The position numbers and the translations under genes were made by a program. Positions 1-64,000 of a DNA stretch of 64,000 bases are shown in pieces (positions within the stretch are counted from its first letter, which is position 1; every line of letters starts with the position of its first letter). Below the pieces are notes generated by a model. It did no database searches and was not told the origin of the DNA. It was given only the letters and a program-made list of their open reading frames with translations. The stretch is from contig JBDRKX010000047.1 in NCBI GenBank assembly GCA_043813605.1, positions 53,539 to 117,538 on the forward strand. Direction: 5' to 3'. Source of the stretch: Elusimicrobiota bacterium. Lineage in GTDB: Bacteria > CG03 > SLGR01 > JBDRKX01.

Positions 1-300
1 GCCACAATACCTTTGAATTTCATCAGTTCGTCCCAGCTAAAAGGTTCTGCGAAATAACCCAAGGTTATATGCGGCATTCTTTCAGTGTGTTTTCCCCACT
101 CATCCCTTCTGGATGCTATAGGGTCCGTATTGTCTTCTGCAAGATATGACTGGACTTCCCAGAAAATACCCATTCCGATATCCCAGTTCAGTCCGCTCAC
201 TTCAGCTTCAAATGAAGGGGAGGCAATATCCGAAGCACGCGCCACTTCATCTTCCTTTATACCGCCCTGGGTAGTCAGGTGCAGTAATTCAGGTGCGACA
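1..300 (-). other. 2H phosphoesterase (LigT/CPDase-like) domain with paired H-x-T-x motifs; truncated by the window edge
   Basis: APELLHLTTQGG (verified at 241-300) and RMPHITLGYF (verified at 41-70). Confidence 0.45.
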
Positions 301-3300
301 AAAACGATCTTTTCCGGGAACGCATATTCAAGTTCTTCCTGGAATTTCCGCATACGGTCTCTTACCGGACCTTCAGGGATAAAATATACTTCAGTTATTC
401 CCTCTTTCTTTGTTTTACCTTTTTCCGGCTGTACAAGCCCGTCTTTTCCTATATACCTCTTCGTCTCTGTCAGATCGCGCTCTGTGATCTCTTTTACCCT
501 GCTGTTTCTCTTCACTATCTCATCATGCGCTTCTTTATAATGATCGTTTCTGACAAACGCTTTAACAGGACCTGCAACAGCACTGGGTATATCCTCTATG
601 ATTTTTTCATCTTCTGTTTCTTCAGCGGGTTTCAGCTCCAATTTAATGAAATTAACCAGGCCTGTTTGCCTGTTCTCATCAAGTGCTTTTTTTGTCTTAT
701 CATAGTTTGCGTTAAAATAGTCAGTAAAATCGTGTTCTTCTTCCTCTACATCTTTTACTATAAGTCCTTTTACTGATGCCCGTTTCACATAACCGTCTCT
801 TACAAGACTGTTTACACTGAAGAAGATCCTGGGTTCAGATACCAAATTTATTACCAGGTTAGATTTTCCGCCGGCAACCGCTTTGTCTATAAGAGATCTC
901 ATTACAGCAGTATGCCACCTGATATCTCTGGCCCAGTCATAGAGCACTATCTCTGTTTCTATAAGCGTGTCCCCGTCTTCTTTCAGGTTGATCTTGCCTA
1001 TAAGATCACCTTTTTCGTCACGGATCCTGTGGTTATATTCGTAATCCCCGCGTTCCGGTGTAAATACAAATCTTTCCGGCATTACTGTTTCTTTAGCGAT
1101 TATACCTAACGGGAGATCGTAGAATTTAGCGATATTACGGTTATAGAATATATGGAATATTACAGCAGCAATAGTGCCGTATACCATACCCACAACAGGT
1201 ACGGAAGCCATTAGCGCTCCGACGCCTATGACAACCGACATCACCGCGGCAAATACCCCGAGTATGATCCTGTCCTGCCAGACAGCTTTCACCGGGTACC
1301 CGTATTTATGGTAATAGACTCCCGGATGGAGAAGAACGAATAAGAACGAGGTAAACGCACCAGAAACGGCAAGGCTGCCGAGCAGGTCGTATCCCGTGAA
1401 CATATTCACAAGATACGATACGAATCCCAATACCCCGGCAAACATCAGTGTCTCGTAAAACGCGAGTTTTGGGGGTTCTTTTGCTACGCGTTCCGGATGC
1501 CAGTACGGGCTGAACGCGGCAGGCACTCCTTTTTTTACAGCTTGTACTTTATCCTTGAGAGTATCATGGAATTCTCTGGGAAAGAGAGCCAGTGCCTGAT
1601 TGATATCATCTCCGTACGTTTTTGCAATATCTTCTGCCAGCCGGTCAAAAGCGCGCACCGATTCTTCAGAATCACCCTGTAGAAACTCTATAATGTTCTC
1701 ATCAAGTCCTTCATTCGCTTTATGCCGTTCATATACAACTTCCAGTCCCAGCAGCCTGTACGCGTTCCTGACACCTATATCTATGTTCTTAAGATTCTTT
1801 TCTGTAAGTTCCGATTCCTGGTTCCTGAACTCAGAAAACTTCTTCATTGCAATGGCTTTGCCGACAAGATCGTCACCGAAAATATTCTCTATAAAATACC
1901 GTATCTGTTTTAATGACGGTTTACGATCAGAAGTAACAGGGATACCCATAGTAACAAGCGGCATTCCTTTATCCGGATCGCTTAAATTGTTAATAAACGA
2001 GAATATCCACCACAGATTAAGTTTCATCATATCTGCATCCAGATACCCGTTTTTATCCAGGAAGGCCGTTAAGGATTTAAACTCAATAGTAGGATCTTTC
2101 TCACCCAGCGTGATAAAAGCAAAATGGTCTTCCGCTACTTTCTTTCGTAAATTCGGGAGCCTGCTCAGGTATTCATCATTAGGCATCTTAATAGATGAAT
2201 TAGTAAGGCCCTTGTAACCGAGATTGGATAAAACAGCCCACATCGATTCGTATACCTTTATCATATGGACAAAATTGTCTATATCCAATTCCAGCCGGTT
2301 TTTATCCCCGTCTCTAACAATCGGCATTGATTTTAGTCCTGCATGCGCATGAAGACTCGCAAATCCGGACTTTACAAAATTCCGGATATTCTTCATTTCA
2401 TTTATGAGCGTATTCCAGTCCTCCACGGTGTTCGTGTGGAAGGTATCTACCATTGACTGTGTTTTAAACTCGAAAAGGCTCCTTGATTCGTCACTCAATT
2501 CCCAGCCGGGTGCAGCTGCACTTTTATTCAGCCTGATATGATTCCAGTATTCATTTTTTATTATCCAGTAATATTTTCCGGGAAGTATATTTTTTGTTTC
2601 CCAGAGATTCCAGTCTGCTTCAGTCAATGGCGGAAGGTTCTCATCTTCAAACACGCCTTCAAGAAAGTCCCTTGAATAGAGGTTCTTTATTTCAGGCTGT
2701 ACATAGAACTCCAATTCAAGCGAGAATGTCGCATCACCCGGTTTCCTGAAAGGAAGCGGTAAGAGGCCCGCATTATCTTTTAAATCGACTTTATCCATTA
2801 AACTGTACAGTTCTTCTGTCTCTTCATCTGAGATGTTCCTGATATTGACCAGATAGAGAAGCAGTTTCTGCTGTTCATTTTCCGGAAGATGAGCCGTTGA
2901 GCTCAGGAGATACTGCTTATGGAGTTCAGGATAATCTTCGGGGATAACTTTTTCTATCGGAGAGGGTTTACGACCGGCCGGTTTGTCTTCGCCGGAACCC
3001 TTTGCCGTTATCATATTGCTAACCGCTTCCTGTTTCGATGAAAGGTCTTTCGGGGTAATTATCTTGGTCTCCAGCATTTCCTTCAGGACAGATAAGCTGG
3101 AAACTGGCTCAATACCAGTTTTCCCAAGGAGGCCGGCAATATGCTGTATATCTTTGCTTTTTATCTGCCCTGTCTTTAAAAGGGCCTCGATTATTGAATA
3201 ACTCTCGTCTATATTTTCATTGTTCTCCGCTATTGAAAGCATATCGTAAACCGCGCCGTTATCTATGAGGTTATCTTTATAAAGGCGGTTTATCGTATCC

Positions 3301-6300
3301 CAGAACTGCGGATTATTCCTGATCCCGTCATATTTTTCGCCCCTGAGCATGTCATGTAACAATTCAACTATCTTGCCTGTTAATGTTTTATTCCCGGAAT
3401 AATCAGCGCCCGTCTCTATTTCGAATGTCCGCCGGACGAGTGTTTCCAGGACGGCTATCCTCTGGTTTAAAAACTCTATTATTTCTTTTGCATCATCATC
3501 CGGATATCCGGCTTCTTTGATAAAAGCAGAAAAATTATTTTTAATTGATTTAAAATAATTTATCGATTCCTCAAGAGCCTGAATATCGTATGAGTCATGG
3601 GATTCAATACGGGAGACCACATTTGAGTAATAATAAAGAAAGTCCGCAAAATTCATGTTCGTATCGAATCCTGCATCGTTGTCAAAGATAACAGGGACAT
3701 CAAACACTCTTATCGAGTTTGAACCATGCTGGTCCCACTTGCCTATCAAAGCATTAAATACGAGTTGCGCGCTTCTGCCTTTCCTGGAGTCACTGTAAAC
3801 GAGTTCTTCCTTTTTATAGTCCTGGGCGACTCTTGTAAGGAAATATCCTTTTTCACTGCTTCCGACATTTTTCAATTTCCTTGATTCTTCGGAAGAGAGC
3901 GATCTTATCTCTACAGTGTCGACTCTGCCTCTGCCCAAAAGATAGCCCAGCAGTTCCCTTTTGTAATCGTTACGGTTTCTATGATTCCCTATCTTATAAT
4001 GCCCCCCGCGCTTCTTTACGAGAAAAACATTGCCTGCTTCATCAATAACAGCCGGAAACCCCCTGGGATTGCAGTTCTGCCCGAATTTCGCTTCAAGTTT
4101 TTTATTGCCGATCATGCTGTAGCTGTGCGGCGTATCAGACCTGACACCTGATTCTGCCAGTACCGTAATCGGCTCCGAATAGAAAGATATCATTTCCCTG
4201 GCGCGTTCTGCGATTGCTTGTGCGGATACTAAAGCTTCTGTTATCTCCTCATTACCTAGCAACGCATCTCTTATTTGATGATCCGGTATAAGTATTTCCC
4301 AAAGTTCATGACTCAATTTCTTCTCATATACCGTGAGATTGCCGCCTTTTTCTTCTGCCATACCGGCGTCTACGATATACGCTCTCATACCAAGCGATCG
4401 GGTCATCCCTATCATTATGTTTGACGGGTTCCATAGATCGTCAACATAAATACCGCTAAAACTCAGATCTCTCACCAACTGCCTGATAAGCTCGAGATTA
4501 TCCGCATTCAGATCTATACGCGGATCATTTATTGAATGGCCGTAAACCCTTTCTGATACTATATATACAAGCTTATCGGTACGGACGATCTCTATCGGAC
4601 GCGGCGCCAATCCTTCCTTGTAGAGCTCTTCGAGCATCCTGTATTCTTCTTTTGCACTGTTAAAGTAGATCTCTTTGTTAATTATTTTGATGACAAGGTC
4701 TTCATTAAAAGGATGTATGAATACAGTACCGTACTCACCGCTTTTTATGAGTTCGGCATTTCTTGATTCACCCGCTATCTCTACTTTAAGTTCGCTCTCT
4801 GCCTTTTCATAGGAAAGTTTAATTTCTCTAGCAGGTTTTGCCATCGCTTTTGCAGGTCTTTCAGCCATAAACTCTTCAACCTGCCAGGCAAGTGCTTCTT
4901 CCCTTTCTTTGTATGTCTTACCGTTTATCTCTTTAATAAAATTACCCAGTCTGCCTTGGAATATTACGTAGAGTGCATCTATGAGACGGTTTTCAGAATA
5001 TTTGCCGGTAGACTGGGAGTATGTGAAGAAATCATACAGGAATTCAGCCCATAATTCTGAATCAAGATTGCTTATGTTTTCCAGTCTACCTGCTATTCGA
5101 GGTGAGATTTCGGCTATTATCTCTTTTATTTCCGGGAATTTATCATCATATTGTTTTATCAGATTAGCGTAATACTCGCGGGGATATTGTATTTTTTCAT
5201 CAGACGCATTATTTATTAATTCCTCAAAAACGCTATCTTCCGGAGGAGCTCTCTCTTCCAGTAGTCTTTCCTCTCGCACTAACTCCAGTATCTCTTTCAT
5301 CACTGTTCTGAATCTATCAGCCGGGTCTACCGGTTTGTGTATTTTTCGCAGAGGAATAGCCACATGAACTATTGCTGAGCCGTTTCTCTGTGCATTCAGC
5401 GCCCAGGCGCCTTCCGCCTTATACGCTTTATCAGCCATCATTGCTGATAAAACAGCCGGATCCCGCACAAGATTCTTAATAAAATCAGCAGAAAATGCAT
5501 ACTCACCGCCGCCTGCCTGTCTGAATCGGCCGTATAACGGGTAAAGTACCAGATCCATCACGCCTGCATCATCATTCCGGTAATCCCTTATATATGAAGA
5601 ACCTACATACTGTTTGTGATCCCTATATACAGGCTCTAAATACGCTTTTACCCATTCGGGATCGATATTCTCTATATCGCCGTCAAATGTGACCCATGCA
5701 TCAGCTTTCAGGAGATTTACAATCTCCCAACCCAGCATCTGTCCCCAGAATTTTCCTTTGATCGCTCCCGGCTTGATCCATGATACCAGTTCGACATTAT
5801 CCACATTGTCTATTGAACTTCTGTCTATTTGCGACAATGTCTGTTTACTTGGTTTTTCTCCGCTAAGGACGATCATAGCCCTTTTCCCGGGATAATATTC
5901 AGCAAGTCCTTCCAATACCGTATCTATACCATGGTTTATCAACTCCAGGGGTTCTTTATTGTAATTAAGCTGTATGACAATGTCCGCTTTATCAATATCC
6001 ACCACTTTTCTCAATTGTTTTTGGCGGAATCTGCTGAATGTTCTTAATTTGTCTTTATAGTCTGAGAATCTACCCGCTAACTCCTTAGTATTGATCAGCA
6101 TTTCTTCTTCCGGGATCTTTCTGGGAAACAGGCCGGTAAAGAACCTTTTTATTCTCTGGTTTATGGACGCGAATAATGAAACTTCTTCTTTTTCCAGGAT
6201 ATATTCAGGTTCTATTTTTTCAAGTGCATCAACAGATTCTAATTCCACATAATCTTCGGCATCCACATAAAGCGGATTAGATGCAGTAAATTCCGAGAGC

Positions 6301-9300
6301 CTTCCTTTATATACAGGATATCCGGTATCTTCGGCATCACCTGCTTCTGCCCGTTTAACATATACTGCAACTTTGTCCAGCGGTATTTCCCACTTTATAA
6401 TATCGAATATCTGTTTTCTCAATGAGACCATTGCCGGATGCATGTTCTCAAAATGTTCTATTCCGTTAATCCTGATAGATATCAGTTTATCTCCGAATAT
6501 AGGCTCACCGGCTGCATCCAGCCCGAGTGAACCGTTTGAATCGACTATCTTATCATCCAACTGGCTGAATCCTATCAATTTCGCAATATACCTGGCTAAT
6601 CCTGACTCGAAATACCTGTGGAATTGTGCCAGGTAATCAGTCTCCTGTTTAGCACAGCTTATAGAAATCAAATACGGAAAATTCGGATGTTTGCTGGCTT
6701 TGCGCATCATATCCTGCCACAACTGAAGGTCCTTTGATCCCGGCCACAACTGTAATACAAGGTTGGTTCTGCCTGTAAAAGCCTTATATAATTTCCAGAA
6801 CAGGTACTGCCCGGTTAATGTAAGATAGTTTTTCGCGCCCCTGCTGTATCCGTTGAGAGCCGCATTCTGAATAAGTCCCGTCGCAAGTCCCGATTTAAAC
6901 TCATCCGGTTTCAGTTCACCATTTTCATCAAAGAACATAGTCGAGATCATATATGTGGTGAACAGGCCGCCCACGCTTATTCCCATCGGGATTATAATCT
7001 TCTTGTCCGCGAACAGGCCGTCGCCATTGTTCAGATGATCGTATGCCTGCCAGATATGTTCTGCTATGTTTTCCCGCAGGGTCTTTTTTATCGTCTTGAA
7101 TATCTGATCAGGATATGAATGTCCCGCAATGAGTACCGAATGGTTCTTAATAAGATCCAAGCCTGTTCCGCTTATATAGTATATACCGAAAAGCCTGTCA
7201 TAAGAGTATCTCTTGATCCACCCGTGTATAGCATCGAGCTCTATCTTTCCCTGTGTAAAGATTATCGCGGATTCAGTTCCGTCATCAAACCATAATTCAA
7301 GGTCCTCGTCTTCAACCTCTCTTTTCTGTCGAGGGGGAAAAACACTTGCAAATATTTTTTTGATACGGCTGGGTTTGGCAATATCGACCGGGTGGGTATA
7401 TGCAATGATATAATCTTCTACATACTGGACTGTCTTATTGAACGCTTCTATATCTCCGCGGGCATAATACTGCTCCAGGAACAATAGAATACGCTGCACC
7501 TTTGGATCCTCTTTCATTTCAGCATCTTCCACTTTCTTGATGATATCATTGACCTTCCTGCCCAGCATCTTCTTCCTGGCAAAAGTCAGCCAATGCCCGG
7601 GAGCTACAAACCTGAACGTCTTATGCCAAATCTCAACCTGTTTTTCTTCAATATTTACGAAATCGAGCTCATTATACTTCTTGGCGTTGTCCATGGCGTC
7701 CATGAACTGCCTTATTACCTGAGCCGTGCCCCTGTACCTTACATTATCCCCCTGGACATCTTTACCGACAATTACATTATCGTATTCCGAAACATATTGC
7801 TTCATTCCGAGAAAAACAGAGAGCAATGATTCGTCTTCAATATCCCACAGGAAACTGTCTGCCGTAGAATCACCCATTGCCAGTATCATACCTACGGTAT
7901 GTTTTCTCCTGATGAAATCCCTGACGCCGTCAGACTTGTTATAGAGGCTCATCTTCATAAAAGCATCACCGAAACTCGGATAGTACTCGTTTTTGGGAAG
8001 TTCTATTCCTCTTGCCGAAAGTATGCTCAATGCCTCGTTGAGCGCCATCTTTGTGTCTATACTGTCCAGTTTATTGTCATTATCAAGTATTACCAGCTCC
8101 GAATCGAATACCTGTATTTCCGTACTTGAGTATCTTTTTATAGCATTCTTGAATATCTGGTTGACATCGGTATAATTACCCGCTTCTTCCAATGCCGTGA
8201 CAGCTTTTTCAAACACATCCTGTCTGATGATCACATTATTAAACAGTTTCAGGTAAGCGATCGTGAACGCTCTTGCAATTTCAAACTGCATTTTAGGATC
8301 GAATGTTTTTTTTGTGTCTTCAGAAGTCTTTCTTTCAACTATTTTCTCTTTTCCGTTATATGTAAAAGAGGTATTCTGTGCGCCTGAAAGAGATATGATC
8401 TCAAGGTTCTCCATATACTTTTCAGTAACATTCTTTTTCATCAACTCCAGTATAGGCTTAATAACACGGGTATTAACCGCTTCTTTTTCAAATCGGATCT
8501 GCTTTTTGATGTGTTTTTCAGAATCCGGTGAATCGTATATCTTAACAGTCTTGATCTCTTCCGCCTGTGTACCGCTCACAAGAAGCACTTTTATTCCTGC
8601 TTCAAGTGCTTCTACGACAATTTTAAGGTTATCTCCTTCAAGCGGAGAAAGCTCGTCACGGGTAAGCGTCCGGTTAATATCAAGGACGATAGTCCTCAGA
8701 TCTACTTGTCTATCGGATTTTATCAGATTATCCAGCGCACTGGTTTTTTCGGTTATCGGTTCTTTACCCACGATCAACCGGCGATATTTTTTGGCCTGAA
8801 TAAATCTTACCCATGGACTTTCGGATATCTTATTAAAATACAATTCCTCGTCGATATCTGTGGCAGAAGGGATAATATTTACGGCACCGTCATCCACATA
8901 ATAGGCTTTCAGTTCACCGTTGTTTATCTTCCCTATGACTATATTATCCGGTTTCCAGCCGAAATCTTTCACATTTACATTGTTATCTATCAGCCCTCTT
9001 ATCAATCTACGTACCAGCTCCATTTCTTCCGTTGTCATCGAGCCGGCTTTTATATTCAATGTCTTTCCTACAACCCGCTCTGAGACAATATACTTGAAAG
9101 AACCGGCAAAACCTTTACTGATTATTCCGGGAGACAATCCCAATCCGGACAGTTTTTCAAGCATCCTTACTTCTTCAATAAAAGTGTTTTCAATACTGTC
9201 TTCGACATCCCACCTGCCTATTTTTATTACCCTGTCCGGATAGAACGGATGGACAAAAGCGCCTCTTGAAATATGTTCCGCCTCTTTTCTGATACCTTCC

Positions 9301-12300
9301 ATTTCTATAATCAGCCGGTTTTGACTGTCATCATATTGAAGAACGGGTTCTTCGGCAGGTTTTTCTGCAACTATTGCAAGCGGTATCTTTGGAAGGAAAT
9401 CGAATCTAGTGGCTATATGCCTGTTATAGAAATGTACAGATATGTTTCCTATGGAATGTAATAGCGCTAATATTCCGGCTACAGCTATTGCCGGAGTAAT
9501 CCCCTGACTTAAAAGAGTCAGGGCTACCGGTACAGCCATAGCCATCGAATGGACCGCAAGGATTATCCGGTCCAGCCGCGTAGCTTTTGCGGGTGGAGCG
9601 TTTATATCATAATACACCCGCCTGTGGGCGATGAGGAAGATGATCGTAGCAATAGAACCTGCGCCTAATGATGCCAGTACATTGTTGATATCAAAAGTGC
9701 TTCCAAGTAACGCCAGCCCGCCTGCAACAAATCCGAGCCCGTATGTCTCTGCGGCTTCGATCAATCTCCGGCCGATTATACTATGCACCCATCTTTCGGG
9801 CCAGTACGGACTGATTGCCAGCGGAGGTTTCCCGTCATATATCACTTCTTGAGAAAGCGTTTCCAGCCGCCGGGCTTCAAGGTATTCAAGTAATGTATGC
9901 CGTAACATAGATACTCTTTCAGCAAGGTCGACAGTAGTCTTGTTCAACTCGGCTATCAGAAACTTGACCTTATCTATATCCAGCCCTTCCCCGTTTTCTA
10001 TCCAATAATCAGAAAGGTCCCTGTTATCGATCACATTGTCTACTTCTCCCTTTATGACCTGTTCGAACGAGGTGAGTGTTTCCCTGATACTTCTCTTCCT
10101 GCCTGTCTCTGTAAGCCCGCGGTACATACGACGCGACAACCTTATCATACGGTCTTCTTCGAGATCATCAAAGTCCGCCTGGATAAAGAATTTCCTCACA
10201 CTTATACCTTCGGGTATTATCTCATCCATTTTCTTGCTTATCGCAAAAACGCCTTCAGCTATTACCAGTTTCTGTCCAGGCTGGAGTTTGACTGTTTTAT
10301 ATCCCACCCGTTTTCTCAGATTCCGGTCGTAATCAGGTATTTGGGTTTCTTTTCCTGCGAGAAGATCGCTGATATTCTTTTCAAGAAGTCCAAAATCATA
10401 AGGCCCGTTTTCAGTTGATTCAGCCACCAGGACAAACCTGGGATCGTTTTTATCAAAATTATATATACCCATACCTATTAACAGGTTACCCTCAGCTATA
10501 TCTTCGACCATCATGGTTTTCCCCGCGCCGGACAGGCCCCCGAGCAGTACAAGGCTGCCGTCAGGCATATCATCCGTAAGCCGCTTGAGTAAACCATCTT
10601 CATACGATATCTTTTGCGGTATTTTTGCAGCAGGTTTTACTTCTTCAGCTTCAGCAGTTTTTTCTGGAACTGCAGGATATTCTTTCCCTTCAGGCGTTCC
10701 CATAGTAACAAGTACTTTATGCCGTTTCCCGTCATTGACGAGGAGAATACCTTCTGCCGTTTCTATCCAGACTCCGTCCATTTCAATTTTTCCGATACCG
10801 GAGGAAACTACATCAGGATTTATCACTTCGATTTCATAGACAGATTTACCATATCTTTTTAAAACCTTAAACCCTTTTGCTCCCCACTCTTCGGGAAGCA
10901 CCGGATCGATAAACAGCCTGCTGCCGTCCCTGAATTTTAATCCCAGCATACTTTCCACCATTATCCTGAAGATCCAGCCGGCAGATCCCGTATACCCTGT
11001 CCATCCCGCCACGCCCTCGGGACTTATATCAGCAGCGGCGACATACGGCTCGCCCCTATAGTTTCTGTCCTTTGCATGTTCCGCAGGATTCAGAACCCTG
11101 TATACTTTCCATAATAGATCAGCGTATTTCCTTTGATCCTTGGAGCCGGTATCCTGACGCGCGATTATTGAAAGGGCCTGCACCATCCATACTATACCAT
11201 GGGTATATTGCCCGCCGTTTTCCCTGTCGCCGGGGTAATATTTTCCAAGATGCCCTTCCGGAAAATCTTCATTTCCGTTCACAGGTCTATCAAAAAGCCT
11301 TATGATATTTAGATTTTCATCATATAGTTCATCAAGCGCTGTCATAAATGCTTTTTTGGCAAGCTTTTCACCGACCGCACCGGATATTACGGACCAGGCT
11401 TGAGGTAAAGCAAATAGTTTTCTTATCCCGATACCCTTATCAGTAAAAGCCCTGATAAACCATCTCTTTCTCAGTCCTTTTTTAGCCAGTGCATATTTTT
11501 CTATATTTTTCGAGAGTTCACTAGCTCTTGATTTATATTCTCCGGCAGTTTCACTATCGCCTTTCTTTTCTGCCAGCGCGGCAAAATCCATCAGGGTCTT
11601 ATACAGAAAAAATGCAAGCCAGACACTTTCTCCTTTGCCTTTGATTCCTACTGCATCCAGCCCGTCGTTCCAGTCACCGGATCCTATCAAAGGAAGTCCG
11701 TGTTCCCCCATCCTTTTATTGATGACAAAGTCAATGGACTTTTTCGCGTGTCCATACACTGAAGCCGTCTGCTCTGGATCATCCGAAGAAATAAATTGCG
11801 TGACATAGTCTTTTTCATCCGCATTAAGAAGCCTGCCGCTCAGATACGGTATTTTCTCATCAAGGATATCCATATCACCCGTTACATCGACATAGTGCGC
11901 CAGGCCGTATGACAGCCACAGAAGATTATCCGATATACGTGTTCTTATTCCCAGGCTGACTTCCTTGCCATTTTCATTTATTCCGTAATCATGCCACCAG
12001 TGAAGGACATCTCCTTCAGGGAACTGCCTGGCCGCACACTTTATAAGATGTTCACGGGCCCTCTTGATATCTTCAGGAGTATTTGATGAAGCCAATGTCA
12101 GCACTGTCTGCAACTGATCCCTGAAACCAAAGGCACCTCCGGGCTGATAGAAACCGGTCTTTCCGAGATAATGCCATACAACTGCCTGATAACGCATCCA
12201 ATCTATCATCTTATTGAAGTTTTTATCAGGTGTTTCAACAACAAGATCATTCAGATAAGAATTCCAATTTCTCTGCCCTTTATTAAAAGTCTCACTAATA

Positions 12301-15300
12301 CTGGAAGGATCACTGTATTTTTTCATCAGTTCAGCAGCTCCGACTCCTGCTGCATCGTTTTCCGTCATGCCAAGTATATAAGTTACCCTGGACTTATACT
12401 CATTTTTTTCATTAAGGTTAAGCCTCACTGTTATCCCGGAAAACGGATCTGCCGCTGTCCTGAACACATCATTTCCCGCTGTAATAACAGAAGCGTCTTC
12501 CGCTATTACATTATGAAATGCTATCGAGTCAGGAACCAGCGCATCGGGATTGCGCGCCAATATTGTATCGTGTCTAACCTCAGTTTTCGTGTTATCTACG
12601 GCATTATTATAATCCCTGCTTAATGCCCACTTAAGAAAACTGCCTATCTCTATCTCTTTACTGCCCTCAGTTTTATCACCAAGATATTCGATATCGATAT
12701 CCCAGAATTCGACAGGCTCATTGTCGCCGGAGACGAACATCGTCATAGAGATCTTCCAGGTGTCTTTCTTATCATATATGTATTTGATATATCCCTGGCC
12801 TATTTCAACCTTATATACATTTTGATCCCTGTCTGGCTTAGGATTTGCAGCTATTGACCATTCCCGGCCGGTCTGGATGTCTTTTACAAGAACGCCTCTC
12901 AGAGGTTCTTCTGTAACTATATCCGGTTCGGCCGCAGTTACTCTCTTCTGCTGGGCATTACCATTAAAACTGAACACCGACCCTGCGGCGGTAGCGGCAA
13001 AACCGTATCCCGATTCATTGGCCACCACCTGGGTATAGGGTTTACCCGTTGCAAAAGGATCTTCTAATGTATAGGCGCGGCCGTCTTCTGAAAATATTCC
13101 GGCGGCTTTCTTTTCTTCCTTCGGTTCAGGGATTTCTCTTTTCATCCTCCATTGACGCCGGGCATGGGATGCGAACCAATCCATATATTTTTTCAAGCGC
13201 ACTTCCCGGAGAACTGCTTTATGAGTTTTTTCGCCTGCCGCCTGTTCCTGCTCTTTCAGATAATTATCATCCCTGTATTTGCCCAGCAGGCTTTTTACTT
13301 CCTTTCCATTTGAAGCCCTTCCGATCATAAATGTCATGCTTTTTTCACTGCCAGCCTTCAGTCTCATTTTCTTTGACAGGGCGCCGGCAGGATCCCTGAC
13401 ATAACTGGTCCCGGATATCAGTCCTTTTATCATTGCTATGGGTGATGACAGATTTCTAAGGCGCCCTATGAAGTTCATCCTGCTTTCAGCATGGCTGTCA
13501 ACTTGCCCGTCTCCGCCTATAGCGAAGAAGCCGAAAGGCTGCTGGTCCTGAGCATCTCCTGTAACCCTGCGGCGGGCGGTTATTACTTTCAGCTCTTTAT
13601 CGTAAGAAGCCCCTAACGTGAGTTTTCTGAATATAGTCGCATCCTTCCAGGCTACCATATGATCCATAATCCATTCAAGGTAACCGATAATATCCAGTTC
13701 CCGGTCAGTACCTGTATTGTTTATAAGCTGCACTTCCCATACCTCAACCGGATCATTCTTCGATACAAACCCGCTAACCTCAACTTTTATCTCACCTTCA
13801 GGAAGTTCCAGAGTACCTGTAATAATTATCTTTCCGTCCTGTACTTTCGTATCTAACGGCTTCAGCCCGACCGGAAGCATCTCACCGGTAGCCACGTCTT
13901 TTATGTAAAATATGCGGTTGTAATAAAGAGCTTCTTCTCCGAGCCAACTCGAACCGCCGCCTTCAGATGGAGCATGGATCGTATAACCGTGATGTCCTTC
14001 AAGAGCATCAGGCAGTTCAACTCCTACCTGCTCCTGCCTGTACTGGTATTGATAGTCATAGGCATTAGCTATATCGCTTTCAACCTTTTCTTCTTCTACC
14101 GCGTATTCGGATTGAGGCGTATTTAAAATCCGTTCAACGATACCGATTCGGGAGACAGCTGATAAGAGTGCTTTTTCTGTCTTTTCATCCAAACCTGCTC
14201 CTTCTATATCTTTTTTACTCCCTGTCACTATATAATACGGTTTCTCCTCCCGGATCAATCCTTTATCAATAAGGGCCGGTATACCTTCCAGTTCATCTTC
14301 AAATACAGCTCCCCTGTTAAAAGGATTGGTATGGAATAACTCCTGCAGATACCCGCCGCTCAGCAGATTGAATATTGAAATAGCTCCCATACCTGCGGAA
14401 TGGTGCGCATATATTCTGGGCGTTATTATTTTTGTTCCATCTTCTTTAAATTCAACCGACTCATAATATCCTACAGGTGTCTTCAATCCCATCTTTTCAT
14501 ATTTTCTTAAAGCCTTAAGGGATTCTTCCGAAGCCCACGGAGCCTCCATCTGGGCCGCATACGGAGAATATACTTTACGATTGATAACTTTACCGTCAAT
14601 GTTCTGCGCGTTACCGGCGACACCTATCGGACCGTAACCGACCCAATCCCCATTATCCTTCGGATCATAGGCTGTCTCGGATTGTCCAAAAACACCTTTC
14701 ATGGAGGCCGCAAGTTGTCTCCGGGTTGTTACAGAATGGACTTTGCTCAGCATTTCGGAATCATCTTCCCGCATAATGATCCCGGGAAGCTTGACTTCAA
14801 ATGATGAGCCGTGCCACGGCAGAGCAGGGACACCGGCTCCTTCCTCATTGGTACCCTTGAGAAATCTCTTCAAGTGTTTCCAGTGATGCTCCGGCAGCTG
14901 GCCTTCCATGATTCCAAGCATACTCGCTATCCTGTTTTCACTTAAAAGAAGGTCATAATAACCGTCACTGCCATGAAGGCCACTTTCAAAACCTTCAGTT
15001 TTCCTGATGTCAGCGTGCTGCCCGACGAAATGAAGGAGTCCGTTTTCTTCATTATAAAGCCTGTCGAACCGCATATCCCTGACTATTTTCAATATCCGCG
15101 CCTGGAGTTCGGGATCGGATATACTGCCTTCCGCCATTAACATAAATGCCGCGAAATTACCGTTATCGACCGTAGATATGGCCGCTACAAAATCATCGGG
15201 ATGGATGATCTTTTTCTGTTTATTATTTCCATTCTTATACCAGCTATCCTCGTATACATATAAATATCGCGTATTGTACCAGTTATATAGATGTCCCTGG

Positions 15301-18300
15301 TATTTGGGCAGTTTCTCAATAACGGCAACGGTGTTCCGCAGCCTTTTCAGGGCTTCTTCTTCTGTTATACTGCCGCTCTTCCATTCCATGACAGCAGTTA
15401 AAATATTTAATCCGATATTTGTAGGAGATGTCCTATGGTCTATTTTACTTCTGGCTTTCATAATCACATTGATTTTATTTTCCGCCCAGTTTCTTGTCAC
15501 AGGCAGCTTTGTAATAAAACTCAGTATCCGGATTTTAAGTTTATCACTGCCGGATAAGTTTAAGATAACATTATCCGGCGTCAGGAAATCGACGCAGGTC
15601 TCGTTAAGAGACCCTGTTTCAGGATCTACTTCACTTATGCCGGTCTTCGGATCGATCTCGGCAGGCAGTTTTTTAATATCTTCAAAAGTTGCATTGGCAA
15701 AAAGGTTATGATACCTGAAAGCCTCATTTAGTATTTCCTGATATGATCTGCGGCCGGCACGGCTCAACTCCGGTATTTTTCTCCCGGCTTTCTCAGGCAA
15801 AGACGGGATCGCAGTAACTGAGGCAGGTTCTTTTTCAGAAATTATGACTGTTTCAGGTATCTTAAATTCCTTCCCATCTCTTGTCCTGAATTTGGCCTGA
15901 TTTATTATTCTAACAGCGCTCTCCGGGCCGCCGCCGATTGTTATCGGCGCATCATCTTCATCACCTACGGATATTGCTCCCTCCAGGTTCAATATACGCC
16001 CGTCATTTCCAAACCCGTTTAAATATTTATCTGCTATGATTAAAATATTCTTATCACGGAGATCAGACAGATTATTTCTTTTCTCAACTGCTGCTTTAAA
16101 AACTTTAAAAGCTTCCAGTTTATCTGAAGTACAAATGTCCAGATTCTGATCTTGTGAAATATATATTTTTAAATCGTTTATCCCTTCAAGCTCTAACTCA
16201 TAACTCATTACATCTAAAGTCAATTTGTTGACGATACTTCTAAACTCCGTTAGAGTTAAGCCGGTTCCCCGTTCTAAATATTCTTTAATTTTGATGTTAC
16301 CTTTCAGGCTGAAAGGAACTTTGGTTTTATCTATGATTTGCTGTATTCTATTAACCTCATCTATACTAACTGTATCAATAAAGCCTCCAATCAAACTTAT
16401 ATTATATTTATTCCCTTCTTCTTCTTCTGCAGTTAACTCATACTTCGTTATTAAATTATTTATATACTTGACATCATTTTCTTTAAATTTTATATTTTCA
16501 ACGTGACCGTTATTTTCCAGTCTTGAACCATTAGAAGTGAAAATATAAAGATTCGCCCTGTCTCCCGTAATATACGGCAGTATATTTTTCCTGAGTGATT
16601 TTATTCCCCTGCCTGAGGCCAGCGCCACAGGTATTCCCATATTGAGAAGAATAGAGATTACATCTGCTATTTCTTTTGAAATCCCGGGAGTTAAAGTCAA
16701 AGTCCCATCTACATCGAAAAAAGCTCCGTGTTTGACCGCTTTTAAGGAATCCTCAAGCAGATTTACAGCGGGTTTTTCTTTTGCCGGTTTGACGAGTTTC
16801 ACGCCGAATTCTCTTTCTATATCTTCAAGCGTTATCCTGGCAGCTGCGCAGTTCGCTTCGCCTGCCCCGTAAGTTATGTGGAATATATTGTCATTTTTAT
16901 TAAAAACGGCTGTCGGATAAACCTGTTTCAGATCCAATTTCAGTAAACCCTTGAACCGTTTATATTTGGAATACCCGTAGATGCCTATAGCTTCAGCTAT
17001 TTCAGTATCTTTTGAGGGATATAGCAGCGGTTTTGGCTGGCCTACAAGCTTCAGGTTTTCATCAAAACCGGCCACCTCAGTAATATATACCCGATCGATT
17101 TCTCCGGCTTCCTTTTCATAAAACGCACGGTGAAGAAACATAAGATATTTTATTTTCCTTCCCTCAACAGGTATGAGCGGCGAGCCGCTTCCTACCCATT
17201 GGCCGTCAGGCGCATATATAACCGTATCTTTATCAAGGTTGAAACTATCCCAGAATTCAGCTCTTATTTTTTCATCAGTGATCAGATCTATCAGTTTTTC
17301 CGCGGAACCGATCTTTGTTATCTGTATGTCAGGTTTTATTCTGTGAATAAGTATAATGTTCCCGTCTTCCATCTGCTGGACTACGGCATTTTTGTGGTAA
17401 TAATCATTAAATCTGCTGCTCCCTATCGGCCCCTGATACTCAAATGTCTTCAGATCTCTGCTGAGAGCTACTGCCGGCCCTAATAGCTCATCCCATCCTG
17501 TTTCGGCATTACGTTCCACTTCGACATAAGTTACACACCACCATTTTTCACCTTTTATGGTTATTTGCGTTAGTCTCGGATTTTCAAAACTCCTGATCCT
17601 GCCACCTACAATTTCATCGTCAGCGGATATAAGCACCCTTAATGACTTTTTATCTACCTCGTATTCAGAAGTATCGCTGTTATAGGTGACATCGCCTATC
17701 CCTATAACGGAAGAAGTATCCTCATACCACGCTCTGAACACGATTTTATCATCTTCTATGTGCGGGTTTATTACACCCAGTATTTTACCTCTGGCGCTAA
17801 ATTCTGGGATGTCTTTTATATCATCTAATCCAAGTATTATCTCTTCACCGGGTTCTTTACCGTACCGTTCAGTATGGAATTTCTCTTCCATCTTCTTCAG
17901 GGTATCCTTATCCGTTACCCCGTAACGGCCATTGATAAATGCTCTTGCAATTGTCCTTATTTTTTGTAATAACCTGCTTATTGCCGGTTTCGGATAAAAT
18001 GTGATCCTCTCCTCAGGCATGATTATACGCTTCACGACTTGAGGCTTTTCGGCTTCAGCCCGCTTAATATCAATGGTTTCGATCACACTTTCAAGATGCA
18101 GTGAATGTTTACTGTTTAAATCGACAAGATAATCCCTTACATTATCTATATTATCCGCGACGACTATTCCTTTCTGCAATATGGTATAAAGAAATTCTGC
18201 TGATAAACTGTGCTCGTTTAATTCATGTTCGACCGCAGACAACAGTTTTACAGCATTTATGATATTTTGCTCAGGATAATCTTTGAATATTCCATCGATC

Positions 18301-21300
18301 TTTTCATCAGTTATTCCCAATTCCTGTAATTTATAACTTACTGCATATCGTTCATCTACATCAACTTTCAATTCTCTGATAATGTCATACATCGAGACCC
18401 TTGCCGCAGCGCAGTGAATATCTCCCGCGCCATAAAAGATATGAAGGACACCGTCTTTTACATAGCCTTCCGGAAAAGTATTCTCCAGATCAAGCATGTT
18501 TCTTGATTTAAATGCTTTATAAGCTTCGTATCCGAACAGACCGATAGTATCTGCCATTTCATAATCTTCTTGCGGAACAATAAATGCTTTAGGCTTGCCA
18601 ATTAATTGTAAATCTTTGTCAAGGCCGACAATTTCCCCTACATACCGGCGCCTTTGCTCTCCCTCTTCTTCTACTCTGAATGCCCGGTGAAGTGTAAAGA
18701 GATACTTTACATTGCCAAAATTATTTACAGGGATCAGTTGTGATCCGCCTCCCAGCCACTGTCCTTCAGGCGCTGTTAGAATTGCATCTTTGTCAGCATC
18801 AAAGCCTTTCCAGAATTTATTTCTATAATCTTCATCATGCATTAAACGATATACATCCTGAATAGAACCTATTTTCGTTATCTGAATGGCCGGTTTCAGC
18901 CTGTGTATCAGGACTATGGTTCCGTCATCAAGCTGCTGGAGGATACCGTCTTTGTGGTCCCTCTTTGAATAATAAGGGGCGCCTGTCCCAAGCACTCCAC
19001 GGTCATCAATCGTTTTTAAATCACTGCTTAGCGCTATCGCCGGGCGTACGGACCATTTACCCTCTAACTTTACCGCTTCGGTATATGTAACACACCATTT
19101 CCCGTCGATTTTAGTTAAACGCGGATCTTCACAAGAAAATGATTTAAAACCATATTTGTCTGCATCTTTTGGTGATATAAGCATCCGTATCGAGCCTTTT
19201 ATTATCTCGAACTCTTTGAGTTCCTTGTTGTAATCGAGGTCAGCAGCGCCTATTGAGGATACTCCGTTCGCATACCAGACACGGAAAACTATTTTATCGT
19301 CCAATACACCCGGATTAAATACACCGATTATTTTGCTCTTGATATCAAAATCAGGAAGCGATTCGATATCTTTTATACTAAGTACCAGTTTTGAATATCT
19401 TTCCGTATTGAAAGATTCTTCCGATTCTTCCAGCTTCTGTCTGTCCGTTACCCCGTATTCAATAGTTGTTTCTTCGATCATCTCAGCGACTACGGCAGGT
19501 TTTTCAATTGAAGCAACAAGATCTGCTATTATCGAACTCTGCTCGGCACCTGATATTTTTTCGAGCATTATTCCCGTGATATCTCTTCCTTCTAATACAA
19601 GGTAGCCCCTGTTATCACCATAGTGCTCGGCATGTCCGACATCCACATTGATTATCAGCTTATTCTTTTCATCATAGACTCTTATCCTATCCCCGATTTC
19701 AGACAAGGGCGGCGTATGGGCAACTATCTGCTTCAGCTCCGCAATTCCAAAATAGGTTACAATATCCCCGTTGTAATCCGCCCAGAATAAGCCGCCAGTT
19801 CCGCGTCCGCCCCGTGACTCACCCTGATTGAAAATATGATCCCTATAGCTGGCTTGCTCTATTCCGGCCTTGAAGCGTTCATTAAATTCTTCGTTTAATT
19901 CAGATGCCGGACGGCCTTGTGATAATTCATTGACCACTCCACCGTGCGCGAATATCATGCCGCCGGCATAATACGTTGCCTGCAGCCTGTCATATGCAAT
20001 ATCATCAAGCATATCAGCCAGCATACCTTTAATAACAGGATGGTCAGCTAATGCCTTAAACTCCTGTTCATCCTTAACAGATTTAATTCCTATGCTTTTT
20101 ACCAATCGATCACCGCCGTCAGCGAAGAAGGCAGGGGCGTAGTTATAATATCTGTTAAACAATTCCTGTTCTGCATCAAAATTAAAGGATGCCTGCAATT
20201 CCATGTTCATCTTATGGAACGCTTGAATAAACTCCAGCTCGTGGTTGCCGAGCAGTCTTACTACCTTTCCGCCCTTTGCTTCGGCTTTTTCCTGGAGATC
20301 CCTTATAAATTTAACCGCCTTGATACCATCCGGACCGCGGCCTATCATATCTCCCATCTGAACCAGTACAGTATCACCGCCGATCCAGTTATCTTTATCA
20401 TCTATCAGACCTGCGTCTCTAAGGTCATGCTTAAAGGCATCTAACGAACCTTCAATATCGCCGATAACGACATGCCTTCTATCAACAGCTTCATCCATCG
20501 TCGCTATACTGCGCGTGTCACCTCGGGTCCAGCCTTCCCGGGCGTTTTCTAATTGAATTCTTTTTGCTTGAACGTCTTCCCTTGTTATAGTGCCGGCGGT
20601 TTCAACCGGTTCTCTGAAATATGGTTCTGATATTTCAGGTATAAAATCCGCATATTTATCACCTAATATCAGTCTGGTTAATGCATAATCACTGCCCAGC
20701 ACTTCCCATAACTTAAGTACTGACTCCTTTGTAACTTTCTTATAATCAATAAGATCTAATTTATTGGAAGCAAAAGGCCAGTCTCCTTCATTAAGATAAG
20801 AGACAGGCAGGATAAAAATTCCTAAATTTTCATATTCGCGGCCGCCTTTTTGAATAAATTGATCCTCAGCTATACTTACTATTGCCGGCATACCGTAGAT
20901 ATCAGCAATAACAAACCTATGCATAGATCCCCCATCTCCAATAGCAGATGACTGATCAGGATAAATCTTTCCGCCTACACGCCTATCGTCATCTATATCA
21001 ACTACAACAGTAGTAAAACCTTTACCACTCAGTATTTTATTGACCTCATTGGCATACTTCTCGCAAACAGCCGGATATTCGATGGAACTTCTATAGCCCG
21101 TCAATTTTACTTCTTTCTCTGATTTTTCTTTCTGTATTGCCAGAAGGCCCATAACTTCTTTGATTTTGGATATACGTTCAGTATTCAGACTATTGCCTGT
21201 TATCTTTTCATATATATCTATGAACTTTTCCAGATCCATATTGGAATATAAATGATACACATAAGTTTCTTTTCTAACTATATCCTGGGCTAATCTAATT

Positions 21301-24300
21301 AATTCTTTCTGAATAGGTGTCTCTAATATTTTTTCATGTGCATCATCAAAGGAAAGGCCTTCTTGAAGGAGTTTCTGGAGGGTAAGTTCGCGCTCTATAA
21401 GAGCGTTAATCATTTTAATAACGGGCTTATTCCCATGCTCTCCGTATAACGCGGCAAACAATTTCTCATGGATTACCAGCATACCTTTGCCTGTCTTGTA
21501 ATCCATATCCAGCCAAGCCAGCATAAACAAGCCTTTATTTCTTATCAGCCTGTCGTCTGCTATTACCTTTACATCAATACCTTCCGGTATACCCAATAAT
21601 TCCAGAAGCTCTTTGTCAGCATTAAATTTTCTCTTTAAATCTTTTATACCGTCTTTTTCAAAGTCTTCCAGTTCCATCAGTTTTATTTCCTTTTTGGAAA
21701 GATATATATTGAGCAATATTTCAAATAGTTTATATATTGATATCCCCTGCAGCATTCCCGGCAGTTCAGGAATCTGTCTTTCAGTTATATCAACTCCAAA
21801 CTGTTTCAGTACTACAAGCGCTTCACTGAAAGGCGATGCCTTTACCAGCAACTTAACCATATCTGAAAGTGTACCTATATGCAGCATACTGATTTTTGCG
21901 ATCCCGGCTGCTGTCATCTCTTTCCTGCCTTTATCTATAACATCAGATTCAACAGTCTCGGTAATCAAACCGGCGGCCGCCTGATCAAGGAATACATTGA
22001 ACGAAGAATGGTTTTGAAAAGCGGTGGCCGGGACTTCGTGTGTTATCTCGCCGAGGATAGTCTTCTGAATAGCAACTGCTTTGCCTTCACCACTTGCAAG
22101 AAGCATTATTTCCCGGGAAGCGATAATATCCGCTATGCCCATGGTCAGAGCCTGCCTCGGAACGTCTTCTTTCCTTTTAAAGAATCTGGAGTTTGCCTCT
22201 CTTGTCTCTGGATGCAGATCGGTAATATGCGTAGATATAGCCGGGTCTGTACCGGGTTCATTGAAGGCGATATGACCGTTATTCCCTATACCGAGTATCG
22301 CTATATCTATACCTCCGGCATCCTTTATTGCCTCCCTGTACCTCGATATCTCCCCATTGATATCCGGAGCAATACCATTAAGGAAATTTATATTCTCTTT
22401 TTTTAGACCGTGGTGGTAAAGATGACTGAACAATTTTTCTTCCATGAAGAACCTGTAACTCTGGGAATGGTTTATAAGGTCTTCATAATAATTCGGGAAT
22501 ATATACTCATCCAGGTTAAAAGTAATAACTTTTGACCAGTCTACTTCGGCACCCTTGTTTATAAGTACTTTATACATGCCCTCCGGGGTAGAACCGGTCG
22601 CGAAGCATACTGTAGCTCTTCCCTTTTCTGCTATTTTCCTATTTATTAAATTAATAAGTTTGGCGGCTGCCTTTTCACTCATTTGATCATAGTCGGCAGA
22701 TAGTTGAATATTAAATCCTGCCGGAGGCTCATATTTATCCAGGAATGCAGCCATTATCATCTCAGGAGTCTCTAATTTTTCGATCTCATTGATAATCCAG
22801 CTTGCTTTAGCACCATACATATTCGTGAAAGACTGATTAAACGTATTTTTCTTGCTAAGAAGAACAGTTTCTCCTCTCTTTTCTACTTTTGTATCATCTC
22901 CTGATCGAAGAATCTCTAAATAATCGTGAGCATCCCGGATAAATCCGACAGCTGCTTCTTCTCCCATAACTTCTTTTATCCCGTTAAATATAGCTTTCAT
23001 AGAAAGTGAATTATCATAAATCATCAATTTGCTTAATACTACGAGTATCTCGAAAGGAGGATATCTCCTGGCAAGATCTATATCAAAAACTTTTAATACT
23101 CTTTCACCATCTCTTGAAACATAACCTAGATTCTCGAATTTAACATCTATAGGAAATTCAAAGCTATAACCGTTATATATTCCGGTTTGTTTCCATGTAT
23201 CCCGGTTAATTCTGCACGCTTCCAGATATGTTTTAACAGCATCGGTTAAAACCAGATACGCCTTATCTTCGCTGAGTCCTTCAAAATCTATACGTTCGGC
23301 ATATTCTTCAGTACTTATTATTAGGCTGTCTGTTCCATCGGAAGAGGTTACATTGTTTCTTGAAATAGCGATTTTTACCGCATTTTCACTCCTTGGCCAT
23401 ATTAAGAAGGTATCACCATAAAACGGATCTTTATCGTGCAAATCATCCCTGAATAATTCTGTTCCTTTGGAACTCTGTGTTTTAAGTACAAATACATATC
23501 TCTTGTTAACAGTAACTTTGTATGCTTTTTTAAAGTTCCCTTCGCCGATATATTCGACATTTACATCCTGTATTTTTTCCAATATGGATTCGTTGTAGAG
23601 TTTTGATACTGTATCTTCAATTATCCATGGATTACTGTTAATAATATCCATGCCCGGTTCTGATTCTTTTTCAAGTTCCGCGTCTGCCAATATAACTTCT
23701 TTACCAACAATCGGCTTTTTACCTACCAACTTACGGAGAATCTTTTTATCCGGTATTAAGTCAAACCATGGATTTCGTTGTATAACAGCGCCTATAATAA
23801 AATGCTCTTTATTTACAATCTTGTTCCTGTAAGTGTTTCTATCGATAAAAACAGGCGTCCTGCTCTTCACTACCGACCCGGTATCGATAAGATATGCTTT
23901 AAGCTCGCCGCCTTTTATGCGGCCGATCATGATATTATTAGGATTCAGATCTGTTAAATATTTATTATCTATTAATTCATTTATCAATTGCCTTATCAAT
24001 TCCAGTTCTTTTGAAGTCAGTTTATCGTATTCAGCGACGCTCGTGCCTTCGACCTTTTCGGAAACCATGTATCCCAGTTCATTATTTATACCGAACCGAC
24101 CGAATGCTGAAGGTTTCTGGCTTAATCCTGAATCAGAGAGTTCCGCCATCATCTTATATTCATGTTCCATACTGACAGTACTGGCCCTGATTATTTTGAT
24201 AACCTGTTCATTATCAAACGGATGGATGAATACGGCGCCGTTCCCGCCTTCCGCGAGGAATTTTGCTTCTCTTACTTCACCGTTGATCTCTACTTTGAGT

Positions 24301-27300
24301 TCATTCTTCGCCTGTTCATAGACAAGTCTGAATTCTTCAGCAGGTTTTACCTTTTCTATTGCTTCATAATGCCTTAATAAAACATCGCGTCTTGCCAGGA
24401 TCCCATTAATTTCCCGGTCAGTTAAATAAGCCGTAAGGGAGGTAAGTACCTCACGGTTCAAGCCTCTTAATTTCTCTATAATCTCTTCGTTAAACTCGAT
24501 AACTTCTAAAGAAGGTGGAAGTAAACTTGGTCTAGTGAAACTTTCGCCATTATCAATAGCGATCAGGTTATTTTCGGAATCGATCAATATGTTCTCCCCA
24601 TGCCAATCCATAATATTTCCAAGATAATCCAGTATAAACAGTGCGTTTAACTGTTTTTTACGGTTTAGATCTTTTGTTTTTTGTGCTTCTCTGTAATACG
24701 TTCTGTCGTATTTAGTAAACAATGCCGAAAAAATACCACTCAATATACTGGAATGCGGCCGGGTATTGTCGATCCATAATTCAACTGTAACTTCTTGGAG
24801 CTCTCCGTTGATCTCTATATCTCTCAGTTCTACAGGCGGAACATTTGTAAAGCCCAGTATTCTTGATAACCTGTAGACAGCAGCAGAATACCTCGGCAGA
24901 GACCTGGCATCTATGGTATCTACTGGTTTTATCAGGACTTCATATCCGCTCTCTGTTATTGCAGTATAGTGTTGGCCAAAAGAAGCTAATCTTTTCAGTA
25001 GAGGGAATTTAGTTATATTCAATATCTTTTCATTTTTCAGAGACTTACCTATATCTTCAAAAGGTATGTTCGTTATATTTCCTATTGTTTTAGATATTAC
25101 GCGCTTTTTGTCATTAATATCCGAAAAACTCCCTCTAAAATATGTTTTCCTGAAATTACGCTGAAAATGCTTTAAATACTTTTTCTGTTTTCTTATCTGG
25201 GATCTTGTCAGGCGTTTGAAAGTATCAGGATAAACAGTAAATACTTCACCAGTTGTCTTATAATCGACAATATTCAGTAGAGACTTATGATGGAATTCTA
25301 CCGAATCAAGTGTAGAAGTAAACTGAAAGGCCTTATATCCCCGTTCACTGAGATTCGCCAACAGTGTCTCAGTAAGGAATGTACCCCGGCCTTTTATACC
25401 GTCCTTTACTGTAGCCACATATATACCGTCAGCCTTTTGACCATCAGCATCCGTTATAACCGGCTCCCACGCTCTGAATCCGGTTACATGCCCGTTATTA
25501 TCTATCAGTACCATCTGGTTCATTATCCGCCAGATCCGGTTATTGTCTATGCTGATATCATTCAGTATATAATCCGCCGCCATATACTTATATTCACTAA
25601 AAGAATCTGTTAGGTGATCTGTGCCGTATTTAGAAAACGCCTCTGACAGATCTACTATACTGCCCAGTTTTTCATCTTTCGCTACAGTAAACTCCTTGAC
25701 CAGAAGATCCGTCATGATATAATTTTTCAGTTCCAGAAGCCTGTTTAAGCGAGAAGGAGACTCAGTACTGTCTCTTTTGTCTTCCACAATATCCAGCACC
25801 CTGATACCGGATTCCGGCCTGATACCCAGTCTGTCATATTGTTCTTTTATACTTTCAACATCGAAAAGATCATCTTCAATTGATCTTATCAGCTCAGCAA
25901 ATTCCTTTTCAGAAACTTCGGAAGGTTTACCTTTATCTTTGAATATGGTCTTTAAGCCCGGATATATATCGGATATCCATTCATTATCCCCTGTTATTCC
26001 CATAAACCTGTATATGACCATCTTCAAGGTCTGGTATGCTATATTCATTGCCCAGGTAAATGAGAAATTCCTGTTATTCAGTTCTTCCAGCGCGACAGAG
26101 TATTTTCTTGTCCATTCTGTCCGGGTGCCCCGCTGCATCGATGTTCCTGCGCCCCTTACGGACGGCAAGATTCCTATTATACCGGGTTTACTGTATTTAT
26201 ATATTTCCCCATATTCATCCCAGAGGTCACTTTCAAGAAGCGGCCTGGGCCCGAATAACGACATGTCTCCTCTAAGTACTGCGAATACCTGCGGTACCTC
26301 GTCAAGAATAGTCTGGCGGAGTTTCATCCCGAACCAGCCCACATGTTTATCCGGTTCCCGCATTGTCCTCAGTTTATAGACATTGAACGGTTTTCCCTGG
26401 TATCCGATCCTTTCCTGCATGAACACCGGTGTACTTCGTGTTTCTATCGCCACGATCGGTGAAATAAAAGTAATAAAAACTATTGCCGGTATCAAAAAGA
26501 GAGACGATATGACAATATCCATTATTCTTACGGATCTCGATCCTGCGATATTTTTACGGGGTTTCTGTATTAGCAATTGAGCCAGATCAGTTACATTATC
26601 CAGTATCGCTTCTTCTATCTTAGCAGGCAGGTTTATCCGCACTGCATCAGTTCTCTCTGCATCCAGCAGTCTTACCGGATTATCGAGCATCAGCCTTTCG
26701 GTGAGCAATACTACAAGCAGCTCTTCAACAAATACTGAGTCATCACTATATTCTTTCCCATAATTGTTTATAAAATATCTTTTAAGCTGTTCGAAATCTT
26801 TTATCTGTGTATCTTCATATATCCCGGGATCTTTTAATTTTGCGAGTATATTCGCTAAATCTTCTTTATACTGCTCGGCGGTTTCTGCCGTAGTTTCCTT
26901 TGCCGGTTCAGTAATGATCTCTACCAGCTGCTTTTTCCTGCCGGTAATAACATTAAACATCGATCTGGCATTACTTACAGTATGGAGTAGGATCGGAGCC
27001 CATACCGTGCCCGTTATATACATGGATAATGCGTATACAAAAGAATCTCCCATAATATAGAAAAGCATATCTTTATCCGGTACTCTCTCCTGGTCTACAT
27101 GTTTCTTAGCAAACCACCAGGAACTCGCAAGACCCGTAATAAGTAATGCAGGTATCTCTCCTATATACGGCGTAAGCAGCGTAAACGGCAGATAGAATGT
27201 CACTCCCCTGTGATATATCTCTTCCCAGACAGGCGTGACAATGACCCTTATCCTCATCCATACGGAATCTAGCATTTCTCTGCGTATTTCAGGTTGATAA

Positions 27301-30300
27301 ACAGTGAGTTTTTCTCCAGCTATGGCAGGTTTACGATTCAATATGTAGTTTATATATACATTCTGCCAAACCAGAACAATGATATAGAACAATGGGAACA
27401 AGAGTATTTTATAATCATATTCAAGTATACCGGGAGCTATGACATAAGCAAGCATAAGAGCAGCCCCGCTCTTTATACCAACACCTAAACTACCCACAAA
27501 AGACATCTCTCTTTTGCTGTTTATATAATTTCTAAATACATTCTTAAGCAGGTTTTCTTCTCCGAAGACCTTCCTCTGGATACCAAGGTATATATCCCTG
27601 TGGTCTTCATAATCCTTTTCGCCAAAAACAGCTGAATATGCTTCGTGAAAAAGTATCTCGTCAAGATACTTCTGATACGTAGAATCGGTTATAAAATCTC
27701 TTGCTATGGCTATTTCGGCGGAATTCGCGTATGCGAGCATGTAATCTTCCCTGCCCTTTACTACCGCGTCAAATGCTACTATATCACCCCGCGCAAAATA
27801 TTCTTCCAGCCTGGCAAGTACAAGCTGCATCTTTTCATCACCCGCAAGTCCGGCACGGTCTATCTTTTCCTTCAATTCGTCCAGTTTTCTCCGGATAAGC
27901 ATTTCTCCTGCACTGTTCAGTTTGACCGTTTCTACCTTTCCTGCTTCTTCAAGCGATCTGCCTTTACCTATAGCGCCGCCGACAGCAAGTACAGGAACCG
28001 CTTTAGCTTCCAATGCCCTGTAAATATCTTTCAGTTCGGTTTCAAGGGATTCTTTTATATTCTGTAAATATTCTTTTGCAGATAACGGCTTGTTTTTTAT
28101 AGCTCTTTTTTCTTTGCTCGGCAGTGTTGTATCAGGTGAATCTGTGATATCAGTACTGTCTCTGGATTCATAACCCCTCATCCTGATACCCTCGGGGCCT
28201 ATAAGCGCATAGGCGCCCTGTCTGTCAAATTTTTCAGACATACCTTTATCTACTCCGAAATGCGCGTATTTCTTATCTTTGACCATAAAAGGAAGGTTAA
28301 GTTTTATCAGCGTATTGTGACCGGTAAACCAGTGTAGGACACCCAGTCTGGACTGTATATCGGCTATACCTATTTTCTTTATATAATAGTTTACGTGGTT
28401 GGGCTTGATCTTTATTATCTTATCCGCATACCAGGAATATACCCTGTCGAGCGCCGGCCATCTTTCCCTGAGACTCCTGCCCGGAGCTCTAAGATCGGAT
28501 GATATGATATCAAACCCTTTAAATAGATTTTTCCCTTTATATTCTTTGCCTTTATATTCAACAATTATATCTGCTCTGTTTTTTCCTGCGGTCTGGACAG
28601 GGAACCAGCTGTGTGTTACCAGGTTACCGTAGATATCTTTAGAATACAGGCTAAAATTCCGGCGGGTATATTCTGACATGGCCTGCAAGGTATGGCTTCT
28701 CAGATAGTTTGCCTGGGTGACTTTTTCGCCTTTAAACTCTCTCCGGTCTTTATTTATCAGTTCGATATCGGTATCCGGATCTTCGATCATACTGTTAAGT
28801 TCTTTAATAACGGATTCTCCCCATCCCTCATGGCTTGACCAGTCTTTGAACCACCATTCGGTAGATTCGTAGGCCTGTGTGTTTATCGATTCGAATACCC
28901 TGTACCACCACTGTTCTTTTCCGCCGGACTTTTTGTCTTTTACCGCAATATCCCGTCTTTTTTCAACTATCCCGGCAAGCTGTCCGGCAAGAGCCACTGC
29001 ACCGTCCCAGGCATCCAGCTCGGTATTATCAGAGATCCAGATGCCCCGTCGGGCCTCCCTGCCTTTCATCAGTTCGCTGTGTATCCTGTGCCACCACTCG
29101 GGGGATGTCTTACCTACACCGTTTAATCCGACAAACGGTGACGGAACCTTTATCCTTTCGAAATTTCCAAGAAATTCTTCCCATATATCCTTCTGCTGGC
29201 CTGTCCAGCGTTTTTTATGTTTATTATGGAGTCTTATATATTCTTTTCTGATATCTCCTATTTTTCCGTCGAGTACTTCCTCCTGGAACCTGTTCTGTTC
29301 ATCATTGTATTCAGCCAGTCGGGCCGCCCACCATAACATGTTTTCGCGTTCCGCTTCTTCTCCCGCATAATTCTCAGTATTTCTGTTTCTTCTAACCAGT
29401 TCTTCTGCTACACTGTCGCCGTGGAAATCAAAACCTTTATACCACGGCAGATGCCCGCCTTCCATATTACCGTGCACCAGGAGACAATGGTTGCCCGGCA
29501 CATAATCGACCTTCTCTTTTCCCGCTTCGTCCAGTTCCATGGCAAGCAGAGTGCACTTTATACCGTGAGCGCCCCTGTCAATATAATCACCATTTAAAAT
29601 TATCTTTGCGTTTATATCATCGAACGATACTCCCTGTTCTTCCAGCTGTTCTGCCAGCGGCACCACCCCGTATTCGATCATCACTTTTTTGCCCGTGAGC
29701 TTGGACAGCGCGTCACTCAAAAGCGAATTAAACCTGTCGATATCTCCGTGAAAATCCGATATAACCACGGTCTTGGGCAGATTACCTGTACCCGGTTCAG
29801 CCAGTTCTTTGTCTATCTCTCTACGCAGTTCATTGATCTGGGCAATACGTCTCGCTTCAAAAAAGATACTATAGATAAAAGGATCAGTAGAGCTCCAGTT
29901 TTCTTCCATGACATTATCTATCATTTCACGTATACCAGGAGTCTCTATCCTGAGATATTTATCGCTTATCCTGCCGACCGTCTTGTCTATCGGCACGTTT
30001 TTACTTATACGGTCATATATGAAAGGGCCGATCGTACTGTTATAGAACGCGGCAGAATCAGCTTCAGATAATGCCAGTAAAGCCTTGTAATAGTGGCTGT
30101 CTTCCGATACCCGTGCTAACATTTCCGTTCCGGCAAGACTTACAGTACCTAATCCGGCGTCATGATGTTCGATCAGAAACATCATATCTTTTCTCACTTC
30201 TTCCGGTATAATTCCTTGAAGCAGATAATCAGCATAGCGGGCACTGTTACGCGGGTGCAATAGTTTTTTTCTTACCTCTTCATCGAGATTGTTGTCAGAT

Positions 30301-33300
30301 AAATACGGCATCCTTGCAGCAGGGAGATACCTCTCTATATCATGAAAAAGAGCCGCAAGTATAAGCGCCATATCCGCATCAGGTTTGATCTTAAGAAGCC
30401 AATCCAGTACTTCTTTATAATGTCGGCGGTCTGTCAATTCAGTATAGGCATCTTCTGGGTCTATAGTATCGTATATGAATTCTGCGAGTTTAAATGCCGC
30501 ATCCAGCCTGCTTTCAGCAGTCTTAACGCCGTACTGCTGCATCCGGTTCAATATAGCCTCTTTCTCTGTCTTAATTACAGCAGGCAACAATATCTTGCCG
30601 GTATTTGTCCTGTAGAGAAGTTCTGCCGCTTCTTTTTCACCTTCTGTCAGTTCATCGTATTTTCTGCCCTGGGCTTTCGTATTGTACCAGGCTATCGCTT
30701 TATCCAATTCAAGCACTTCTTTGCCTTTTGTGTACTTTGCAGTTATCCCTATCAGTTCTTCTTCTATCCTATCAAGCCCCTGGTAACTCAAGGCGGGGAA
30801 CTGGATAATAAAGGATTTTATATCCCTTATCTTTTTCTCCTGTTCGATACGCGTAATATCTTCTTCGCCGATATCTCTGATATTTCCCCAGTTTTCCCTG
30901 GCTTTAACCATCATAATTTTAACATCTTCAGCATTTTCCAGTATCCGGTTCTGATAGTAACGGAAGAGCCACAGTTTCAGAGCCAGCCCCCTGACACCCA
31001 TCCTGCTTATAAGGTATATATCCGCCTGCTGTTCTTCCCAGCGCAGGCTGTCATCAGCTGTCAATCCTTCCCTCTTGAACACCTTTTCAATATCCCAGGC
31101 ATTAATAGCCGTGTGATGGCCTTTTTCGTGCAGTACACCGGCTTCTATGATATTCTCCCCGAGTTGAGGTGAGACTTTTAATATTGAATTCATCAATTCT
31201 ACATATTCATCATCTATTTCCAGTATCTTGTTTTTATGAACAGACATGAAATTATCCATCCTGCTGAGTATCATCCGGCCAAATCCGTGTTTACTTGCTA
31301 TCTCTTTTATTTTTTTGAGCGTCTCGAAATACTCTGCGGTCTTTACCGAAAGCGGTACTGTTTTGCCCGGTTTTTCGGACAATTCTATTACGTCGAGCCC
31401 TTCTATCTCGTCAAGCTCTATGATCCCGAGCATCGCTCTCGGTCTTTCCTGTTCCGCTTCAGGTTGCACTATAACCGTCCGCGCACCTTTTTCTTCTACA
31501 TATACTGTTATCCAGCCGGGTATGTTCACACCATACTCTTCAGCAACTTTAATAAACGTATCATAATCTTTCCCGGAATAGAATGTTATTTCATTTAATG
31601 CTTCAGCAGGCAGTTCTGCTACTCCCTTTAACCGGCCTTCATCTGAGCGTTCGACATTCATTACATATTTTTTCTTTATACCTATAACCGCACCTAACGG
31701 ACCTTTGTTAGCAACAGTCAGCGGTGAAAGATCATCTAATGTATTTATGCCTTCAGGTATATACGCCGAGTATTCTTCATCCCTCATAGCCTCACTTGCC
31801 CGGGCGGCGACATCTTTTTCGGTGAGCATCCTGTAACCCATATACTCGCGCTCATGCTCTCTCCATCTTTCAGCAGTCTCACGGCTTGTTGTTACGAATA
31901 TCCCTTCCTCCACACCGCCCATAGCTTCATAAGTATTCTGCCGGCCGATACCTTTCTGTACCAGTTTCCCGTCTTTAAGGATCTCAAGGAGGTAGCTTGT
32001 TCCCTGCCAGTAGACAGATTCTTCAGGCCCAATACGCTTGAAGTTATATATATCTTTAAGGTGTTCAAGTTTTTTTGAATACTCGATCTCTACTATACTG
32101 TAAGCATCGACAGATGATTCATAAGCAACTTTTAAACTGAAATCTATCTTATCAGGACCGTTCATAAGCCTGCACGCCTCTTCCAGTTCTTTTGTATCCT
32201 GTTCAGATACAGGGAATTCCGGGATATCAACTATACTGCGCCCCGGCTGGCTGGCATTTATTAATTTGGCTATCTTGGGCCACTTCGCCCCTTCTTCATC
32301 CAGTCTCCGGTAATACCAGTCCTTAAATCCTGTCCACCATATCTCAAGGAACTCTTCACGTGTTGCAATACCTCCAATAAAGAACTTGACGGTGTTTTCT
32401 CTCATATCCAGTTCATATGGTTTGTCACCTTCAGGAGATTCATTTATAAACTCTGATTCGAACGGCAAGCTGTAATATCCCAGTCTCATAAGATAAGATA
32501 CCTGTTCATGCTGTATCTGTTCAAAATCGATCTCTTTTGATATTGCTCTCGGTCTCTCTTTTTTTACAGCTTTAACTTTAGCGGCAACTCGTTTTTTTGC
32601 CTCGATCTCTACAGAGAAATCTTCTCTGAGTATCTCCATCGCCTCTTCTGCTGAATCCACTATTCTAAGAATTGATTCCTTCTCATGCCGCTGGGTATCG
32701 TCACTGACAGCTATTGTCGGCGGATCATATGACTGCATTGTCTTGAATATGGTGTCTTTTATTGGTTCCCAGAAATCTTTGCCGATAAGTATTATGGGCC
32801 TCTTGGGGAACTTTTTCGTCTGCATACTGCAGAGTATGCCGAAAAGGTGCATCATTGTCTGCCGGCCGCCGGGAGCTACTACAATCGCCTGGGAGTTCTT
32901 TGAAAGAAGCAGTTGATGATTAGTATTTCCGGAGATTACTACATTGTTTTCTATTGTTTTTTCATTTTCAGTCTTATTTTCATACTTATCCATTGTGAGC
33001 GTAGACTGTATCATACTCATATCTTTGCGGTCTGTGGATTCGACGATCTTATCCAGGAGCGTTCCCCGGCTGCCTATACGTACCGGAACTCCCTCAGATA
33101 TGATTTTGTCTTTGAGTTCCCCTACTGCATCAAGAGCATCAGCATCGTTTATTATATGCGGTTCCCCCATGAATGTCACACTCGTATCCATACTGCTCAG
33201 TTTACGAAGACCAGTATTCAGCTGCTCGTTAATGGCATTGAGCCTGTTTTCATCCATATCGATCGGTATGAAGTTCTTTGAAGCCTTTTTCATGAGTTCT

Positions 33301-36300
33301 ACGGCCTCTTCAGGAGTATCCGCATAAAGCGGTTCGGGTATGTCTTTTGCTGATATACCGGATTTTCTCCAGCTCTCATAGAAAGAATCTACTATCGGTT
33401 TCCAAAAACTCTTATTCATAAAAACTACGGGGACCTGGTAATACCATACAGCAAAGAACTCCTCAAGTGTTCCGAGACCGCCGACTTTTATATAAACACC
33501 TTTTGCATTTTCGTAAAGACCCTGTTTCCGCGGCAGGAAATAACTGCATGCATGGCAATCTTCTATATATGGGTTTACTTCCTGCTCCCACGGGACTACT
33601 ATATTGAAACCCTGGGTGATCAGGTCTTTTGGAAGTTCACCTTCATATTCGTTCTTTGCCATTATAAAACCTTGAGGCGCACCTTCCATAGCCGCCCCGG
33701 GACCTGCCCCTGTCCGGAGAGGCTCCCGCTCGAGGAAAATAAGTCTTCCCAGTTTTTTACCTTCTTCATAGTCTTTAGTACCCGGTTGTGTCCGAGCTGA
33801 ACCGAATACGACATAAGCAGGCGCCCAGCCGCTATGCGCTTCGTATACTTTCCTGCGCTCCATCGCCAGAACCTGTGAAACCGAAACAGCATCCTGTTCT
33901 GTCAGACGGGTCTCTTCACGTTTAAGGGTTTTTAGTACTTCGGCTATCTTCTCAAGAGATTTCCTTCCTATGCCTTTTACTCCCTTAAGTATTTCTTTCA
34001 GTTCCGCCATAGTATCAATCATTGAATAGTTCTCTGTAACTATTCGGACTATTTCATCCCTGTTCCTTAATCCCTTTATATCTTCCAGGTACAGGGTAAC
34101 CTTTCTTGCCATCGCTTCAGCTTCAGTCATCGTATCCAGAGATATCTGCGCGCTCTTTTTCAGGAACGAGTAGTCTTCTACCACCTGTATCTCGACCTGG
34201 TTCTTACGGGATTCCTCGAGTATAGTTGTCAGGCCTTCCAGGTCATCAATTTCAAGGAACGGATTTGAAAGAGTTTTTACCTTTGCCGGGATCCACTTCA
34301 ATGACCCGTTAATAAACCTTTCGACTTCAAGGCTGTTCCAGTCTATGCGGTCAATATACAGTGACCTTATGCCTTTGTCATCCGGTTTCCTTTCGATCGG
34401 TTCGCCGCTGATAAGCTTTTCTTCAGCCGTATATGTCACAACTCTTATGTAGTATCTTTCCGATTTTTTGTTCCGTATGAGTCTCTGAATACCGGGCACC
34501 TTAAAAGCCTCTTTCAGTGTTCTTTCTTTGGAATCGTGGTATTTGATCCTTATCTTTTCCCCTGTCAGAGCCTGGAGGATATCACCGTCATTCCTCACCA
34601 TCGACAGGAAGATGATCCTGGCATCAGGCCTATCTGTGCTCGAATACCATTCTTTAAGAGTCATCACATGCGGTACCCGGTTACTGCCATACTTTCTCTT
34701 CATCTCGGTTAACGCAAACTCTTTCTGAGCATCGGTCAGAGTAACTACCAGCGTATTATCAGGCGTTATCATGGTGCCGAAGAAACCGGCAGTATAATAG
34801 GATTCTATTTTATTCATGATACCTGTTATTTCTGCCGGATTGATATAACCGCCTTCTTTTTTTATCTCCCTGAAAACCTTCTGCTGTATGAGTACAGAAT
34901 AAAAATCAGCCCTGCTTGTCAGCATTGAGGCCTTTATATCCAGTCCGGGATCGTTTACCCTTAATATCTCGGCACGGAGGATAAGCGATGTTTCAGGATT
35001 GTACCTTACGGTTGTGGCAGTAATGGGTATCCAGCGTCTTCTATCGGAAAACTGCCTGTTATACTTCTCTATAGCCTCTACACGGCTTAACAGAGTCTCC
35101 GGCAATATACGCTGAAGCGTCTTTGTCGGATTCAAAGGCAGCGGCAGAATATCCGGCATATTGCTAAACCTGTCGTTTATGCTTCTTATCGCTTTCTTAA
35201 ATTCTTCAAGTCTTCTCTGTTTTATCTTTTCGGACAGTATCTCTTCGGTAACAATCCATTTTTTGCCGTCCCATACAGGATATTTCCATTTATTATTCTT
35301 TTCATCCCATATTCTTATCCGAGACCGGGCAATGTGGGCTCTATCCAGTATAAGCGGCAAACTCTTGACGTTCTTTGCCGGCCAGTTCCTGCCTTTCAAC
35401 CCGTTTACCATCAATACAGTATCGCCGGATTTCCCTGTTCCTATTCTATTGGCTACTGCCTCGAATTCTTCCGGCGCTCCTGCTAACGGGCCGACATCTT
35501 TTTTATCTGCTGAATAACCGCGTATGGTAAATCTTTTCTCTCCTGAAGCAATCAATTCAAAAAGTTGTATTACCTCTTCTTTTAAACGTCCTTTAAAAGG
35601 ATAATGCGTGGTAAATCTTGAAGTGAAATCATGAATTCTGCCTGCAAGTTCAGTATCCCATTTTATCTCTTTCTTCAAGGCGATCTTATTGGCAGCAAAC
35701 TCTATTGCTTCATGGGACAATACCAGGGCAAGTGATGCCGACGGAAGGTCTTCGAATATTTTCCTGCTGATATAAATTGTATTGCGTTCTATATCGGCAG
35801 TCGCTACAAACCCGGGTGGCGCCCTTTCGTTATCAGTATTTACAAGTACCAGGTTGGGAATGTTTATTGCACTCTGTACTTTTATCATCCCGAATTTAAC
35901 AGGAAGTTTCAGCATACCCGATATTATCAGTTTCTTTGCCTCCTGCGATCTTTTTTCGTATTCTTCTTTTCCCTTATCCCAGTACCCGGCTTCCTGTTTT
36001 GCAACTTTGCCTTTTCCATGCTGGATTATAAACCCTTCACCGTTTTTTCGCGCCCACTCTATAAACGCCCTGTCCTGTTTAGCCTCATAGGGACTTACCC
36101 TTTTTGTCGCAGAAACTCCCGCTTCTACAACTGACTGCTTTTCATATTCTTCGGCCATATCCTTTAATTCCTGTTCTATCCTGTCGAGGGCTTTGTAATT
36201 GAGTGCCGGAAAATAATTAAGGAAAGACTCGATCTTTAACAATACCCTTCTTTTATCTGCAAAAGAAAGATCTTTTTCGTGCACAGCCTTTATCAGATCC

Positions 36301-39300
36301 CAGTTACTTTTTTCCAGGCCCATAAATACTTCCACGTCTTTTACACTTTTCAGTATGTTCTCGTAATAAAAATACTCAGTAAACCACAATCTGACCGCAT
36401 AACCTCTTATCCCCGCCTCGCTGATAAGATATATGTCAGCCTGCTGTTCCTCCCAGAAACTTTCTTCCATCATGCCCAATAAACCCATACCGGCCATCTT
36501 CTCCGATATCTCCCAGTAACTCATACCAACATGGTGTCCCTTTTCATGGATCAATAAATCCCTGATTATCTCTTCAGCAAATTCCGGCGACATCTCTGAA
36601 ATTGCAGCTACCTTTTCAACGAACTCATCCCCTATCGTCAGAGTAAAGTCTTTACTTATCGTTAAAGGATACTTTATCTTCTCTAGTTCCATGCTCTGGA
36701 AACCAATATCATTTGCAGTCTTTTTGACTTTTTTCAAGGTTTCAAGATAGACATCGCTTTTTCTTGAAAGATCCAACTCTTTTGATACCCGTATCTCTTT
36801 GAATTCGATAAGTTCCCTGATATTGAAAGCTTTATTGAATGCTGAAGCCATAATAACACCTTGTTCAGCCTCCTGCCCGTTAAAATTATTTTCTATTGAT
36901 ACCCTGTCAAGATAATCAGTATCTATGGCATCATACGAGCCGAAAACAAAATAGACATTTTTAAGACGGTTCCTGTTGGCCTCTTTCAGTACCCACTTGA
37001 TCTCGTTTGTGGTAACGCTCTCATGTGTATCGATATTCTCGTCCGCTACGAAGAATACTACCGGTTCACCTGTTCTTGTAAGTTCATCTACAAAATCCTC
37101 CGAAACATGAGACGATAGTTTCAGATCATGCTCGGCTCTCATAAAATCCTTTAATCCGAATATGGTCGACAGTGCCCAGTATATTCCGTGTTTTTCTCTC
37201 ATTCCCAGTGCATATCCGAAAGTACTGCTCGGCGACAGTTCTTCAGTTTTTTCACTGGTCCTTGAACTTTCATAGATATCCCTGTCCACTTCTCCGGTTA
37301 CACGCATACCTTCTATTTCACCGCGCGATACTGCAGTGAAAAAGTCTGCTATGGTATATACTCCTGCAGAACTTTTTTTCAGTTTAGATAGGCTTATGTA
37401 ACGAGAAACCCCGGCTTTTTTCATTTCTTTCTCAAGGTTAGTCTCTTTTATTGAATCAGCTATAAGGTGGGAATCTGGTTTATCATATTCAATTTCAGGA
37501 GTGGGTTCAGCTGCGGCTTCCGGCTCTGCAGGCAGAGGGGTAGAAGCCAGCCCTTTTATTACCGCCGGTAGTTCGGGAAATTTTACTCTTTCGGCATATT
37601 TCGGGTCTTTCTGATCGGCGATCCTGTAGCGCCAGTTGTACCTGACGAGCTCGGCGCCTGTGAGATTGGGGTTATTTATCCGGTAATGGTCCCCCACTTC
37701 TTCGCCCACGGTAAGATATATCATTGATGTCTTCATGCCGAAAAGCTTTTTGAGCCAGGCAGTGTAATTCTCGATATTCCAGCCGTTATACATGTGTTCG
37801 TCGCCTATTCTCGGTGAATCATGCGAAGTAAGACTCGCCATCACACGCCCGCCGGCCTCCGGCCACCATTTCACTTCCGCCATCTGATGCAGGCCCAGTT
37901 CTTTTATCTTGTTTCCGACCTCGAAAGGCGCGCCGAGCTGTTCCACTATGGGCAGCTTGTCCCTCACAGAATATATCTTCTTTATCTCTTTCAGCAGCCG
38001 GTCCCCGGCAAGATATTCATCGCCGCTCATCAGTTCCTCTTTTCCAACCCATCCGTAAGCCATGTGACCAGCGTCTATCCTGCCGCCATCAAAACCCAGT
38101 ACATCCAGCTTGAACTCGTGCTGTTTCAGTATGAGGTCGAAAGGCCGTTCCGAGGATGCGAGCCCGGTATAACTGTATTGCGCAAGCGAACCCCATGAGT
38201 GCGGAGCACCAAAAGCTATGACGCCTGGACTCTTATCAAGACTCTGGAAATATCCGCTATTATCTCTTGCGCTCGCCCAGACTTCTGCACTGTCCTTCCC
38301 CATGAAATACGGGGCATCATAGAAAACCCGGCCGCCCGCATGATGTATATCCCTGACGGCTTCGTCCCATTGTCCGAAGGCGACGTACTGCATAAATCTG
38401 TAGAATCCAATCATATCCGAGTAAACGGAATACACACTCTCAAAATTCTTACCGAACTTACTGCTCATTTCGGATATGAGATTCCCGAGTTCCGCCTCGA
38501 GTTCGAGTGTATCACCATGCCCCGAAGATATCATATTTTCTATACGGTACCGGGTGAGGACCGCGTTTACTATCTCACTGTTCCAAGTCCACCACGAATC
38601 TTTGAAAGTATTCGTAAAGGCCATAAAACTGGCGTAATCATCGAGCCACCAGGAGTGTTCCTGTGCAAAATCATCGATTTTTCTCCTGAGCTTCATATGC
38701 GCGGGCTTTTCGCTCTGGTTCAATATTGAATACAGTTTTCTGGCATATACTGTTTCCGCCAGTTCCAGTTTTTCGTAATCAACAAAATCATTATTGTATT
38801 CAGGGAGGGAACTGAAATCATTTTCAAAATTATCAGAAGCCACCTTGTTCCAGTTGATGAAGAGTTCATTCAGCGCGTAACTGCTTGCAGCGCTGTACGG
38901 GCTGTGCGCCGCGTCCCGTGTGGGATTGACAGGCAGAAGCTGCAGTGTGTTGATGCCGATTTTTTCCCTGTATTCCCTGAAGGTATCTGCAAGGTCGGTG
39001 AATTTACCTATCCCGAAATCTCTCCCCGCTTTCTGTCTGAGAGAGAAAACAGGCACTTGGAGAGCGAATATCCTCCTTATTTTAGAAACAGGAGGATCGA
39101 CATAGAGCCTGATGTTTCCCGCAGGGCCGGCCACATAGGTCCACGTAACCCCCTTATCAACCGAGAACCGCACCGTATATTCGTAATCGCCGGCGAGCCT
39201 GGGCTTGAGTATCCCCTTGAACCTGTATCCCTCACCATCCGAGCGGTCGTACCTCATGTTTATCGCGCGCCATCTCTTCTTCGCGGGAGCATTCTCCCTG

Positions 39301-42300
39301 TCGAGGTTTGTCCATATCTCCGCCCTGATATCCGCAGGATCTATATCACCGCTGACAACAACAGCAGCGTAAACATTCATCTTTTTTAGGGCATTGGTAT
39401 ATATTTTGCTACCGAGGTCTGGCTCAGCCCAGCCGGCGTTCACTATCTCAGCAGGCGGCGCGCGCGCCGGCGGTAAAACCTTGAACGGGTCTGAAGATTC
39501 AACTCCCATCTCCGATGCGAGCTTCCTTACTTCGGCATAAGCCCTGAGTATCTCGCTCACTCCCCACGCCTGTGCGTCGCACCCGCGCGGAGTATGCGGC
39601 GCATCACCGTCCATTATCTCGGATATGCTGCCAACGCCCGCTTCCCTCAGCTGCTTCTTAACAGGTTCAAGGTACCCCAGCGCTCTGCTCACAGCCTGCG
39701 CGGAATTATTGTTCGCTTTCAGGTAGGCCAGGATAAACTGGCCGTAGGGCCAGGTCCACGCGGTACCGTTATGATAAGCGGGTTTACGCTGTGTATCCTC
39801 ATCTCCCTCGTACCGTCCGCTGTAGGGATCGAACGGGTCTTTGAGGTGCGCTATCCCGCGCAGCGGCACATTGATCTTTTCGTCGGCGAGGCTCCTGAGG
39901 GCGCCGGGTATCACAAGTTTTGAAGCAACGGTATCCATCACCTTCCTGGCCTTGCCGGCACTAAGCATACCGTAGAGCACCGCCGTTACCTGGTTGGAGC
40001 GTATTGAACCATCCGGTATCCCGTCGTAGGCGCCCTGACCGGGCCTCGCGAGGATGCAGTCATTGAGGTAGCCTCTCCTGTTCCAGAAAAGCTCGTTGAA
40101 ACTCTTTTCTATCTTACCTGCCAGAGATGGATCGGCGATACCGAGGGAGGACAGGTATTCCACAGCATTATGCCAGAGAGCCTGTATCTCCACGGGATAC
40201 CCTTCCCTGGGCGTTCCTGCTGGAAAGTTCGTGTCCATCCATGTGAAGTGCGACGGTGAGAATACAAGGCCGGATTCGGTATCCATAACGATTCCGTTCG
40301 GAGTTCCTATCCTGTAATTCGTGTATATTGATTTCAATATGTCCCTGAGCGTCCTGCCCTCGACTACCTCCAAATCCACTATACTCTTGTCCCCCGTAGT
40401 CTCTATATACTGCTTTACTGCCTCTATGAACCACAGCGGCGCATCAGAAGTGTCCCTGTCGGAGGCGTCTTTACCCCTGATTATATTCGGGAGCGTCCCC
40501 TTGTCTTCGAATATGGCGAACTGGATGAGTATATCCCTGACCTCTTCAGTCCTGCCGGCGCTCAGCATCCCGAGCGCGACTATCAATGTGTCGCGGCCCC
40601 AGTCGAGGAACCACGGGTAACCGGCTATTACTGTCTTGTGACTATCCCTGTCAACAATGAACTTATCTAACGAAAGCGCCATTATCCGGGCGAAAGGATC
40701 TTCCTGTAACCTTTCAGGCAATTTTTTTATTACCTTCTTCTGTTCTTCCAGCTCTTTGTTGAACAAGCCCTCTATATTCTCATCTTCGTATAAATATTCC
40801 CTGCCTTTCGGTTCCTCAGTAGAAGCAACCCAGCTTACAGTTTCCCCTTCAGTCAGAATCATTTCAAAATATCCGGGACTCAAAGCATCAGACTTTGTTT
40901 CCATTCCCCTAACTCCTTCTATCGAGTGTTCAATATTATAATGCCACTGAGGATCCTTATGATATTTCCCGCGACCGGAGATAATAGTTATCCCTTTGAA
41001 TGGATACCAGTCACCCGTATTAAACCACAACCCATCCAATCCTTTTTTTAATAAATCCCCCTCTATCCTGCCTGTCTTATCAAACCACAGTCCGTCTTTT
41101 CCTTTGGTTACATTATGAAAATCTCTCCATTCCAAATGATGCCGGACATTTAATTTAACACTGCCTTCACATTTCAGTAAATGGTACCGCGCAATTACTG
41201 TGTTCTCTCCCTTTACAAGCTGAAGAGTTTTTTCGATAAGAATTCCTTCTACTTCATACTTCCATGTCGGAAGCGGATATGCTTCAAAACTAACCATGTT
41301 TTCAGCATCAAGCGGATAAGACACCCCATTGATAACAACATTTTCATAAGACCCTTTCACCAGAACCTTTCTGTCCTCTGGAACATCTGGATTTATATTG
41401 GCTGCTAAAAGAGCATCATACTTGGAATAGTATTTACCGGGTTGTATAGCCGTTCTTAGCATTGCACCTTTTCCATTTGCAAGTGTTATTGTTCTTTCCG
41501 CTCCGAACTCTCCTTTTGATAATACAAGGTCTTTTTCACTTATTTTCTGTTTATCAATTCTTATTGCGTCTTCAGCAAACTCGAATAGTTTTTGCTGAAT
41601 AGGATTATCTTTTACGGCTTCGTGGTAGGCTTCGTAGGAAGGATATGTTTTGCTTACTACTACTTCTTTATACTCCCCGATCTCATGTTCAACAAGACTC
41701 TTGAGGAGTTCATCTGTTTCCGGCGGGCTCCTTCCGGCGAGGCCTTCTAAGAATTTTGCATGGACAAGAAGTGTCACCTCTTTTGTAACCTCGTTCACTT
41801 CCAGTGTTGCAAGCGACCAGACGTCTTCTGTTATCAGATCAGGGTTAGCGCTTACTTCTACGGATGGTGTATACCCTGCCATGATATGGTTTAACATGTT
41901 TTCAAGCTTTTCAGTATATTCTGTTTCATCATAAGGCAGTTCTTTTCGTTTTATTATCTTCTGCCGGTAGATGTCTATTAACGCTTTAGAGACATCTACT
42001 GCTGATCTAACGGGGAGTGTAACAGGAGTCAAAAGCAGTTCCACCTCCTTACCCAGAGAAATGATCTTTTTTTCTTCCGCAACACCAACGAGCTCTTTTT
42101 GCAATTCACGCGCTTCTTCGGCTTTTTCCAAATCACTGATCCATTGTTCTATGTCTTTCAGTTCATCTTCGACAAATGTTATTTTCACAGGTTTCCTATA
42201 TCTGCCGAAAAGCGTGTCCGGCTGTTGATCCGCTTTTTCATAATCGACAATACCCTGACTGTCTAAAAGGAATTTCTTCAGGCCCGATCTGTACTCCAGA

Positions 42301-45300
42301 TCCTTAAGATACCTGTCATGCGCTGCAGTATCTTGTTCAGGCTCTTCATCGAGGAACTGCATACCTATATCCAGGAAGAAGATCACTCCGTCAATCTTCA
42401 ATCCTGATTCACCGGCATGCCGGGCAGCACTTTTTTCAAGAACCCGCCAGTTATCATCTTCAGTGTATGTCCTCATCTTGTATTCCACTTTATCTTCGCG
42501 GACTTCCGCTATCTCGATCTTCTGACGGCTGGATTTACATTCCACTATAAACACTTTGCCGGTTTTCTTGTGTCTTACTACCATGTCGAGTTCAGTAAGA
42601 TATTCCCCGTTCTTATACGCGTCCCGGCCCGCTTCCAGTATTTCAAAACCTGCATCACTGAAAAGTTTTATAGCATCAAGTTCGAGCTTTAAGCCCACAT
42701 ACCTTGAATAAAGAGTACCTGTTATTATCTCGGTGAGCCGTTTGTGTTCATTAAATTCATGCACGAGGTCTATCCACGGTTTTTGAGAATATTCAAGCAT
42801 ATCCGTTTCTATATCTTCGCTATACCTGATCTCTATAACATCATCCAGCCGGGCCTTATTATTCTCAACATATTCCCTGAATTCACTTATTCCCCGGGTA
42901 TCTATGACTATTATGGCTTTATCGAATTGACCTATTGTCTTTGGTACCTTTCCGCCTTTCCCGTAGTTCTCGTTCAGATCGTCCATAAGACCGGCCAGTC
43001 TTTTTATGCCTTCATTGACAATAGACTCATGCTGCTGTTCTTCTGTAGCTGTTTTGTCCGGAGGATGATAGAATACCTGGTGCGTGCTGACCAGAGCGCG
43101 TTTTTTTCTGCCTTTATCATCTGGATCACTGTAGTTATCTATCACAGCATCCACCCATTCAAGACTCCAGTCTATACTTTCATTGGATTTGGCTACAGTC
43201 TCACTCTTTACCTGTCCGGTTTTTATGGCAAAAGCGATTGAAAGCAGTTTTGCTCTCAACTCTGCATATGTGTCGTTCATTATATCGACCGTGTCGCTTA
43301 AAGACTCGTCAGTGTATCCGTATTCGTCTTTCAAAAGCTTAACAAGTTTATCAATATCCCTTCTTAACCAGGCGGCTTTTTTCCTCAATACCGTATAGAT
43401 CAGATCACCTTCTGGTTTCAGGATATCCGACGGCTCTTCATAGGAAGCCTCCGGTAACGGTTCTACTCTGCTTAAACCGAATTTTGTATGATAATGGATA
43501 CCTGTCGCAACATTTATTACGGGTCTCTTATGATACCTGAACACAAGGGCTTCTTTACTGCTCAAGACGGACGGCTGAGCGAGGATTATGCCTATAGGCT
43601 GTTTCTGTTTCCTCAGTTCCGGGATAAATTTTACAAGCTCTCTATACTTTGATTTCTTTACTTTTTTCGTAGGATCTTTCATCAGGTACCCGGGGTCTTC
43701 AATATATCTGAGCATGAGTTCCTGTTTATCCAATTGCTGCATCACATCCCGGTAAGTTGCCCTTTCTATCCAGTTTTTGGATTCCACTGAAAAGAGCCTG
43801 CCTTCTTTATCAGCTACAATGCTGTCCAGCTCAGTTAAATATGCTAGACCACCGCTCTTGTTTTTATACTGGTAACTGACAGATAGAGCTTTAATAGTAT
43901 AACCCCGCTCACTTTCCAGATACAGATCAGATAACAGCTCACCGGTTGTTCCCGCTACTTTATGCGGATAGATATAGGTACCCGAAACATCAGTGAGGAG
44001 ATCCCTTAGAGTATTGAGCATTCCAGGTACATTCCGGTAATAAAACAGCAATGCTAACACGGCATCGAAATTACGATACTCTCCGGATCCCATTATCAGC
44101 TGGTACAGAGCAAATCCGGCTTCCTTAAGTCCCTTATTAAACCCGACAGCTTTGGGTTCTATTTTTGTATTTGAATACATATTTTTTATCAGCCCCTCTA
44201 TCATCAGCAGGAATATCTTCTTGTATTCAGCCGGAACTTTTCTATAGTATTCATCAACATATTTCATGAATTTTTTAGGAATATCGGGCTGTACAGCATC
44301 TTTGGCTGATTTCGCGGATCTTATCAGCGCATCCAGTTTCCTGCCTAACGGAGTACCGGAGAGATCGGGCATGATTTCTTCCGATATAAAACTGTCTATA
44401 TATCTTCTAAAACGCGGCTGGAGCGGGTTCTCTATATTATCCGGTTCATATACACCCAGTTCCGTCCATTTAAAGATCGTTCTCTGTATATTCTTATATA
44501 CGTTTCTATGCGCTTCAAGGTCTGTTTCCGGGTATGTCGCTGAAAAGGCCTCGTGGAAAAGTATCTCGTCAAACAATTCCATAAACTCGGCTCTTCTTAT
44601 AAAATTGCGGCCTATAACTATACTATCATCGAGGGCATAAGCAAGCAGGTAATCGTTTTTGCCTTTTATTACAGGATTAAAAGCAACTATTTTGTCCTGT
44701 TCGTAATAATCCAGCAATGTTCTATGTGCAGGCAAAACATTGAACAATATTGTTTTCAGGATTGTTGATTTTTCTTCAGGAAGGATGGCAATAAGTGATT
44801 GGGTGGTTTCATTTTTCGGATCGATCAGTTCTTCGATCAGTCTGATAGCCTGTTCATCAAGTTTCCCGCGCGCAAAATAGGATTCAAGTTTATCCAGCAC
44901 ATAGAATGCATTATCCGACTGTTCTGCAGGCACATCTCCCAGTAGTGCGAACACTGCATCCAGGGTCTTCTTTTCGAAATTCTTTATACTGCTGTAAATA
45001 AAAGCTTTTTCAGTCTCATTGAAAGAAGAAGTTTTCTGAAGGGCGGCACTGTCGCGCGAAGAGCCATCCCCTATCGCACCTTTAACACCGATAATTCCAG
45101 CCTTTACCGTTTCGGCCTTTTTGCGGCGCGCTGCTTCGCGGCTCACAGACATAAGCTCTTCGGCAGTAACTCCTTTAGGCAATCTTTTCAAATCTTTTTC
45201 GATCGTACTTTTTATGAGAGGAAAGTACTTATGTGAAGTTATGAAATGGTCTGAAGCGATAAAGCCTTCTGTATGCACATAGACATATGGAAGGTCTTCG

Positions 45301-48300
45301 AATGAGAGAGGCCGTCTGACAGCCCGCTTTATCATTGCGAGATCCGTGCTTGGTACTGACTGACAAAGGAGTATTTCTACACGGTCAGTCCGGTTCATGT
45401 CTTTCAGTTCGGGAACGTATTTTAGCCACGCTTTGTAAGGACCACTGTGGTTTTCGAGTTTCGTGAGTATTCTGTCATAGCGCTTCATCTGTTTAATAGT
45501 TGCTCTGGTATCTAGTGAATAGCGGTTGTTCTTCGCTTCGGCCGCAAAAACCTTTCCATCTTTAACGAGCATCATATCCATCTCTCCGGCCATGATATTC
45601 TTAACATATTCCAGGCTGAATGCTCTCAGTTCGTATCCTTTCTCTTCAAGGTATGCCGCGGTCTGAAGTTCCCCGGTCAGACCGGAAATGTGTGTATAGT
45701 ATGCTTCTGTAAACCGGAATCTTCTTGAATGGCCAAGGCCGAGCAGTACATTCTCAAGACCCGGTACTTCACGGAAATGGTATAACATCGCTACTATTGC
45801 ATCAATATCTTTTGCATTTTCGTCCGCCATTATGTTTTTTAGATGATGCGAAACGATAGGCAGCCTGTTTTCAAAACGGAATGGCGGCGCCCTTTCGGAA
45901 GTTACACTGTAAAAATCACGGTTATTTATTATGCCGTTTATTATAGCTCTAAATGCTGTTTTATACTGCTCCGGTATAGCATCAAAGTCCTGCTCTACGC
46001 TTTTCCAGTATTCATATTTAGCAGGTATTTCACTGAAAGAAGAGCCCCTGAGTTCATTTATTATCCTGGAAAATCTTTTCTCGAAAGGCACAACAGTCGA
46101 CATGCTTCCAGTGACTCTTACATCTACATAGTAGCGGAGAGCGTCTTTCAGCGGATTCTCTTTTCCGAAGATCAGCCTCTGTATGCCTTCATAAACCGAT
46201 CTGTGAGTCTTGTAATCATGTTCACCGAACAATGCAGAATACCCTTCATGAAAAAGTATTTCGTCGAAATATTCCCTGAATTCCGTAAATTCGGCATCAA
46301 AAAAATCCTGTGCCAATACGATCCTGTCACCGGCAACATAAGCCAGTAGATAGTCTTCACGGTTGTTGATAAGGGATTGAACTTTTTCTATTTTTCCGTT
46401 TTCAAAATACTCAAGAAGTGTCTTATGGACGGGTATTGCTTTATATAACAGGTTTTCCAGGTTTCCTTTGCGCTTTTGGGGCAGTTTTGACAGTGTGTTT
46501 TTTATTATAAAGTTATTGGGATCGGTCAGTTCATTGAAAAACCCGAGCATATCTTCGTCCAGGTCACTGCGGGCAAAATATTCTGTTAATAATTCCAACG
46601 TATAATCCGTAAACTTTTTATGCTTCTTTTCAGCTGCTTCAAGTTCCACAAAAACAAGTTCCTGAAGTTGTTTACCCAATTCGGCTATTTTGTCTTCTAT
46701 TAAGACTTTATCCTGCGTTTCCAGCCGGTTTGTCCGCTGGTATTCTGCCATTTTAAGGGCTTTTCCCTTGCCTATCGCTCCCCGGAGTCCTGTAACAGCC
46801 TCTATCGCAGGTAAAGTCACCAGATTCCTGTATGACACCTCTTCTGCAGGCACCTCCCGCAGTTCTTGAGTAACACTCTTCCTGATATTGTCAAAAACCC
46901 TGAGTTGAGCCATAAACACCAACATAAGATCCGAACCCTGAAGAAATTCCGCAATTTCAAACTGCTTTTTCTGGACATTCATACCGTGCATCAGATGCAG
47001 TTTCGCTACTTCTTCCGCATGTTTCTGAGGATAACCGTATCGCGTAAAATTGTCTATTTCTCTTCTTGTAACTGCCCAGTCTTTATAGTGCATCTGACCG
47101 AGAAACTGTATCTGTTCTTTGCTAAGATTGAATTTTTTATTTAATTCCATATCCATTCCGGCTTCAAGCAGTTCGTGAATGAGTATTTCCGGCATAGCGG
47201 GATTCTCGGAATCGAACCTCATCTCTATAGCCGGTCTCTTTTGCCACAGATATATGTTCTCTTCAGCCCATGTCTTTTTTCCTTTTTCAAGGCCGTCTTT
47301 AAACTCAATACTTATGTCAAAAGCGCTGATGATCTCCTTAAGTTCGTCAAACCTGTATGCCCTGTCTATAGCATCTTTCAGCTGGGGCAGCATTGCCCGA
47401 TCCATTCTGCGGATATGAAGATCTATTCCTCTGTATCCAATTTTTCTTTTATATAGATTCTTTACCAGTGATATACCGGCCGCCAGCGGAGCTATAGCCG
47501 AAAGGACCCAGGTGACAAAATATGCCGGCAACTCATCCAGCCCGGCAAACAGGCCGCCAAGCATATATTCTCTCATGCCTGACGGTTTTAATCCGGCTTT
47601 TTCCGCCATTACCGTAGGCTGAAACCGGCTCACATGTACTCTCTCGTGGAGGAGACTGGCCATAATATGTATCCCGGATAACACACTGGTCAACACTGAT
47701 CCTGCAGCAATGATATGCCCTACATTCAAATATAGCGTACCGTCTATTATGCCTGCAACGGCATAGTTTCCGCTTAAAGATACAAATTCTTCTGTAGACA
47801 TCAAACGGTAATCATCCTTAAAAAACCTCTTGATCAGTTTAAGCAGGGACGGATCCAGCAAAGCCTCAAGTTCGACAGTTGTATCTCCGGATTTAAAATA
47901 TCCTTTTTCAAAAAGTTTGACCATATCCCCTGTTTCGGGTTCAACTGCGTATATTCTTTCAATCATATTTTTCAGGTATTCTGTACTGCCATATTTTCCG
48001 GCACGCACTGTAGCTATAAGGAACAATCCGAAAAACGAAGCAAGAGAGACGATGGATACGAGAGGCATTCCGAAAAGGAGCATATCAGCACCCAGAAGGA
48101 GAGACCATGAAAGCGCCGCACTCATGAATGCAATGGGAGTATATACTACCTGGCCCGCGATTATACCATGTCTGTTAAGAACTATGTCCCATAACTTATC
48201 TACTTTTTTAAAATCCCCAACAGACATGTTCTTAAAATGATGGCCATATATCAAGTCACTGTCCTCGTGTTCCAGTATAAGCCGGAACGCTTCGCGGTTA

Positions 48301-51300
48301 CTCCGTGAATATACATAATCAAGAAGGTTTGTGTGCACATATATCGAGTCCGTACCTGAATGACCAAGTACTCTTCCTTCTGCAAACTCATCACCGCTTG
48401 AGAGAAGAAGGACCAGCCTACGGCTGCTAAGTGTCTCTGATTCCGATTCTACTGACAGTTCTAGAAAAAGTTTCAGTTTTTCTTTGAGTTTATCAGGGCC
48501 TTTACGCAGGATATATAACTCCAGCTCTCTTTCAGCAAGTCTGCGGGCATCTTCATCCTTAAAATAGAACGACTCCGTAAGATTTGCGGCTGTTTTCGCA
48601 TAATCATCGCTGAACATATGATCGATATCTGACGACAGGATACCGGGTATAAGCGCAATCGCCCTGCCAGAAGTTATTGCGTCCAGTACTGCCCCGTCAA
48701 CATCTTCCTGTATTACGCCTTTTTTCATAAGGTTCTTTTCTGTACCCTGTGCCAACTGTCTCTGCTTGAAGAGTTCCACCCGATTCAAAGCCTTTCTGAT
48801 ACTGCTCCCCGCGCCGACGCCTATTTTCCTCTCTTTTCTCATAGACTCTTTCAGTCCTTTTAAACGGCTCGTAAGTATCTTGCGTATATCTCTGAGTTCC
48901 GGATGTGTTATCAATTCTTTATCAGCCAGTACCGATTCGATCTTTTGTACAAGTATTTCCGCTTTCCTGTCCCTATAAGTGATCTTATCAAGGAACCCTG
49001 TCGTTGCTTCGCCCGGACGCATATTCCTTGTCACACTCAGGAACCGGTTTATTACTTCCCCGTCCGGAGTATGTCCTGACCATAACCATTCTCCCCTAAG
49101 ATCAGTCACATCCAGGTAAGGCATGAATTTGCCCAGATAACGCTGATACATCTGGAAAGCTTTCATAAAGTCCTTTGTCCCTGTTTCCATAATACCGTCA
49201 TACCCCACAACATAGAATTCTCCTTTGATCTGGAGTAAAAGAGCCGGATGAAGCGTGTTCTCTGACCCGAGTTCGGTGTCCGCTGACCTGCGGACTTTTA
49301 TGATATATCCCTCGACATCAGGTATGACATCTACTATATCCGCAATAAAATCGAGCATATGGTAATACAGGGCCATATACCTGGGATTCAGTGAAGTAAT
49401 ATCGTCTATAGCCCACTGTATATACCTTTCCAGATTTTCTTTTCTGTACTGTCCCAGATTCTCATACCATAAGTTAAACTCTTCCTCTGATCTCAATTGG
49501 GCTATTTCATCAAGTATTTTCTGTATCTCCTGGTCGGCATAATGTGCGCCCTTTGGTAAAAGAGCAAGAAATTCACGGGTAAATATCCTGTCTTTGAAAA
49601 GGTTATAAATATCCTTATATACGCCTTCGTGTTTCTTATAATGGTCTATTAGCTTCATTGCAAAATTAACATACGGCGCTATATCTTCGCCATGTGCATC
49701 AAGGAATATTGCCTTCCAGTCATCTGAGAGTATCTCATCAATAATATCATTGAGCTGCAGATAAGCCTCAAGGAGCCGGCGCTGTTCATCGCTAAGACTT
49801 TCGAGCCAGCCCTGGAAATCGAAGGACATATCCGCTCCCAGCGTTCCGGATATCTGTTCTATGATATCCGGAACCAGAGCCAGTATATCTGATATATCCG
49901 CATCTGGTAGAACTCCACTTGCTTCGTCAGCCATATCCTGCATTCCGTTCTGAAGATATACAGCAAGCCACATTGCCTGACTACCGGTCATGTTATCTTT
50001 TACAAAACTTATAAGTTCTTCCTTTGAACTGATGTCAAGCGCCCCTATATCCGTATCCGCCTTTATACTGTCAAATACGCTGCCCATATGACCGGCAAAT
50101 CCGGATATAACTCTATCATGATCAAACTTAAACCCTTTAAATTTGTTTAATAAATAGTCAACAAGCCATTTGGCATGTTCTTCACCAAGTTCTTTTGCCC
50201 AGTCTTTAAATTCATCCAATGATAACCTGTTGATCTTGTCTTCTATATCGTTTATAAATCTTTCCCGGTCAGCAGGGCTCAGCCATACTTCTTCAGGTTC
50301 TTCTTTGGCATAACTCATCCTCGGCCTTTCTACACGAGTCGCGACTTCCCGCATCGGTTTTTTTGCGGGAAATGAAAACCTTATCTGAAAACCTATCCTG
50401 TGCTCCCTGTCCGCGTCCGCAGCCTGTGGATATACTTTTTCGATACTGCTTCCAAAAAGCGTCGTTTCAATATTAGTAGACATATATCTGGCAAGTCCTC
50501 TTATTCCTCCGAGGACTTCAGTCTCGTCGGCAAACATCGGGTGCTCGCTGTCACGCAGCCTGTATTCAGCAAGAAGACCCAGTTTATCAAATCCGGGTAT
50601 AAAAGAGTCCCCCATAATACCGCCCTCAAGCCTGAGCTCGTCATATACGGGAGTATCTTCATATTCTATCTTTGTCGAAAGATCATAAGCATAAGCCTTA
50701 CCTTCGTAACCGAACCCTAATGTCCTGCTCTCCGGGAAGAGTTCAGTATCCTCCAGAGGATCAAAATCTATAAGTTCCAGGACATTACTGATAAACAGTC
50801 TTTCAGTTTCAACTGCCCAGAGTTTGAGAGTATCATCAGTAGTAGGCCTGTATACAAACATAATACCCTTTTCAAGATTGGCATATCCCGAGTGAAATCC
50901 TAAAAGTTGTGTATCTCCTGAATGGTAAGCGAAACTGTTTACAGCCGCTCCTACTGCCAGCGAAAAATTTCTCCAGTCTAGCGGAATACCGGTTTTTAAA
51001 GAGCCGCTCAACACATTAAGCTCTTCCTGTTCAAACGGACTTTTCAGATTAAGGTCTATATGAGAAGCTCCCAGATCAAAATCAAAATTTAAATAATGAA
51101 ATATACTGCCGTCAAAACTGACTTCCACCATACCGTACGGACTTTCCAGTATATCGCTTTCTCCCTCAGGCCCGGCAAGACCGCCTATTCTGAAAATAAT
51201 ATCGCCTTCCTCAAGATAAAATACATTTCTACCTAAAATATTAAGATTGCGCACACTTAAAGTAGGATCGAGATAAGCGTTCATCCCGTAAGGGCCAAGA

Positions 51301-54300
51301 TAGAATTCCGAACCTATATCGAATTCCGGGAAAGGGATATCCAGTCTGGCATCTATGTTAAAACCACCGGAAGCGAATGGAGAACCAACAGGCCATAATA
51401 CCATTGCCGTTATTATTATTATGCTCAGGAACCTCCTCACAGCCGGCATTATCTTTTTTGTAAATATCCATTTCAGTACCCGAAGGTTTTCAGGTATTTG
51501 TTTGGCTTCCCGGGCAAGCACCTTTTTCCAGAATCTGCTGACTATCCTGAAATCCTCAGGGCTCAGGTTTTCTATATGCCTGCCGTAGATTATGTCGTTA
51601 TCTTCATGTTCCGATATCAACCGGAGAGCGGTAATATCATCTTCTGTTTGGACAGCTATCAGAGCATTGAAATGATAATGGATCGAATTTGTGGTTTTAC
51701 CGCCATGGCCAAGGACTTTTCCTTTTGCGAAATGGCCTTTGGGATTCAAATGAACAACGAGCGTACGCTGTTGGAGCGTTTCCTGTGAAGTCTTTCTGTC
51801 TTCTCCTCTTAAAAGTCTGACCTTGTTCTTAAGTTTACTGGCAAGTACTGTGTAGAAGGGTTTCCTTACGGTTCCTATAAGGACCTTGAGCCGGTCCCTC
51901 AATATATTTATGTCCGAAGTCTCCATCCTTGCCAAGTGCCGTTTGAGTTCCTGCATGGACCTGATCCTGGCCCTGTCGTCCTGATCAAATCCTTTTGTCA
52001 GGTTATACGCCAGCATCTTTGGATCAGCAAACCATCTATCTATATCTTTCGCCTTTATGCCCGCAGGAATAGCTACTGCCCAGCCGTACTTAACATTGTT
52101 CCGTATATGTTTTTCGAGCCATTTAAGTTTTACTCCCTTTTTCATAAGGTTCTTGCCGGTACCGCCTTCCTCAGCTTTCTCGAGCTTTATCTTCTCTATT
52201 TCAGCGGCATCTCTTTTTACTGTTATCCTCTCATTTGCCCATCGAAGAGCTTCTGCCCAGAATCTCTGAGATTTACTGCCATTATAGAGCCCTATATGCC
52301 CGGCGTTAATTATTCTTCGGTAAAGGTTTTCCGGTGGTGTGCTCACTTTTTCCGCCATAGCAAGACTCTGTCCCTGCCGGTTCTGCATAAATTCAAATAT
52401 TCCCCTGAGCTGATCTTTGCCTGATGTTTTAATAAACGGATCATCCGATGAAAGAAACTCATCAAATGCAATAGTGAACATCCTGTCTTCAACGACAGCT
52501 ATCTTGCCGGGCTCCCTGTTAACATTGCCTTCACCGTCATCAGAGATGAGTTTATTGCGTTTTAGAAAATCCCATGTAGTATCTGCTATCTCTGCCTTAT
52601 TTACTGTCGCAGGCGGTGTTACATCGTCTTTTGTGCCTTCGAACATAATGACCGGACATTTTATCCTGGAAAGGTCTACCAGTTTCATCTCATGACCTAT
52701 TTGTATCTCCATCTCGCCTTTATAGAGCTGGTTACCCTTGAATATCTTGTCAATACATTCCAGGTACCAGAGTGACAGGTTGTTAGTTGTATAGAACCAT
52801 TTGATAAAATGTTCCGCCCGGGCAACATATTTCTCGTCATCGATATTATCTACCAGGTTCTGCCAGAAATCGATCTTCTTTGATTTACCTCCGTCAGGAC
52901 CCATGTTAAGGAATCCTTCAAGCTGGCTCTCGCCATCATAGATATTCTCACGGCCGAACCCGTGTACCAGCCAGTTAAAAAAATCTTCCGGAGCTTCTTT
53001 TGATACCCTCGTTATATCGTTATCTCCGAGTGTAGCGTGAAGCGGAGTGCCGGCAATATACAAGGCTTCGACTTTTTCCGGATATAATGCGGCTACTATT
53101 GCCGCTACCCAGCCTCCCTGACAGAGACCCGTTAACTGAACTTTACCGCCAACAGCGTCTATTGACTCGACTACATTGTGTACCATGTCGGTAATCAGCT
53201 GGATATCGTCCGGAGTCGCGCTCTTCCAGTCTATAGAATATGTAGGCTGGCCTTCGTTCTGGAATGTCTGAACAATACTCTTACCGTCAGCATCATCTGC
53301 TATTGTAGAGCGATGACCGGAATTCGGCGGTACTATCAGCATCGGGATCCGGCTCATATCTACACTGTGGTCTTCTGATACGGTGAAATCCCTCAGCATG
53401 AAACTGGATTTATCTATTATTACTTCGTTATCCGTAAACCATTCGGGCTCCTTAAATTCCACCCTATTAAGAAACTCAAGAGCTTTTTTTACTTTACGGA
53501 AATAATCGTTATACGGTGCCCAGAACCCTACCCATGGTTCATATACCGACTGGCGCCATAACCTTTGCAGATCTTTCGATTCTTTGGTCCAGGGAATAAA
53601 GTATTCTACAAAAGGAAATCTGGAAAAGAACCTGCCGAGATTCCTGCGGCCGGCTTTATACATATCCTCATTTTCTTTGCGAAGACGGGCAGCTTCAACA
53701 GCTTTTTCTTCATCTGTCAGCTTGATGCCCGCCTCGACTTTGGCCCAGAGCGGTCTAACCAGGGTATCAAACAGGTCTTGCCGGATATCCTTTTCGTGAT
53801 GGCCTCTTATAATATCACCGTCTTCATGTTCGAGTATAAGGGAAAGCGTGGTCTTTTCATATTCCGTTTCAACCGCATCGAGCATGTTTATGTGCAGATA
53901 TATGGATTCCCGGCCGGCGCCGCCGTGGCCGAGTATACGCCCTTCCGAGAAATGGTTTCCTTCAGAAAGCAGAACTACAAGCCTGCGGTTTTTAAGAGTA
54001 TCCTGTTCAGTCTTCTGTCTTGAATGAAGAAGCGTCCGCAACCGGTCTTTCAAATGCTCGATGTCAGAACGCGCCAGGTACTCCGTCAGAGCTTCTTCTG
54101 CCCTCTTACGCGCCCAGTCAAATTCATAGTCCATTGAATCAAGCAGGTTCCGGGCTGTTTTGTTCAAATCGTCCGCAAAGAGCGATTCTATGTCTGTCGC
54201 TGTAAGTCTTGCAGAAAGGCTTATTGCAAGTCCTCTGGTTATACTGTCTTCTATTATCTTATCTGCTTCTTCCGCAGTAACACCGGATTTCATCAGGTTC

Positions 54301-57300
54301 TTGCCGGTACCCAATGCTTTTGAGATCTCTGTCTTTTCTTTTTCTATGACTTCAGGAATTTTGCGAGGAACCTTAACAGGAATTTTACGAGGGATTTCAG
54401 GGGAAACAGCTCCTGCTGCGCGGAGAGCGAGGTTTTTTAGTACATCTTTGAATCCGGATATTATCTCTACAGGTATGTTAATAACACCTGTCGCAACAGA
54501 GTCAGGATTCATCAGTTTTGCGTTACGGATCAAAACCTGATCTTTATGAACAGGGGTATTTGTAAGGAGGTACCCGTTAGTTTTTATTCCTGCCGCATTG
54601 AGAAGAGTCTGTACACTCCTGATACTCTTACCGTCATCAGTCACATAGTCATCCAGGTGCCCCTGTCCGCAGAAGACAGCGATTCTTGCCGAAGGATCCT
54701 TATTGTGAAGTTTCTTTATCTCCCTGGCAAAATACCTGTTACGGCCGTTAGTGATTAACCTTTCTCTTATTCTGGGTATTGCAGCAATAGCATCCGTATC
54801 AAAGAAATGGTTTAATCCGGGTATCATCTTCTCAACTATTTTCCAGAAAAGCATAAGCGGCATATCCATATTTACTATTTTTATACCGGCGGCGCTTGCC
54901 GCTTCATATATCAATCGATAGAATTCAGGGCCGGATTCCCATATTCTCTGCTCACTGAAACCATGTCCCTCAAAGCAGAGGTACTTAACTCCTGATTCAT
55001 TTAAATCCTCCATAATACTCATCAGGTACATCGGGTGAGTCATGTTCTTATGATAGTCGCCGAATATCACTACGCGGGCATCATCTATAAGTTTTTTTAC
55101 ATCAGCGCTCTCTATTTCGGTATTCCTGTAGAAATCCGCCGCTTCAGGATCGGCACCTTTAAAGAGTTTTTCAAAGAGCAATACCCAGTTAACCCTCTCA
55201 CTTGCCTGCACCATATCATAGAATCCCCGGAAACTGCCGGATAAGAGATTCTCTTTCTCTGTTGTTGAAAGACCTGCTAACTTTTGTGTCAGTTTACCGA
55301 AAAAGATCAGTCGGGAAAGCCGAAGCGCTGAATTGGAACTCCTGTAATCATATATTGACCCGCTCCAGATATCCGTTATCTTTTTTATATCTTCTGTTTT
55401 TAACGAAGGCAGCCTGTCTATTATCTCCTGAAGAGAAGGGTCCAGTTCAGCCAGTTCTTTAAGGGAATCATTGATTATCCTGTAATCACCGGCAGGATTT
55501 ATAGCTGTCTCGACCATATCAGAGATGACTTTTACAGGTATTGTCACCGGACCAACCGTATCTATCAGCCTGTCTTTGATAACAGGCAGTATCCTGTCAG
55601 CCGATATCTCTTCTTTTTCAATACCCGGTATCTCTTCTTGTGGAACGATATCAGCTTTAATAGCTTTTACGATGATCATACCAATGCCTGTTGCTGTCCC
55701 GTCAAGCACACTCTTGAAAAAGTCACTATCAATAAACTGATCGAGAGCCGTCACATCACCTCTCTGTCTCTGTTCGATATTTACATTATTCAGGAATCCG
55801 GAATCCCGCGATTTCCTCACGACAAACGGTATAACAGGATTCTTTATGGCACGGAATTCTGCCTTCAGTTTGCCTTCCCCGGCAGATTTCTCAAGTAACG
55901 CGTTCACTACATCCGTTATCCTTCCTTTCTGTTTCCCCGGTATCCCCCTGAACTTAGGATTGATCATGATCCTGTCAATTATAAGCATATCAGGATCATC
56001 AACCAGGTTCACGCCGCCTATATCGATATTTTCCGCATTGTATATCCTGTGATTATAAAGCCCGGCCGCCATAGGGACGAACCTGAGACCGTAAGTCTCG
56101 ACTATAAATCCTTTCTCAGATAATTTAACTATCTTTTCAGGATATAATCCCTCTTCTTTTTTTATAATTTCCTGCAGCTCAAACAACGGAATAGAGTCAA
56201 TATGTTTCTTTTTGAGGTGCTCCTTGAACCCTTCCGGCGTCCCGTCAGGTTCAATACCATAATAATTGTATCTTTCCGTCACATAATCTATCAGCAATTT
56301 TAAAAATAGAGTTTTTCTCGCAAAACCTTCAGGCAGTTCATCTTCCTGGGCTTTCATTATGACTGACTTGTGTATGACAATGACATTTTTATCATCTATT
56401 CTTGCTATTTCTGCCAATCCCAAAGACTCTTCTTCCTTGAAGATCTCAGTCACAAGTTCTTTTTTACTGATCTTTACTTCAAAATCGGTCAGTTCAAAGA
56501 ACATCGACATAAACAGATGCAGCCCTTCAGTACCCAGCTCTCCGGTACTCATGAGATCATCCATATCGTCAAAAAGAGAGCTCGTGGTCTTACCTGCCGT
56601 AACAGGTATAGAAATAGAAGCTACTGCTTCTTCATGATGTTCAAGAAATTTGTCGATAAACAGGGAGATATTGTTTATATCGGTCCTTTTCACTCCAGCA
56701 GATTCTATCGTATTGTAAAAATCTTTAAGGATAACCGGATGCTCTGCCAGCGGCCGGCTCATCAGTTCCGTCATGATATAGATCATATCTTCTTCGACAG
56801 GATATTTCTCGACAAGCTCGATTTGAGCAGTAGTAAACGCTACCAGCTGTTCTAATCCGAGGTTGAGAGCAATAAATTCGACGATTTTTAAGTCATTACG
56901 GTCAATAAGGTTTTTCCTGAAAAGTATGTTAAGTATATCTATGATCCGCTCAAAACCGGGAGCAGTAAAAGTACCCGGCATATCATCCGGATAAGACTCA
57001 TATAAACCTTTTTTTATTATTTCGTGAATGATCTTTAGATCTTTGTCCTGGATATAGTTTTCTCTTGCAAGATTGTTAAGTATAAGAAACGTGCGGTAAT
57101 CTTTTATAAACAATGCGTATATAGAGTTCTTTTTTTGCCTTTCTATGACATAATCCATCATAAGTGTTCCATTACCCTCAAAATCTCTGCCTCTTATCAT
57201 CTCATAGGTCATCTCTGTATCAGAATCAAGGTTTTTAAGGTTCTGCATGATAAATGAGACTTTTTCTTTGAGTTCATTACCCGTATAACCACTGTCAGCG

Positions 57301-60300
57301 GTCATTTTCCTTATATCATCTTCTTTCAATTCCTTAAACTCAATGATCGATTTTTTTATTTCTTCTATACTCAAATCTTTATATAATTTGCTCGGCCTGT
57401 TCTCCCATGTGTTGAACAGGAATTCATTAAAACCCATCTGCGTGTCAAAAGCCACATCATGATCGAATCCGACAGGTACACCGTCAACCATAACCATATT
57501 GCTGTCATGCGGATCCCATTTGCGTATCAGGACATTGAATACAAACATAGCCGCTGCCGCTTTGTCGTAATCATTGTGTACGAATTCTCTGTATCCGGCG
57601 CCAACTGTCCTCGTAAGATAGAATCCTTCTTCACTGCTCCCTATCCCGAATTGTCTCAGATTTTCTGCTTCATCATTACTTATCGTCCTTATCTCCGTCG
57701 TATTTACCCTGCCTTTTCCGATAAGGTAAGCGAGCATCTCTCTCCTGTAGTCGTTCTTGTTCTTGTGATATCCATGGCCGCCGGACTTGAGCTTTTTTAC
57801 TATAAAGTTTTTATTGCCTTCATTTACCTGAAACTCCCAGGTGCCGTCCTCGATCGGATTTTTGCCGCCATAGACATATCTCGGTTCAGGTTTCTCTGCC
57901 GGTACCTCTTCTTTAAACTCTTTATCTATCTTCTTCAGGATTTCTGCCGCCGCCTGACTGATATTCCCGTTTTCTTCATAGAACCCCCGCAGATACTGTC
58001 TAATATAAGCCTGCTCTTCAGGATTTACGCTGTCGTGATACTGGATCATCCTGTCCGTTTCGCCGGACACAAGTATTCCGGCTAATTCCTCTTTATACGG
58101 ATTCGCTATTGTCTCTTTCAAACCCCGGGCATCAGAGAAAAGCAGGGCGATTCTAGGGTCACCTTTTAAAATAAGTTTAGACAGACTGTCGCCTATATCC
58201 TGAGAATAGATCTTTTTATTAAGTTTTATATCTATACTGCCGAGAGTGCTGTTCATGCCGAATATGACTGCCGGGGTACCCATTTCAGCCATCTGAGACG
58301 CGTCCACATGGTCAGAAGCATGAATGATCTCTGTTACCCGCCTGATACCGGGAATTACATATCCCGGTATGCGGTCAGGATGGTGATGGTAGAATACCGC
58401 AAGTTTTATGGAAGCAGGGATCTTTATTCCTTCTGTTTCCAGCTCTTTTTCGATGATAGCTACCGAATCGAGCGCATGGCCCAGAACATCTGTACCGCTT
58501 TCGTATTCCCTGTAATTCTTTCTGGTCTTTGATATATCATGTATCAAGGCAGCTATCTCAAGCGCAGTCTTCTCCTGTCCGGTGATACCCAGTTCTTCTG
58601 ATATTATTGAAGAGTATTCCCTCACACGCTCGATATGGCGATGCCTGTGTTCTATACTCCCGAAAAGCGCGCGGATCTTTTCGGATATTACGGAGACATC
58701 TCCGTTTATGACAAACCGTTCATTTTCAGGTGTATTATTATATTCGGCTATCACTTCGGCGATCCTGGGTATTATATCCGGATTTATTCCGCTCGATGTC
58801 ATCATCCTGGATATCTGCGCGATCTCTTCTTTTATCGGATCAGCTATCTCTGCCGGCTCCACTACTTCAACCGGCGGTTGTTCAACAGTTTCCGGTTCTT
58901 TTTCAGTTTTTTCAGGTAAAATCTGTGGGCGCTGTATTACACGGGCAGGTCTTTGCAGAAACTGTCTGTAAAGAAAATAGCTCATCCCTATACCGCCTAT
59001 CACTCCGGTTGCAACAGCGGAAACTGCCATAGCTGAAGCCGCCAGAGCCCATACAAGTACTGCTGAAACAGCTACTATACCGAGCGCGATCAGGACATTC
59101 CTGTATTTTGCAGTAAATCCCGGTTTTCTTCTTTTCTTTGTAAGATCACGGATATCCGCCGGGCGGGCGGAGACAGGTGTCTCTTCTATTTCACCTTTTT
59201 CTATCTGTACAAGAAGTTTTTTCAACCGTTCTGATTCCGTATATGTTAATCCTTTCTCACCCATACCTATCTCGGCATTATAGCCCTGGAAGAGTCTGAC
59301 AGTCTGGTCGCCCGACTCTATCAGATCACTCAGTATTTCTTCTATCCGCGTGGTTTCAGCAGATATTTCTGAACCTAGAGCAGGAAACATATCAGAATTC
59401 CTCATAATAGCCGTAACCGCATACGGATTGTATATATACAGTCCGTCGGATGTTTCCAGCAGTTTAATATCGTTGCCTGTACTCTCTATCAGGGTTTTTA
59501 ATGCTGTTTTCTCTGAAGCGGTTATCTCCTTCGAAACATCTACCCTGCTGAATGGCCTGGTTTCAGGCGAAATCACCGTTATCATGGCATCTGGATTGAG
59601 GACAATTTGTGTTTCCTGGTCTTTCTGTGCATTTTGCAGTTTGGTGAATGCTTCTCCGGCATCGTGCATTATTTTCTCTTCAAGGAGCCCTTCTGCTACC
59701 CGGACAGGTATTATCTCTACATCATTTTCACCTTTGACACCTACCGTAAACACCTCATTACCCAGGCTCAACGGTAAAATGGTTTTCCCGTTATAATCGA
59801 CAAATTCGTTCAGATGGAAGATGAATTTATCTTTTTCTCCTGCAATCGCCCTGTTTTTAGTGCGCATTTTATTGAACCTGTTCCACCATTTGAACAGAAA
59901 ATCGTCAACCTTATCGGCAAATCCGGCACTCTCATACCCGGATTCCTTCAGTTCCTGTCTTATAAAAGCGCCCAAACCCCTGACAACAACGCGTTTTTTG
60001 AACCATTCCATCGGCTGGAACGAAGAAACTGCAAGTTCTCTCATAAAAGCTTCTTCAAAACTCAGTTGCTCACCACCCCTGAGAAGCGCATAATACCTGC
60101 TCCGGTCCTCTTCGGTATATGCGGTTACCCTCGGTTTGATCACGGTATATGAAATCCCCTCTTTTTTAAGCTGTTCGCTGATACCGTATGAATGAAAACC
60201 ACCGGCTATCATGGCCAGTATCTTATCCTTGTCGTCAGAACTGCTCACAAATTTCTCTACAAAAGTCTCATCCCTTTTGCATGCCGTATCGTAAAAGACC

Positions 60301-61574: not shown

Positions 61575-61591
61575 TTCTGTTTAAAATACAT

Positions 61592-61630
61592 AAAAAAAAC
61601 CCGCACTCTGTTCATCTTAAAACAAAGTGC
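61592..61630 (-). terminator. Rho-independent terminator read on the minus strand: 8-bp GC-rich stem CCCGCACT/AGTGCGGG, 18-nt loop, followed by an 8-T tract
   Basis: + strand aaaaaaaacccgcactctgttcatcttaaaacaaagtgcgggttt. On the + strand only TTT follows the stem, so it is effectively unidirectional. It ends 18 nt before the giant ORF start codon. Confidence 0.7.
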
Positions 61631-62163
61631 GGGTTTACGTTCGGGCACACAGCCCACCCGTAAATACCTCTTATGGGATTAATATCATACTCATCTGACC
61701 TGTTTACAATGCATTTTTGCAGCGGATTCAGGAATCTTAGAGACCACCACTGATAAAACTTCAGTTTAGGCAAGATGAGCACCTCCAGGTCTCTCTTCTT
61801 CATGCTGATTTCTCTGACTGCTATTCCTACAAAACATATCAGCATCAGAAGTATACTCTTATCGCCGGAAATGATTATGGTACTTATTATGTATGCCATA
61901 AACCCCGCGAACTTCCTGCTTTCTTTGCGTTGTTCAGGAACAGTCGGTATCTTTTTCTTAGCAGTAACAGGGTTAAACATCCTTTTTGCCATCCGGTCCA
62001 CTTCAAAGACCGCACGGGAACAATAGTTGGAATTTTTTATGATTATTGATATGTGGTTACTGTAGTTTCTGTAGGACTGCAGTATTCCCATAAATGAGAA
62101 TATTACAACGACTCCCCCCGCAATAATGCTGAAAAATACTTTTCTTTTAGCGAAAAAAGACAT
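61612..62163 (-). CDS. Hypothetical small membrane protein (183 aa, two hydrophobic helices); may not be a real gene
   Basis: Track ORF. Hydrophobic segments SIIAGGVVVIFSFMGIL and YIISTIIISG...LLMLICFVGIAV. The TGA stop at 61614-61612 falls inside the terminator hairpin loop. No recognisable domain. Confidence 0.35.
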   Translation of the reverse strand: MSFFAKRKVFFSIIAGGVVVIFSFMGILQSYRNYSNHISIIIKNSNYCSRAVFEVDRMAKRMFNPVTAKKKIPTVPEQRKESRKFAGFMAYIISTIIISGDKSILLMLICFVGIAVREISMKKRDLEVLILPKLKFYQWWSLRFLNPLQKCIVNRSDEYDINPIRGIYGWAVCPNVNPHFVLR

Positions 62164-62280
62164 AAATCCCCATTAACTAATAATTAAAAAAATTATTAAT
62201 AGTCACACGTGATATATATAATCATACCAGTTGAATATGAAATTAATGTGAAACCCTTTCTCCCCCCGCCGGATTTCGTT
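62164..62280 (-). promoter_or_regulatory. AT-rich intergenic region containing a perfect 21-bp palindrome TAATAATTAAAAAAATTATTA (62172-62192) just upstream of the small ORF start; also a CACGTG palindrome
   Basis: Seen directly in the sequence. No -35/-10 assignment attempted. Confidence 0.3.
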
Positions 62281-64000
62281 TTACGTCGCTTCTACCATTG
62301 ACCTGATATTGTTAAGGTTTTCAAAGAGTCTGCTTTCCTGCTTGCGACTTATTATATTATTAACATATACGAACATATTTTTCAATACCTCAAGCATTGA
62401 ATCGTCTCTCTGTTCGCCCAGAGCATACGCCGCAATTTTATCTAACCTGCCCTGTGTGGTTATCATTGCCAGGGATGTGGGAGTCACAGGTATTCCGACG
62501 ACAGAATTACCCAGTCTCCTTATGAGGTCTACAAACCGTTCCATTCTCTCTTTTTTCTCCTTGATAGGTTTCTTTATTTCTTTGGGAGCGCTTGTTCCCC
62601 TTGCCGTGGGATCGACTACCCTCTTCTGGCCCAGGAAGAACTGCTCATTGAGTTTCTGGACTTTTTCATAAACTATTTCCATAGTTTCAGGCCTGAATCC
62701 TTTAAGCCTGTCCGTTACATGCCATTTCAACATAGTATCATCTCCAAGAAACCCTGCTGAATAGGCTTCAAACCATAGCGTGTAAGGCGCTATTTCATCC
62801 TTATTTATTCCATATGTTGCCATTTTGGACTCAAATATATCGTCTGAAAATTTACCGTTTTCATCTTCACTCATCCTAAACAGCGCATGCAGTTTAATTG
62901 CCTTAATAGCCATAGATGGATTAGCCTCATAGAGGCCTGTTAGTCTACGAACTGTCATGCTGTCTATAACAAGCCGACCCTCATCAGCCAAATAATAGCT
63001 CTTTGAACCGGTCTCTATGCTGTTCAGGCCTGTATTCATCTCCATCAGCGCATTTTTAAGATTGTCAAAATAAAGCTGTTTGTTCCATAGCGGTTTTACC
63101 TTGTTATCAAATGTCTTTACAGGTATATCTTCGGCATGACTGCCTCTTATCAGATCGCCGTTCTCATGCTTGAGGATATGCCTCAAAGCTGTCTTTTCGG
63201 CGTATGAAGTCACGTTAAACAGCGTGTTTATGTGCATATATATCGAATTCGAGCCCGCATGGCTCAACACCCTGCCGGCTGAGAATTCATCATTATGAGT
63301 CAACAGGACGACAAGACGCCTGTTCTGGAGCGTCGGTTGAGCCAGCATATTAACAGGAATATTAAAGAATCCAATCAGGCCGTTCAATATCCTGCTGATA
63401 AATACGCTGACCGGTGATCTTCTGGCTGTTCCGTCAAGCAGTTTGAGCATCGCTTTAAGATGATCCTTATCGGCAGTTTTCAGGTATCCGGCAAGTTCTT
63501 CTCTTGCCGCTTCTCTGGCGCTGTAACTGTCGTATTCAAAAGCGTTCAATAGGTTGCCAGCTATCTGATTACGGTCACCCCTGAACATATTATCTATCTG
63601 ATCCTTCTTAAGTCCCGGACGGAGCCCTATGGAAAGACCGGATTCTATTCCCTGGCTGATATCCGTGTTTACGGTACCTACAGCAACACCGGGTTTCATG
63701 AGGTTTTTGTCATCTACCATCAGTGAAAGGTATTTTATAAGATCCTGAGCTTTTGTTGTCAGGTCTGGCTGTTCTATATCAGCCAGATTGATCTCAAGCG
63801 CTCTCTGCATGAGTACCTGTACCAGTTCAGGTACCGAGAAACCACGCATATCTTCCTGGCTCACGGATATGACTCCTGCTCTCTGTACCGGTCTTTCCTC
63901 AAAAACAAAGGATGAGTTCTCCAACACTGACTTAATATCGATTATACTGCCGAATTCTTCCGGCACTTCCATATTATTTGCTATAAACACCCTGTCTATA
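62281..64000 (-). CDS. C-terminal part (at least 570 aa) of a large protein, open at the 5' end at the window edge. It carries the same KNLMKxGV...LVVLL...GRVLxHxG...SIYxHxN...LxHExxD module found three times in the giant ORF
   Basis: Track ORF 62281..63990. The frame stays open through 63991-64000 (codons IDR...). TAA stop at 62283-62281. Motif KNLMKPGV at about 63715-63690 and RRLVVLLTHNDEFSAGRVLSHAGSNSIYMHIN downstream of it. Confidence 0.8.
   Translation of the reverse strand, partial: IDRVFIANNMEVPEEFGSIIDIKSVLENSSFVFEERPVQRAGVISVSQEDMRGFSVPELVQVLMQRALEINLADIEQPDLTTKAQDLIKYLSLMVDDKNLMKPGVAVGTVNTDISQGIESGLSIGLRPGLKKDQIDNMFRGDRNQIAGNLLNAFEYDSYSAREAAREELAGYLKTADKDHLKAMLKLLDGTARRSPVSVFISRILNGLIGFFNIPVNMLAQPTLQNRRLVVLLTHNDEFSAGRVLSHAGSNSIYMHINTLFNVTSYAEKTALRHILKHENGDLIRGSHAEDIPVKTFDNKVKPLWNKQLYFDNLKNALMEMNTGLNSIETGSKSYYLADEGRLVIDSMTVRRLTGLYEANPSMAIKAIKLHALFRMSEDENGKFSDDIFESKMATYGINKDEIAPYTLWFEAYSAGFLGDDTMLKWHVTDRLKGFRPETMEIVYEKVQKLNEQFFLGQKRVVDPTARGTSAPKEIKKPIKEKKERMERFVDLIRRLGNSVVGIPVTPTSLAMITTQGRLDKIAAYALGEQRDDSMLEVLKNMFVYVNNIISRKQESRLFENLNNIRSMVEAT

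Follow-up and report, generated by a model that had tools for sequence, protein, structure and literature searches.

A bacterial open reading frame of at least 20,524 codons that probably encodes a giant membrane-anchored mosaic of enzymes

Organization of the locus

The window, i.e. the whole 64,000-nt stretch of DNA analysed in this study, carries on its minus strand a giant ORF (3..61574) that counts 20,524 codons from its ATG, contains no stop and is open at the window edge. Upstream of it, on the same strand, lie a gene for a predicted membrane protein of 183 aa (61612..62163) and an ORF of at least 572 aa (62284..63999), which is likewise open at the window edge. A 17-bp GC-rich hairpin with a T-run (61597..61636, minus strand) overlaps the stop of the 183-aa ORF and ends ~15 nt before the giant ATG. 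An Rfam scan of the leader and elsewhere detected no known RNA.

Components of this arrangement are also found beside relatives that share the N-terminal head domain of the giant protein (see below). The 183-aa gene is syntenic with head-bearing giant ORFs in loci L002 (41% identity) and L009, while the hairpin is kept in L002, where a compensatory change turns C-G into T-A, and has an analogue in L009. A homologue of the ORF of at least 572 aa is located upstream of a giant-ORF relative in another locus, L001.

Extent and coding signal of the giant ORF

A six-frame scan of the window revealed that one minus-strand frame has no stop codon over positions 1..61580 (61,580 nt). The remaining five frames have 592-1726 stops each, and their longest open stretches are of 237-1716 nt. 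An in-frame TAA precedes the start ATG (61574) by two codons. As the ORF leaves the window at position 1, its 20,524 aa are a lower bound. The original prediction of a single minus-strand ORF of at least 61.5 kb (at least 20,524 codons) was thus confirmed, with zero stops from 61580 to 1: the ATG and the upstream TAA stand exactly where they had been placed, the frame is still stop-free at position 1, and a search of the span for in-frame stops (tta, cta or tca on the plus strand), which the prediction itself had named as evidence against it, found none. The ORF is also indeed absent from the ORF track that accompanied the sequence, because ORFs running off the end of the source are not listed there.

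Stop codons account for ~8.1% in the two other minus-strand frames, and arithmetic from the six-frame stop counts gives a chance of ~10^-750 for 20,526 consecutive stop-free codons. Codon-position statistics are constant across 21 blocks of 1000 codons (GC1 ~0.52, GC2 ~0.34, GC3 ~0.43, purine at position 1 ~0.67), and the off-frames contain 50-108 stops per 1000-codon block; the whole span is therefore coding in the frame of the giant ORF. The Pfam and PDB homologies, which span ~aa 980 to ~aa 17,200, are all in this frame. The start codon is confirmed by homologues of the first ~700 aa, whose starts align with M1-K2 of the giant ORF. Plus-strand ORFs across the span are short (≤289 aa) and the six longest gave no Pfam match, in agreement with their earlier description as antisense shadows.

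Separate genes that happen to share one frame were rejected as an explanation, since there are no stops in between. Stop-codon reassignment was rejected as well: none of the three stop codons occurs in the frame, which makes the choice of genetic code irrelevant.

An artefact of assembly or sequencing, in which a chimeric contig fused separate genes in frame or consensus errors erased stops, was also considered. There are no tandem DNA repeats of note in the window, where the strongest DNA self-match reaches 71% identity over 176 nt; thus, nothing in the sequence invites repeat-driven misassembly. Internal paralogues share 30-46% protein identity in a self-comparison, and therefore represent ancient duplications rather than assembly repeats. 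In favour of an artefact, no independent copy of the locus turned up: an exact 59-mer was absent from the genome and metagenome contig collections, and exact look-ups of the upstream 183-aa protein and of three further proteins gave no matches. An artefact might account for the one island of deviating GC3 (~3 kb of high GC3 from ~aa 6950 on, within the GDE/GH77 module described below) and for the lack of a collinear full-length orthologue. However, this island starts within one GDE enzyme that has its N and C domains adjacent and in the same frame, and in relatives with this head, too, the ORFs run past the ends of their contigs or loci. Taken with the ~10^-750 chance of such a stop-free run, the uniform codon statistics and the absence of repeats that could seed chimeras, this makes an artefact very improbable.

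Recent horizontal transfer was considered as the origin of the GC3 island and rejected, as no donor was found: the best matches, spread over many phyla, reach only 42-44% identity.

Domain composition

Pfam scans were run on 1000-aa tiles in two registers, and were complemented by phmmer searches against PDB sequences and by NCBIfam. The chain combines more than 20 different enzyme families, some 30 enzyme-like modules and ~20 membrane helices. The multi-enzyme character claimed earlier is substantiated by the Pfam and PDB-sequence searches, which place many enzyme families in this one frame. At least 20 distinct Pfam families were matched, among them HD, DUF3141, NERD, GDE_N/C, GH77, LOG, Metallophos, Rce1-like, Bac_transf, YrbL, Glucosamine_iso, GH130, HAD, Glycoamylase, GH94 and PRK. 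All features described below are on the minus strand.

An HD phosphohydrolase (58305..58640, aa 979-1090; Pfam E 1e-7) is followed by an alpha/beta hydrolase of the DUF3141 / PHB-depolymerase-like type (52605..53402, aa 2725-2990; Pfam E 7e-20) and by two tandem NERD-containing modules (43518..46880, aa 4899-5423 and 5467-6019), recognized by Pfam and self-comparison. Further along the chain are a glycogen debranching enzyme (GDE_N, GDE_C) fused with a GH77 4-alpha-glucanotransferase, or amylomaltase (37575..41489, aa 6696-8000; Pfam and PDB phmmer), two LOG domains, which are cytokinin riboside 5'-monophosphate phosphoribohydrolase-like (32622..33824, aa 9251-9651; Pfam and PDB phmmer), and a calcineurin-like metallophosphoesterase (29175..29774, aa 10601-10800; Pfam). 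The region 25980..27491 (aa 11362-11865; Pfam, PDB phmmer and hydropathy) encodes an Rce1-like CAAX protease with TM helices, whose intramembrane protease part covers ~aa 11440-11536, and then a phosphoglycosyl transferase of the PglC/WbaP type (aa 11683-11865).

A kinase-like module of the YrbL type (23658..24401, aa 12392-12639) has two further copies at 8703-9416 and 4191-4874, which start at aa 17387 and 18901; all three were found by Pfam and self-comparison. Between the first and the second copy lie the glucosamine-6-phosphate deaminase NagB (21966..22691, aa 12962-13203; E 9e-46 to 2bkv), a second metallophosphatase (aa 13700-13811 in the domain map), two tandem GH130-like modules with 46% identity to each other (16794..19655, aa 13974-14927; Pfam), a HAD phosphatase (16128..16721, aa 14952-15149; Pfam), a Cgs-like block composed of a cyclase, two GH94 supersandwich domains and a GH94 catalytic domain (10866..15440, aa 15379-16903; E 4e-99 to 8rf9), and a uridine-kinase/PRK-like P-loop module (10095..10565, aa 17004-17160, or aa 17004-17184 in the domain map; Pfam, PDB phmmer and NCBIfam).

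Three further module families, designated A, B and C, are Pfam-dark; Pfam at E≤1 and NCBIfam gave nothing usable for them. Module A occurs at 57162..57827 (aa 1250-1471) and at 3381-4046, and its two copies share 40% identity (E 1e-44). Module B, which is weakly zincin-like and carries the motif EHEDxD..G.H, is present three times (53730..54347, aa 2410-2615; 51513-52199; 48171-48752), and a fourth copy sits in the upstream ORF of at least 572 aa. The second copy of A and the second and third copies of B were recovered by self-comparison. Module C (36138..36815, aa 8254-8479; and 30726-31394) has in both copies an invariant HEKGH, i.e. the zincin HExxH motif. No module exceeds three copies in the giant ORF.

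We estimate from the domain map that ~60% of the length of the giant protein has no recognisable domain. No homologues of the C-terminal 1,200 aa were found, and there are no low-complexity linker-like segments in the protein.

Membrane helices and topology

A Kyte-Doolittle hydropathy scan, which is a crude scale, indicated ~20-23 candidate membrane helices in seven clusters (aa 7-25, 827-868, 3375-3400, 4476-4704, 11362-11710, 17299-17380 and 20042-20143). This number, ~20 per 20 kAA, agrees with the mean of 22 published for proteins of ≥10 kAA (bioRxiv 10.64898/2026.06.07.730766). The helices are grouped mostly in even-numbered clusters, and several of the clusters are clear hairpins or four-helix blocks whose outer flanks are K/R-rich. 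These features, again on the minus strand, include a TM hairpin with K/R-rich flanks on both sides (58971..59096, aa 827-868), a TM cluster that contains a HERVH motif at aa 4643 (47463..48149, aa 4476-4704; hydropathy), a four-helix block (9360..9824, aa 17251-17405; hydropathy and self-comparison) and its paralogue (1089-1523, aa 20018-20162; self-comparison). One strong lone helix (aa 3375-3393) would flip the sidedness unless weak helices are counted.

The giant protein begins with MKLINSIYIKFTSWMLVLSFVFVYVFSDYTYAA..., a hydrophobic N-terminal helix (61500..61556, aa 7-25, minus strand; hydropathy) that is kept in homologues and may be a signal peptide or a signal anchor. It resembles a Sec signal peptide with the c-region YAA/Q. 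Read as a signal peptide, it would give the head an extracellular position, at odds with the K/R-rich flanks that border the hairpin at aa 827-868.

The head domain and its relatives

The head domain (59655..61499, aa 26-640, minus strand) has an alpha/beta core of the TIKI/TraB/ChaN/erythromycin-esterase-like type and a large helical insert. The core, with its parallel sheet, matches solved members of the TIKI/TraB/ChaN/Ere superfamily. The residues D75-x-H77, E105 and H461 (in GGFH) are invariant in 7 head sequences, and E105 is located 28 residues past the His, the same spacing as in RRSP and Bcr135 (PMC6254334). At the level of sequence, the catalytic 2His/2Glu constellation appears to be matched in the head, with Asp as the first acidic residue. 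Pfam gave no match in aa 1-1000, the head profile matched nothing relevant among PDB sequences, and Foldseek returned no significant match for the head fold. From its TIKI/erythromycin-esterase-type fold and the retained His/Glu site, the head is probably an active hydrolase.

A possible second TIKI domain was noticed at ~aa 2165-2291, where Pfam ChaN scored E 1e-3 (below cutoff) and hhalign aligned the expected motif at low probability.

Clear relatives exist only for the first ~700 aa of the giant protein, and the closest of these share the head only, at 30-45% identity. A word-indexed search gave six head matches; the top three, with identities of 36-45%, are 'partial' entries under the label Elusimicrobiota, and every one of the 8 named closest head homologues carries an Elusimicrobiota MAG label. 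More distant head homologues are labelled as Auribacterota, Omnitrophica, 'Clostridia' and 'Deltaproteobacteria' MAGs. Judged from the labels of homologues with 35-45% identity, the window probably derives from a bacterium affiliated with Elusimicrobiota; it contains no marker gene. A HMMER scan with the head profile collected 8,002 cluster representatives (2,053 at E≤1e-30), in which the head almost always occupies residues 1 to ~550. Lengths among the best 148 head relatives have a median of 1,664 aa and reach 6,530 aa, and 18 of these proteins measure 4,000 aa or more.

In 7 of 8 genome loci and 25 of 80 metagenome loci, the ORF that carries the head is still open at the 3' end of its contig or locus; 14 of these metagenome ORFs continue through the full 10 kb of downstream sequence. 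The remaining metagenome head proteins are mostly stand-alone, 450-620 aa long. A single Elusimicrobiota-labelled MAG gives at least 4 different head-bearing partial ORFs. No collinear orthologue was found, although two relatives each share one or two shuffled modules besides the head. As the relatives are unrelated past the head apart from such modules, the family can be described as one of 'conserved head, free cargo'. In one head relative, L004, the head is followed by a SecA_DEAD domain and TPRs; this SecA_DEAD domain links the head family to the published class of giant proteins.

Proposed function and alternatives

We consider it probable (roughly three chances in four) that the ORF is a single genuine bacterial gene, at least 20,524 aa long, in the class of large or giant mosaic proteins with membrane anchors and many enzymes that has been recognized in uncultivated bacteria. 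The polypeptide would be tethered at intervals to the cytoplasmic membrane by helical hairpins, with most of its catalytic modules on the cytoplasmic face. The modules are placed there because they are of types with phosphosugars, phosphate or nucleotides as substrates (NagB, GH94/GH130-type phosphorylases, GDE+GH77, PglC, LOG, kinases, HAD). NagB uses GlcN-6-P, GH94 and GH130 are families of phosphorylases, and glycogen and maltodextrin are the substrates of GDE and GH77; nucleotides are those of the LOG, uridine-kinase-like and kinase-like modules, while PglC uses undecaprenyl phosphate from the inner membrane face. Since enzymes of cytoplasmic type occur together with even-numbered, K/R-flanked helix clusters, a cytoplasm-facing multi-enzyme chain is the most economical model. 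Such a chain would form a membrane-proximal station for glucan, amino-sugar and nucleotide turnover with a fixed 1:1 stoichiometry. The head, five zincin-like modules (three copies of B and two with HExxH) and the Rce1-like module may process the polyprotein or its partners.

These last modules allow for another suggestion, namely that the chain is a precursor that cuts itself into separate enzymes, like viral polyproteins or autoprocessing MARTX toxins. The protease-like modules that favour it comprise the TIKI-like head, the two HExxH modules, the three copies of module B (and one more in the upstream gene), the Rce1-like module and the HERVH motif in a TM cluster. Judged from so many protease-like modules, proteolytic processing of the chain would be a serious, non-exclusive alternative. 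A self-processing polyprotein, which is partly compatible with the membrane-tethered chain preferred here, seems to us possible rather than probable.

The protein might also be a surface-exposed or secreted effector, exported by its N-terminal signal peptide, that attaches to and digests the envelope of a host or prey, its glycoside hydrolases acting outside. Envelope attachment and digestion is the function proposed for the giant proteins of Omnitrophota (bioRxiv 10.1101/2023.11.21.568195). The signal-peptide-like N-terminus and the plentiful carbohydrate-active modules would suit such a role, as would the cysteine content, with 34 residues in 20,524 aa (0.17%) versus 1.52% in stand-alone GDE homologues, a depletion often seen in exported proteins. 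On the other hand, the enzymes that can be recognized are cytoplasmic in type, depending on GlcN-6-P, phosphate, nucleotides, ATP or undecaprenyl phosphate, and Pfam detected no dockerin, lectin, adhesin or peptidoglycan-hydrolase domains. Moreover, the K/R-flanked hairpins suggest that large blocks are inside, and the 2.4 kb of flanking sequence shows no genes for a secretion system. We regard an effector of this kind as unlikely, and the extracellular cell-wall-digestion model of West-Roberts et al. fits the giant protein less well than the cytoplasm-facing chain.

Implications

The identifiable cargo, as far as sequence tells, would serve glucan, amino-sugar and nucleotide metabolism of the cytoplasmic type, and not cell-wall lysis. 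Genes this large probe how far transcription, translation, membrane insertion and folding can go in very small uncultivated bacteria, and the window adds a well-resolved 20.5-kAA stretch from a lineage apparently outside Omnitrophota. The conserved N-terminal TIKI-like hydrolase head, common to thousands of long ORFs, provides a testable handle.

It is conceivable, if doubtful, that the TIKI-like head defines a large unannotated family of headed mosaic polyproteins, ranging from ~500 aa to at least 20 kAA, with freely shuffled cargo and several genes per Elusimicrobiota-labelled MAG, and with chain processing and a gate formed by the terminator hairpin. If the head and the zincin-like modules process the chain, this would constitute a bacterial polyprotein strategy distinct from the SecA/C39-type giants of Omnitrophota, and the conserved terminator hairpin just before the start codon would then gate the expression of an extremely costly gene. 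Processing by the head or by internal metalloprotease-like modules would also make giant genes understandable as polyproteins, not single machines.

Comparison with known systems

Proteins of ≥10,000 aa were reported to be frequent in Omnitrophota, Elusimicrobiota and other PVC phyla, and those of >30,000 aa were seen, among PVC phyla, only in Omnitrophota (bioRxiv 10.1101/2023.11.21.568195). Elusimicrobiota are enriched in proteins of >5,000 aa (PMC11573180), and a 2026 corpus contains 3,650 proteins of ≥10 kAA, mostly sequence-unique (bioRxiv 10.64898/2026.06.07.730766). The original prediction called a gene of this size 'extremely unusual for bacteria', which is right in that such genes are rare, but overstated in view of the reported frequency of proteins of ≥10,000 aa in these phyla. 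Its likening of the gene to giant genes of uncultivated lineages is backed by the published descriptions of giant proteins.

West-Roberts et al. (2023) classify proteins of ≥10,000 aa as 'large' and those of ≥30,000 aa as 'giant' (bioRxiv 10.1101/2023.11.21.568195). With at least 20,524 stop-free codons, the protein described here falls among the 'large' ones, and the ~20-23 helices of the crude Kyte-Doolittle scan agree with their 'numerous transmembrane regions'. SecA_DEAD, a domain of most large and giant proteins, had no match at E≤0.01 in any tile or offset tile of the 20,524 aa seen, though it could lie past the window. As regards the archaeovorin set, GH and peptidase-like modules are present, and the 20,524 aa gave no Pfam matches to GT5/GT1, methyltransferase or NUDIX. 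C39 and S8 domains are absent from the same 20,524 aa according to Pfam, there is no dockerin or TSP3, and no Pfam family dominates by copy number.

Nielsen & Lui (2026) described 'multi-enzyme metabolic cluster' architectures as well as TM-only, cytoplasm-facing topologies (bioRxiv 10.64898/2026.06.07.730766). The window protein, with at least 20 Pfam families, has the architecture of their Class 1 'multi-enzyme metabolic cluster', and our analysis suggests that the cytoplasm-facing model matches both this class and the 'TM-only' one. The features shared with the Omnitrophota/PVC giants ('Archaeovorins', Class 1) are an ORF length of tens of kb, a variety of enzyme Pfams of which none predominates, a content of sugar-metabolism, HAD, HD and kinase modules, ~1 TM helix per 1,000 aa and an N-terminal region without Pfam match. 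These giants are likewise sequence-unique, with a likeness in architecture only, and are usually truncated by contig ends. The window gene differs in the labels of its named closest head homologues, which are Elusimicrobiota and not Omnitrophota, the phylum (class Gorgyraeia) that hosts Class 1, and in its TIKI-like head.

Relative to other members of the TIKI/TraB/ChaN/erythromycin-esterase superfamily (RRSP, Bcr135, EreC, ChaN, HopBA1), the head has two additions, a helical insert of ~260 aa and a beta domain on its C-terminal side, and its first acidic residue is Asp, not Glu. The segment aa 15,379-16,903 aligns with the cyclase and GH94 phosphorylase domains of Cgs/NdvB (PDB 8rf9, 8rf0) at E 4e-99 and 1.6e-65. 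However, the homology starts at Cgs residue ~1014, and the block is like the C-terminal two-thirds of Cgs; no match was found to Cgs residues 1-1000, nor to the N-terminal GT84 glycosyltransferase with its six TM helices. Moreover, the module is only one of ~30 in a far larger chain.

MARTX toxins resemble the window protein in being very large single polypeptides that carry an array of unrelated catalytic modules, and they include a TIKI-family module, RRSP (PMC6254334). The window cargo, however, consists of housekeeping-type carbohydrate and nucleotide enzymes, with many TM hairpins, and the identification as a MARTX toxin was rejected because the ORF has no Pfam matches to RTX or other repeats, a cysteine-protease domain or toxin effectors.

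Other bacterial genes of >30 kb are few, and include those for NRPS/PKS megasynthases and giant repetitive adhesins. Both were rejected: Pfam found no carrier, condensation, KS or AT domains, which speaks against a megasynthase, and no Ig, cadherin or RTX repeats, which together with the lack of tandem DNA repeats speaks against an adhesin. Giant genes of the sort described here are rare but already described in uncultivated bacteria, and the window gene is a new, sequence-orphan example of them.

Upstream region of the giant gene

Two minus-strand ORFs precede the giant gene, whose ATG lies at window position 61574. The more distant of them (window 62284-63999; at least 572 aa, open at the window edge) carries a fourth copy of module B, a Pfam-dark, weakly zincin-like module present three times inside the giant protein (aa 2425-2612, 3141-3353 and 4279-4463), and this copy is 35-41% identical to the internal ones. 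At L001, one of the loci from other genomes and metagenomes in which the giant ORF has relatives, the gene that precedes the relative is a homologue of this same ORF. The sequence similarity hints at module exchange between stand-alone genes and the giant gene.

The nearer ORF, which separates the first from the giant gene (window 61612-62163, minus strand), encodes a predicted membrane protein of 183 aa, for which the Pfam search gave no match. Its homologues occupy the equivalent position at two further loci, L002 (41% identity) and L009 (21%), and it is a possible accessory partner of the giant protein. The stop codon of its ORF lies within the span of a strong terminator-like hairpin composed of a 17-bp stem followed by a T-run (window 61597-61636, minus strand). 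As the hairpin ends only about 15 nt upstream of the giant gene's ATG, both a Shine-Dalgarno sequence and space for a promoter are absent. The same hairpin is kept at L002 (L002:2275-2318), where a C-G pair has become T-A by compensatory change, and at L009 (about 1110-1165) an equivalent one is formed by a different sequence, while the more distant loci L003-L005 have an AGGAGG Shine-Dalgarno sequence instead. Expression of the giant gene may be gated through read-through of this hairpin.

Composition and domain content of the giant protein

Among its 20,524 aa, the giant ORF (window 3-61574) encodes only 34 cysteines (0.17%), an extreme depletion. Cysteine content is 1.52% in stand-alone homologues of its glycogen debranching enzyme (GDE) and 0.14-0.46% in long proteins sharing its conserved N-terminal TIKI-like domain (the head); cysteine depletion is a trait of the head-sharing family. 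A compositional island (window about 37575-40727; aa about 6950-8000) has a GC3 of 0.57-0.66, up from about 0.30-0.43; it starts between GDE_N and GDE_C of one single enzyme and extends through GH77. No donor was assigned to this island, since its best homologues are just 42-44% identical.

The final 1,200 aa of the window part (window 3-3602; aa 19325-20524) had no detectable homologues among 5.8 billion proteins. This segment nevertheless holds internal paralogues of modules located 18,000 aa upstream and is therefore real coding sequence.

A second TIKI/ChaN-like domain may be present at aa about 2165-2291 (window about 54702-55082). Pfam gives a weak, below-cutoff match to Cofac_haem_bdg there (E 1e-3), and hhalign aligns the segment with the head at low probability, recovering the D-x-H ... 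EG motif. Further along, an HERVH (HExxH) motif (window 47634-47648; aa 4643-4647) stands immediately after a membrane helix of the TM cluster at aa 4476-4704, an arrangement resembling membrane-embedded metalloproteases.

Head-bearing relatives

At least four different long head-bearing ORFs, all contig-truncated, occur in a single Elusimicrobiota-labelled MAG (P0001, P0128, P0130 and P0132; locus tags ACFLTD_04655, ACFLTD_04285, ACFLTD_04125 and ACFLTD_02145, respectively), and therefore several members of the head family are possible per genome. Another head-bearing ORF (L004:9974-21883, contig JAUVLC010000008.1) spans at least 3,970 aa and is still open where the locus ends. It encodes TPR repeats and, about 1,000 aa after its start, a SecA_DEAD-like domain. 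Giant proteins with SecA have been described for Omnitrophota, and this ORF connects the head family with them.

Follow-up and report, generated by a model that had tools for sequence, protein, structure and literature searches.

Multi-enzyme giant proteins have been described in the Omnitrophota and related bacteria (West-Roberts et al., 2023, bioRxiv 10.1101/2023.11.21.568195; Nielsen and Lui, 2026, bioRxiv 10.64898/2026.06.07.730766), and a ‘kinase / phosphotransferase cluster’ has been described in one such protein (Nielsen and Lui, 2026). The Elusimicrobiota locus analyzed here, a stretch of 64,000 nucleotides (hereafter the window), has in common with Omnitrophota-type giants a single membrane-anchored open reading frame (ORF) of > 20,000 codons that encodes many metabolic Pfam domains (i.e., sugar metabolism, LOG, HAD, and HD). 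The encoded giant protein carries six kinase-like modules from three sequence families: two of type P, one of type M, and three of type Y. No description of these three kinase families was found in either West-Roberts et al. (2023) or Nielsen and Lui (2026).

On the minus strand of the window, a stop-free frame of 20,526 codons extends from nt 61580 to nt 3 and runs off the left window end. An ATG start codon at nt 61574 yields a giant ORF with a minimum length of 20,524 codons (nt 3-61574, minus strand) that occupies almost the whole window, as delineated by its stop-free frame, start codon, and composition; its 3' end lies beyond the window. Hydrophobic segments mark an N-terminal anchor and several transmembrane clusters. 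A Pfam scan of the protein in 1000-aa tiles identified HD, alpha/beta-hydrolase, GDE_N/GDE_C, GH77, LOG, Metallophos, Rce1-like, Bac_transf, Glucosamine_iso, GH130, HAD, and GH94 domains, with a large share of the protein lacking a Pfam match. Glycan enzymes (GDE, GH77, GH94, GH130, Bac_transf, the NagB-like domain, and HAD) predominate around the kinase modules. A single ORF of > 10,000 aa, a membrane anchor, a variety of enzyme Pfams, and the lack of a dominant repeat place the membrane-threaded product among the multi-enzyme giant proteins of the Omnitrophota/Elusimicrobiota type. The accessory domains proposed in the initial annotation were recovered in part: one HD and one Metallophos domain were identified with Pfam and a PRK match fell below threshold, but the second of two suggested calcineurin-like modules was not found.

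The initial annotation had also recognized five kinase-like modules of two types. All five are real paralogues and contain the motifs quoted for them, but the modules number six and belong to three families because one of the five intervals (nt 24650-24050) straddles two domains, M and Y1. Regular expressions that combine the catalytic loop and the DFG motif matched the kinase modules only among the 20,526 residues scanned, where shuffles gave a chance expectation of 0.02-0.055 matches. No further copies beyond the six were detected in the giant protein with these expressions and with HMMs built from alignments A1, A2, and A3.

Residues expected of active kinases are retained throughout. An N-lobe Lys is present in 6/6 modules, with that of M (K12218) assigned by pattern only, and a helix-C Glu or Asp able to pair with this Lys was found for P and Y, but not for M. 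The catalytic-loop Asp is followed 5-7 residues on by an Asn, in the form D-x-H-x-x-N in P and M and D..(N/K)P.N in Y. All six modules likewise carry a DFG-like Asp, within FDH or FDN, IDNG (M), or the Y-type D-x-G motifs IDTG, VDDG, and VDAG. The bilobal kinase fold of the protein-kinase-like superfamily (Pfam clan PKinase) was recovered for P and Y. Kinase-fold matches and catalytic residues, the two features whose joint absence had been named as grounds for abandoning the initial annotation, were thus both clearly found. Collectively, these analyses show paralogy within P and within Y, the fold of P and Y, and the retention of active-kinase residues in each copy. Profile-profile comparisons (hhalign) of P with M and of P with Y were not significant, and P, M, and Y were therefore handled as three families joined at the level of fold only.

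Two of the modules are of type P. P1 (nt 57141-57830, minus strand; aa 1251-1480) has a predicted PI4K type II/CtkA/CotH-like fold and contains K1262, E1281, D1356-x-H1358-x-x-N1361, and D1373. P2 (nt 3363-4049, minus strand; aa 19178-19406), assigned through paralogy with P1, HMMs, and its residues, contains K19189, E19209, D19283-x-H-x-x-N19288, and D19300 and starts 58 residues downstream of Y3. Boundaries proposed previously for these modules need revision, with that for P1 (nt 57950-57350) being off and that for P2 (nt 4050-3680) being too short. Residues 1252-1474 of P1 align with residues 19179-19401 of P2 at 42% identity (phmmer E 1e-47). This bears out the proposal of two related PI3/PI4K-like modules insofar as they are paralogues with a PI4K-like fold, but they fall under the threshold for membership in PI3_PI4_kinase (PF00454): neither P1, P2, nor any of 66/66 family members matched this model at E values up to 5. 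Indeed, P1 and P2 had no match to any Pfam or NCBIfam model, and matches of family members to HipA_C (0.069), HipA_2 (0.048), and CotH (0.023) were at the level of noise, each in 1-2 of the 66. A search of PDB sequences with the P profile found no kinase, such that the fold of P is seen by structure comparison alone. In that comparison the best match is a lipid kinase (PI4K type II), and the structural neighbors include CtkA, CotH, HipA, and actin-fragmin kinase. By nearest solved structure and the D-x-H-x-x-N motif, type P falls in the PI3/PI4-kinase-like structural group.

A search of 1.84 billion representatives recovered 196 clusters of the type P family at E < 1e-3. Conservation among 66 members is high at the Lys (61/66), the helix-C Glu/Asp (59/66), the catalytic-loop Asp (66/66), the Asn (66/66), and the DFG-like Asp (66/66), and the His is near-invariant. 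The genome scan for type P relatives was run with a seven-sequence alignment. The closest relatives sit in large proteins encoded by metagenome-assembled genomes (MAGs) of Elusimicrobiota, Omnitrophota, and Auribacterota, which public records name after their other domains and never as kinases. Type P was also found as standalone proteins of ~270 aa, whose gene neighborhoods revealed no consistent pattern (n = 7). A word-indexed protein search with the P alignment returned no match, in a collection that apparently lacks this giant protein. Collectively, these observations suggest that type P is a compact PI4KII-like kinase family for which Pfam, NCBIfam, and PADLOC hold no model.

A reverse transcriptase adjoins one standalone type P gene. 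A role for type P in a defense system was considered and dropped, given that the upstream gene of another member has no similarity to this reverse transcriptase and that PADLOC has no corresponding model.

The three type Y modules are YrbL-like, minimal protein-kinase-fold modules. Y1 (nt 23688-24359, minus strand; aa 12408-12631) was identified by Pfam PF10707 and paralogy and contains K12462, E12474, D12544, N12549, and D12566; the interval previously given for it was misplaced and covers only the C-lobe of M and the N-lobe of Y1. Y2 (nt 8733-9374, minus strand; aa 17403-17616), identified by phmmer, PF10707, and alignment A2, contains K17453, E17470, D17539, N17546, and D17563 and begins ~20 residues past a transmembrane bundle (aa 17301-17382). 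Y3 (nt 4224-4841, minus strand; aa 18914-19119), identified by phmmer, PF10707, and a weak APH match, contains K18965, E18979, D19048, N19054, and D19071. Pairwise phmmer comparisons (E 1e-24 to 1e-30, with Y2 against Y1 and Y3 at 1e-26 to 1e-29) and ~40% identity indicate that the three are paralogous. Only Y1 exceeds the PF10707 (YrbL-PhoP_reg) gathering threshold of 31.5 bits, at 44.3 bits (E 2.1e-11, profile positions 4-152 of 185) or 39.5 bits within its 1000-aa tile; Y2 (22.4 bits) and Y3 (22.6 bits) fall below it and are tied to PF10707 through paralogy with Y1 only. YrbL-PhoP_reg belongs to the Pfam PKinase clan (PMC9758233).

These modules had been described as Kdo/RIO-like. Their mutual paralogy and protein-kinase fold hold, but none of them matched the Pfam Kdo or RIO1 HMMs. 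Weak matches were found to KdkA, NleH, LanL-kinase, and APH models and, for Y3 among NCBIfam models, to MAD6 kinase, LanL, KdkA, and APH(3'). The Y modules scored 19-20 bits against the NCBIfam YrbL equivalog NF007671 (cut-off 227) and 13-16 bits against KdkA PRK01723 (cut-off 142); since these scores are far under the equivalog cut-offs, orthology of the modules to YrbL or to Kdo kinase is rejected. A structure model built from the three Y sequences matched PknB, NleH1, OspG, Bud32, ArkI, RIO, and WaaP. The A2 profile gave weak PDB matches to CK1, TTBK, and PknB, which aligned at the catalytic loop, as well as to unrelated proteins. Y-type relatives outside of the giant protein were not found in a word-indexed protein search with the Y alignment or in metagenome pattern scans.

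The third type is represented by a single module, M (nt 24381-24968, minus strand; aa ~12205-12400), which resembles SCO1664, PI3_PI4-kinase, and Fam20 proteins and is fused directly to Y1, with a polyprenyl-phosphate sugar transferase domain upstream of both. Its key residues are K12218 (inferred), D12325-W-H-G-E-N12330 within the catalytic loop (nt 24608-24552), and D12343 in ‘IDNG’. M matched NCBIfam TIGR03843 (SCO1664 family) over 166 residues with 33.1 bits (E 3.5e-8), short of the cut-off of 172.4 bits. Based on this sequence similarity, M appears to be homologous to the TIGR03843 family and not a member of it. The match to PF00454 (24.6 bits, E 2.8e-5) is under the gathering threshold of 27.1 and spans profile positions 132-178 only, and that to Pfam Fam20C (16.3 bits, E 0.008) is not above threshold. 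The weak PDB matches of M, 12 in total, were all to Fam20, PI4KIII beta, or Tel1, and their alignments were in register. The M half of a two-domain M+Y1 structure model built from three sequences has a pLDDT of ~30, too low to be usable, and a word-indexed protein search with M+Y1 returned no match at E values up to 10.

We consider it probable that the six modules are ATP-dependent phosphotransferases of the protein-kinase-like superfamily, drawn from three families and embedded in a membrane-threaded multi-enzyme protein. [quoted passage not shown] Sugars or lipids, as suggested in the initial annotation, are plausible substrates given the domain context. As to the putative substrate, we lean tentatively toward carbohydrates or lipid-linked carbohydrate intermediates handled by neighboring modules. 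This leaning stems from the dominance of glycan enzymes in the surrounding polypeptide, the tethering of Y2 next to a transmembrane bundle, the position of M and Y1 downstream of the polyprenyl-phosphate sugar transferase domain, and the inclusion of compact sugar kinases (i.e., KdkA, WaaP, Fam20B, and WbdD) in the superfamily. Counting against it, the nearest structural neighbors of Y (PknB, NleH, OspG, Bud32, and RIO) and several of those of P (CtkA, CotH, and HipA) are protein kinases or ATPases rather than sugar kinases.

It is nearly as likely as this leaning, if somewhat doubtful, that the modules are regulatory protein kinases that phosphorylate Ser, Thr, or Tyr residues of the giant protein or its partners and thereby switch neighboring enzymes on or off. 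The best structural neighbors of Y (PknB, NleH1, OspG, and Bud32) are protein kinases, as are CtkA, CotH, HipA, and actin-fragmin kinase among those of P, and the HD, Metallophos, and HAD phosphatase-type domains of the same chain could reverse such phosphorylation. However, the Y modules comprise only ~200 residues, the usual C-lobe for peptide binding is missing from them, the best match of P is a lipid kinase, and the domain context is that of carbohydrate metabolism. Some or all of the modules might instead be ATPases, act as nucleotide-binding switches, or serve as pseudokinase scaffolds, which is largely true of Bud32 and RIO, both among the nearest structures to Y. Minimal kinases often act as ATPases, but pseudokinases usually lose at least one catalytic residue, whereas 6/6 modules keep theirs, the catalytic-loop Asp among them (in M, the Lys is assigned by pattern only and no helix-C acidic residue was found), and we regard this reading as improbable. 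That the modules are not kinase-fold proteins and resemble kinases through chance motifs or low-complexity similarity is in our judgment very remote and largely refuted, even with the lack of Pfam, NCBIfam, and PDB sequence matches for P and the failure of hhalign to join P to M or Y.

If the phosphotransferases do act on glycans or lipid-linked sugars beside glycoside phosphorylases and transferases of the same chain, this would support the existence of physically linked metabolic pathways. A broader scenario, which we consider unlikely as a whole, is that type P is an unrecognized, widespread, minimal PI4K type II-like family (at least 196 clusters at 50% identity), occurring as standalone proteins and as a recurrent module in the giants of Elusimicrobiota, Omnitrophota, and Auribacterota; that P, M, and Y would together carry out the phosphorylation steps of a membrane-tethered assembly line for intermediates of glucans, aminosugars, or lipid-linked sugars; and that the giant protein would be a covalently linked metabolon rather than an assortment of unrelated domains. 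More immediately, six catalytic modules are added to the map of this giant protein, which belongs to a largely unannotated class in uncultivated bacteria, and an HMM from alignment A3 would allow the type P family to be annotated in metagenomes. The understanding of kinases in general is unchanged; this is a useful annotation and not a new kind of biology. Because giant multi-enzyme proteins have already been described, what is new here is limited to the unannotated kinase family of type P.

When compared to known systems, type M aligns in register with PI4KIII beta at the catalytic loop and DFG motif and with Fam20C at the ‘AAFHLDRIL..VPP’ helix. Unlike the SCO1664, PI3_PI4_kinase, and Fam20C families, it lies under every curated cut-off and is fused to a YrbL-like module. 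Type Y is similar to YrbL-PhoP_reg and to the minimal kinases KdkA, RIO, Bud32, NleH, and OspG but differs from YrbL-PhoP_reg proteins in the presence of three copies within one protein; we know of no substrate for YrbL. Type P resembles PI4K type II alpha (PDB 4pla/4hnd/4hne), CtkA (3akj), CotH (5jda), MavQ, and HipA in fold, although it shares only 12-15% sequence identity with PI4K type II alpha and its relatives. Its core of ~230 aa is much smaller, without the inserts for lipid binding and palmitoylation, and, unlike those proteins, it is set inside a giant polypeptide or stands alone as a protein of ~270 aa.

The kinase modules repeated along the giant protein are real, and the initial annotation was right about them at the level of fold, with kinase folds for both of its module types and catalytic residues in all copies. 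In a phmmer self-comparison, the two PI4K type II-like modules, P1 (nt 57141-57830; matched over aa 1252-1474) and P2 (nt 3363-4049; matched over aa 19179-19401), paired at E 1e-47 with 42% identity, and the YrbL-like modules Y1, Y2 and Y3 (aa ~12408-12631, 17403-17616 and 18914-19119) gave mutual matches of E 1e-24 to 1e-30 with ~40% identity, which identifies both groups as true paralogues. HMMs built from the module alignments revealed no additional P or Y copies in the giant protein. Regular expressions for a 'catalytic loop plus DFG-like Asp' matched exclusively within the kinase modules, against 0.02-0.055 in shuffled sequences. Collectively, the paralogy E-values and this motif specificity place the repeated modules far above chance. 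All five modules proposed previously exist, but they number six, in three families rather than two, once a further module (M) is added. The interval 24650-24050, proposed as a single module, covers the C-lobe of M and then the start of Y1, and that proposed for P2 (4050-3680) ends halfway through the domain.

P1 and P2 matched no Pfam or NCBIfam model, even at permissive E-values, and a word-indexed protein search returned no relatives. An exhaustive profile search of 1.84 billion representatives identified 196 proteins with E below 1e-3, 82 of them below 1e-10; the top five, at E 1e-49 to 1e-56, are one protein of 514 aa and four of 1,955 to 6,014 residues. Of the 150 matches listed, 80 had no more than 330 residues, and the majority of this group appear to be standalone proteins of ~270 residues. 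Large proteins from MAGs of Elusimicrobiota, Omnitrophota and Auribacterota are the closest carriers, and their records are named after other domains (AAA ATPase, GT9, UPF0489, M3 peptidase, LOG or GNAT) and never as a kinase. In an alignment of 66 type P sequences, D1356, N1361 and D1373 (P1 numbering) are invariant, and K1262, H1358 and E/D1281 are conserved in 61, 60 and 59 members, respectively; none of the 66 had a significant Pfam or PADLOC match. Type P is thus a sequence family without a model in the libraries searched. The gene for one standalone member (P0030, 272 aa) follows a reverse-transcriptase (RVT_1) gene at a distance of 160 nt (locus L004, 4586-5842 and 6001-6819). Among those called genes next to six further standalone members that were looked up, none has an RVT_1 hit on record, and PADLOC contains no model of type P.

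The AlphaFold model computed on this alignment is confident (pLDDT 92.1, pTM 0.90) and follows kinase order, from N-lobe strands bearing the Lys and a helix bearing the Glu through a long helix and the D-x-H-x-x-N loop to two short strands and the Asp. The type P profile matched no PDB sequence. Structure comparison of the model placed PI4K type II alpha nearest (scores 12.7 and 11.9; 187 residues aligned), followed by CtkA (11.9), CotH (11.1), MavQ (10.2), PI3K alpha (10.1), HipA (10.0), actin-fragmin kinase (9.6) and Fam20 (9.3). Foldseek independently ranked PI4KII alpha top (E 6.8e-4, probability 1.00, TM 0.50), then CtkA, HipA and PI3K gamma. The predicted fold of type P is therefore a compact PI3/PI4-kinase-like one of the PI4KII/CtkA/CotH type, as the label 'PI3/PI4K-like' had anticipated.

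Type Y represents a minimal, YrbL-like form of the protein-kinase-like domain. Y1 (nt 24359-23688) scored 44.3 bits against Pfam YrbL-PhoP_reg (PF10707; gathering score 31.5), and Y2 (nt 8733-9374) and Y3 (nt 4224-4841) scored 22.4 and 22.6 bits; PF10707 belongs to the Pfam PKinase clan (PMC9758233). Weak NCBIfam matches, all far under equivalog cut-offs, were exclusively to kinases (YrbL, NleH, Kdo kinase, LanL/LanKC kinase domains, MAD6 kinase and APH(3')). A three-sequence Y profile gave weak PDB matches throughout: besides unrelated proteins, these comprise CK1, TTBK and PknB, whose alignments coincide precisely with the catalytic loop and DFG. The Gly-rich loop G..G.VF is present in all three copies, shorter in Y2, and the 'VIKI' Lys, helix-C Glu, D-x(2-4)-(N/K)-P-x-N and (I/V)-D-x-G are invariant. 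Because M is unstructured in the M+Y1 model, we take the aligned part to be Y; its structural neighbours are PknB (10.8), NleH1 (10.4), OspG (10.3), Bud32 (10.0), ArkI (9.9; 23% identity), APH(2'') (9.6), RIO1/RIO2 (9.4) and WaaP (8.2). The earlier description as 'Kdo/RIO-like' holds for fold and size, but the modules fall outside the Kdo and RIO families.

M (aa ~12205-12400, C-lobe aa 12311-12400; nt 24381-24968) is kinase-like yet distinct from Y, and by its sequence probably represents a third kinase-fold family, an assignment less secure than those of P and Y. Its catalytic loop reads 'MDWHGENILID...LIAIDNGESF'. M matched Pfam PI3_PI4_kinase over the catalytic-loop/DFG segment (24.6 bits, E 2.8e-5; gathering score 27.1), Fam20C (16 bits) and NCBIfam TIGR03843 (SCO1664 family; 33 bits, E 3.5e-8, 166 residues). 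All 12 weak PDB matches were to Fam20C, Fam20A, Fam20B, PI4KIII beta or Tel1, in register at 'AAVYRLSRILGFTNVPPV' and 'MDWHGENILID..IAIDNG'. Given the PI4KII alpha motifs 'AVFKPK', 'NIVPR', 'DRGNDN' and 'IDNG', the likeness may extend into the N-lobe, which we treat as a lead.

The giant ORF is a stop-free minus-strand frame of 20,526 codons from nt 61580 to nt 3 that exits the window at its left end; residue n begins at nt 61580-3(n-1), and the first ATG (61574) precedes a hydrophobic N-terminal segment. Only 0.2% of the 20,526 residues (window 3-61574) are cysteine. On the plus strand, both GC skew and AT skew stay negative throughout the window, so that the strand encoding the giant protein is rich in G and A. 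Scanning overlapping 1000-residue tiles against Pfam identified HD (aa ~981-1092), a DUF3141/PHB-depolymerase-type alpha/beta-hydrolase (~2727-2991), GDE_N and GDE_C (~6698-7346), GH77 (from ~7509), LOG (Lysine_decarbox; ~9323-9430), Metallophos (~10603-10802), Rce1-like (~11441-11538), Bac_transf (~11685-11856), Glucosamine_iso (~12963-13191), GH130 (~14082), HAD (~14954-15151), GH94 supersandwich and catalytic domains (~15889-16880) and a sub-threshold PRK (~17061-17162). Transmembrane-like hydrophobic clusters occur at aa 9-27, 829-864, 3377-3402, 4494-4706, ~11392-11712, 17301-17382 and 20066-20145. Between Bac_transf and M, a region (window approximately 24969-25500, aa ~12030-12110) resembles a GNAT acetyltransferase by eye ('..GIKGRGTFLTETLL..'); this stretch had no Pfam match at E up to 0.01.

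M and Y1 are directly fused (gap ~7 residues) and P2 lies 58 residues downstream of Y3, forming two pairs of an atypical and a minimal kinase, M+Y1 and Y3+P2, in reversed orders. P1 lies ~160 residues downstream of the HD domain, and Y2 starts ~20 residues past a putative four-helix membrane module. This hydrophobic module occurs twice (window 9396-9824 and 1113-1523; aa 17253-17395 and 20020-20156), with Y2 coming directly after the first copy, and an Elusimicrobia MAG also encodes it in giant ORFs (L002, L003). Those ORFs share the P module, membrane module, LOG and N-terminal region with the protein studied here, and no Y module was found in them.

Many further non-kinase internal duplications (28-50% identity) span the giant ORF, among them aa 13976-14406 with 14485-14927, 4901-5425 with 5469-6021, 8256-8400 with 10063-10205, and 5055-5155 with 5622-5730 and 11258-11356. 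The giant protein appears to have grown partly through old module duplication. An upstream minus-strand ORF (window 62284-63999), which exits the window at its right end and has no Pfam match, contains a ~210-residue module with three copies in the giant ORF (53739-54302, 51516-52154 and 48186-48740; 35-41% identity, E 1e-22 to 1e-36), and thus appears to carry the same module set as well.

The substrates may, tentatively, be glycans or lipids. A glycan or lipid-linked glycan is favoured by the carbohydrate-enzyme context, by the short membrane tether of Y2, by M+Y1 lying downstream of Bac_transf, and because the protein-kinase-like superfamily includes compact sugar kinases (KdkA, WaaP, Fam20B and WbdD; cf. 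PMC9758233). Protein substrates, which we hold to be nearly as likely, would be consistent with the nearest solved structures of Y being protein kinases or ATPases, with CtkA, CotH and HipA among the structural neighbours of P, and with phosphatase-type domains in the same chain. It is improbable that the modules serve as ATPases or scaffolds; the catalytic constellation is complete in all six, with the caveat that in M the Lys was placed solely by pattern and no acidic residue of helix C was identified.

The giant protein fits the 'multi-enzyme metabolic' class reported for Omnitrophota and relatives (10.1101/2023.11.21.568195; 10.64898/2026.06.07.730766). Giant multi-enzyme proteins with kinase content have already been described, and neither YrbL-like nor PI3/PI4-like domains are a new kind. 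What is new here is type P, an unannotated family that lies inside a known superfamily from which new families are regularly reported (e.g., PMC9758233).

What the first reader, a model, noticed from the sequence alone, without database searches (positions are those of the whole stretch)
10900..16000. Cellobiose-phosphorylase/cyclic-glucan-synthase-like GH94 region
The GDWND catalytic signature, an HWWHDYG motif and a preceding glucoamylase-like region match the architecture of GH94 phosphorylases and the C-terminal half of cyclic beta-1,2-glucan synthases. This adds beta-glucan chemistry to the alpha-glucan modules elsewhere in the same protein.
Basis: partly seen in the sequence, partly recalled or inferred. 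Interest (0 to 1): 0.65.

Follow-up and report, generated by a model that had tools for sequence, protein, structure and literature searches.

The report
Glucan-synthase-like cassette without its synthase
Inside a single bacterial gene of more than 20,000 codons sits an intact copy of the 'cyclase plus phosphorylase' half of the enzyme that makes cyclic beta-1,2-glucans, without the sugar-polymerising half; this portable two-enzyme module has never been characterised biochemically.

Summary
GDWND (nt 11664-11678) and HWWHDYG (nt 11982-12002) lie on the minus strand inside a strong GH94 match (Pfam catalytic domain E=1e-70, two supersandwich stretches E=3e-53), preceded by an (alpha/alpha)6 'glucoamylase-like' domain.

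The segment is not a cellobiose-phosphorylase type. [quoted passage not shown] All 14 catalytic and substrate residues checked are conserved.

Three Cgs parts are missing: the N-terminal/TM/GT84 synthase half (no profile hit anywhere in the 20,526 visible residues), the RFL subdomain, and the GH189-specific helical insertion.

The cassette (aa 15268-16994, nt 10599-15779) belongs to an uncharacterised GT-less clade. That clade occurs as stand-alone ~1,600-aa proteins and also inside other long multi-enzyme proteins (P0135, 4,212 aa, 57% identical).

It lies in a stop-free frame of at least 20,526 codons, of the 'multi-enzyme metabolic' giant-protein type described for Omnitrophota.

Most likely function: beta-1,2-glucan phosphorolysis or elongation plus transglycosylation, probably on the cytoplasmic side. 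Verdict: a new variant of a known kind, of moderate interest.

The parts
3..61574 (-). Giant ORF (at least 20,524 codons from the ATG at nt 61574; it runs off the left end of the window, so the C-terminus is not seen). It hosts the cassette.
   Evidence: It is the only stop-free frame over 300 codons apart from one 572-codon frame upstream. ATG at aa 3. A terminator-like hairpin plus T-run lies immediately upstream. About 20 distinct Pfam domains all fall in this one frame.
10599..15779 (-). The CY-GH94 cassette as an evolutionary unit (aa 15268-16994).
   Evidence: BLASTP: P0135 residues 1752-3484 align to giant aa 15268-16994 at 57% identity over 1,751 columns. Outside this unit the two proteins share only the N-terminal head domain.
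15465..15779 (-). N-terminal extension of the cassette (aa 15268-15372). It is conserved with P0135 (motifs ...IDPK-GIS-VDP-TG...DFLTPDNV...). Function unknown.
   Evidence: It has low model confidence (pLDDT <50 for model residues 1-48).
14319..15464 (-). Cyclase-like (alpha/alpha)6 domain (CY, GH189-like), aa 15373-15754. Key residues: D15472, acid/base E15548 (nt 14937-14939), E15595, nucleophile E15635 (nt 14676-14678), Y15649, H15726/H15727.
   Evidence: Cgs-CY profile E=2.6e-61, matched in two pieces that skip model positions 131-261. PDB 8wy1 E=8.7e-23 by sequence. Foldseek 8wy1 E=8.9e-19, TMq 0.75. Residues checked, against PMC10834661 and PMC10901819.
14139..14309 (-). 57-aa linker insert (aa 15758-15814) between CY and GP1, shared only with P0135.
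13218..13913 (-). First GH94 beta-supersandwich domain (GP1), aa 15890-16121.
   Evidence: Pfam PF06165 best stretch aa 15889-16087. GP profile positions 43-281. Model strands at residues 45-275.
12291..13139 (-). Second beta-supersandwich domain (GP2) plus helical linker, aa 16148-16430. The 26-residue junction before it (aa 16122-16147) replaces the RFL subdomain of Cgs.
   Evidence: The GP profile skips model positions 282-468. Model residues 305-342 are disordered and the second sandwich spans 347-592. Gap counts.
10941..12266 (-). GH94 catalytic (alpha/alpha)6 domain, aa 16439-16880. Key residues: R16487/D16488 (GFRD), HWWHDYG (nt 11982-12002), W16637 and catalytic acid D16639 (GDWND, nt 11664-11678; the D codon is nt 11664-11666), E16787/Y16792/H16794 (RENGGQYTH), YTGSAGW.
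   Evidence: Pfam PF17167 E=1.3e-70. 44% identity to the AtCgs GH94 core, E=2.6e-100. Residue roles from PMC10901819 and PMC5309861.
10701..10940 (-). C-terminal beta-sheet domain of the GH94 fold, aa 16881-16960.
   Evidence: The GP profile matches through to its last position. Model strands at residues 1067-1145.
16131..16721 (-). Upstream neighbour domain in the same ORF: a Cof-type HAD-IIB phosphatase-like domain (aa 14954-15150).
   Evidence: Pfam Hydrolase_3 E=1.5e-7. NCBIfam TIGR00099 E=7e-6, below its cut-off.
10023..10550 (-). Downstream neighbour domain: a weak uridine-kinase/PRK-like P-loop domain (aa ~17011-17186).
   Evidence: NCBIfam NF004018 E=5.7e-7 and Pfam PRK E=0.007. Both are below their curated cut-offs.

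Best explanation
Nt 10599-15779 (minus strand) encode a complete and apparently catalytically competent 'cyclase + phosphorylase' cassette. [quoted passage not shown] It consists of a GH189-like retaining beta-1,2-glucanotransferase domain followed by a two-sandwich GH94 inverting phosphorylase. Because it has two sandwich domains, as in Cgs and LpSOGP, the catalytic pocket can probably form within one chain, so no dimer should be needed (inferred). The cassette has no GT84 glycosyltransferase, no Cgs TM helices, no RFL subdomain and no GH189 helical insertion, so it cannot polymerise glucan from UDP-glucose in the way Cgs does. It is one module of a membrane-anchored multi-enzyme protein of more than 20,526 aa, and it probably faces the cytoplasm. 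Most likely mechanism (inferred by homology, not shown): the GH94 domain carries out reversible phosphorolysis at the non-reducing end of beta-1,2-glucan chains (Glc_n + Pi <-> alpha-Glc-1-P + Glc_n-1), and the cyclase-like domain disproportionates or cyclises the same chains through a glycosyl-enzyme intermediate on E15635. Whether the net flow in the cell is catabolic (glucan to Glc-1-P) or anabolic (Glc-1-P to glucan) is not resolved. Shown here: homology, architecture, residue conservation, fold, and recurrence of the cassette in other proteins. Inferred: substrate, activity, topology and direction.
For: Best solved relative is A. tumefaciens Cgs, E=1.7e-151, collinear over CY, GP1, GP2 and GP3. 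The GH94 core alone gives E=2.6e-100 and 44% identity. Pfam GH94 domains score far above their cut-offs. All 14 residues taken from the literature are conserved in the giant and invariant across the 19 sequences aligned: the Cgs/TiCGS cyclase residues D1104, E1300/E1356, E1400, E1386/E1442, Y1456 and H1536/H1537, and the GH94 residues R, D, W, the catalytic D2528, and E, Y, H of subsite -1 and the phosphate site (PMC10834661, PMC10901819, PMC5309861, PMC11842490). The nucleophile Glu is a GH189 feature: the inverting glucanase Groups 1-3 are reported to have no acidic residue acting on the nucleophilic water (PMC12102758). The AlphaFold models are confident (pTM 0.81 and 0.85). Their best structural matches are the TiCGS cyclization domain (E=9e-19) and the Cgs GP region (E=1.5e-63, TMq 0.79). 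The two-sandwich LpSOGP covers the GP model at TMq 0.69, and single-sandwich CBP at only 0.59. Absence of GT84 and RFL: profile HMMs from 60 full-length Cgs, run with filters off, find nothing in the 20,526 aa. The same three deletions are shared with a clade of GT-less relatives. The cassette recurs at 57-86% identity in other long proteins with different flanking domains, which argues for a functional, selected module. Topology: no hydrophobic segment other than one inside the HAD fold lies between the Bac_transf membrane helix (aa 11694-11712) and aa 17301, and the neighbouring domains use phosphate, sugar phosphate or nucleotide chemistry.
Against: No activity or substrate was tested. Beta-1,2 specificity rests on homology to Cgs (44% identity in the core, about 30% overall). 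The cyclase domain lacks about 130 residues that the literature calls conserved only within GH189, so its product spectrum (cyclic or linear) may differ from TiCGS. Similarity to the characterised beta-1,2-oligoglucan phosphorylase LpSOGP is weak at sequence level (E=3e-6). In Cgs the GH94 catalytic acid is dispensable for function while the domain itself is structurally required (PMC10901819), so conserved residues do not prove that catalysis is the role selected for. The C-terminus of the ORF lies outside the window and could hold a GT. Topology comes from a crude hydropathy scan plus the known orientation of Bac_transf enzymes, not from a dedicated predictor. The stand-alone relative P0002 has a clear signal peptide, which raises the possibility that some family members work outside the cytoplasm. 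Gene neighbourhoods of stand-alone relatives show no beta-1,2-glucan utilisation genes.
Confidence: 0.65

Rival explanations
1. It is a cellobiose/chitobiose-phosphorylase-type GH94 enzyme acting on beta-1,4 disaccharides (the other half of the reader's title).
For: CBP and ChBP structures are significant hits (E=8e-46 and 1e-38; Foldseek TMt 0.82-0.84). The GDWND, GFRD and QYTH motifs are family-wide.
Against: Cgs scores more than 100 orders of magnitude better. CBP covers only one sandwich plus the barrel of the model (TMq 0.59 against 0.79 for Cgs). The module has two sandwich domains and a fused beta-1,2-glucan-clan (alpha/alpha)6 domain, which CBP/ChBP lack. It groups with the GT-less Cgs-like clade, sister to full-length Cgs, in the tree of Cgs-type sequences; no CBP/ChBP sequence was included in those trees.
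Confidence: 0.03
2. [quoted passage not shown] The polymerising GT would be encoded in the unseen C-terminal part of the giant ORF, or supplied in trans by another protein.
For: The ORF runs off the window, so part of the protein is unseen. The ORF does hold a membrane-embedded sugar transferase (Bac_transf, E=5e-29). One head-domain relative (L081, Ca. Omnitrophus magneticus) matches the Cgs N-terminal profile at E=8e-16.
Against: There is no GT84/NTD match in the 20,526 visible residues with filters off. The RFL subdomain, which contacts the N-terminal domain in Cgs (PMC10901819), is deleted, as expected if that partnership no longer exists. The whole GT-less clade, including complete stand-alone 1,530-1,630-aa proteins and the complete 4,212-aa P0135, lacks GT84. 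Bac_transf is a phosphoglycosyl transferase, not a processive beta-glucan synthase (established knowledge of the family).
Confidence: 0.1
3. The cassette is a non-catalytic glucan-binding or scaffolding module, as is partly true of the GP region in Cgs.
For: In A. tumefaciens Cgs the GH94 catalytic acid is not essential, while truncating the domain abolishes function (PMC10901819).
Against: Every catalytic, subsite -1 and phosphate-site residue of both domains is invariant across a clade whose members are only 30-40% identical overall. That is hard to explain without selection on catalysis.
Confidence: 0.05
4. The cassette is active but on a different glucan or glycan than beta-1,2-glucan, having diverged in specificity after losing the GT84 half and the GH189 helical insertion.
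For: It sits on a long branch (37% identity to the stand-alone clade, 30% to Cgs). About 130 residues of the cyclase domain are missing. GH94 is known to span beta-1,2, beta-1,3 and beta-1,4 specificities (one search hit list; PMC8140972, title and abstract seen).
Against: The substrate-recognition residues named for TiCGS (W1109, Y1456) and the subsite -1 residues are invariant. All characterised members of the (alpha/alpha)6 clan to which CY belongs are specific for beta-1,2-glucan (PMC12102758).
Confidence: 0.12

Closest known systems
[quoted passage not shown]
   Same: The order of domains is the same: CY, GP1, GP2, GP3 and the C-terminal sheet. The GH94 core is 44% identical. All catalytic residues of both domains are conserved. 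It is the best sequence and fold match.
   Different: The cassette has no N-terminal domain, no six TM helices, no GT84 synthase, no RFL subdomain and no helical insertion in CY. It is embedded in a protein of more than 20,000 aa rather than forming a 2,800-aa stand-alone enzyme.
TiCGS cyclization domain, founding member of GH189 (PDB 8wy1; PMC10834661)
   Same: It is the best structural match of the CY model (E=9e-19). The nucleophile Glu, acid/base Glu, E1400, His-His pair, W1109 and Y1456 equivalents are all conserved.
   Different: The cassette's domain is about 130-140 residues shorter between alpha4 and alpha5, which is the feature described as conserved only within GH189 (PMC12102758). 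Sequence identity is only about 18-20% in the structural alignment.
1,2-beta-oligoglucan phosphorylase (LpSOGP 5h3z, LiSOGP), GH94
   Same: Both have a two-sandwich architecture with a catalytic barrel. Subsite -1 and phosphate residues (R630, D631, W758, D760, E917, Y922, H924) are conserved with identical E-x4-Y-x-H spacing. Foldseek TMq is 0.69 and TMt 0.71.
   Different: Sequence similarity is very weak (E=3e-6; 14-15% identity). SOGP has no fused cyclase domain.
Cellobiose / chitobiose phosphorylases (CBP 3qde, 2cqs; ChBP 1v7v), GH94
   Same: Same catalytic barrel and the same motifs (GFRD, DWND, QYTH), and significant alignments.
   Different: They have a single N-terminal sandwich and form their active site across a dimer (PMC5309861). 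They are much more distant (E=1e-35 for the core). They have no cyclase domain.
GT-less 'CY-GH94' proteins in public MAGs: stand-alone (P0001-P0011, P0139, P0141) and embedded (P0135, P0138, P0140). All are uncharacterised.
   Same: They share the three deletions relative to Cgs and the same conserved residues. The giant's cassette falls in this clade, paired with P0135 (57% identity), which also has the 57-aa linker insert and the N-terminal extension.
   Different: The stand-alone forms are complete 1,530-1,630-aa proteins labelled as Deltaproteobacteria or Bdellovibrionales MAGs, and one has a signal peptide. Here the cassette sits about 15,000 residues into a giant ORF.
'Multi-enzyme metabolic cluster' giant proteins of Omnitrophota (bioRxiv 10.64898/2026.06.07.730766; West-Roberts et al., 10.1101/2023.11.21.568195)
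   Same: Many distinct enzyme Pfams tile one polypeptide anchored by TM helices, with sugar-metabolism, kinase, HAD and HD content. The N-terminal head domain is shared with hundreds of Omnitrophota loci.
   Different: Neither preprint mentions GH94 or cellobiose phosphorylase (West-Roberts main text; 2026 preprint main text), and the one held supplement of the 2026 preprint lists no PF17167, PF06165 or PF10091. The closest relatives here carry 'Elusimicrobiota' labels rather than Omnitrophota, so the taxon is unsettled.

Membership tests
GH94 (CAZy glycoside phosphorylase family) | Significant match to the GH94 catalytic (alpha/alpha)6 domain model, above the curated threshold | tested here: met
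   PF17167 scores 238.7 bits against a cut-off of 27, E=1.3e-70, covering profile positions 2-420 of 420.
GH94 (CAZy glycoside phosphorylase family) | Catalytic acid Asp in the DWND motif, plus the subsite -1 and phosphate-site residues (R/D of GFRD, W, E, Y, H) | tested here: met
   R16487, D16488, W16637, D16639, E16787, Y16792 and H16794 align with AtCgs D2393/D2528 and LpSOGP R630/D631/W758/D760/E917/Y922/H924.
GH94 (CAZy glycoside phosphorylase family) | N-terminal beta-supersandwich, helical linker, (alpha/alpha)6 barrel and C-terminal beta-sheet fold | tested here: met
   AlphaFold model with pTM 0.85 shows this domain order. Foldseek hits to GH94 structures run from E=1e-63 to 1e-30.
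GH94 (CAZy glycoside phosphorylase family) | Phosphorolytic activity with inversion, producing alpha-glycosyl-1-phosphate | not testable with these tools
   This needs an enzyme assay.
[quoted passage not shown] | GT84 glycosyltransferase domain that initiates and elongates the chain | tested here: not met
   A profile of the N-terminal ~955 residues of 60 Cgs, run with --max and E<=10, finds no hit in 20,526 aa. phmmer against the PDB finds no match upstream of Cgs residue 1014. No GT2-type Pfam was found. The unseen C-terminus of the ORF could not be tested.
[quoted passage not shown] | Six TM helices embedding the GT domain in the inner membrane | tested here: not met
   No hydrophobic segment lies within or adjacent to the cassette. 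The nearest are at aa 11694-11712 and 17301-17378.
[quoted passage not shown] | Cyclase (CY) domain followed by the GH94 GP1-GP2-GP3 region | tested here: met
   The match to Cgs residues 1014-2790 is collinear. CY profile E=2.6e-61 and GP profile E=4e-218.
[quoted passage not shown] | Rossmann-fold-like (RFL) subdomain between GP1 and GP2 that contacts the N-terminal domain | tested here: not met
   The RFL profile finds no hit. The GP profile skips positions 282-468. There are 26 residues here against 82-83 or more aligned residues in Cgs. The model shows a disordered linker at that point.
GH189 (beta-1,2-glucanotransferase / Cgs cyclization domain) | Retaining catalytic pair: nucleophile Glu (TiCGS E1442) and acid/base Glu (E1356), with supporting E1400 and H1536/H1537 | tested here: met
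   E15635, E15548, E15595 and H15726/H15727 are conserved. In alignment A2 the two catalytic Glu, the E1400 equivalent and the first His are invariant columns, and the second His is nearly invariant (PMC10834661).
GH189 (beta-1,2-glucanotransferase / Cgs cyclization domain) | Long alpha5 helix and additional helices between alpha4 and alpha5, described as 'conserved only within GH189' (PMC12102758) | tested here: not met
   The CY profile skips model positions 131-261. There are 8 residues here against 105-167 in most full-length Cgs. Foldseek TMt to 8wy1 is only 0.57 while TMq is 0.75. The whole GT-less clade shares this deletion.
GH189 (beta-1,2-glucanotransferase / Cgs cyclization domain) | Closest relationship to GH189 rather than to the inverting glucanase families (GH144, GH162, GH192-194) | tested here: inconclusive
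   GH189 structures are the best hits (E=1e-18 against 1e-12 or weaker for GH192/GH144/GH162), and they are the only SGL-clan hits by sequence. However, GH193 (Group 2), the nearest neighbour of GH189, has no solved structure and was not compared directly.
GH189 (beta-1,2-glucanotransferase / Cgs cyclization domain) | Transglycosylation of beta-1,2-glucans without hydrolysis, giving cyclic products | not testable with these tools
   This needs an enzyme assay.
Cellobiose/chitobiose phosphorylase subgroup of GH94 | A single N-terminal sandwich domain, with the active site formed across a homodimer | tested here: not met
   There are two PF06165 stretches and two sandwich domains in the model. 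CBP covers only TMq 0.59 of the model. Oligomeric state itself cannot be tested here.
Omnitrophota-type 'multi-enzyme metabolic' giant proteins | More than 10,000 aa, with many distinct enzyme Pfams and none dominating, anchored by TM helices | tested here: met
   At least 20,526 aa in one frame. About 20 different Pfam families. About a dozen hydrophobic segments in 7 clusters. The class is described in 10.64898/2026.06.07.730766.
Omnitrophota-type 'multi-enzyme metabolic' giant proteins | Encoded by a member of phylum Omnitrophota | tested here: inconclusive
   The head domain has 560 confirmed loci, mostly in Omnitrophota MAGs, at 24-28% identity. The closest relatives (35-86% identity) are labelled Elusimicrobiota or 'Deltaproteobacteria' MAGs. 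The source contig was not found in any collection.

The most novel reading that the evidence does not exclude
The GT-less cassette could be a self-sufficient, nucleotide-sugar-independent cyclic (or linear) beta-1,2-glucan synthase. In this reading the GH94 domain runs in reverse, building chains from alpha-Glc-1-P, and the cyclase domain closes or disproportionates them. The Glc-1-P would come from alpha-glucan breakdown by other modules of the same giant polypeptide or by neighbouring genes. That would amount to a single-protein route converting storage alpha-glucan into beta-1,2-glucan. The association with alpha-glucan enzymes is seen twice: GDE+GH77 in this ORF, and GlgE plus a GT4 gene upstream of P0135 on the same strand (GlgE about 2.3 kb away, with two genes between; P0135 itself carries an APH-type kinase domain).
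Probability: 0.15. Interest if true: 0.75.

Novelty: new variant of a known kind. Interest (0 to 1): 0.5.

Why it matters
Cyclic and linear beta-1,2-glucans matter in symbiosis, pathogenesis and osmoadaptation. The only known route to the cyclic form is the 2,800-aa Cgs, in which a UDP-glucose-dependent GT84 domain, a cyclase and a GH94 phosphorylase work together.

This analysis shows a distinct clade in which the cyclase-phosphorylase pair has been separated from the synthase. The pair has lost the parts that dock onto the synthase (the RFL subdomain and the helical insertion) but keeps every catalytic residue. It is used both as a stand-alone protein and as a portable module in very long multi-enzyme proteins of uncultured bacteria.

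That gives enzymologists a defined, expressible target of about 1,730 aa for a possibly new activity: either beta-1,2-glucan salvage to Glc-1-P, or glucan synthesis without a glycosyltransferase.

It also provides one of the few modules in a 'giant' bacterial protein whose chemistry can be predicted at residue level. Because phosphorylases need phosphate and sugar phosphates, it adds a constraint (cytoplasm-facing) to the open debate about where these giant proteins act.

Tried and rejected
1. Source identification. Exact-match scans with a 47-mer from the GDWND region found nothing in GTDB genomes, JGI metagenomes or IMG/VR, so the source contig and the rest of the ORF could not be recovered.

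2. Word-indexed protein search. With the whole cassette as query it returned nothing above 36% identity, and I first concluded that the lineage was absent from public data. The exhaustive search corrected this by finding relatives at 62-86% identity.

3. Gene neighbourhoods of three stand-alone relatives. They showed no conserved operon and no beta-1,2-glucan utilisation genes, so they gave no functional lead.

4. Upstream ORFs. The two ORFs at nt 61612-62163 and 62281-63990 have no Pfam match and do not help with taxonomy.

5. First structure-input alignment (A1). MAFFT scattered the query tail across the GH94 columns. I discarded it and cut the query at the domain end (A2, A3).

6. Recent horizontal acquisition of the cassette. 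Rejected: its GC3 of 0.434 equals the ORF mean of 0.432.

7. 'Glucoamylase' as a functional label. Rejected: PF10091 is a misnomer for the beta-1,2-glucanase clan, and the best fold matches are the Cgs cyclase and beta-1,2-glucanases.

8. Literature. No paper in the held library describes Cgs homologs lacking GT84. This is a limited search and does not prove that none exists.

9. P0122. It could not be looked up on its contig.

Full report
**1. What is at the coordinates**

The window is almost entirely one reading frame. On the minus strand there is no stop codon from nt 61580 down to nt 3, which is 20,526 codons, and the frame runs off the left end. A likely ATG lies at nt 61574, directly after a terminator-like hairpin and T-run. 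The finding's interval is therefore a segment, about aa 15,200-16,900, of a giant protein.

HWWHDYG is at aa 16527 (nt 11982-12002) and GDWND at aa 16635 (nt 11664-11678).

**2. Is it GH94?**

Yes. Pfam gives Glyco_hydro_94 at E=1.3e-70 (238.7 bits, cut-off 27, full profile length). It gives GH94_b-supersand at E=3.2e-53 in two stretches. Upstream there is a sub-threshold 'Glycoamylase' PF10091 match.

[quoted passage not shown] The match is collinear from the cyclase domain through GP1, GP2 and the catalytic domain. Cellobiose phosphorylase reaches only 8e-46, and the isolated TiCGS cyclization domain 8.7e-23. The catalytic core alone gives E=2.6e-100 and 44% identity to Cgs.

**3. Residue-level check**

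I took the defining residues from the literature:
- For the Cgs GH94 domain: the catalytic acid D2528 and D2393 (PMC10901819).
- For GH94 subsite -1 and the phosphate site in LpSOGP: R630, D631, W758, D760, E917, Y922 and H924 (PMC5309861).
- For the cyclization domain: nucleophile E1442, acid/base E1356, E1400, H1536/H1537, and substrate residues W1109 and Y1456 (PMC10834661). The AtCgs equivalents are E1300, E1386 and D1104 (PMC11842490, PMC10901819).

In alignments with stand-alone relatives and full-length Cgs, all of these are conserved in the giant: D15472, E15548, E15595, E15635, Y15649, H15726/7, R16487, D16488, W16637, D16639, E16787, Y16792 and H16794. They are invariant across 19 diverse sequences.

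The nucleophile Glu is informative. The inverting beta-1,2-glucanase Groups 1-3 are reported to have no acidic residue acting on the nucleophilic water (PMC12102758). Its presence here therefore points to GH189-type retaining chemistry.

**4. What is missing**

Homology to Cgs begins at Cgs residue ~1014, the start of the cyclase, and nothing upstream matches. I built profile HMMs from 60 full-length Cgs and searched the whole 20,526-aa frame with filters off:
- The N-terminal/TM/GT84 profile gave no hit.
- The RFL profile gave no hit.
- The CY profile matched in two pieces that skip model positions 131-261.
- The GP profile skipped positions 282-468, which is the RFL.

Direct gap counts agree. 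At the cyclase insertion the giant has 8 residues where most Cgs have 105-167. At the GP1-GP2 junction it has 26 residues where Cgs have 82-83 or more. The segment therefore cannot be filed as a Cgs.

Its cyclase domain also lacks the helices between alpha4 and alpha5 that PMC12102758 describes as conserved only within GH189. For that reason I call it GH189-like rather than a GH189 member.

**5. Structure**

Two AlphaFold models were built with 49-sequence alignments.

The CY model (aa 15330-15757; pLDDT 75.7, pTM 0.81) matches the TiCGS cyclization domain best (E=8.9e-19, TMq 0.75, TMt 0.57) and the Cgs cryo-EM structures (TMq up to 0.78). Beta-1,2-glucanases of GH192, GH144 and GH162 follow.

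The GP model (aa 15815-16960; pLDDT 81.5, pTM 0.85) has two beta-sandwiches, a helical linker, an (alpha/alpha)6 barrel and a C-terminal sheet. A disordered linker sits where the RFL would be. It matches the Cgs GP region over its whole length (E=1.5e-63, TMq 0.79). The two-sandwich LpSOGP gives TMq 0.69, and single-sandwich CBP/ChBP only ~0.59.

LpSOGP is monomeric because its extra sandwich completes the pocket within one chain (PMC5309861). I infer the same for this cassette, which would suit a domain buried in a giant polypeptide.

**6. Relatives**

The word-indexed search found the nearest relatives at 35-36% identity. They are complete stand-alone proteins of 1,530-1,633 aa with the same three Pfam domains, some labelled Deltaproteobacteria or Bdellovibrionales MAGs. 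About 2,800-aa Cgs proteins ranked below them.

In a tree, the giant's cassette is sister to this GT-less clade: 37% identity to it, against 30% to Cgs.

The exhaustive search of 1.84 billion representatives then found closer relatives that the first search had missed:
- P0135: 4,212 aa, a complete gene on a JGI metagenome contig.
- P0136: 66% identical.
- P0163: 86% identical, NCBI 'Elusimicrobiota bacterium' MAG ABIH89.
- P0138 (2,347 aa) and P0140 (3,664 aa), both with the cassette internal.

BLASTP shows that P0135 aligns to giant aa 15268-16994 at 57% identity, and otherwise only through the N-terminal head domain. After the cassette, P0163 continues into a domain that lies upstream in the giant. 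The cassette is thus a discrete, portable unit (nt 10599-15779) whose neighbours differ between proteins.

In the updated tree the embedded versions (giant+P0135; P0138+P0140) branch basal to the stand-alone proteins. Only the giant and P0135 share the 57-aa linker insert. The cassette's GC3 equals the ORF average, so it is not a recent arrival.

**7. Surroundings**

The giant frame carries many other domains:
- an HD domain;
- a DUF3141/PHB-depolymerase-type hydrolase;
- a LOG-like domain;
- two Metallophos domains;
- an Rce1-like membrane protease;
- Bac_transf;
- kinase-like domains;
- a Glucosamine_iso/6PGL-like domain;
- a weak GH130-like match;
- a Cof-type HAD phosphatase just upstream of the cassette;
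- a weak PRK/uridine-kinase-like P-loop domain just downstream.

A hydropathy scan finds seven TM clusters. Between the Bac_transf membrane helix (aa 11694-11712) and aa 17301 there is none, apart from one segment inside the HAD fold. The catalytic domain of Bac_transf enzymes faces the cytoplasm (established knowledge of the family), and the domains in this stretch use phosphate, sugar phosphates or nucleotides. I therefore infer that the cassette faces the cytoplasm, as all soluble domains of Cgs do (PMC10901819).

The N-terminal ~500-aa head domain defines a large family: 560 confirmed loci, mostly Omnitrophota MAGs, with several per genome. Many of their ORFs run beyond the 10-kb flank. 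The closest head-domain relatives (35-41% identity) carry Elusimicrobiota or 'Deltaproteobacteria' labels.

A June 2026 preprint already describes 'multi-enzyme metabolic cluster' giants in Omnitrophota, with a sugar-metabolism module and membrane anchoring. The main text of neither that preprint nor West-Roberts et al. mentions GH94, and the one held supplement of the 2026 preprint lists none of the cassette's Pfam accessions.

**8. Mechanism**

Shown here: homology, architecture, conserved catalytic machinery in both domains, confident folds, and recurrence under selection.

Inferred: the GH94 domain reversibly phosphorolyses beta-1,2-glucan from the non-reducing end, yielding alpha-Glc-1-P. 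The cyclase-like domain transglycosylates the same chains via E15635 (nucleophile) and E15548 (acid/base).

Without GT84 the cassette cannot start from UDP-glucose. It either salvages beta-1,2-glucans to Glc-1-P, or builds them from Glc-1-P. Phosphorylases usually run catabolically in cells (general knowledge), so I lean towards salvage and remodelling, but the evidence does not settle the direction.

The anabolic reading is the most novel one that remains open. It is mildly encouraged by the cassette's repeated association with alpha-glucan enzymes: GDE+GH77 in this ORF, and GlgE plus a GT4 gene upstream of P0135.

**9. Verdict**

The refined description is a Cgs-type cyclase-phosphorylase cassette without the synthase.

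It is a member of GH94. It is GH189-like, but it fails one structural criterion of that family. It is not a Cgs. It is a new variant of a known kind. The host giant ORF belongs to a class that has recently been described.

Interest is moderate. The finding gives a concrete, testable enzymological lead rather than a new principle.

Noticed in passing
window 3-61580 (minus strand): The whole window is essentially one stop-free frame of 20,526 codons that runs off the left end. It carries about 20 different enzyme domains, seven TM clusters and only 0.2% cysteine. It fits the 'multi-enzyme metabolic cluster' class of giant proteins described for Omnitrophota in 2026.
   Followed up: partly
window ~59250-61574 (minus), aa 1-775; loci L005-L084: The N-terminal 'head' domain has invariant QD-H-NY--Q and GGFH motifs and a weak ChaN/Tiki-like Pfam match. 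It defines a large paralogous family: 560 confirmed loci in GTDB genomes, mostly Omnitrophota, with four or more copies in the 1.43-Mb chromosome CP070780.1. Each copy heads a long protein with different enzyme domains. Its function is unknown.
   Followed up: partly
window ~37500-41489 (minus), aa 6698 to ~8000: The GDE_N/GDE_C + GH77 (glycogen debranching and 4-alpha-glucanotransferase) block has clearly higher GC (0.50) and GC3 (0.55) than the ORF average (0.43 for both). This suggests it was acquired more recently than the rest. The HAD domain (nt 16131-16721) is unusually AT-rich, with GC3 of 0.31.
   Followed up: no
L085 (JGI 3300031344 Ga0265316_10000402), genes at 4411-7667 and 10001-22639: P0135, the closest complete relative that carries the cassette, has a GT4 glycosyltransferase gene and a GlgE (maltosyltransferase) gene upstream on the same strand (GlgE ends about 2.3 kb before it, with a 71-aa ORF and a radical SAM gene between). 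P0135 also contains an APH-type kinase domain. This is a second case of alpha-glucan enzymes accompanying the beta-1,2-glucan cassette.
   Followed up: no
P0163 residues 242-440 versus window aa 13230-13416 (nt ~21333-21893): In the 86%-identical relative P0163, the domain that follows the cassette is homologous (34%) to a region about 2,000 residues upstream of the cassette in the giant. Domain order is therefore shuffled even between close relatives.
   Followed up: partly
P0136 residues 257-443: A relative 64-70% identical to the cassette carries a ~187-aa insertion inside the GH94 catalytic domain, immediately after the HWWHDYG motif. In the giant, only an 8-residue loop longer than in Cgs sits at that point.
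   Followed up: no
P0002 (L003 10001-14791): One stand-alone GT-less relative has an unmistakable N-terminal signal peptide (...FSTSTFA/QK). This is unexpected for a phosphorylase and suggests that some family members act in the periplasm or outside the cell.
   Followed up: no
L081 3007-7806 (Candidatus Omnitrophus magneticus JYNY01000344.1): An ORF on a head-domain locus (downstream of the head-domain match, in a different frame) matches the profile of the Cgs N-terminal/GT84 half at E=8e-16. GT84/GT2-like modules therefore do occur near or within proteins of this family, though not in the visible part of this ORF.
   Followed up: no
window 61592-61636 (minus): A GC-rich hairpin (AACCCGCACT ... 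AGTGCGGGTT) followed by eight T residues overlaps the stop codon of the upstream 183-aa ORF and ends 18 nt before the giant ORF's ATG. The giant gene appears to start its own transcription unit, and no obvious Shine-Dalgarno sequence is visible.
   Followed up: no
window ~26000-27400 (minus), aa 11392-11856: A membrane-embedded block combines an Rce1-like CAAX-type protease domain with a Bac_transf phosphoglycosyl transferase (E=5e-29). It is the only glycosyltransferase-type domain detected in the visible ORF.
   Followed up: no

Follow-up and report, generated by a model that had tools for sequence, protein, structure and literature searches.

Most of the GH130 enzymes characterised so far form oligomers ranging from dimers to hexamers (PMC8950772), and the donor site of Uhgb_MS is shaped by its dimer interface (PMC12814180). 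The proton-donor Asp is reported to be invariant across GH130, and in BT3780 the substitutions D142N, D363A and E141Q each abolish activity (D142N and D363A in Table 3 of PMC4599007). A Glu/Lys pair is the published marker of beta-1,2 linkage. Predicted GH130 phosphorylases have all been reported as monomodular and without a signal peptide, and GH130-GH130 proteins are rare in CAZy (PMC7660257). The giant-protein literature has reported proteins of at least 10,000 aa in Elusimicrobiota too, and for giant proteins it has described a module of sugar-metabolism domains as well as architectures anchored in the inner membrane (10.1101/2023.11.21.568195; 10.64898/2026.06.07.730766). GH130 is mentioned neither in West-Roberts et al. 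2023 (10.1101/2023.11.21.568195) nor in Nielsen and Lui 2026 (10.64898/2026.06.07.730766). Here, we analysed a 64,000-nucleotide stretch of DNA from an Elusimicrobiota bacterium (the window) and found an anciently duplicated GH130 pair, separated by a 146-aa helical linker within a megaprotein, which we read with modest confidence as an active phosphorylase module and a non-catalytic partner.

On the minus strand, window positions 3-61580 form one frame without stop codons. The giant ORF in this frame (3..61574) begins with an ATG at 61572-61574, its nearest upstream stop lying at 61581-61583, and its length of more than 20,526 codons is a lower bound, as the C-terminus lies beyond the low end of the window. 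Both GH130 copies fall in this frame, which bears out the predicted intragenic arrangement in a stronger form than had been claimed. A Pfam search placed about 20 domains or families in the frame, and a hydropathy scan revealed 18 hydrophobic segments, some overlapping in clusters and one of them N-terminal. GC skew and AT skew were uniformly negative across the window. Homologues of the N-terminus are annotated proteins of Elusimicrobiota MAGs, and no dockerin/TSP3 'Archaeovorin' signature was seen in the ORF. The ORF shows the features that define the giant multi-domain proteins of the PVC group: a length of 10,000 aa or more, TM segments and numerous Pfam domains of enzymes. The host of both copies is a membrane-anchored multi-enzyme megaprotein strung with sugar-metabolism enzymes, a type already reported for Omnitrophota and Elusimicrobiota. 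This host was one of three points that the original prediction had missed, together with the active-site signatures, complete in copy 1 and with losses in copy 2, and the near-orphan sub-branch to which the copies belong.

Copy 1 (18363..19457, minus strand; ORF residues 14042-14406) is a five-bladed beta-propeller with a full catalytic signature, and copy 2 (16800..17924, minus strand; ORF residues 14553-14927) belongs to the same fold family and has a degenerate active site. Pairwise BLASTP aligned them with 174/379 identities (46%), 65% positives and E=1e-112, confirming a tandem duplication of adjacent copies; in a MAFFT alignment the identity was 48%. The motifs on which the prediction was built were located on the minus strand: CEDPRLT in copy 1 (19113-19133) and FENPRLT in copy 2 (17568-17588), IGS..DE..R..FW as IGSIQDVYRLMHDEDYRNKFW and IGSAEKLIDLITDEKIRAEFW, and YGAG...CAAAR as YGAGDIHCAAAR and YGAGEANCAAAR. 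The predicted unit of about 430 aa had to be corrected, as the conserved unit measures 365-375 aa and recurs with a period of 515 aa (1545 nt). The period exceeds the unit because a non-repeated linker of 146 aa intervenes (17925..18362, minus strand), which lies outside the repeat and is predicted to be helical, with low-confidence helices in the tandem AlphaFold2 model. The linker had no Pfam match, and neither the region upstream of copy 1 nor the flanking sequence of a related fragment, L001, resembled it. A family profile run against the 20,526-aa frame detected exactly two copies, at 205 bits for copy 1 and 190 bits for copy 2, each with full profile coverage.

At the nucleotide level the two copies are 57% identical, with 41% identity at third codon positions, and no in-register DNA repeat was found between them. 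Third positions are saturated despite the 48% amino acid identity, and on this comparison the duplication is old and detectable at the protein level alone. An identical sequence was absent from the public collections searched, which would suit an assembly or sequencing artefact, or a giant frame that is not a genuine gene. We regard such an origin as extremely improbable, since a collapsed or expanded repeat cannot yield copies 57% identical in DNA without shared repeats, and an open frame of 20,526 codons with about 20 significant Pfam domains is impossible by chance. In addition, the N-terminus has homologues among Elusimicrobiota MAG proteins, and a homologous GH130 fragment is present in an independent metagenome.

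The tentative assignment to a GH130/DUF377-type family held up. PF04041 matched copy 1 weakly but above its gathering score (29.5 versus 26 bits, E 4.6e-7, profile positions 30-118 of 320), and the Pfam search gave no direct match for copy 2. Profiles built from PF04041-positive proteins, without the window sequences, matched both copies over their full length (113-121 bits for copy 1 and 82-106 bits for copy 2), and the profile from close stand-alone relatives gave 121 and 106 bits, respectively. All 33 homologues found by word-index search carry PF04041, and P0035-37, the nearest relatives that occur as stand-alone proteins, match it over its full length at 131-190 bits. The AlphaFold2 model of copy 1 (pLDDT 85, pTM 0.87) is a five-bladed propeller, in agreement with the predicted beta-propeller topology, and its top 32 Foldseek matches are all GH130. 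The whole-tandem model was poor (pLDDT 62, pTM 0.45), and in it the strands of copy 2 were recovered at low confidence. Taken together, a GH130 fold for the tandem is nearly certain. Membership of GT108 (the Leishmania MTP mannosyltransferase/phosphorylases) was considered and rejected, as GH130 structures score closer.

The sub-branch is nearly an orphan, with 20 matches among 1.84 billion representative proteins and 15-24% identity to any characterised GH130 enzyme. In the window copies, an N-terminal helix specific to this lineage is joined by two helical inserts. With the NCBIfam equivalogs NF052550 (cutoff 450) and NF050092 (cutoff 550), the scores reached 25.1 and 23.2 bits, respectively, so that a substrate can be transferred only weakly from beta-1,2-mannobiose phosphorylases; by these scores, the GH130 domain here is not orthologous to the characterised enzymes of that type.

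We then compared active-site signatures across an alignment of 87 related domains, using the eight diagnostic positions of Table 2 of PMC7660257: the -1 Asn, the +1 Arg, the Glu and Asp of E-D-P-R, a Lys, the phosphate Arg, the phosphate His and a C-terminal Asp. At 8/8 positions, copy 1 agrees with Teth514_1788 and Teth514_1789, both verified beta-1,2 phosphorylases, having N48 in the -1 subsite, E110 and D111, K169, R186 and H257, and D346. Its proton-donor Asp111, in the motif CEDPR, is encoded by GAT at 19125..19127 (minus strand) and corresponds to UhgbMP D104 and BT3780 D142 (PMC7660257, PMC4599007). The -1-subsite Asp, in the motif YGAGD, is encoded by GAT at 18420..18422 (minus strand) and corresponds to BT3780 D363 and UhgbMP D304. 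The phosphorylase-type Arg/His pair (UhgbMP R168/H231) is R186/H257 in copy 1 and has equivalents in copy 2, with no carboxylate base there. The residue signature is of the phosphorylase type and not that of a hydrolytic glycosidase, the term used in the original prediction. The beta-1,2 Glu/Lys pair (BT3780 E141/K199; Uhgb_MS E136/K184) is E110/K169 in copy 1 and the same in copy 2; the rule comes from enzymes more than 70% divergent from the window branch, which makes it a mere lead for the substrate.

From this signature, copy 1 is predicted, with little better than even confidence, to be an active phosphorylase, and a beta-1,2-mannoside is its tentatively predicted substrate, a possibility that we hold below even. 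Copy 1 would then act with inversion as a glycoside phosphorylase for beta-1,2-mannosides: the Asp of CEDPR would protonate the glycosidic oxygen via an O3 relay, and inorganic phosphate, bound by Arg186, His257 and also Lys169, would attack C1. The product would be alpha-mannose-1-phosphate, or else the reverse reaction would elongate a beta-mannoside.

Two features of the phosphate site and its surroundings bear on whether copy 1 is catalytic without being a phosphorylase, acting mainly as a GDP-mannose-dependent beta-mannosyltransferase (GT108 or bifunctional beta-1,2 GH130-like) or as a hydrolase. Copy 1 has a short L2 loop following its His-Arg motif, as do Teth514_1788 and Teth514_1789, which accept GDP-Man (PMC12814180). 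Copy 1, copy 2 and L001 all carry Trp where Uhgb_MS has the accessory basic residue R242, leaving fewer than four phosphate contacts; four contacts are said to mark good phosphorylases, and three are linked to transferase-leaning enzymes (PMC12814180). However, R242A in Uhgb_MS lowers transferase activity 10-fold and phosphorylase activity 3.2-fold (PMC12814180), so the loss of this residue counts against a transferase, and GH130 structures rank above a GT108-like structure for copy 1. A hydrolase is opposed by the intact Arg186 and His257 and the absence of a carboxylate base replacing them (PMC4599007, PMC7660257). We therefore consider a transferase or hydrolase unlikely, and a phosphorylase remains our preferred reading of copy 1.

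A further alternative is that neither copy is catalytic in vivo, both being carbohydrate-binding or scaffolding propellers of the megaprotein. The great divergence of the sub-branch (15-24% to characterised enzymes), with its extra N-terminal helix and two helical inserts, is compatible with such a role, as are the frame break that interrupts the GH130 copy of L001 and the precedent of the GH130 meta-node UC4, which lacks catalytic residues (PMC7660257). Against it, copy 1 and the L001 copy have diverged for a long time and yet retain all of the diagnostic catalytic and phosphate residues. These two copies are 60% identical, and third positions are saturated between the window copies; such a pattern would be expected only with selection for catalysis, and we regard two non-catalytic propellers as improbable.

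Copy 2, in contrast to copy 1, reads N R E N K R H E and departs from the signature at both essential Asp sites, with an additional D170N change. In the 87-domain alignment, the proton-donor position is occupied by an Asn in the motif FENPR (AAT, 17580..17582, minus strand), the sole exception to Asp in that column, and the -1-subsite Asp position by a Glu in the motif YGAGE (GAA, 16857..16859, minus strand), again the only residue other than Asp. The three changes are independent single-base differences, so a single sequencing error is insufficient to explain them. Copy 2 is still under constraint: it gives a full-length profile match, amino acid identity is 48% in the face of saturated third positions, and its acceleration is only modest (in 972/1000 bootstraps its distance to 11 outgroups exceeded that of copy 1).

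Because the proton donor is Asn and the -1 Asp that binds O4/O6 is Glu, copy 2 is likely to be inactive in the canonical reaction. The opposing view is that both copies are active, copy 2 acting on a different substrate or through another acid (such as the retained neighbouring Glu) in a bifunctional tandem; indeed, copy 2 keeps six of the eight diagnostic residues (Asn, Arg, Glu, Lys, Arg and His) and the full-length fold, and its Asp-to-Glu change at the -1 subsite retains a carboxylate. However, each of the other 86 domains has Asp as the proton donor, D142N and E141Q each abolish the activity of BT3780, and two, arguably three, active-site acids are changed in copy 2, making two active copies quite unlikely. 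With the fold and most ligand-contacting residues still in place, copy 2 is most likely a non-catalytic partner. It could take the place of the second subunit that GH130 oligomers usually have or, alternatively, bind a glycan or sugar phosphate without turnover.

The pair sits within a long soluble stretch of the megaprotein, among other enzyme-like modules, all on the minus strand. Upstream of copy 1 lie a NagB-like glucosamine-6-phosphate deaminase module (21963..22697; TIGR00502, 230.6 bits; PF01182, 80 bits) and a calcineurin-like metallophosphoesterase (20076..20471; PF00149, 32.3 bits), in which inspection of the sequence showed the variant motifs GDIEG, GDMIGRG and GNHE. Directly after copy 2 comes a Cof-type HAD-IIB phosphatase-like module (16131..16721; PF08282, E 7.2e-8; TIGR00099, TIGR01484) with an intact motif I (FDVDGTL). 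Further downstream (10941..14639), a weak glucoamylase-like domain (PF10091, 19.7 bits, under its cutoff) occurs with GH94 supersandwich (PF06165, E 3.7e-53) and GH94 catalytic (PF17167, E 1.2e-70) domains. The neighbouring modules are of sugar-phosphate enzyme types, typically cytoplasmic in character, which suggests a sugar-phosphate processing segment that may face the cytoplasm. A bolder proposal, which we hold to be speculative and unlikely, is that the active/dead pair is a fused pseudo-heterodimer, the dead copy completing or gating the live site, and acts as one stage in a sugar-phosphate 'assembly line' that is anchored in the membrane and passes on sugar-1-phosphates. If so, the NagB-like, metallophosphatase-like, GH130, degenerate GH130, HAD phosphatase and GH94 phosphorylase modules would form the line in a single megaprotein, and sugar-1-phosphates derived from beta-mannosides or beta-glucans would be handed between adjacent modules, possibly during consumption of host or prey envelope glycans.

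Among known enzymes, Teth514_1788/Teth514_1789 (PDB 9FJ8/9GPH, 7FIP; GH130_6) have the eight diagnostic residues and a short L2 loop in common with copy 1, at 18-24% identity. They are stand-alone proteins of about 300 aa, whereas the window copies form a tandem in a megaprotein and add an N-terminal helix, a blade-3 helical insert ('IGS..DE..R..FW') and a helical insert of about 18 aa before blade 5. The window copies also have Trp for the accessory Lys/Arg before [IV]-G-x-G, and copy 2 lacks both essential Asp residues. Unlike the monomodular, signal-peptide-free phosphorylases of PMC7660257, both copies are modules within an ORF exceeding 20,526 aa.

The beta-1,2-mannosidases BT3780/BACOVA_03624 (PDB 5A7V, 3QC2) share the fold and the -1/+1 residues (Asn74, Arg89, Glu141, Asp142, Lys199 and Asp363), and BT3780 D142N is an experimental model for the substitution in copy 2. 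These enzymes are secreted and have Glu227 and Glu268 in place of the phosphate Arg/His, whereas both window copies keep Arg and His. The pair formed by N73/D344 in BfMGP and N74/D363 in BT3780 is N48/D346 in copy 1; in copy 2 the Asn is kept and the Asp is replaced by Glu.

The sole homologues from the word-index search were Patescibacteria GH130-GH130 proteins (about 635 aa, 22-26% identity). These are likewise tandem propellers with one degenerate half each, and their N-terminal halves share a helical insert with the window copies. Their halves are fused directly and about 31% identical, whereas the window copies have 146 aa between them. At 48% identity between its copies, the window duplication is independent and younger. 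The degenerate half also differs: in Patescibacteria it is N-terminal and has lost the phosphate Arg and His while keeping the proton-donor Asp, whereas in the window it is C-terminal, lacks the Asp residues and retains Arg and His. The host resembles the giant proteins of Omnitrophota/PVC (10.1101/2023.11.21.568195; 10.64898/2026.06.07.730766), which likewise exceed 20,000 codons and combine hydrophobic segments, sugar-metabolism/HAD/HD domains and module duplications, although its nearest N-terminal homologues are from Elusimicrobiota, not Omnitrophota (36-45% identity). The tandem GH130 pair is a rare but recognisable variant within a known enzyme family.

We scanned the window in six frames and found a minus-strand frame without stops running from 61580 to 3, which spans at least 20,526 codons, the C-terminus lying beyond the low window end. 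Its first ATG is at 61572-61574 (ORF 3-61574, minus strand), and a hydrophobic N-terminus comes next. GC skew and AT skew were uniformly negative over all 64 kb, as expected from a single long minus-strand coding unit. The plus-strand ORFs at 14000-23000 were all short, low-complexity and antisense, as accounted for by the giant minus-strand frame there, and they were dropped as genes. Upstream of the giant gene, the same strand carries ORFs 61612-62163 (minus, 183 aa) and 62281-63990 (minus, 569 aa); neither had a Pfam match, and the 569-aa product had no exact entry in the public gene index.

The original prediction placed a tandem intragenic duplication of a beta-propeller glycosidase, tentatively of GH130/DUF377 type, at 16960-19450. 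All the motifs that it quoted were found in the minus-strand giant frame, and direct BLASTP confirmed the duplication inside this one ORF: copy 1 (18363-19457, minus strand) and copy 2 (16800-17924, minus strand) shared 174/379 identities (46%) and 65% positives (E=1e-112), with 48% identity in a MAFFT alignment. A BLASTP search with the region as query and the whole ORF as subject recovered nothing but the self-match, and the copies were paired by direct comparison instead. The GH130 family profile gave exactly two matches in the whole ORF, both full length, at 205 and 190 bits. The pair occupies residues ~14,040-14,930 of the ORF, with a start-to-start spacing of 515 aa and a 146-aa linker (17925-18362, minus strand) that is predicted with low confidence to be helical. 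This linker had no Pfam match and did not resemble what lies upstream of copy 1. Neither it nor the window flanks resembled the flanks on L001, a 2.5-kb metagenome contig carrying the closest related GH130 fragment, and a duplicated unit including the linker was therefore dropped. At the DNA level, the copies were 57% identical overall and 41% identical at third codon positions, which indicates saturation, and no in-register DNA repeat was found between them. These results argue against an assembly artefact, and we give the duplication being an artefact almost no credence; it is ancient and visible at the protein level.

We then assessed the family assignment. Copy 1 matched Glyco_hydro_130 (PF04041) at 29.5 bits (cutoff 26; E 4.6e-7), with only a third of the model covered, and copy 2 alone had no match in Pfam. 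A word-index search of 5.8 billion proteins yielded 33 matches (P0001-P0033), all with PF04041, at 22-26% identity; all were ~635 aa, and those few with a taxon name were Patescibacteria. When the two-copy profile was run exhaustively with HMMER over 1.84 billion representative proteins, no more than 20 of them reached E<=1e-3. The top-ranking one (P0034) is the fragment of another giant-type ORF on L001, and the next three (P0035-37) are stand-alone proteins of 317-423 aa, full-length PF04041 members at 131-190 bits, which share the helical insert originally read as 'IGS..DE..R..FW'. The genes around one of them, P0037, were housekeeping genes. With profiles built from external sequences only, the scores were 113-121 bits for copy 1 and 82-106 bits for copy 2. 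The profile of both copies found nothing meaningful among PDB sequences, and single-sequence phmmer gave only marginal GH130 matches (E 0.038), so bridging via homologues was needed. Scans of GTDB genome contigs and JGI metagenome contigs found no relatives of the GH130 module. The AlphaFold2 model of copy 1 (pLDDT 85, pTM 0.87) was a five-bladed propeller to which an N-terminal helix and two helical inserts are added, not a fold unrelated to glycosidases. In a Foldseek search of the PDB, ranks 1-32 were all GH130 structures, the best being the beta-1,2-mannoside phosphorylases 7FIR/7FIP, 9GPH and 9FJ8 (E 2.5e-13). The PF04041 match, the homologues and the fold support the GH130 assignment with refinements, and on homology the copies are placed in a strongly divergent, nearly orphan GH130 sub-branch.

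The residue code of GH130 has been published (PMC7660257 Table 2, PMC4599007, PMC4264767). It comprises the proton-donor Asp in (E/Y)-D-P-R, a -1-subsite Asn, a C-terminal Asp and an Arg/His pair, phosphate-binding in phosphorylases, whose place is taken by carboxylates in hydrolases; linkage is predicted by a +1-subsite pair (E/K beta-1,2; E/R beta-1,3; Y/R beta-1,4). We aligned 87 domains, namely both window copies, L001, 16 representatives, the 33 Patescibacteria proteins each as two halves, and the verified phosphorylases Teth514_1788 and Teth514_1789, whose sequences were reconstructed. The signature of copy 1 (N48, R59, E110, D111, K169, R186, H257, D346) was the same as in the Teth514 enzymes, and that of copy 2 was N, R, E, N, K, R, H, E. 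At the proton-donor and C-terminal positions, Asp was invariant in the 86 other domains, copy 2 being the sole exception at both columns, and copy 2 also carried Asn at the position of D170. The changed codons are AAT at 17580-17582 (proton donor), GAA at 16857-16859 (C-terminal Asp) and AAT at 17388-17390 (D170); these are three independent single-base differences, so a single sequencing error cannot account for them. In the characterised enzyme BT3780, D142N abolished activity, as did D363A (PMC4599007). From the signatures and these mutants, we infer that copy 1 could run the canonical inverting mechanism, in which phosphate is the nucleophile, and that copy 2 could not. That both copies are active is quite improbable; copy 2 does retain the other six signature residues, but the two Asp residues that it lacks are those invariant elsewhere in the alignment.

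Copy 1, copy 2 and L001 all have Trp at the position that is Lys/Arg in other members and corresponds to R242 of Uhgb_MS, and R242A in that enzyme lowered phosphorylase activity 3.2-fold and transferase activity 10-fold (PMC12814180). The cutoffs of the NCBIfam equivalog models were missed by a wide margin. Given the Trp and these missed cutoffs, a beta-1,2-mannoside is only a lead as the substrate of copy 1. It is unlikely that copy 1 is a transferase or hydrolase; the Trp substitution bears on this reading, and copy 1 holds the phosphorylase Arg/His pair. That both copies are non-catalytic seems very improbable beside the whole signature of copy 1. In the best-supported reading of the sequences, copy 1 is an active phosphorylase module and copy 2, fused to it, is its degenerate and non-catalytic paralogue. 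Copy 2 could then take the place of the second subunit in the usual GH130 oligomer or, alternatively, could bind ligand without turnover. Characterised GH130 enzymes range from monomers to hexamers, dimers or hexamers being commonest (PMC8950772), and the donor site of Uhgb_MS is shaped by the dimer (PMC12814180). AlphaFold2 gave a low-quality model of the whole 886-aa tandem (pLDDT 62, pTM 0.45).

The giant ORF contains about 20 Pfam enzyme domains: HD, a DUF3141/PHB-depolymerase-type alpha/beta hydrolase, GDE_N, GDE_C, GH77, two LOG-like domains, two metallophosphatases, an Rce1-like protease, a Bac_transf sugar transferase, three YrbL-type kinase-like domains, NagB, the two GH130 copies, a Cof-type HAD, a weak glucoamylase-like domain and a complete GH94 phosphorylase. 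A hydropathy scan detected 18 hydrophobic segments, one of them N-terminal, and the GH130 pair lies within a long soluble stretch bounded by those near residues 11,693 and 17,300. Its immediate neighbours there act on sugar phosphates or require phosphate, and on this ground the pair may face the cytoplasm, an orientation that the chemistry of phosphorylases would predict for residues ~11,700-17,300. Just upstream of copy 1, the metallophosphoesterase module at 20076-20471 (minus strand) has non-canonical metal-site motifs (GDIEG for the usual GDxHG, GDMIGRG for GDxxDRG) and may be another degenerate enzyme module. At 10941-14639 (minus strand), a GH94 supersandwich and a GH94 catalytic domain come after a weak glucoamylase-like (PF10091) region, an order that may resemble the C-terminal portion of cyclic beta-1,2-glucan synthases and beta-1,2-oligoglucan phosphorylases. 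A GC-rich island at 37500-40500 (0.51-0.58 vs ~0.42 elsewhere) covers part of the GDE_C and GH77 modules and may be a more recently acquired segment of the ORF. GC was at background level in the GH130 tandem, and a local trough of 0.296 was seen at 16000-16499, directly after copy 2 in the region of the HAD module. Only two homologues, sharing 45% and 36% identity, were found for residues 1-800, both of them partial Elusimicrobiota MAG proteins. Proteins of >=10,000 aa are on record from Elusimicrobiota and Omnitrophota, and inner-membrane-anchored giants with abundant sugar-metabolism domains have already been catalogued; GH130 is not mentioned in either paper (West-Roberts et al. 2023; Nielsen and Lui 2026).

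To place the duplication, we compared both copies with L001 over 270 shared columns, where identity was 60% for copy 1 and L001, 50% for the two copies, and 48% for copy 2 and L001. In identity bootstraps, copy 1 and L001 were the closest pair in 1000/1000 replicates, and in 972/1000 the distance to 11 outgroups was greater for copy 2 than for copy 1. Either the duplication would predate the split of the L001 lineage, or copy 2 would have accelerated after loss of catalysis, or both. L001 (1-2462; JGI 3300041085, Ga0452209_587200) is the sole close relative of the module, and is coding along its whole length. Its GH130 copy is broken by a stop and frame change directly after CEDPRLTKIG, with ~25 residues absent. 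Unrelated sequence and no second copy follows, and its flanks are unlike those in the window, which indicates shuffling of modules between giant genes of this type. At least nine more sets of internal paralogues, at 27-48% identity, lie in the giant ORF, among them (all minus strand) 45402-46880 vs 43611-45176, 36138-36815 vs 30726-31394, 23658-24362 vs 8787-9401 vs 4194-4874, and 57162-57764 vs 3381-3980; a further adjacent tandem (~570-aa period) belongs to them, as do three scattered YrbL-type kinase-like copies. Given these sets, module duplication appears to be a general route by which the giant gene grew.

GH130 phosphorylases are prized for both breakdown and synthesis of beta-mannosides, and the characterised ones are, to our knowledge, stand-alone proteins. 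What is new here is a divergent GH130-GH130 tandem inside a giant multi-enzyme ORF, its second copy, as read from sequence, naturally inactivated. One propeller has the whole catalytic signature and its duplicate the Asp-to-Asn change that experimenters use to inactivate these enzymes, which makes the tandem a natural experiment on what a 'dead' GH130 subunit or pseudo-enzyme partner contributes. This branch, with its own helical inserts and Trp for a phosphate-contacting basic residue, also has a bearing on the rules put forward in 2025 for telling phosphorylases from transferases. The pair offers a concrete, datable case of a module duplicated and then losing function in one copy, one way in which giant bacterial genes grow; it is informative as an instance but points to no new principle, and current understanding stands. 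CAZy records rare GH130-GH130 proteins (PMC7660257). The Patescibacteria homologues have two xEDPR motifs each (CEDPR in all instances but one), which indicates that each is a GH130-GH130 fusion (33/33), and the GH130 literature examined describes no function for this conserved, 'asymmetric' tandem. Its halves are ~31% identical, and the case is independent of the window tandem: the C-terminal half has a complete phosphorylase signature, whereas in the N-terminal half the phosphate Arg is uniformly replaced by Thr/Ser and the His mostly by Ser, with the proton-donor Asp kept.

Follow-up and report, generated by a model that had tools for sequence, protein, structure and literature searches.

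A full-length NagB-type glucosamine-6-phosphate deaminase domain, evident in both its identity and its fold, is encoded in the 64,000-nucleotide stretch of DNA analysed here (the window), as part of a gene of more than 61,000 bases. The copy of the enzyme is complete and, judging by its residues and model, apparently functional as a glucosamine-6-phosphate deaminase. The best explanation, to which we would assign a probability of roughly 60%, is that the normal, non-allosteric NagB reaction is carried out by a cytoplasmic module within a polypeptide that is anchored in the membrane and exceeds 20,500 residues.

A NagB domain within a giant open reading frame

The features on which the argument rests are the following.
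Positions 3..61574, minus strand: giant open reading frame (ORF) of at least 20,524 codons from its first ATG (61574), with a hydrophobic N terminus (MKLINSIYIKFTSWMLVLSFVFVYVF) and a 3' end beyond the window
Positions 21963..22697, minus strand: NagB-type glucosamine-6-phosphate deaminase/isomerase domain, residues 12962-13206 of the giant protein, complete (first strand through C-terminal helix)
Positions 21879..22406, plus strand: mechanical ORF of 175 amino acids, antisense to the NagB-coding stretch

The stop-free frame extends from 61580 to 3 on the minus strand and comprises 20,526 codons, for which the chance expectation from base composition is ~1e-602; the NagB domain is thus embedded in a giant protein, as the first-pass annotation of this DNA had claimed. 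An artefact of stop codon reassignment was ruled out, there being no in-frame TAA, TAG, or TGA across 61.6 kb. The only other content of the 64-kb window is the tail of one upstream ORF, and neither RNA genes (Rfam) nor marker genes were found in it. NagB is one module among about twenty enzyme modules: some 20 distinct Pfam families are matched in the giant ORF at E ≤1e-3 (17 of them above the Pfam cutoffs), none in more than two places, and the enzyme domains are separated by long spacers without annotation. A tandem-repeat scan of the DNA of the gene found no repeats. The glucan- and sugar-related modules recognized by Pfam are GDE_N/GDE_C, GH77, GH94, and GH130-like, together with the transferase Bac_transf, so that the glucan enzymes and sugar-1-phosphate transferase previously placed on this polypeptide are indeed there.

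The motifs that had been read as a family signature, DWSKVITFNLDEY, GIDIAILGIGNNGHIAFNEPG, and LLASGEGKAVA, all lie in the minus-strand frame, and the earlier placement of the domain at 21950-22700 is accurate to within ~15 bases, the profile matches spanning 21963-22697. Comparison with Pfam Glucosamine_iso (PF01182), which had been suggested as a check, gave a near full-length match (E 1e-23; 84.9 bits, where the cutoff is 27) that reaches from position 2 to 219 of the 225-position profile and is equivalent to window positions 22008-22694. The NCBIfam nagB model, TIGR00502, was matched at E 4e-68 over positions 7-247 of 259 (window 21963-22697), its 229.4 bits narrowly missing the equivalog cutoff of 236.9. 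The corresponding NCBIfam scores for galactosamine-6-phosphate isomerase (AgaI) and 6-phosphogluconolactonase (pgl) were 127.9 and 71.3 bits. Among PDB sequences, solved NagB enzymes were matched at E 4e-47 to 1e-37, the best being NagB of Bacillus subtilis (2bkv; E 4e-47), and the top 11 matches were all glucosamine-6-phosphate deaminases. The AlphaFold2 model of the domain is confident throughout (pLDDT 92.7; pTM 0.89), and a Foldseek search with it returned only NagB structures at ranks 1-21, with E down to 1e-27 and, for 2bkv, a target-normalised TM score of 0.92-0.93 and rmsd of 1.9-2.0 Å. The effector domains of CggR appeared as distant structural matches. The module amounts to ~245 residues, and alignment revealed two small loop insertions, of 5 and 3 residues, found in this module alone.

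The composition of the NagB stretch resembles that of the gene as a whole. Its codon usage lies at the 83rd percentile within the giant gene and is no outlier, and its GC3 of 0.44 equals, for practical purposes, the gene average of 0.43; recent capture of the domain by horizontal transfer is therefore unsupported. The notion that GC3 is higher in the enzyme domains than in the spacers also fails gene-wide (0.44 versus 0.43).

The plus-strand ORF at 21879-22406 is antisense noise and no gene, because no Pfam family matches it even with E as high as 0.1 and a strongly supported domain occupies the opposite strand. It lies fully opposite the NagB-coding stretch and had already been dismissed as its antisense. 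This is one more case in which a mechanical ORF list misses the real gene and reports only its antisense shadow.

Catalytic and allosteric residues

Residue numbering follows NagB of Escherichia coli, the sequence of which was confirmed to be identical to 1cd5_A. The codons of the principal residues are as follows.
Positions 22509..22511, minus strand: Asp13024, equivalent to the catalytic base Asp72, in the invariant alignment column D75
Positions 22257..22280, minus strand: N-G-H-I-A-F-N-E motif, in which His13103 is equivalent to His143 and Glu13108 to Glu148
Positions 22185..22187, minus strand: Arg13132, equivalent to Arg172, substrate-phosphate binding
Positions 22080..22082, minus strand: Lys13167, equivalent to Lys208, substrate-phosphate binding

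The first-pass annotation had named a loss of the catalytic His/Asp in an alignment with E. coli NagB as the observation that would speak against its assignment. No such loss is seen, Asp72, His143, and Glu148 all being conserved. The charge relay residue Asp141 is replaced by Asn13101 and, because the same Asn occurs in the enzymes of B. subtilis (2bkv) and Streptococcus mutans (2ri0), this is a normal variant of the NagB family. The alignment also revealed the absence of allosteric site residues, Arg158 being replaced by His and Lys160 by Thr in the E. coli numbering. With both missing, the domain is of the non-allosteric type, as in the monomeric B. subtilis enzyme.

Modules surrounding NagB

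The closest neighbors of NagB are kinase-like domains, an unannotated stretch, and a metallophosphoesterase; the transferase and the GH94 module lie further off.
Positions 26013..26528, minus strand: PglC-like small phosphoglycosyl transferase (Bac_transf; PF02397 E 6e-29; PglC, PDB 8e37, E 9e-18)
Positions 24351..25091, minus strand: SCO1664/PI3-PI4-kinase-like module, residues 12164-12410 (TIGR03843 E 5e-7; PF00454 weak)
Positions 23880..24272, minus strand: YrbL-type kinase-like module, residues 12437-12567 (PF10707 E 3e-10)
Positions 22821..23648, minus strand: kinase-like domain adjoining NagB N-terminally, residues 12645-12920, with a G-x-G-x-F-K-K loop and FVLK lysine
Positions 20472..21962, minus strand: unannotated stretch C-terminal to NagB, 497 residues
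Positions 20079..20471, minus strand: calcineurin-like metallophosphoesterase domain, residues 13704-13834 (PF00149 E 6e-13)
Positions 10941..13916, minus strand: GH94 module, supersandwich plus catalytic domain (PF17167 E 2e-70; PF06165 E 5e-53)

The adjoining kinase-like domain also contains the D..N of 'PIDVKFENLG' and 'FDIDLAR'. An exhaustive search gave only about six relatives for it, of which P0127 and P0137 are standalone and P0128, P0129, and P0131 are modules, the other being P0147. AlphaFold models it with low confidence (pLDDT 60.6), and the Foldseek matches of this low-confidence model are all kinases (E ~1e-4; TM 0.3-0.45), namely AmiN, APH(4)-Ia, homoserine kinase, and eukaryotic-type protein kinases. 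At that pLDDT the domain may be described as protein-kinase-like, with small-molecule kinases among its fold matches. Paralogous copies of the YrbL-type module were found by internal comparison at residues 17389-17616 and 18903-19129, and the SCO1664-like module has ~80 standalone relatives, each of roughly 280 amino acids. The 497-residue C-terminal flank matched nothing in Pfam (even at a relaxed threshold), NCBIfam, or the PDB sequences; weak internal similarity relates residues 13337-13436 to 6574-6674. The transferase aligns over its full length with PglC, including the hydrophobic helix LFLIPAIVFITFISPIVAI (window 26445-26501; hydropathy peak 2.65), and keeps both LDEVPQ (the Asp-Glu dyad) and GPRP (the PRP motif). 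The nearest solved relative of the GH94 module is the C-terminal part of cyclic β-1,2-glucan synthase (PDB 8rf9/8rf0; E 9e-132).

The first-pass annotation had viewed these enzymes as a multi-step, amino sugar-linked glycan 'assembly line'. Co-location on one polypeptide is borne out, but a pathway shared with NagB finds no support. When the full 20,526 residues were scanned with Pfam and NCBIfam, no enzyme feeding or following NagB turned up: no NagA deacetylase, no GlcN/GlcNAc kinase of the ROK/hexokinase type, and no GlmM, GlmU, other UDP-sugar-forming domain, or SIS-type enzyme. The neighbors of NagB are instead the three kinase-like domains, the ~500 unannotated residues, and the metallophosphoesterase, the glucan modules being 1,100 to 6,000 residues away and of neutral-glucan type, with best matches that act on neutral α-glucans and β-1,2-glucans and not on amino sugars.

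Which side of the membrane

Topology was assessed by a plain Kyte-Doolittle hydropathy scan with a 19-residue window. Over the giant ORF this gave the hydrophobic N terminus and 19 peaks that group into ~9 separate sites; the hydrophobic segments of the ORF number ~15. One long stretch stands out.
Positions 9684..26444, minus strand: ~5,600 residues (11713-17299) with no convincing transmembrane segment in the Kyte-Doolittle scan

The sole peak of at least 1.7 within it, at residues 14971-14989, falls inside a HAD domain. The stretch holds the catalytic domain of the transferase, the three kinase-like modules, NagB, the metallophosphoesterase, two GH130-like modules, HAD-IIB, and GH94. In PglC and in cyclic glucan synthase the catalytic domain lies in the cytoplasm; glucosamine 6-phosphate belongs to the intracellular metabolites, and outside cells one would not expect sugar phosphates. 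The giant polypeptide is probably membrane-anchored, and its NagB module would face the cytoplasm, because it shares a transmembrane-free stretch with the PglC-like transferase and with modules of phosphorylase (GH94 and GH130-like) and phosphatase (HAD and metallophosphoesterase) type, the substrates of all of which are phosphorylated or nucleotide-activated and occur inside cells. An intracellular substrate and a nearby monotopic transferase together argue for a cytoplasmic, membrane-tethered placement of at least this 5,600-residue part, the opposite of an 'extracellular cell-wall-degrading' reading. Published predictions for other giant proteins point both ways: of 916 long proteins of Omnitrophota, 46% were predicted to be membrane-anchored with a cytoplasmic bulk (10.64898/2026.06.07.730766), and many enzyme domains of giant proteins were predicted to lie outside the cell, in predictions that the same authors called unreliable (West-Roberts et al. 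2023, 10.1101/2023.11.21.568195).

Relatives of the domain and of its flanks

The nearest relatives of the NagB domain are standalone proteins, hundreds in number, with 44-50% identity over the full length. A neighbour-joining tree, calculated without bootstrap, places P0001 and P0015 nearest. Both are standalone proteins with a hydrophobic N terminus that is signal-peptide-like or anchor-like, and P0015 has lost Glu148 and carries a degenerate active-site motif (GEDGHIALDSPG).

No giant relative carrying NagB was found. Scanning of genome contigs with NagB and its flanks returned standalone NagB genes only (by the NNGHIAFN pattern) and nothing related for five flank patterns. Scans of viral contigs gave no confirmed relative, nor did those of metagenome contigs, in which the queries were the C-terminal flank and the repeated 'LEHED' module (as an alignment). 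When the 1,103 residues that precede NagB on its N-terminal side were searched exhaustively, there were only 98 matches, none of which contains a NagB domain. The sole named relative of any size is a partial Elusimicrobiota protein of 4,082 residues, with ~30-36% identity over two modules. A literature search found no paper on a NagB domain in giant proteins, and NagB (PF01182) goes unmentioned in the texts of both giant-protein preprints and in one supplement (10.1101/2023.11.21.568195; 10.64898/2026.06.07.730766).

Proposed function

If the module works as its residues suggest, the ring of glucosamine 6-phosphate would be opened by the His143 equivalent, together with that of Glu148, while the substrate phosphate would be held by the equivalents of Arg172 and Lys208. 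The aldose amine would then be converted to the ketose imine via an enol-amine intermediate, with the Asp72 equivalent as the base, before release of fructose 6-phosphate and ammonium. We infer the direction of this reaction, as we do any coupling of NagB with the neighboring kinase-like domains. Set down on the debit side of this best explanation are the TIGR00502 score just below its cutoff, the two unique loop insertions, and the lack of an amino sugar catabolism partner in the visible 20,526 residues.

A different location for the domain is unlikely. The segment might be exported and work in the periplasm, or at the point of contact with prey or host, on an unusual substrate pool, in keeping with the 'extracellular effector' reading of giant proteins in predatory Omnitrophota. 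The giant ORF has a hydrophobic N terminus and multiple hydrophobic segments, and the signal- or anchor-like N termini of P0001 and P0015, the nearest relatives, leave room for an extracytoplasmic NagB. Sugar phosphates would nevertheless be unexpected outside cells, the GH94, GH130-like, and HAD modules of the stretch are intracellular types, and the same transmembrane-free stretch opens with a PglC-like transferase that needs cytoplasmic UDP-sugars and keeps its dyad. The metabolic domains of a 147,155-amino acid protein have been placed on the outer face (10.64898/2026.06.07.730766), and most domains of giant proteins were predicted to be extracellular by West-Roberts et al., who describe their own predicted localisations as unreliable (10.1101/2023.11.21.568195).

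Reversal of the reaction, in which fructose 6-phosphate and ammonium would yield glucosamine 6-phosphate and so feed UDP-sugars to the transferase 1,100 residues upstream, is improbable. The NagB reaction is reversible, a sugar-1-phosphate transferase is present on the same polypeptide, and no NagA-like catabolic partner was found; but equilibrium and kinetics normally favor deamination, and no GlmM, GlmU, or UDP-sugar-forming domain was found to make the connection.

We would attach equally slight weight to a catalytically silent domain, whether a sugar phosphate-binding regulatory module resembling the NagB-fold effector domains of SorC/CggR regulators or the decaying passenger of a gene fusion. 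In its favor are the score slightly under the equivalog cutoff and the unique loop insertions; CggR effector domains are among its distant structural matches, its relative P0015 has a degenerate active-site motif, and no orthologue was found that could show purifying selection. All of the catalytic and phosphate-binding residues examined are intact, however, apart from the Asn that is also present in B. subtilis and S. mutans, the 44-50% identity to hundreds of standalone enzymes extends over the full length, and the AlphaFold2 model is confident throughout. A sister specificity, that of AgaI or 6-phosphogluconolactonase, is very improbable indeed: one Pfam family spans all three activities and the nagB cutoff is narrowly missed, but the domain reaches 229 bits with the nagB model, as opposed to 128 with that of AgaI and 71 with that of pgl, and the 11 best PDB matches are all glucosamine-6-phosphate deaminases.

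The preferred reading, a cytoplasmic and non-allosteric deaminase, could be extended to the adjacent upstream module. The kinase-like domain and NagB may form a tethered salvage pair, converting free glucosamine to glucosamine 6-phosphate and then to fructose 6-phosphate and ammonium, though we consider this unlikely. Were it true, the giant protein would funnel sugars of prey or environment (amino sugars, β-glucans, mannosides, and α-glucans) into central metabolism and storage via linked enzymes, and NagB would be an internal marker that the metabolic modules of the giants face the cytoplasm and not the outside.

For the NagB family, coupled assays are standard and nagB mutants are available. 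Because it is small, confidently predicted, and belongs to a well-understood family with standard assays, the NagB module offers a practical handle on the activity, autonomy, and membrane side of giant-protein modules. Two recent preprints raise precisely this question, namely the role of giant proteins and the membrane face at which their enzyme modules lie.

Comparison with known systems

The free NagB enzymes of B. subtilis (2bkv/2bkx) and S. mutans (2ri0/2ri1) are the best solved matches, at E 4e-47 and 3e-43. They share the fold of the module (rmsd ~2 Å; target-normalised TM 0.91-0.93), Asn at the position of Asp141, and His at that of Arg158, and the module is short like them, lacking the extended C terminus seen in the hexameric enzymes. 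They differ in lacking its two loop insertions (5 + 3 residues) and in being free proteins of 234-242 residues, whereas the module is internal, preceded by ~12,960 residues and followed by more than 7,300. The hexameric, GlcNAc6P-activated NagB of E. coli (1cd5, 1dea) is 34% identical, and the equivalents of its Asp72, His143, Glu148, Arg172, and Lys208 are kept; its allosteric Arg158 and Lys160 are His and Thr in the module. A free N-terminal amino group helps to build the allosteric site of the E. coli enzyme, an arrangement that is impossible here because the module is internal.

Fusion as such is not new to the family. The two-domain 'glucosamine-6-phosphate deaminase-like protein' NF002557 (653 residues) is matched with 196.7 bits over model positions 34-278, and is an existing example of a NagB domain in a fusion protein; only its NagB part matches, the rest of the 653-position model having no counterpart in the flanks within the giant ORF. 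Cyclic β-1,2-glucan synthase (Cgs/NdvB; 8rf9, 8rf0) provides a precedent for a long membrane-anchored chain with several carbohydrate-active domains. Cgs, however, has ~2,800 residues, a single product, and no NagB, whereas GH94 in the giant ORF is one of ~20 unrelated modules.

The closest parallels in architecture are the giants of Omnitrophota, described as 'Archaeovorins' (10.1101/2023.11.21.568195) and as 'multi-enzyme metabolic clusters' (10.64898/2026.06.07.730766). A divergent SecA DEAD-like domain has been reported in most full-length giants of that phylum; in contrast, Pfam detected neither SecA-DEAD nor C39 peptidase, dockerin, or TSP3 domains in the part of the present, incomplete ORF that is visible (20,526 residues). 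In common with the Omnitrophota giants, it is a single ORF of far more than 10,000 residues, with many Pfam families of which none dominates, a content of sugar metabolism, HAD, HD, and kinase-type domains, scattered putative transmembrane helices, long unannotated spacers, and old internal paralogous modules without tandem repeats in the DNA. The architecture of the giant ORF matches that of the 'multi-enzyme' giants of Omnitrophota, and the NagB enzyme that it contains is itself an ordinary one.

Identity and Active Site of the NagB Domain

The first-pass annotation placed a NagB-type glucosamine-6-phosphate deaminase domain at 21950-22700 within a giant protein, and the domain is indeed found there, on the minus strand at 21963-22697 (giant residues 12962-13206, counted from window position 61580). 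The three motifs it quoted are present, letter for letter, in the translation of 23198-21501 in the giant frame. This piece covers almost the entire Pfam profile PF01182 (E 1e-23) and matches eleven solved glucosamine-6-phosphate deaminases (E 4e-47 to 1e-37); it also matches the NCBIfam nagB model TIGR00502 (E 4e-68), with the caveat that its 229.4 bits fall 7.5 bits under the NCBI equivalog cutoff. The giant ORF holds a single copy. The plus-strand ORF at 21879-22406, which the annotation had set aside as antisense only, lies inside the NagB stretch, has no family match, and is an antisense shadow of the true coding strand.

Catalytic residues were compared by aligning the window domain with E. 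coli NagB (reference sequence identical to PDB chain 1cd5_A at 266/266 residues) and with five homologues from the database.

Active-site and allosteric residues (E. coli numbering, role, equivalent here)
Asp72, catalytic base: Asp13024
Asp141, charge relay: Asn13101
His143, ring opening: His13103
Glu148, catalytic: Glu13108
Arg172, phosphate binding: Arg13132
Lys208, phosphate binding: Lys13167
Arg158, allosteric site: His
Lys160, allosteric site: Thr

The catalytic His and Asp, whose loss the annotation had named as evidence against a NagB, are thus both retained (equivalents of His143 and Asp72). Asn at the Asp141 position is common to the window domain and the NagB proteins of B. subtilis and S. 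mutans, the former being, according to the title of PDB entry 2bkv, a kinetically characterized monomeric deaminase. The E. coli allosteric residues Arg158 and Lys160 are not conserved. The free N terminus of NagB helps to form the allosteric site, and because the domain here is internal, that part of the site cannot be formed. An AlphaFold2 model (56 sequences) has a pLDDT of 92.7 and no disordered segment; Foldseek returned NagB structures in places 1-21, with an rmsd of ~2 Å to the monomeric B. subtilis enzyme. Two short loop insertions, found in the alignment in the window domain only, are a second caveat. The domain is a bona fide, non-allosteric NagB and is probably active.

The Giant Reading Frame and Its Domains

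The giant ORF runs on the minus strand from 61580 down to 3, with 20,526 codons and zero stops, an outcome with a chance of ~1e-602 given the frame's own base composition. Its first ATG, at 61574, is followed by a hydrophobic N terminus, and because the frame leaves the window at the low end, the protein exceeds 20,524 residues. No plus-strand frame of >300 codons occurs anywhere in the window; a second, shorter minus-strand frame spans 63999-62284.

Features upstream of the giant ORF
62284-63999, minus strand: ORF, 572 residues visible before the window end cuts it; no Pfam match
61597-61636, minus strand: strong terminator-like hairpin, 17-bp stem then a run of eight T

The hairpin ends ~20 nt 5' of the ATG, before which there is no obvious Shine-Dalgarno sequence. 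Residues 98-307 of the upstream ORF are 41% identical to a module of the giant ORF termed LEHED (giant residues 2427-2614), and this ORF probably forms the end of another long gene, a paralogue of the giant one.

Domain order in the complete frame, by Pfam and NCBIfam (giant residues, minus strand)
981-1092: HD domain
2727-2991: alpha/beta hydrolase, DUF3141/PHB-depolymerase type
6698-6915: GDE_N
6972-7346: GDE_C
From 7509: GH77
9323-9430: LOG-like domain
11441-11538: Rce1-like membrane protease
11685-11856: Bac_transf
~12164-12410: SCO1664/PI3-PI4-kinase-like module
12437-12567: YrbL-type kinase-like module
12962-13206: NagB
13704-13834: metallophosphoesterase
14042-14406 and 14553-14927: two GH130-like paralogues
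14954-15150: HAD-IIB
15889-16880: GH94 supersandwich and catalytic domains
~17011-17186: uridine-kinase-like P-loop, weak

The last 3,300 visible residues gave no Pfam or NCBIfam match. The nearest counterpart of the GH94 module is cyclic beta-1,2-glucan synthase, in its C-terminal part (E 9e-132). Self-comparison revealed several old paralogous modules of 27-52% identity, and no tandem repeats were found in the DNA. The tandem GH130-like paralogues (window 18363-19457 and 16800-17924) share 47% identity and a weak signature of GH130 (beta-mannoside phosphorylase), and neither has a PDB sequence match. The YrbL-type module has three copies (giant residues 12394-12641, 17389-17616, and 18903-19129), two of which follow clusters of transmembrane-like segments. 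The LEHED module, of ~200 residues, also occurs three times.

LEHED module copies (giant residues; window, minus strand)
2412-2617; about 53730-54345
3128-3356; about 51513-52197
4277-4470; about 48171-48752

Its conserved motifs are GTGKNLMK, GHGG, and LEHEDxDxxxGHH; it has no family match and is possibly a metal-binding hydrolase. The module occurs as well in the upstream ORF and in P0123, an incomplete giant protein of an Elusimicrobiota genome. A compositional island at about 37280-40880 (giant residues about 6900-8100) has a GC3 of 0.66 in GDE_C and 0.55 in GH77, compared with 0.43 for the whole gene, and a total GC of 0.519 at 38001-40000; it is possibly a more recently captured glycogen-debranching/4-alpha-glucanotransferase block.

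Neighbors of NagB and the Pathway Question

Exhaustive HMMER searching of the 1,103 residues before NagB against 1.84 billion representative proteins returned only 98 hits, and these delimit three kinase-like modules in a row. The last of the three (giant residues 12645-12920) ends ~40 residues ahead of NagB; it has a glycine-rich loop, a lysine in FVLK, D..N in the catalytic loop, and the motif FDIDLAR. It is related only to two standalone proteins, each ~330 residues long, and to modules within three HEAT-repeat proteins (3,300-4,600 residues), none containing NagB. All Foldseek matches of its weak model (pLDDT 60.6) are kinases of protein-kinase-like fold, among them the small-molecule kinases AmiN, APH(4)-Ia, and homoserine kinase, and they point to no particular substrate. 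The 497 residues C-terminal to NagB gave no matches.

The annotation had envisaged a glycan-processing assembly line. Co-location of NagB with sugar-phosphate enzymes and kinases stands, but a shared pathway goes beyond the evidence: the scans of the whole frame detected no partner enzymes of amino-sugar metabolism, and the glucan modules, by their best matches, act on substrates other than that of NagB.

Relatives of the Domain and Its Cellular Location

A word-indexed search of 5.8 billion proteins yielded 7,988 homologues, the best 120 of which, at 43-50% identity, are without exception standalone proteins 239-413 residues long, with no close relative and no giant among them; named members of these 120 are mostly from Firmicutes. 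In a neighbor-joining tree without bootstrap, the window domain groups with the database relatives P0001 and P0015, which have in common the motif VCFATG and an insertion of four residues in the first helix. Each is a standalone protein whose N terminus is hydrophobic and signal-like, and at both loci a Peptidase_M50-like gene lies upstream.

Genes of the two relatives
P0015: loci L081/L082, 10001-11242 in L081
P0001: locus L085, 3818-4702

P0015 has a degenerate active-site motif in which the Glu148 equivalent is lost (GEDGHIALDSPG). The pair may represent a NagB-like subfamily that is exported or anchored in the membrane.

Strong hydrophobic segments from a 19-residue hydropathy scan (giant residues)
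9-27, 829-847
3377-3402
4494-4525, 4623-4641, 4688-4706
11364-11532: Rce1-like region
11694-11712: Bac_transf helix
17301-17378, 20066-20141

Within residues 11713-17299, the sole hydropathy peak of >=1.7 sits in the HAD fold. The alignment of the Bac_transf domain with PglC, a small monotopic transferase, extends from the N-terminal helix through the end; the Asp-Glu pair (LDEVPQ) and the PRP motif are kept, and the helix contains a Ser-Pro pair. PglC has a re-entrant helix and a cytoplasmic catalytic domain, and in cyclic glucan synthase, too, the catalytic regions are cytoplasmic; sugar phosphates are metabolites of the cell interior. Because of the transmembrane-free stretch, the PglC-like transferase, the cyclic-glucan-synthase-like GH94, and the intracellular nature of sugar phosphates, NagB and its neighbors most likely occupy a cytoplasmic, membrane-tethered position, although the signal-like N termini of its two closest relatives, P0001 and P0015, and extracellular predictions in the literature on giant proteins speak against this.

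The Rce1-like (CPBP) intramembrane protease module (window about 26985-27491) has four or five hydrophobic segments. It precedes the helix of the phosphoglycosyl transferase by ~160 residues and could in principle process the giant polypeptide.

Comparison with Known Giant Proteins

The NagB module is of value mainly because it is easy to test and can serve as an internal marker of topology in a protein class that is poorly understood. Giant genes of Omnitrophota, the "Archaeovorins," are described as encoding many different enzyme domains, transmembrane helices at scattered positions, and long unannotated spacers (West-Roberts et al. 2023, 10.1101/2023.11.21.568195). A 2026 preprint (10.64898/2026.06.07.730766) describes a "multi-enzyme metabolic cluster" class and gives 46% of 916 long proteins as predicted to be membrane-anchored with a cytoplasmic bulk. 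NagB goes unmentioned in the accessible parts of both preprints, and our literature search found no paper combining it with giant proteins. The only sizeable named relative is a partial Elusimicrobiota protein of 4,082 residues, with two modules in common at 29-36% identity. The present ORF fits the published description of the Omnitrophota giants, whereas their SecA-DEAD, C39 peptidase, and dockerin domains are absent from its visible part. The NagB module is a new instance of a known family inside a known kind of giant multi-enzyme protein.

Follow-up and report, generated by a model that had tools for sequence, protein, structure and literature searches.

Bacterial giant proteins can reach tens of thousands of residues, and it is an open question if they work as single chains or are cut into separate enzymes. 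The window, i.e., the whole 64,000-nucleotide stretch of DNA analyzed here, bears on this question: its minus strand is almost wholly one open frame (open from 3 to 61580), and two copies of a module with a zinc-metallopeptidase-like HExxH motif are interspersed among the enzyme domains that Pfam recognizes in this frame. The locus raises the question of what these modules are and whether they could act on the protein that carries them.

The host protein has an N-terminal hydrophobic anchor, and the closest homologue of its N-terminal part is labelled Elusimicrobiota. Pfam shows it to consist of many fused enzyme domains that share a single frame: HD, DUF3141/PHB-depolymerase-like, GDE_N/GDE_C, GH77, LOG, Rce1-like, Bac_transf, YrbL-like, Glucosamine_iso, Metallophos, HAD, GH130 and GH94. 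A sister giant protein is encoded upstream of the host gene. The modules and their surroundings are as follows:

3-61574, minus strand: host gene, a single ORF of at least 20,526 codons with its ATG at 61574 and its C-terminus beyond the left end of the window
38568..39056, minus strand: N-terminal part of a GH77 4-alpha-glucanotransferase, aa ~7509-7671 (PF02446, E 2.3e-36), the nearest recognized enzyme upstream of copy 1
36138..36815, minus strand: module copy 1, aa 8256-8481, a zincin-like domain with a C-terminal helical extension
33933..36068, minus strand: segment X, aa 8505-9216, directly after copy 1 and without a Pfam match
33291..33605, minus strand: LOG / Lysine_decarbox-like domain between the two copies, aa ~9326-9430 (PF03641, E 1.1e-25)
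30726..31394, minus strand: module copy 2, aa 10063-10285 (family HMM match aa 10079-10285, E 3.5e-73)
29175..29774, minus strand: Metallophos domain (calcineurin-like phosphoesterase), aa ~10603-10802 (PF00149, E 2.1e-7), the nearest recognized enzyme downstream of copy 2

The original prediction placed HEKGHH and a conserved tail in two modules at 36750-36350 and 31350-30950, on a segment of about 130 aa. All four motifs do fall inside these intervals and both copies lie in the same reading frame, but the repeated unit is larger, comprising about 225 aa in each copy (alignment of aa 8256-8481 with 10063-10285; 91/228 residues or 40% identical, E 8e-47). With a profile of all seven known members, exactly two copies are detected in the giant protein. 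A large segmental duplication of 30950-36750 was ruled out, as only the ~225-aa module is common to both parts. The motifs are located as follows:

36531-36548, minus strand: HEKGHH of copy 1, from aa 8345
36534..36548, minus strand: HEKGH of copy 1, with H8345 and H8349 as predicted zinc ligands and E8346 as predicted general base
36420-36455, minus strand: WEEQQADIYLIS of copy 1, from aa 8376
36435..36449, minus strand: EQQAD of copy 1, with E8378 as predicted third zinc ligand and D8382 as the ExxxD-type Asp
31113-31130, minus strand: HEKGHH of copy 2, from aa 10151
31116..31130, minus strand: HEKGH of copy 2, with H10151, E10152 and H10155
31005-31040, minus strand: WEEQQADIYLIS of copy 2, from aa 10181
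31020..31034, minus strand: EQQAD of copy 2, with E10183 and D10187

The peptide WEEQQADIYLIS is identical in both copies with 31/36 nt the same, HEKGHH likewise with 13/18 nt the same, and the differences are synonymous; across the module, the same codon is used at only 37 of 90 identical residues. HExxH occurs three times in 20,526 aa, two of them in the modules, and the sequences around copy 1 are unrelated to those around copy 2. Given this rarity, the synonymous differences and the unrelated flanks, the copies are neither a chance similarity nor a recent DNA repeat. Additionally, synonymous changes inside identical motifs show that the motifs are under selection at the protein level.

The module was not recognized as any family in the original prediction, and the database searches agree with this: no member scores above threshold in Pfam, NCBIfam, PHROGs or PADLOC, and only five relatives were found in two large protein collections (1.84 billion representatives and 5.8 billion clusters). 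Four of these came from a HMMER scan of the 1.84 billion representatives and one from a further search, which gives a family of seven sequences when both window copies are counted; a homology search with copy 1 as single-sequence query was empty. Three relatives (P0001-P0003) are parts of large proteins or of fragments, and the MAGs they come from carry the labels Elusimicrobiota, Omnitrophota and Atribacterota. P0004 and P0005 are standalone homologues of ~200 aa with no signal peptide in their sequences; P0004 has a TM/TIR-like protein of 641 aa as its neighbour. The module is consequently not strictly unique to the giant-protein class as had been suggested. Back-translated WEEQQAD, [IL]HEKGHH and YLETLKK... 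gave only chance matches in genome and metagenome contigs, none upheld by tblastn. Similarly, tblastn against 50,697 phage and 72,556 plasmid records gave no match to the module. By these searches, the module is classed as a new, very small and sparse family.

The only sub-threshold Pfam matches found in more than one member are Zincin_1 (3/7) and Peptidase_M54 (2/7), which are also the commonest; both cover the HExxH stretch, and the best Zincin_1 score is 16.1 bits against a gathering cut-off of 22.4. Peptidase_M48 (PF01435) has no match at E <= 10 in any of the seven members, and hhalign against E. coli HtpX (sequence checked against PDB 3CQB) aligns the HExxH stretch only (E 0.072, probability <1%). 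Sequence-profile searches of the PDB returned nothing relevant; the matches had E 0.1-1.4 and included YppE and a T4 lysozyme lobe. Collectively, Pfam, the PDB profile search and hhalign against HtpX provide no significant sequence link to any curated peptidase family.

While pairwise identity among the seven sequences is only 19-40%, the putative catalytic residues are invariant. The H, E, G and H of HExGH are kept in 7/7 members (alignment H74, E75, G77, H78), so the zinc-metallopeptidase-like HExxH of the original prediction stands, except that the extra His of HEKGHH varies, and the family motif is therefore HExGH. A possible third ligand was to be sought 20-60 aa downstream, and 28-29 residues past the second His of HExGH there is a Glu, invariant in 7/7 and the predicted ligand (E107, corresponding to E8378 and E10183, the second E of WEEQQAD). 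The tail, described as strictly conserved, is indeed identical in both window copies, but family-wide only the E, the A and a few hydrophobic positions are kept. Within E-x-x-A-[D/N/Y], E107 and A110 are invariant and the D position is N in four members and Y in one; the relatives have ES/TQAN, EFKAN or ESQAY where the window copies have EQQAD. The window copies read E-x-x-x-D, which is the gluzincin form, as quoted for MecR1 with HELSH ... EKVCD (PMC6925264).

An AlphaFold2 model of the module, computed from an alignment of only seven sequences, has a pLDDT of 85.8 and a pTM of 0.85. A model from the two window copies alone was poor (pLDDT 53) and was left out of the analysis. The confident model consists of a helix (5-21), three strands (25-29, 35-37, 42-46), a second helix (47-59), the helix carrying HExxH (61-80), a short insert helix, a long helix carrying the Glu (102-134, with E107 near its start) and a C-terminal helical bundle (142-210) with the conserved motif FPALxxxxLDRIE. 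It thereby contains the N-terminal helix, three-stranded sheet and two helices that define the zincin core (PMC5512222). As in gluzincins, HExxH of the model lies on an alpha-helix, and E107 is positioned on the next conserved helix, where the Glu third ligand, often in ExxxD, is expected. Foldseek against the PDB ranked projannalysin and selecase at the top, and the top matches in a viral structure library (best E 7.7e-3, probability 0.98) were SprT-like proteins and phage metallopeptidase/VWA proteins. All enzymes among the structural neighbours are peptidases. A resemblance to the C-terminal lobe of T4-lysozyme-like (GH24) proteins had no significant sequence or fold match behind it, and this lead was dropped because there was no lysozyme among the fold matches listed.

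Given the conserved residues and the predicted fold, we consider it likely that the module is a zincin-fold, metal-dependent peptidase-type domain, and it probably represents a new and active gluzincin-type metallopeptidase family. We infer zinc binding, peptidase activity and substrate, and the mechanism is modelled on the zincin superfamily. One Zn2+ would be held by H8345 and H8349 (H10151 and H10155 in copy 2) together with E8378 (E10183) of the next long helix. The Glu of HExGH (E8346, E10152) would polarize a zinc-bound water for attack on a peptide bond, with the substrate bound as an added strand by the three-stranded sheet that precedes the HExxH helix. The family-specific C-terminal helical bundle probably shapes or gates the cleft.

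As both domains sit between unrelated enzymes of a single polypeptide of >20,000 aa, the most likely role is one in processing. Limited proteolysis of the giant chain or of the upstream sister giant protein might release or activate enzyme segments. That the modules process the giant multi-enzyme protein itself is suggested tentatively, by analogy. It is rather doubtful, although conceivable, that they are dedicated built-in proteases of a bacterial 'polyprotein', making site-specific cuts that free single metabolic enzymes and perhaps also cutting the neighbouring giant protein. Segment X might be a partner or substrate region, since it is found with the module in two relatives: it is 35% identical to P0001 aa 2594-3314 (E 1.6e-112), where the equivalent has a weak AAA_12 match, and parts of it flank the module of P0003 on both sides. 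No hydrophobic segment is predicted in aa 4706-11392 of the giant protein, which places both copies in one compartment with GDE, GH77, LOG and Metallophos. A search of the giant protein for linker or cleavage motifs that recur gave none. EAEQ was considered as such a motif and rejected, as it occurs only twice, each time just upstream of a module, and is absent upstream of the P0001 module. The standalone P0004 and P0005 cannot process a giant polyprotein in cis.

The modules could instead be active zincin peptidases with an effector role against foreign proteins or proteins of the envelope, e.g., the surface of prey or host or the peptide stems of peptidoglycan, and not in self-processing. 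We regard this as unlikely. Glycogen debranching enzyme, GH77, LOG and glucosamine-6-P isomerase are typically intracellular enzymes, and these are the neighbours of the modules. A crude count gives six hydrophobic segments before aa 4707, the first after only eight N-terminal residues; the module region would be cytoplasmic provided that each of the six crosses the membrane. The existence of standalone homologues fits an effector, but they lack a signal peptide. An effector role would also be consistent with the link drawn from Omnitrophota giant proteins that bear hydrolase and peptidase domains to predation and the degradation of cell walls (bioRxiv 10.1101/2023.11.21.568195), and with polyvalent proteins, where some zincin domains are allowed to be effectors (PMC5512222).

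The remaining alternatives concern the activity itself. A zincin-like metal-binding fold that is non-proteolytic, i.e., an amidase or esterase on a small-molecule or glycan-linked substrate, or a regulatory or binding cleft, would suit the mostly sugar-metabolizing enzymes around the modules, the large helical extension of their own and the lack of a significant sequence match to any peptidase family. However, 7/7 members keep the full HExxH plus Glu triad unchanged, general-base Glu included, and the enzymes among the structural neighbours are without exception peptidases, which makes this reading distinctly improbable. We give very little credence to a non-catalytic helical domain (a lysozyme-like C-lobe or a spacer) with an incidental HExxH, where the zincin appearance would be an AlphaFold artefact of the shallow alignment. 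We thus retain the peptidase reading, with processing as its tentative role. A zincin domain that is embedded in the giant protein, present twice and apparently active would offer a concrete and mutable candidate processing enzyme, and its ~225 aa would lend themselves to expression and assay as a separate unit. The gluzincin superfamily would gain an extremely sparse new family of seven sequences. If the built-in protease reading is true, a zincin family that arose inside these giant genes would perform in a cell what corresponds to the maturation of polyproteins in viruses.

Among known systems, the best structural neighbours are the minigluzincins proabylysin (4JIU), projannalysin (4JIX) and selecase (4QHF). 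Minigluzincins are standalone proteins of ~105-110 aa with a His as third ligand (PMC6925264), whereas the module has ~210-225 aa, is embedded in a giant protein and carries an invariant Glu at the ligand position, and so falls outside this group. The catalytic core of the M48/M56 membrane peptidases (BepA, Ste24/ZMPSTE24, HtpX, BlaR1/MecR1) is also among the closest known systems. The module core lacks their inserted transmembrane helices, and the family combines a soluble scaffold with an ExxAD signature like that of M48; the similarity to M48 is at the fold level only, with no profile match. In contrast to both groups, the module has a family-specific C-terminal helical bundle, is twice the minigluzincin length and shows no significant sequence relationship to either. 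HEXXHXXGXXD/H is the motif of Zincin_1 (PF06262, the mini-zincin type of Acel_2062) and of Peptidase_M54, the archaemetzincin family (PMC3890501). In the module family, the G and D/H past HExxH vary; neither HEXXHXXGXXD nor an above-threshold score places it with the Zincin_1/Asp-zincin families.

An analogous architecture is found in phage and plasmid polyvalent proteins, which carry one to five zincin domains among other domains and for which autoprocessing has been proposed (Iyer et al., 2017, PMC5512222). Their zincin-like MPTase domains, published as 12 clades, have a core of three strands and an N-terminal helix, one helix with HExxH and another with the Glu, besides inserts that vary (PMC5512222). 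The host protein resembles them in having two zincin-like copies with this same predicted core among unrelated enzymes in a very large polypeptide. However, the module has no tblastn match in the phage and plasmid records, and its host is a chromosomal-looking giant gene in which enzymes of carbohydrate and nucleotide metabolism predominate, in place of effectors for anti-restriction or DNA handling. Peptidase-mediated processing has already been suggested for Omnitrophota giant proteins, where the peptidases discussed are C39 and S8 (West-Roberts et al., bioRxiv 10.1101/2023.11.21.568195). By a term search, neither this preprint nor 10.64898/2026.06.07.730766 mentions a zincin, an HExxH or a zinc domain. 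The host protein itself fits the 'multi-enzyme metabolic cluster' class of giant proteins from Omnitrophota and neighbouring candidate phyla (10.64898/2026.06.07.730766), with which it shares a length of >20,000 aa, an N-terminal anchor, scattered hydrophobic segments and many Pfam enzyme domains.

The giant protein is encoded by an open minus-strand frame that extends over window 3 to 61580 (first ATG at 61574; at least 20,526 codons) and fills almost the whole window, and the 3' end of its gene lies beyond the window's left edge. The original prediction of paired HEKGHH motifs, each followed by WEEQQADIYLIS, holds for this protein, as both were found twice, in one frame of the minus strand, where they had been placed.

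Motifs of the two module copies (aa, giant-protein numbering)
window 36531-36548, minus strand: HEKGHH of copy 1, aa 8345
window 36420-36455, minus strand: WEEQQADIYLIS of copy 1, aa 8376
window 31113-31130, minus strand: HEKGHH of copy 2, aa 10151
window 31005-31040, minus strand: WEEQQADIYLIS of copy 2, aa 10181

The segment of about 130 aa first proposed is homologous between the copies, but pairwise alignment shows that the real repeated unit, the module, extends over some 225 aa (aa 8256-8481 paired with 10063-10285; 91/228 identities, E 8e-47), with unrelated flanks. Peptides identical between the copies differ in DNA (31/36 and 13/18 bases identical), and only 37 of 90 identical residues use the same codon. 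A recent DNA repeat is thus ruled out, since the same peptides have different codons, and the sequences argue for an old duplication kept by protein-level selection. In the 20,526 aa there are just two instances of the tetrapeptide EAEQ (0.28 expected by shuffling), at window 36860-36871 and 31448-31459 (minus strand; aa 8237-8240 and 10041-10044), each some 20 residues ahead of a module boundary.

The module is rare. A word-indexed search of copy 1 against 5.8 billion clusters gave zero matches, while the two-copy profile, run with HMMER against all of 1.84 billion representatives, retrieved four proteins, and a six-sequence profile one further relative.

Relatives of the module
P0001: 4045 aa, 'Elusimicrobiota bacterium', module at aa 3570-3772, E 1.5e-35
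P0002: 1369 aa, partial, 'Candidatus Omnitrophota bacterium', module present
P0003: 1443 aa, partial, 'Atribacterota bacterium', module present
P0004: 201 aa, metagenome, standalone module
P0005: 215 aa, metagenome, standalone module

No more copies came from four scans of contigs from genomes and metagenomes, or from phage or plasmid records. No EAEQ was seen ahead of the P0001 module. The existence of standalone homologues suggests that the module can function alone. P0004 ends 50 nt upstream of a gene for a 641-aa membrane protein, and the two (L001:403-2984, plus strand) are a possible two-gene unit. Read from sequence, the neighbour has several hydrophobic segments and the genes flanking the pair look glyoxalase-like; the neighbour's C-terminal region has a sub-threshold TIR_2 match (E 3.6e-4, 'RIFVSYTWEDE').

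Conservation was measured in an alignment of the seven sequences, whose overall identity to copy 1 is 19-40%. Invariant positions are G22 and F23 at the start of strand 1, H74, E75, G77 and H78 of HExGH, E107 and A110 (E-x-x-A), and I87, G119, A124, W128 and L189. The third zinc ligand that was to be looked for downstream has a candidate in E107 (E8378 and E10183), 28-29 residues past the second His. Of the proposed conserved motif and tail, HExGH and ExxA are invariant, but the last His of HEKGHH varies (H/L/I/Q) and hence is no candidate ligand, and in four members an Asn, in one a Tyr, stands in place of the EQQAD Asp. Both window copies have the pattern E-x-x-x-D, a gluzincin form also quoted for MecR1 (HELSH ... 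EKVCD; PMC6925264). By the established zincin mechanism, His/His/Glu would bind one Zn2+, the HExGH Glu would activate water, and the substrate would lie along the sheet's edge strand.

AlphaFold performed poorly from the two window copies only (pLDDT 53), whereas the seven sequences gave pLDDT 85.8 and pTM 0.85, with all five models above 84.

Elements of the predicted fold
5-21 helix; 25-29, 35-37, 42-46 strands; 47-59 helix
61-80 helix bearing HExGH
84-93 short helix
102-134 long helix, invariant Glu near its start
142-164, 169-178, 191-210 C-terminal helices

Structural neighbours of the model, with scores
proabylysin 6.5 (87 aa, 2.4 A)
selecase 6.2
BepA 5.9
projannalysin 5.8
M48 peptidase 3C37 5.7
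ZMPSTE24 5.2
ERAP1 5.0
Ste24p 4.7

Between these peptidases the ranking also lists unrelated helical bundles, which plausibly match the modelled C-terminal extension. Foldseek against the PDB ranked projannalysin and selecase on top, not significantly (E ~0.2), and a viral structure library returned phage 'VWFA/metallopeptidase', 'zinc-binding metallopeptidase' and SprT-like matches (best E 7.7e-3, probability 0.98). The predicted fold is zincin-like, in a model of high confidence.

No curated family in Pfam, NCBIfam, PHROGs or PADLOC claims the module. Its Pfam matches are all sub-threshold and on the HExxH stretch, and both recurrent ones are zincins: Zincin_1 in three of seven members (best score 16.1 bits, cut-off 22.4) and Peptidase_M54 in two. 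PDB sequence profiles gave no relevant match. With hhalign, E. coli HtpX (query sequence confirmed over residues 54-157 against 3CQB) gave E 0.072 and a probability <1%, the alignment being limited to 'MSPEFAEEII..LIHEKGHH' against 'MSPDEAEAVIAHEISH'. Minigluzincins have His as third ligand (PMC6925264), whereas the module has an invariant Glu at the candidate position. Given these sub-threshold scores, the non-significant HtpX alignment and the minigluzincin His, membership of Zincin_1, M48 and the minigluzincins was rejected. Because no curated family claims it, the module is, on sequence and model, a putative new and very sparse family of gluzincin-type metallopeptidases, present twice in a giant multi-enzyme protein. 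This agrees with the original reading of an unrecognised zinc-metallopeptidase-like family, given the invariant HExGH and Glu and the zincin-like predicted fold.

The whole 20.5-kaa protein contains three HExxH motifs. The third, HERVH (window 47634-47648, minus strand; aa 4645-4649), sits between hydrophobic segments aa 4623-4641 and 4688-4706, with 'GTLYLNVG' before it and 'DELPAY' 34 residues after, an ExxAY resembling ESQAY of P0001. The region is without match to the family HMM or Pfam; a third zincin-like site, highly diverged, might lie here.

Across the whole frame, Pfam scans found numerous unrelated enzyme domains, and both modules are positioned between such domains.

Pfam domains of the giant protein (all minus strand)
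HD domain
DUF3141 / PHB-depolymerase-like
GDE_N and GDE_C, E 7.6e-75
GH77
LOG / Lysine_decarbox
Rce1-like
Bac_transf
YrbL-like
Glucosamine_iso (glucosamine-6-P isomerase-like)
Metallophos
HAD hydrolase
GH130
GH94, E 1.6e-70

A simple hydropathy scan found an N-terminal anchor and 14 more hydrophobic segments, none of them in aa 4706-11392, and therefore both modules would share a compartment with GDE, GH77, LOG and Metallophos. The N-terminal 638 aa have only two fragments as homologues, one labelled 'Elusimicrobiota bacterium' by NCBI. Besides the module there are many diverged internal duplications (100-450 aa, 30-46% identity, unrelated flanks).

Internal duplications (giant aa, minus strand)
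14042-14408 / 14553-14929
1252-1473 / 19179-19400
2412-2617 / 3128-3356 / 4277-4464, three copies
12394-12641 / 17389-17616 / 18903-19129, three copies
4889-5425 / 5446-6021

The sequence suggests that the giant gene grew by module duplication and shuffling. GC content across the window is 39-48%; in every 4-kb bin the plus strand has a GC skew of -0.10 to -0.19 and an AT skew of -0.07 to -0.21, a strong and uniform asymmetry that fits a single long purine-rich coding strand, the minus strand.

Regions outside the module are also shared with its relatives, among them one that adjoins copy 1.

window 33933-36068, minus strand: segment X, aa 8505-9216, directly after copy 1, without Pfam family

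Segment X shares 35% identity with P0001 aa 2594-3314, and pieces of it flank the P0003 module on both sides; as it accompanies the module in all three proteins, the two appear to travel together. The counterpart of segment X in P0001 weakly matches AAA_12 (SF1-helicase C-terminal). P0001 aa 1409-2091 matches giant aa 5749-6444 (39% identity). This P0001 stretch, whose homologous region is repeated in the giant protein (aa 5190-5440 and 5749-6444; window ~42249-46013, minus strand), has a sub-threshold NucS_C match and, as read from the sequence, PD-(D/E)xK-like motifs ('DVFAADKEG..YAVEAK', 'DLVVEDKEG..FIVECK').

On contig L003, the genes after P0001 encode a 178-aa membrane protein and then a protein whose N-terminus resembles that of the giant protein (39% identity). 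The window has a small ORF homologous to that membrane protein (~61648-62130, minus strand; 36% identity, E 2e-33) and, upstream, a large ORF open to the right edge (62284-63999, minus strand) whose tail weakly matches the P0001 C-terminal tail (E 1e-6). By these homologies, gene order is conserved between the window and this 'Elusimicrobiota' MAG contig. On L003 the zincin module belongs to the upstream gene and is not part of the giant gene downstream of it.

For a role, the nearest analogy comes from polyvalent proteins of phages and plasmids, of which about 36% have between one and five zincin-like MPTase domains. These often lie between other domains, and the favoured reading is autoproteolytic release of fused domains (PMC5512222). 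It has been suggested that C39 or S8 peptidase domains process the giant proteins of Omnitrophota (10.1101/2023.11.21.568195). Because of this analogy and this suggestion, the role we rank first, as a tentative possibility, is to process the giant chain, either in cis or in trans. That the modules are peptidases in some other role is about as likely, and that they act as effectors on foreign or envelope proteins is rather unlikely. A chemistry other than that of a peptidase is improbable, and a module without any catalysis highly improbable.

The module offers a way to test whether, and by what means, giant proteins of bacteria are processed. The architecture of the giant protein matches the 'multi-enzyme metabolic cluster' class of Omnitrophota giants (10.64898/2026.06.07.730766; also 10.1101/2023.11.21.568195), and zincin peptidase domains within multi-domain proteins of very large size are a kind already known.
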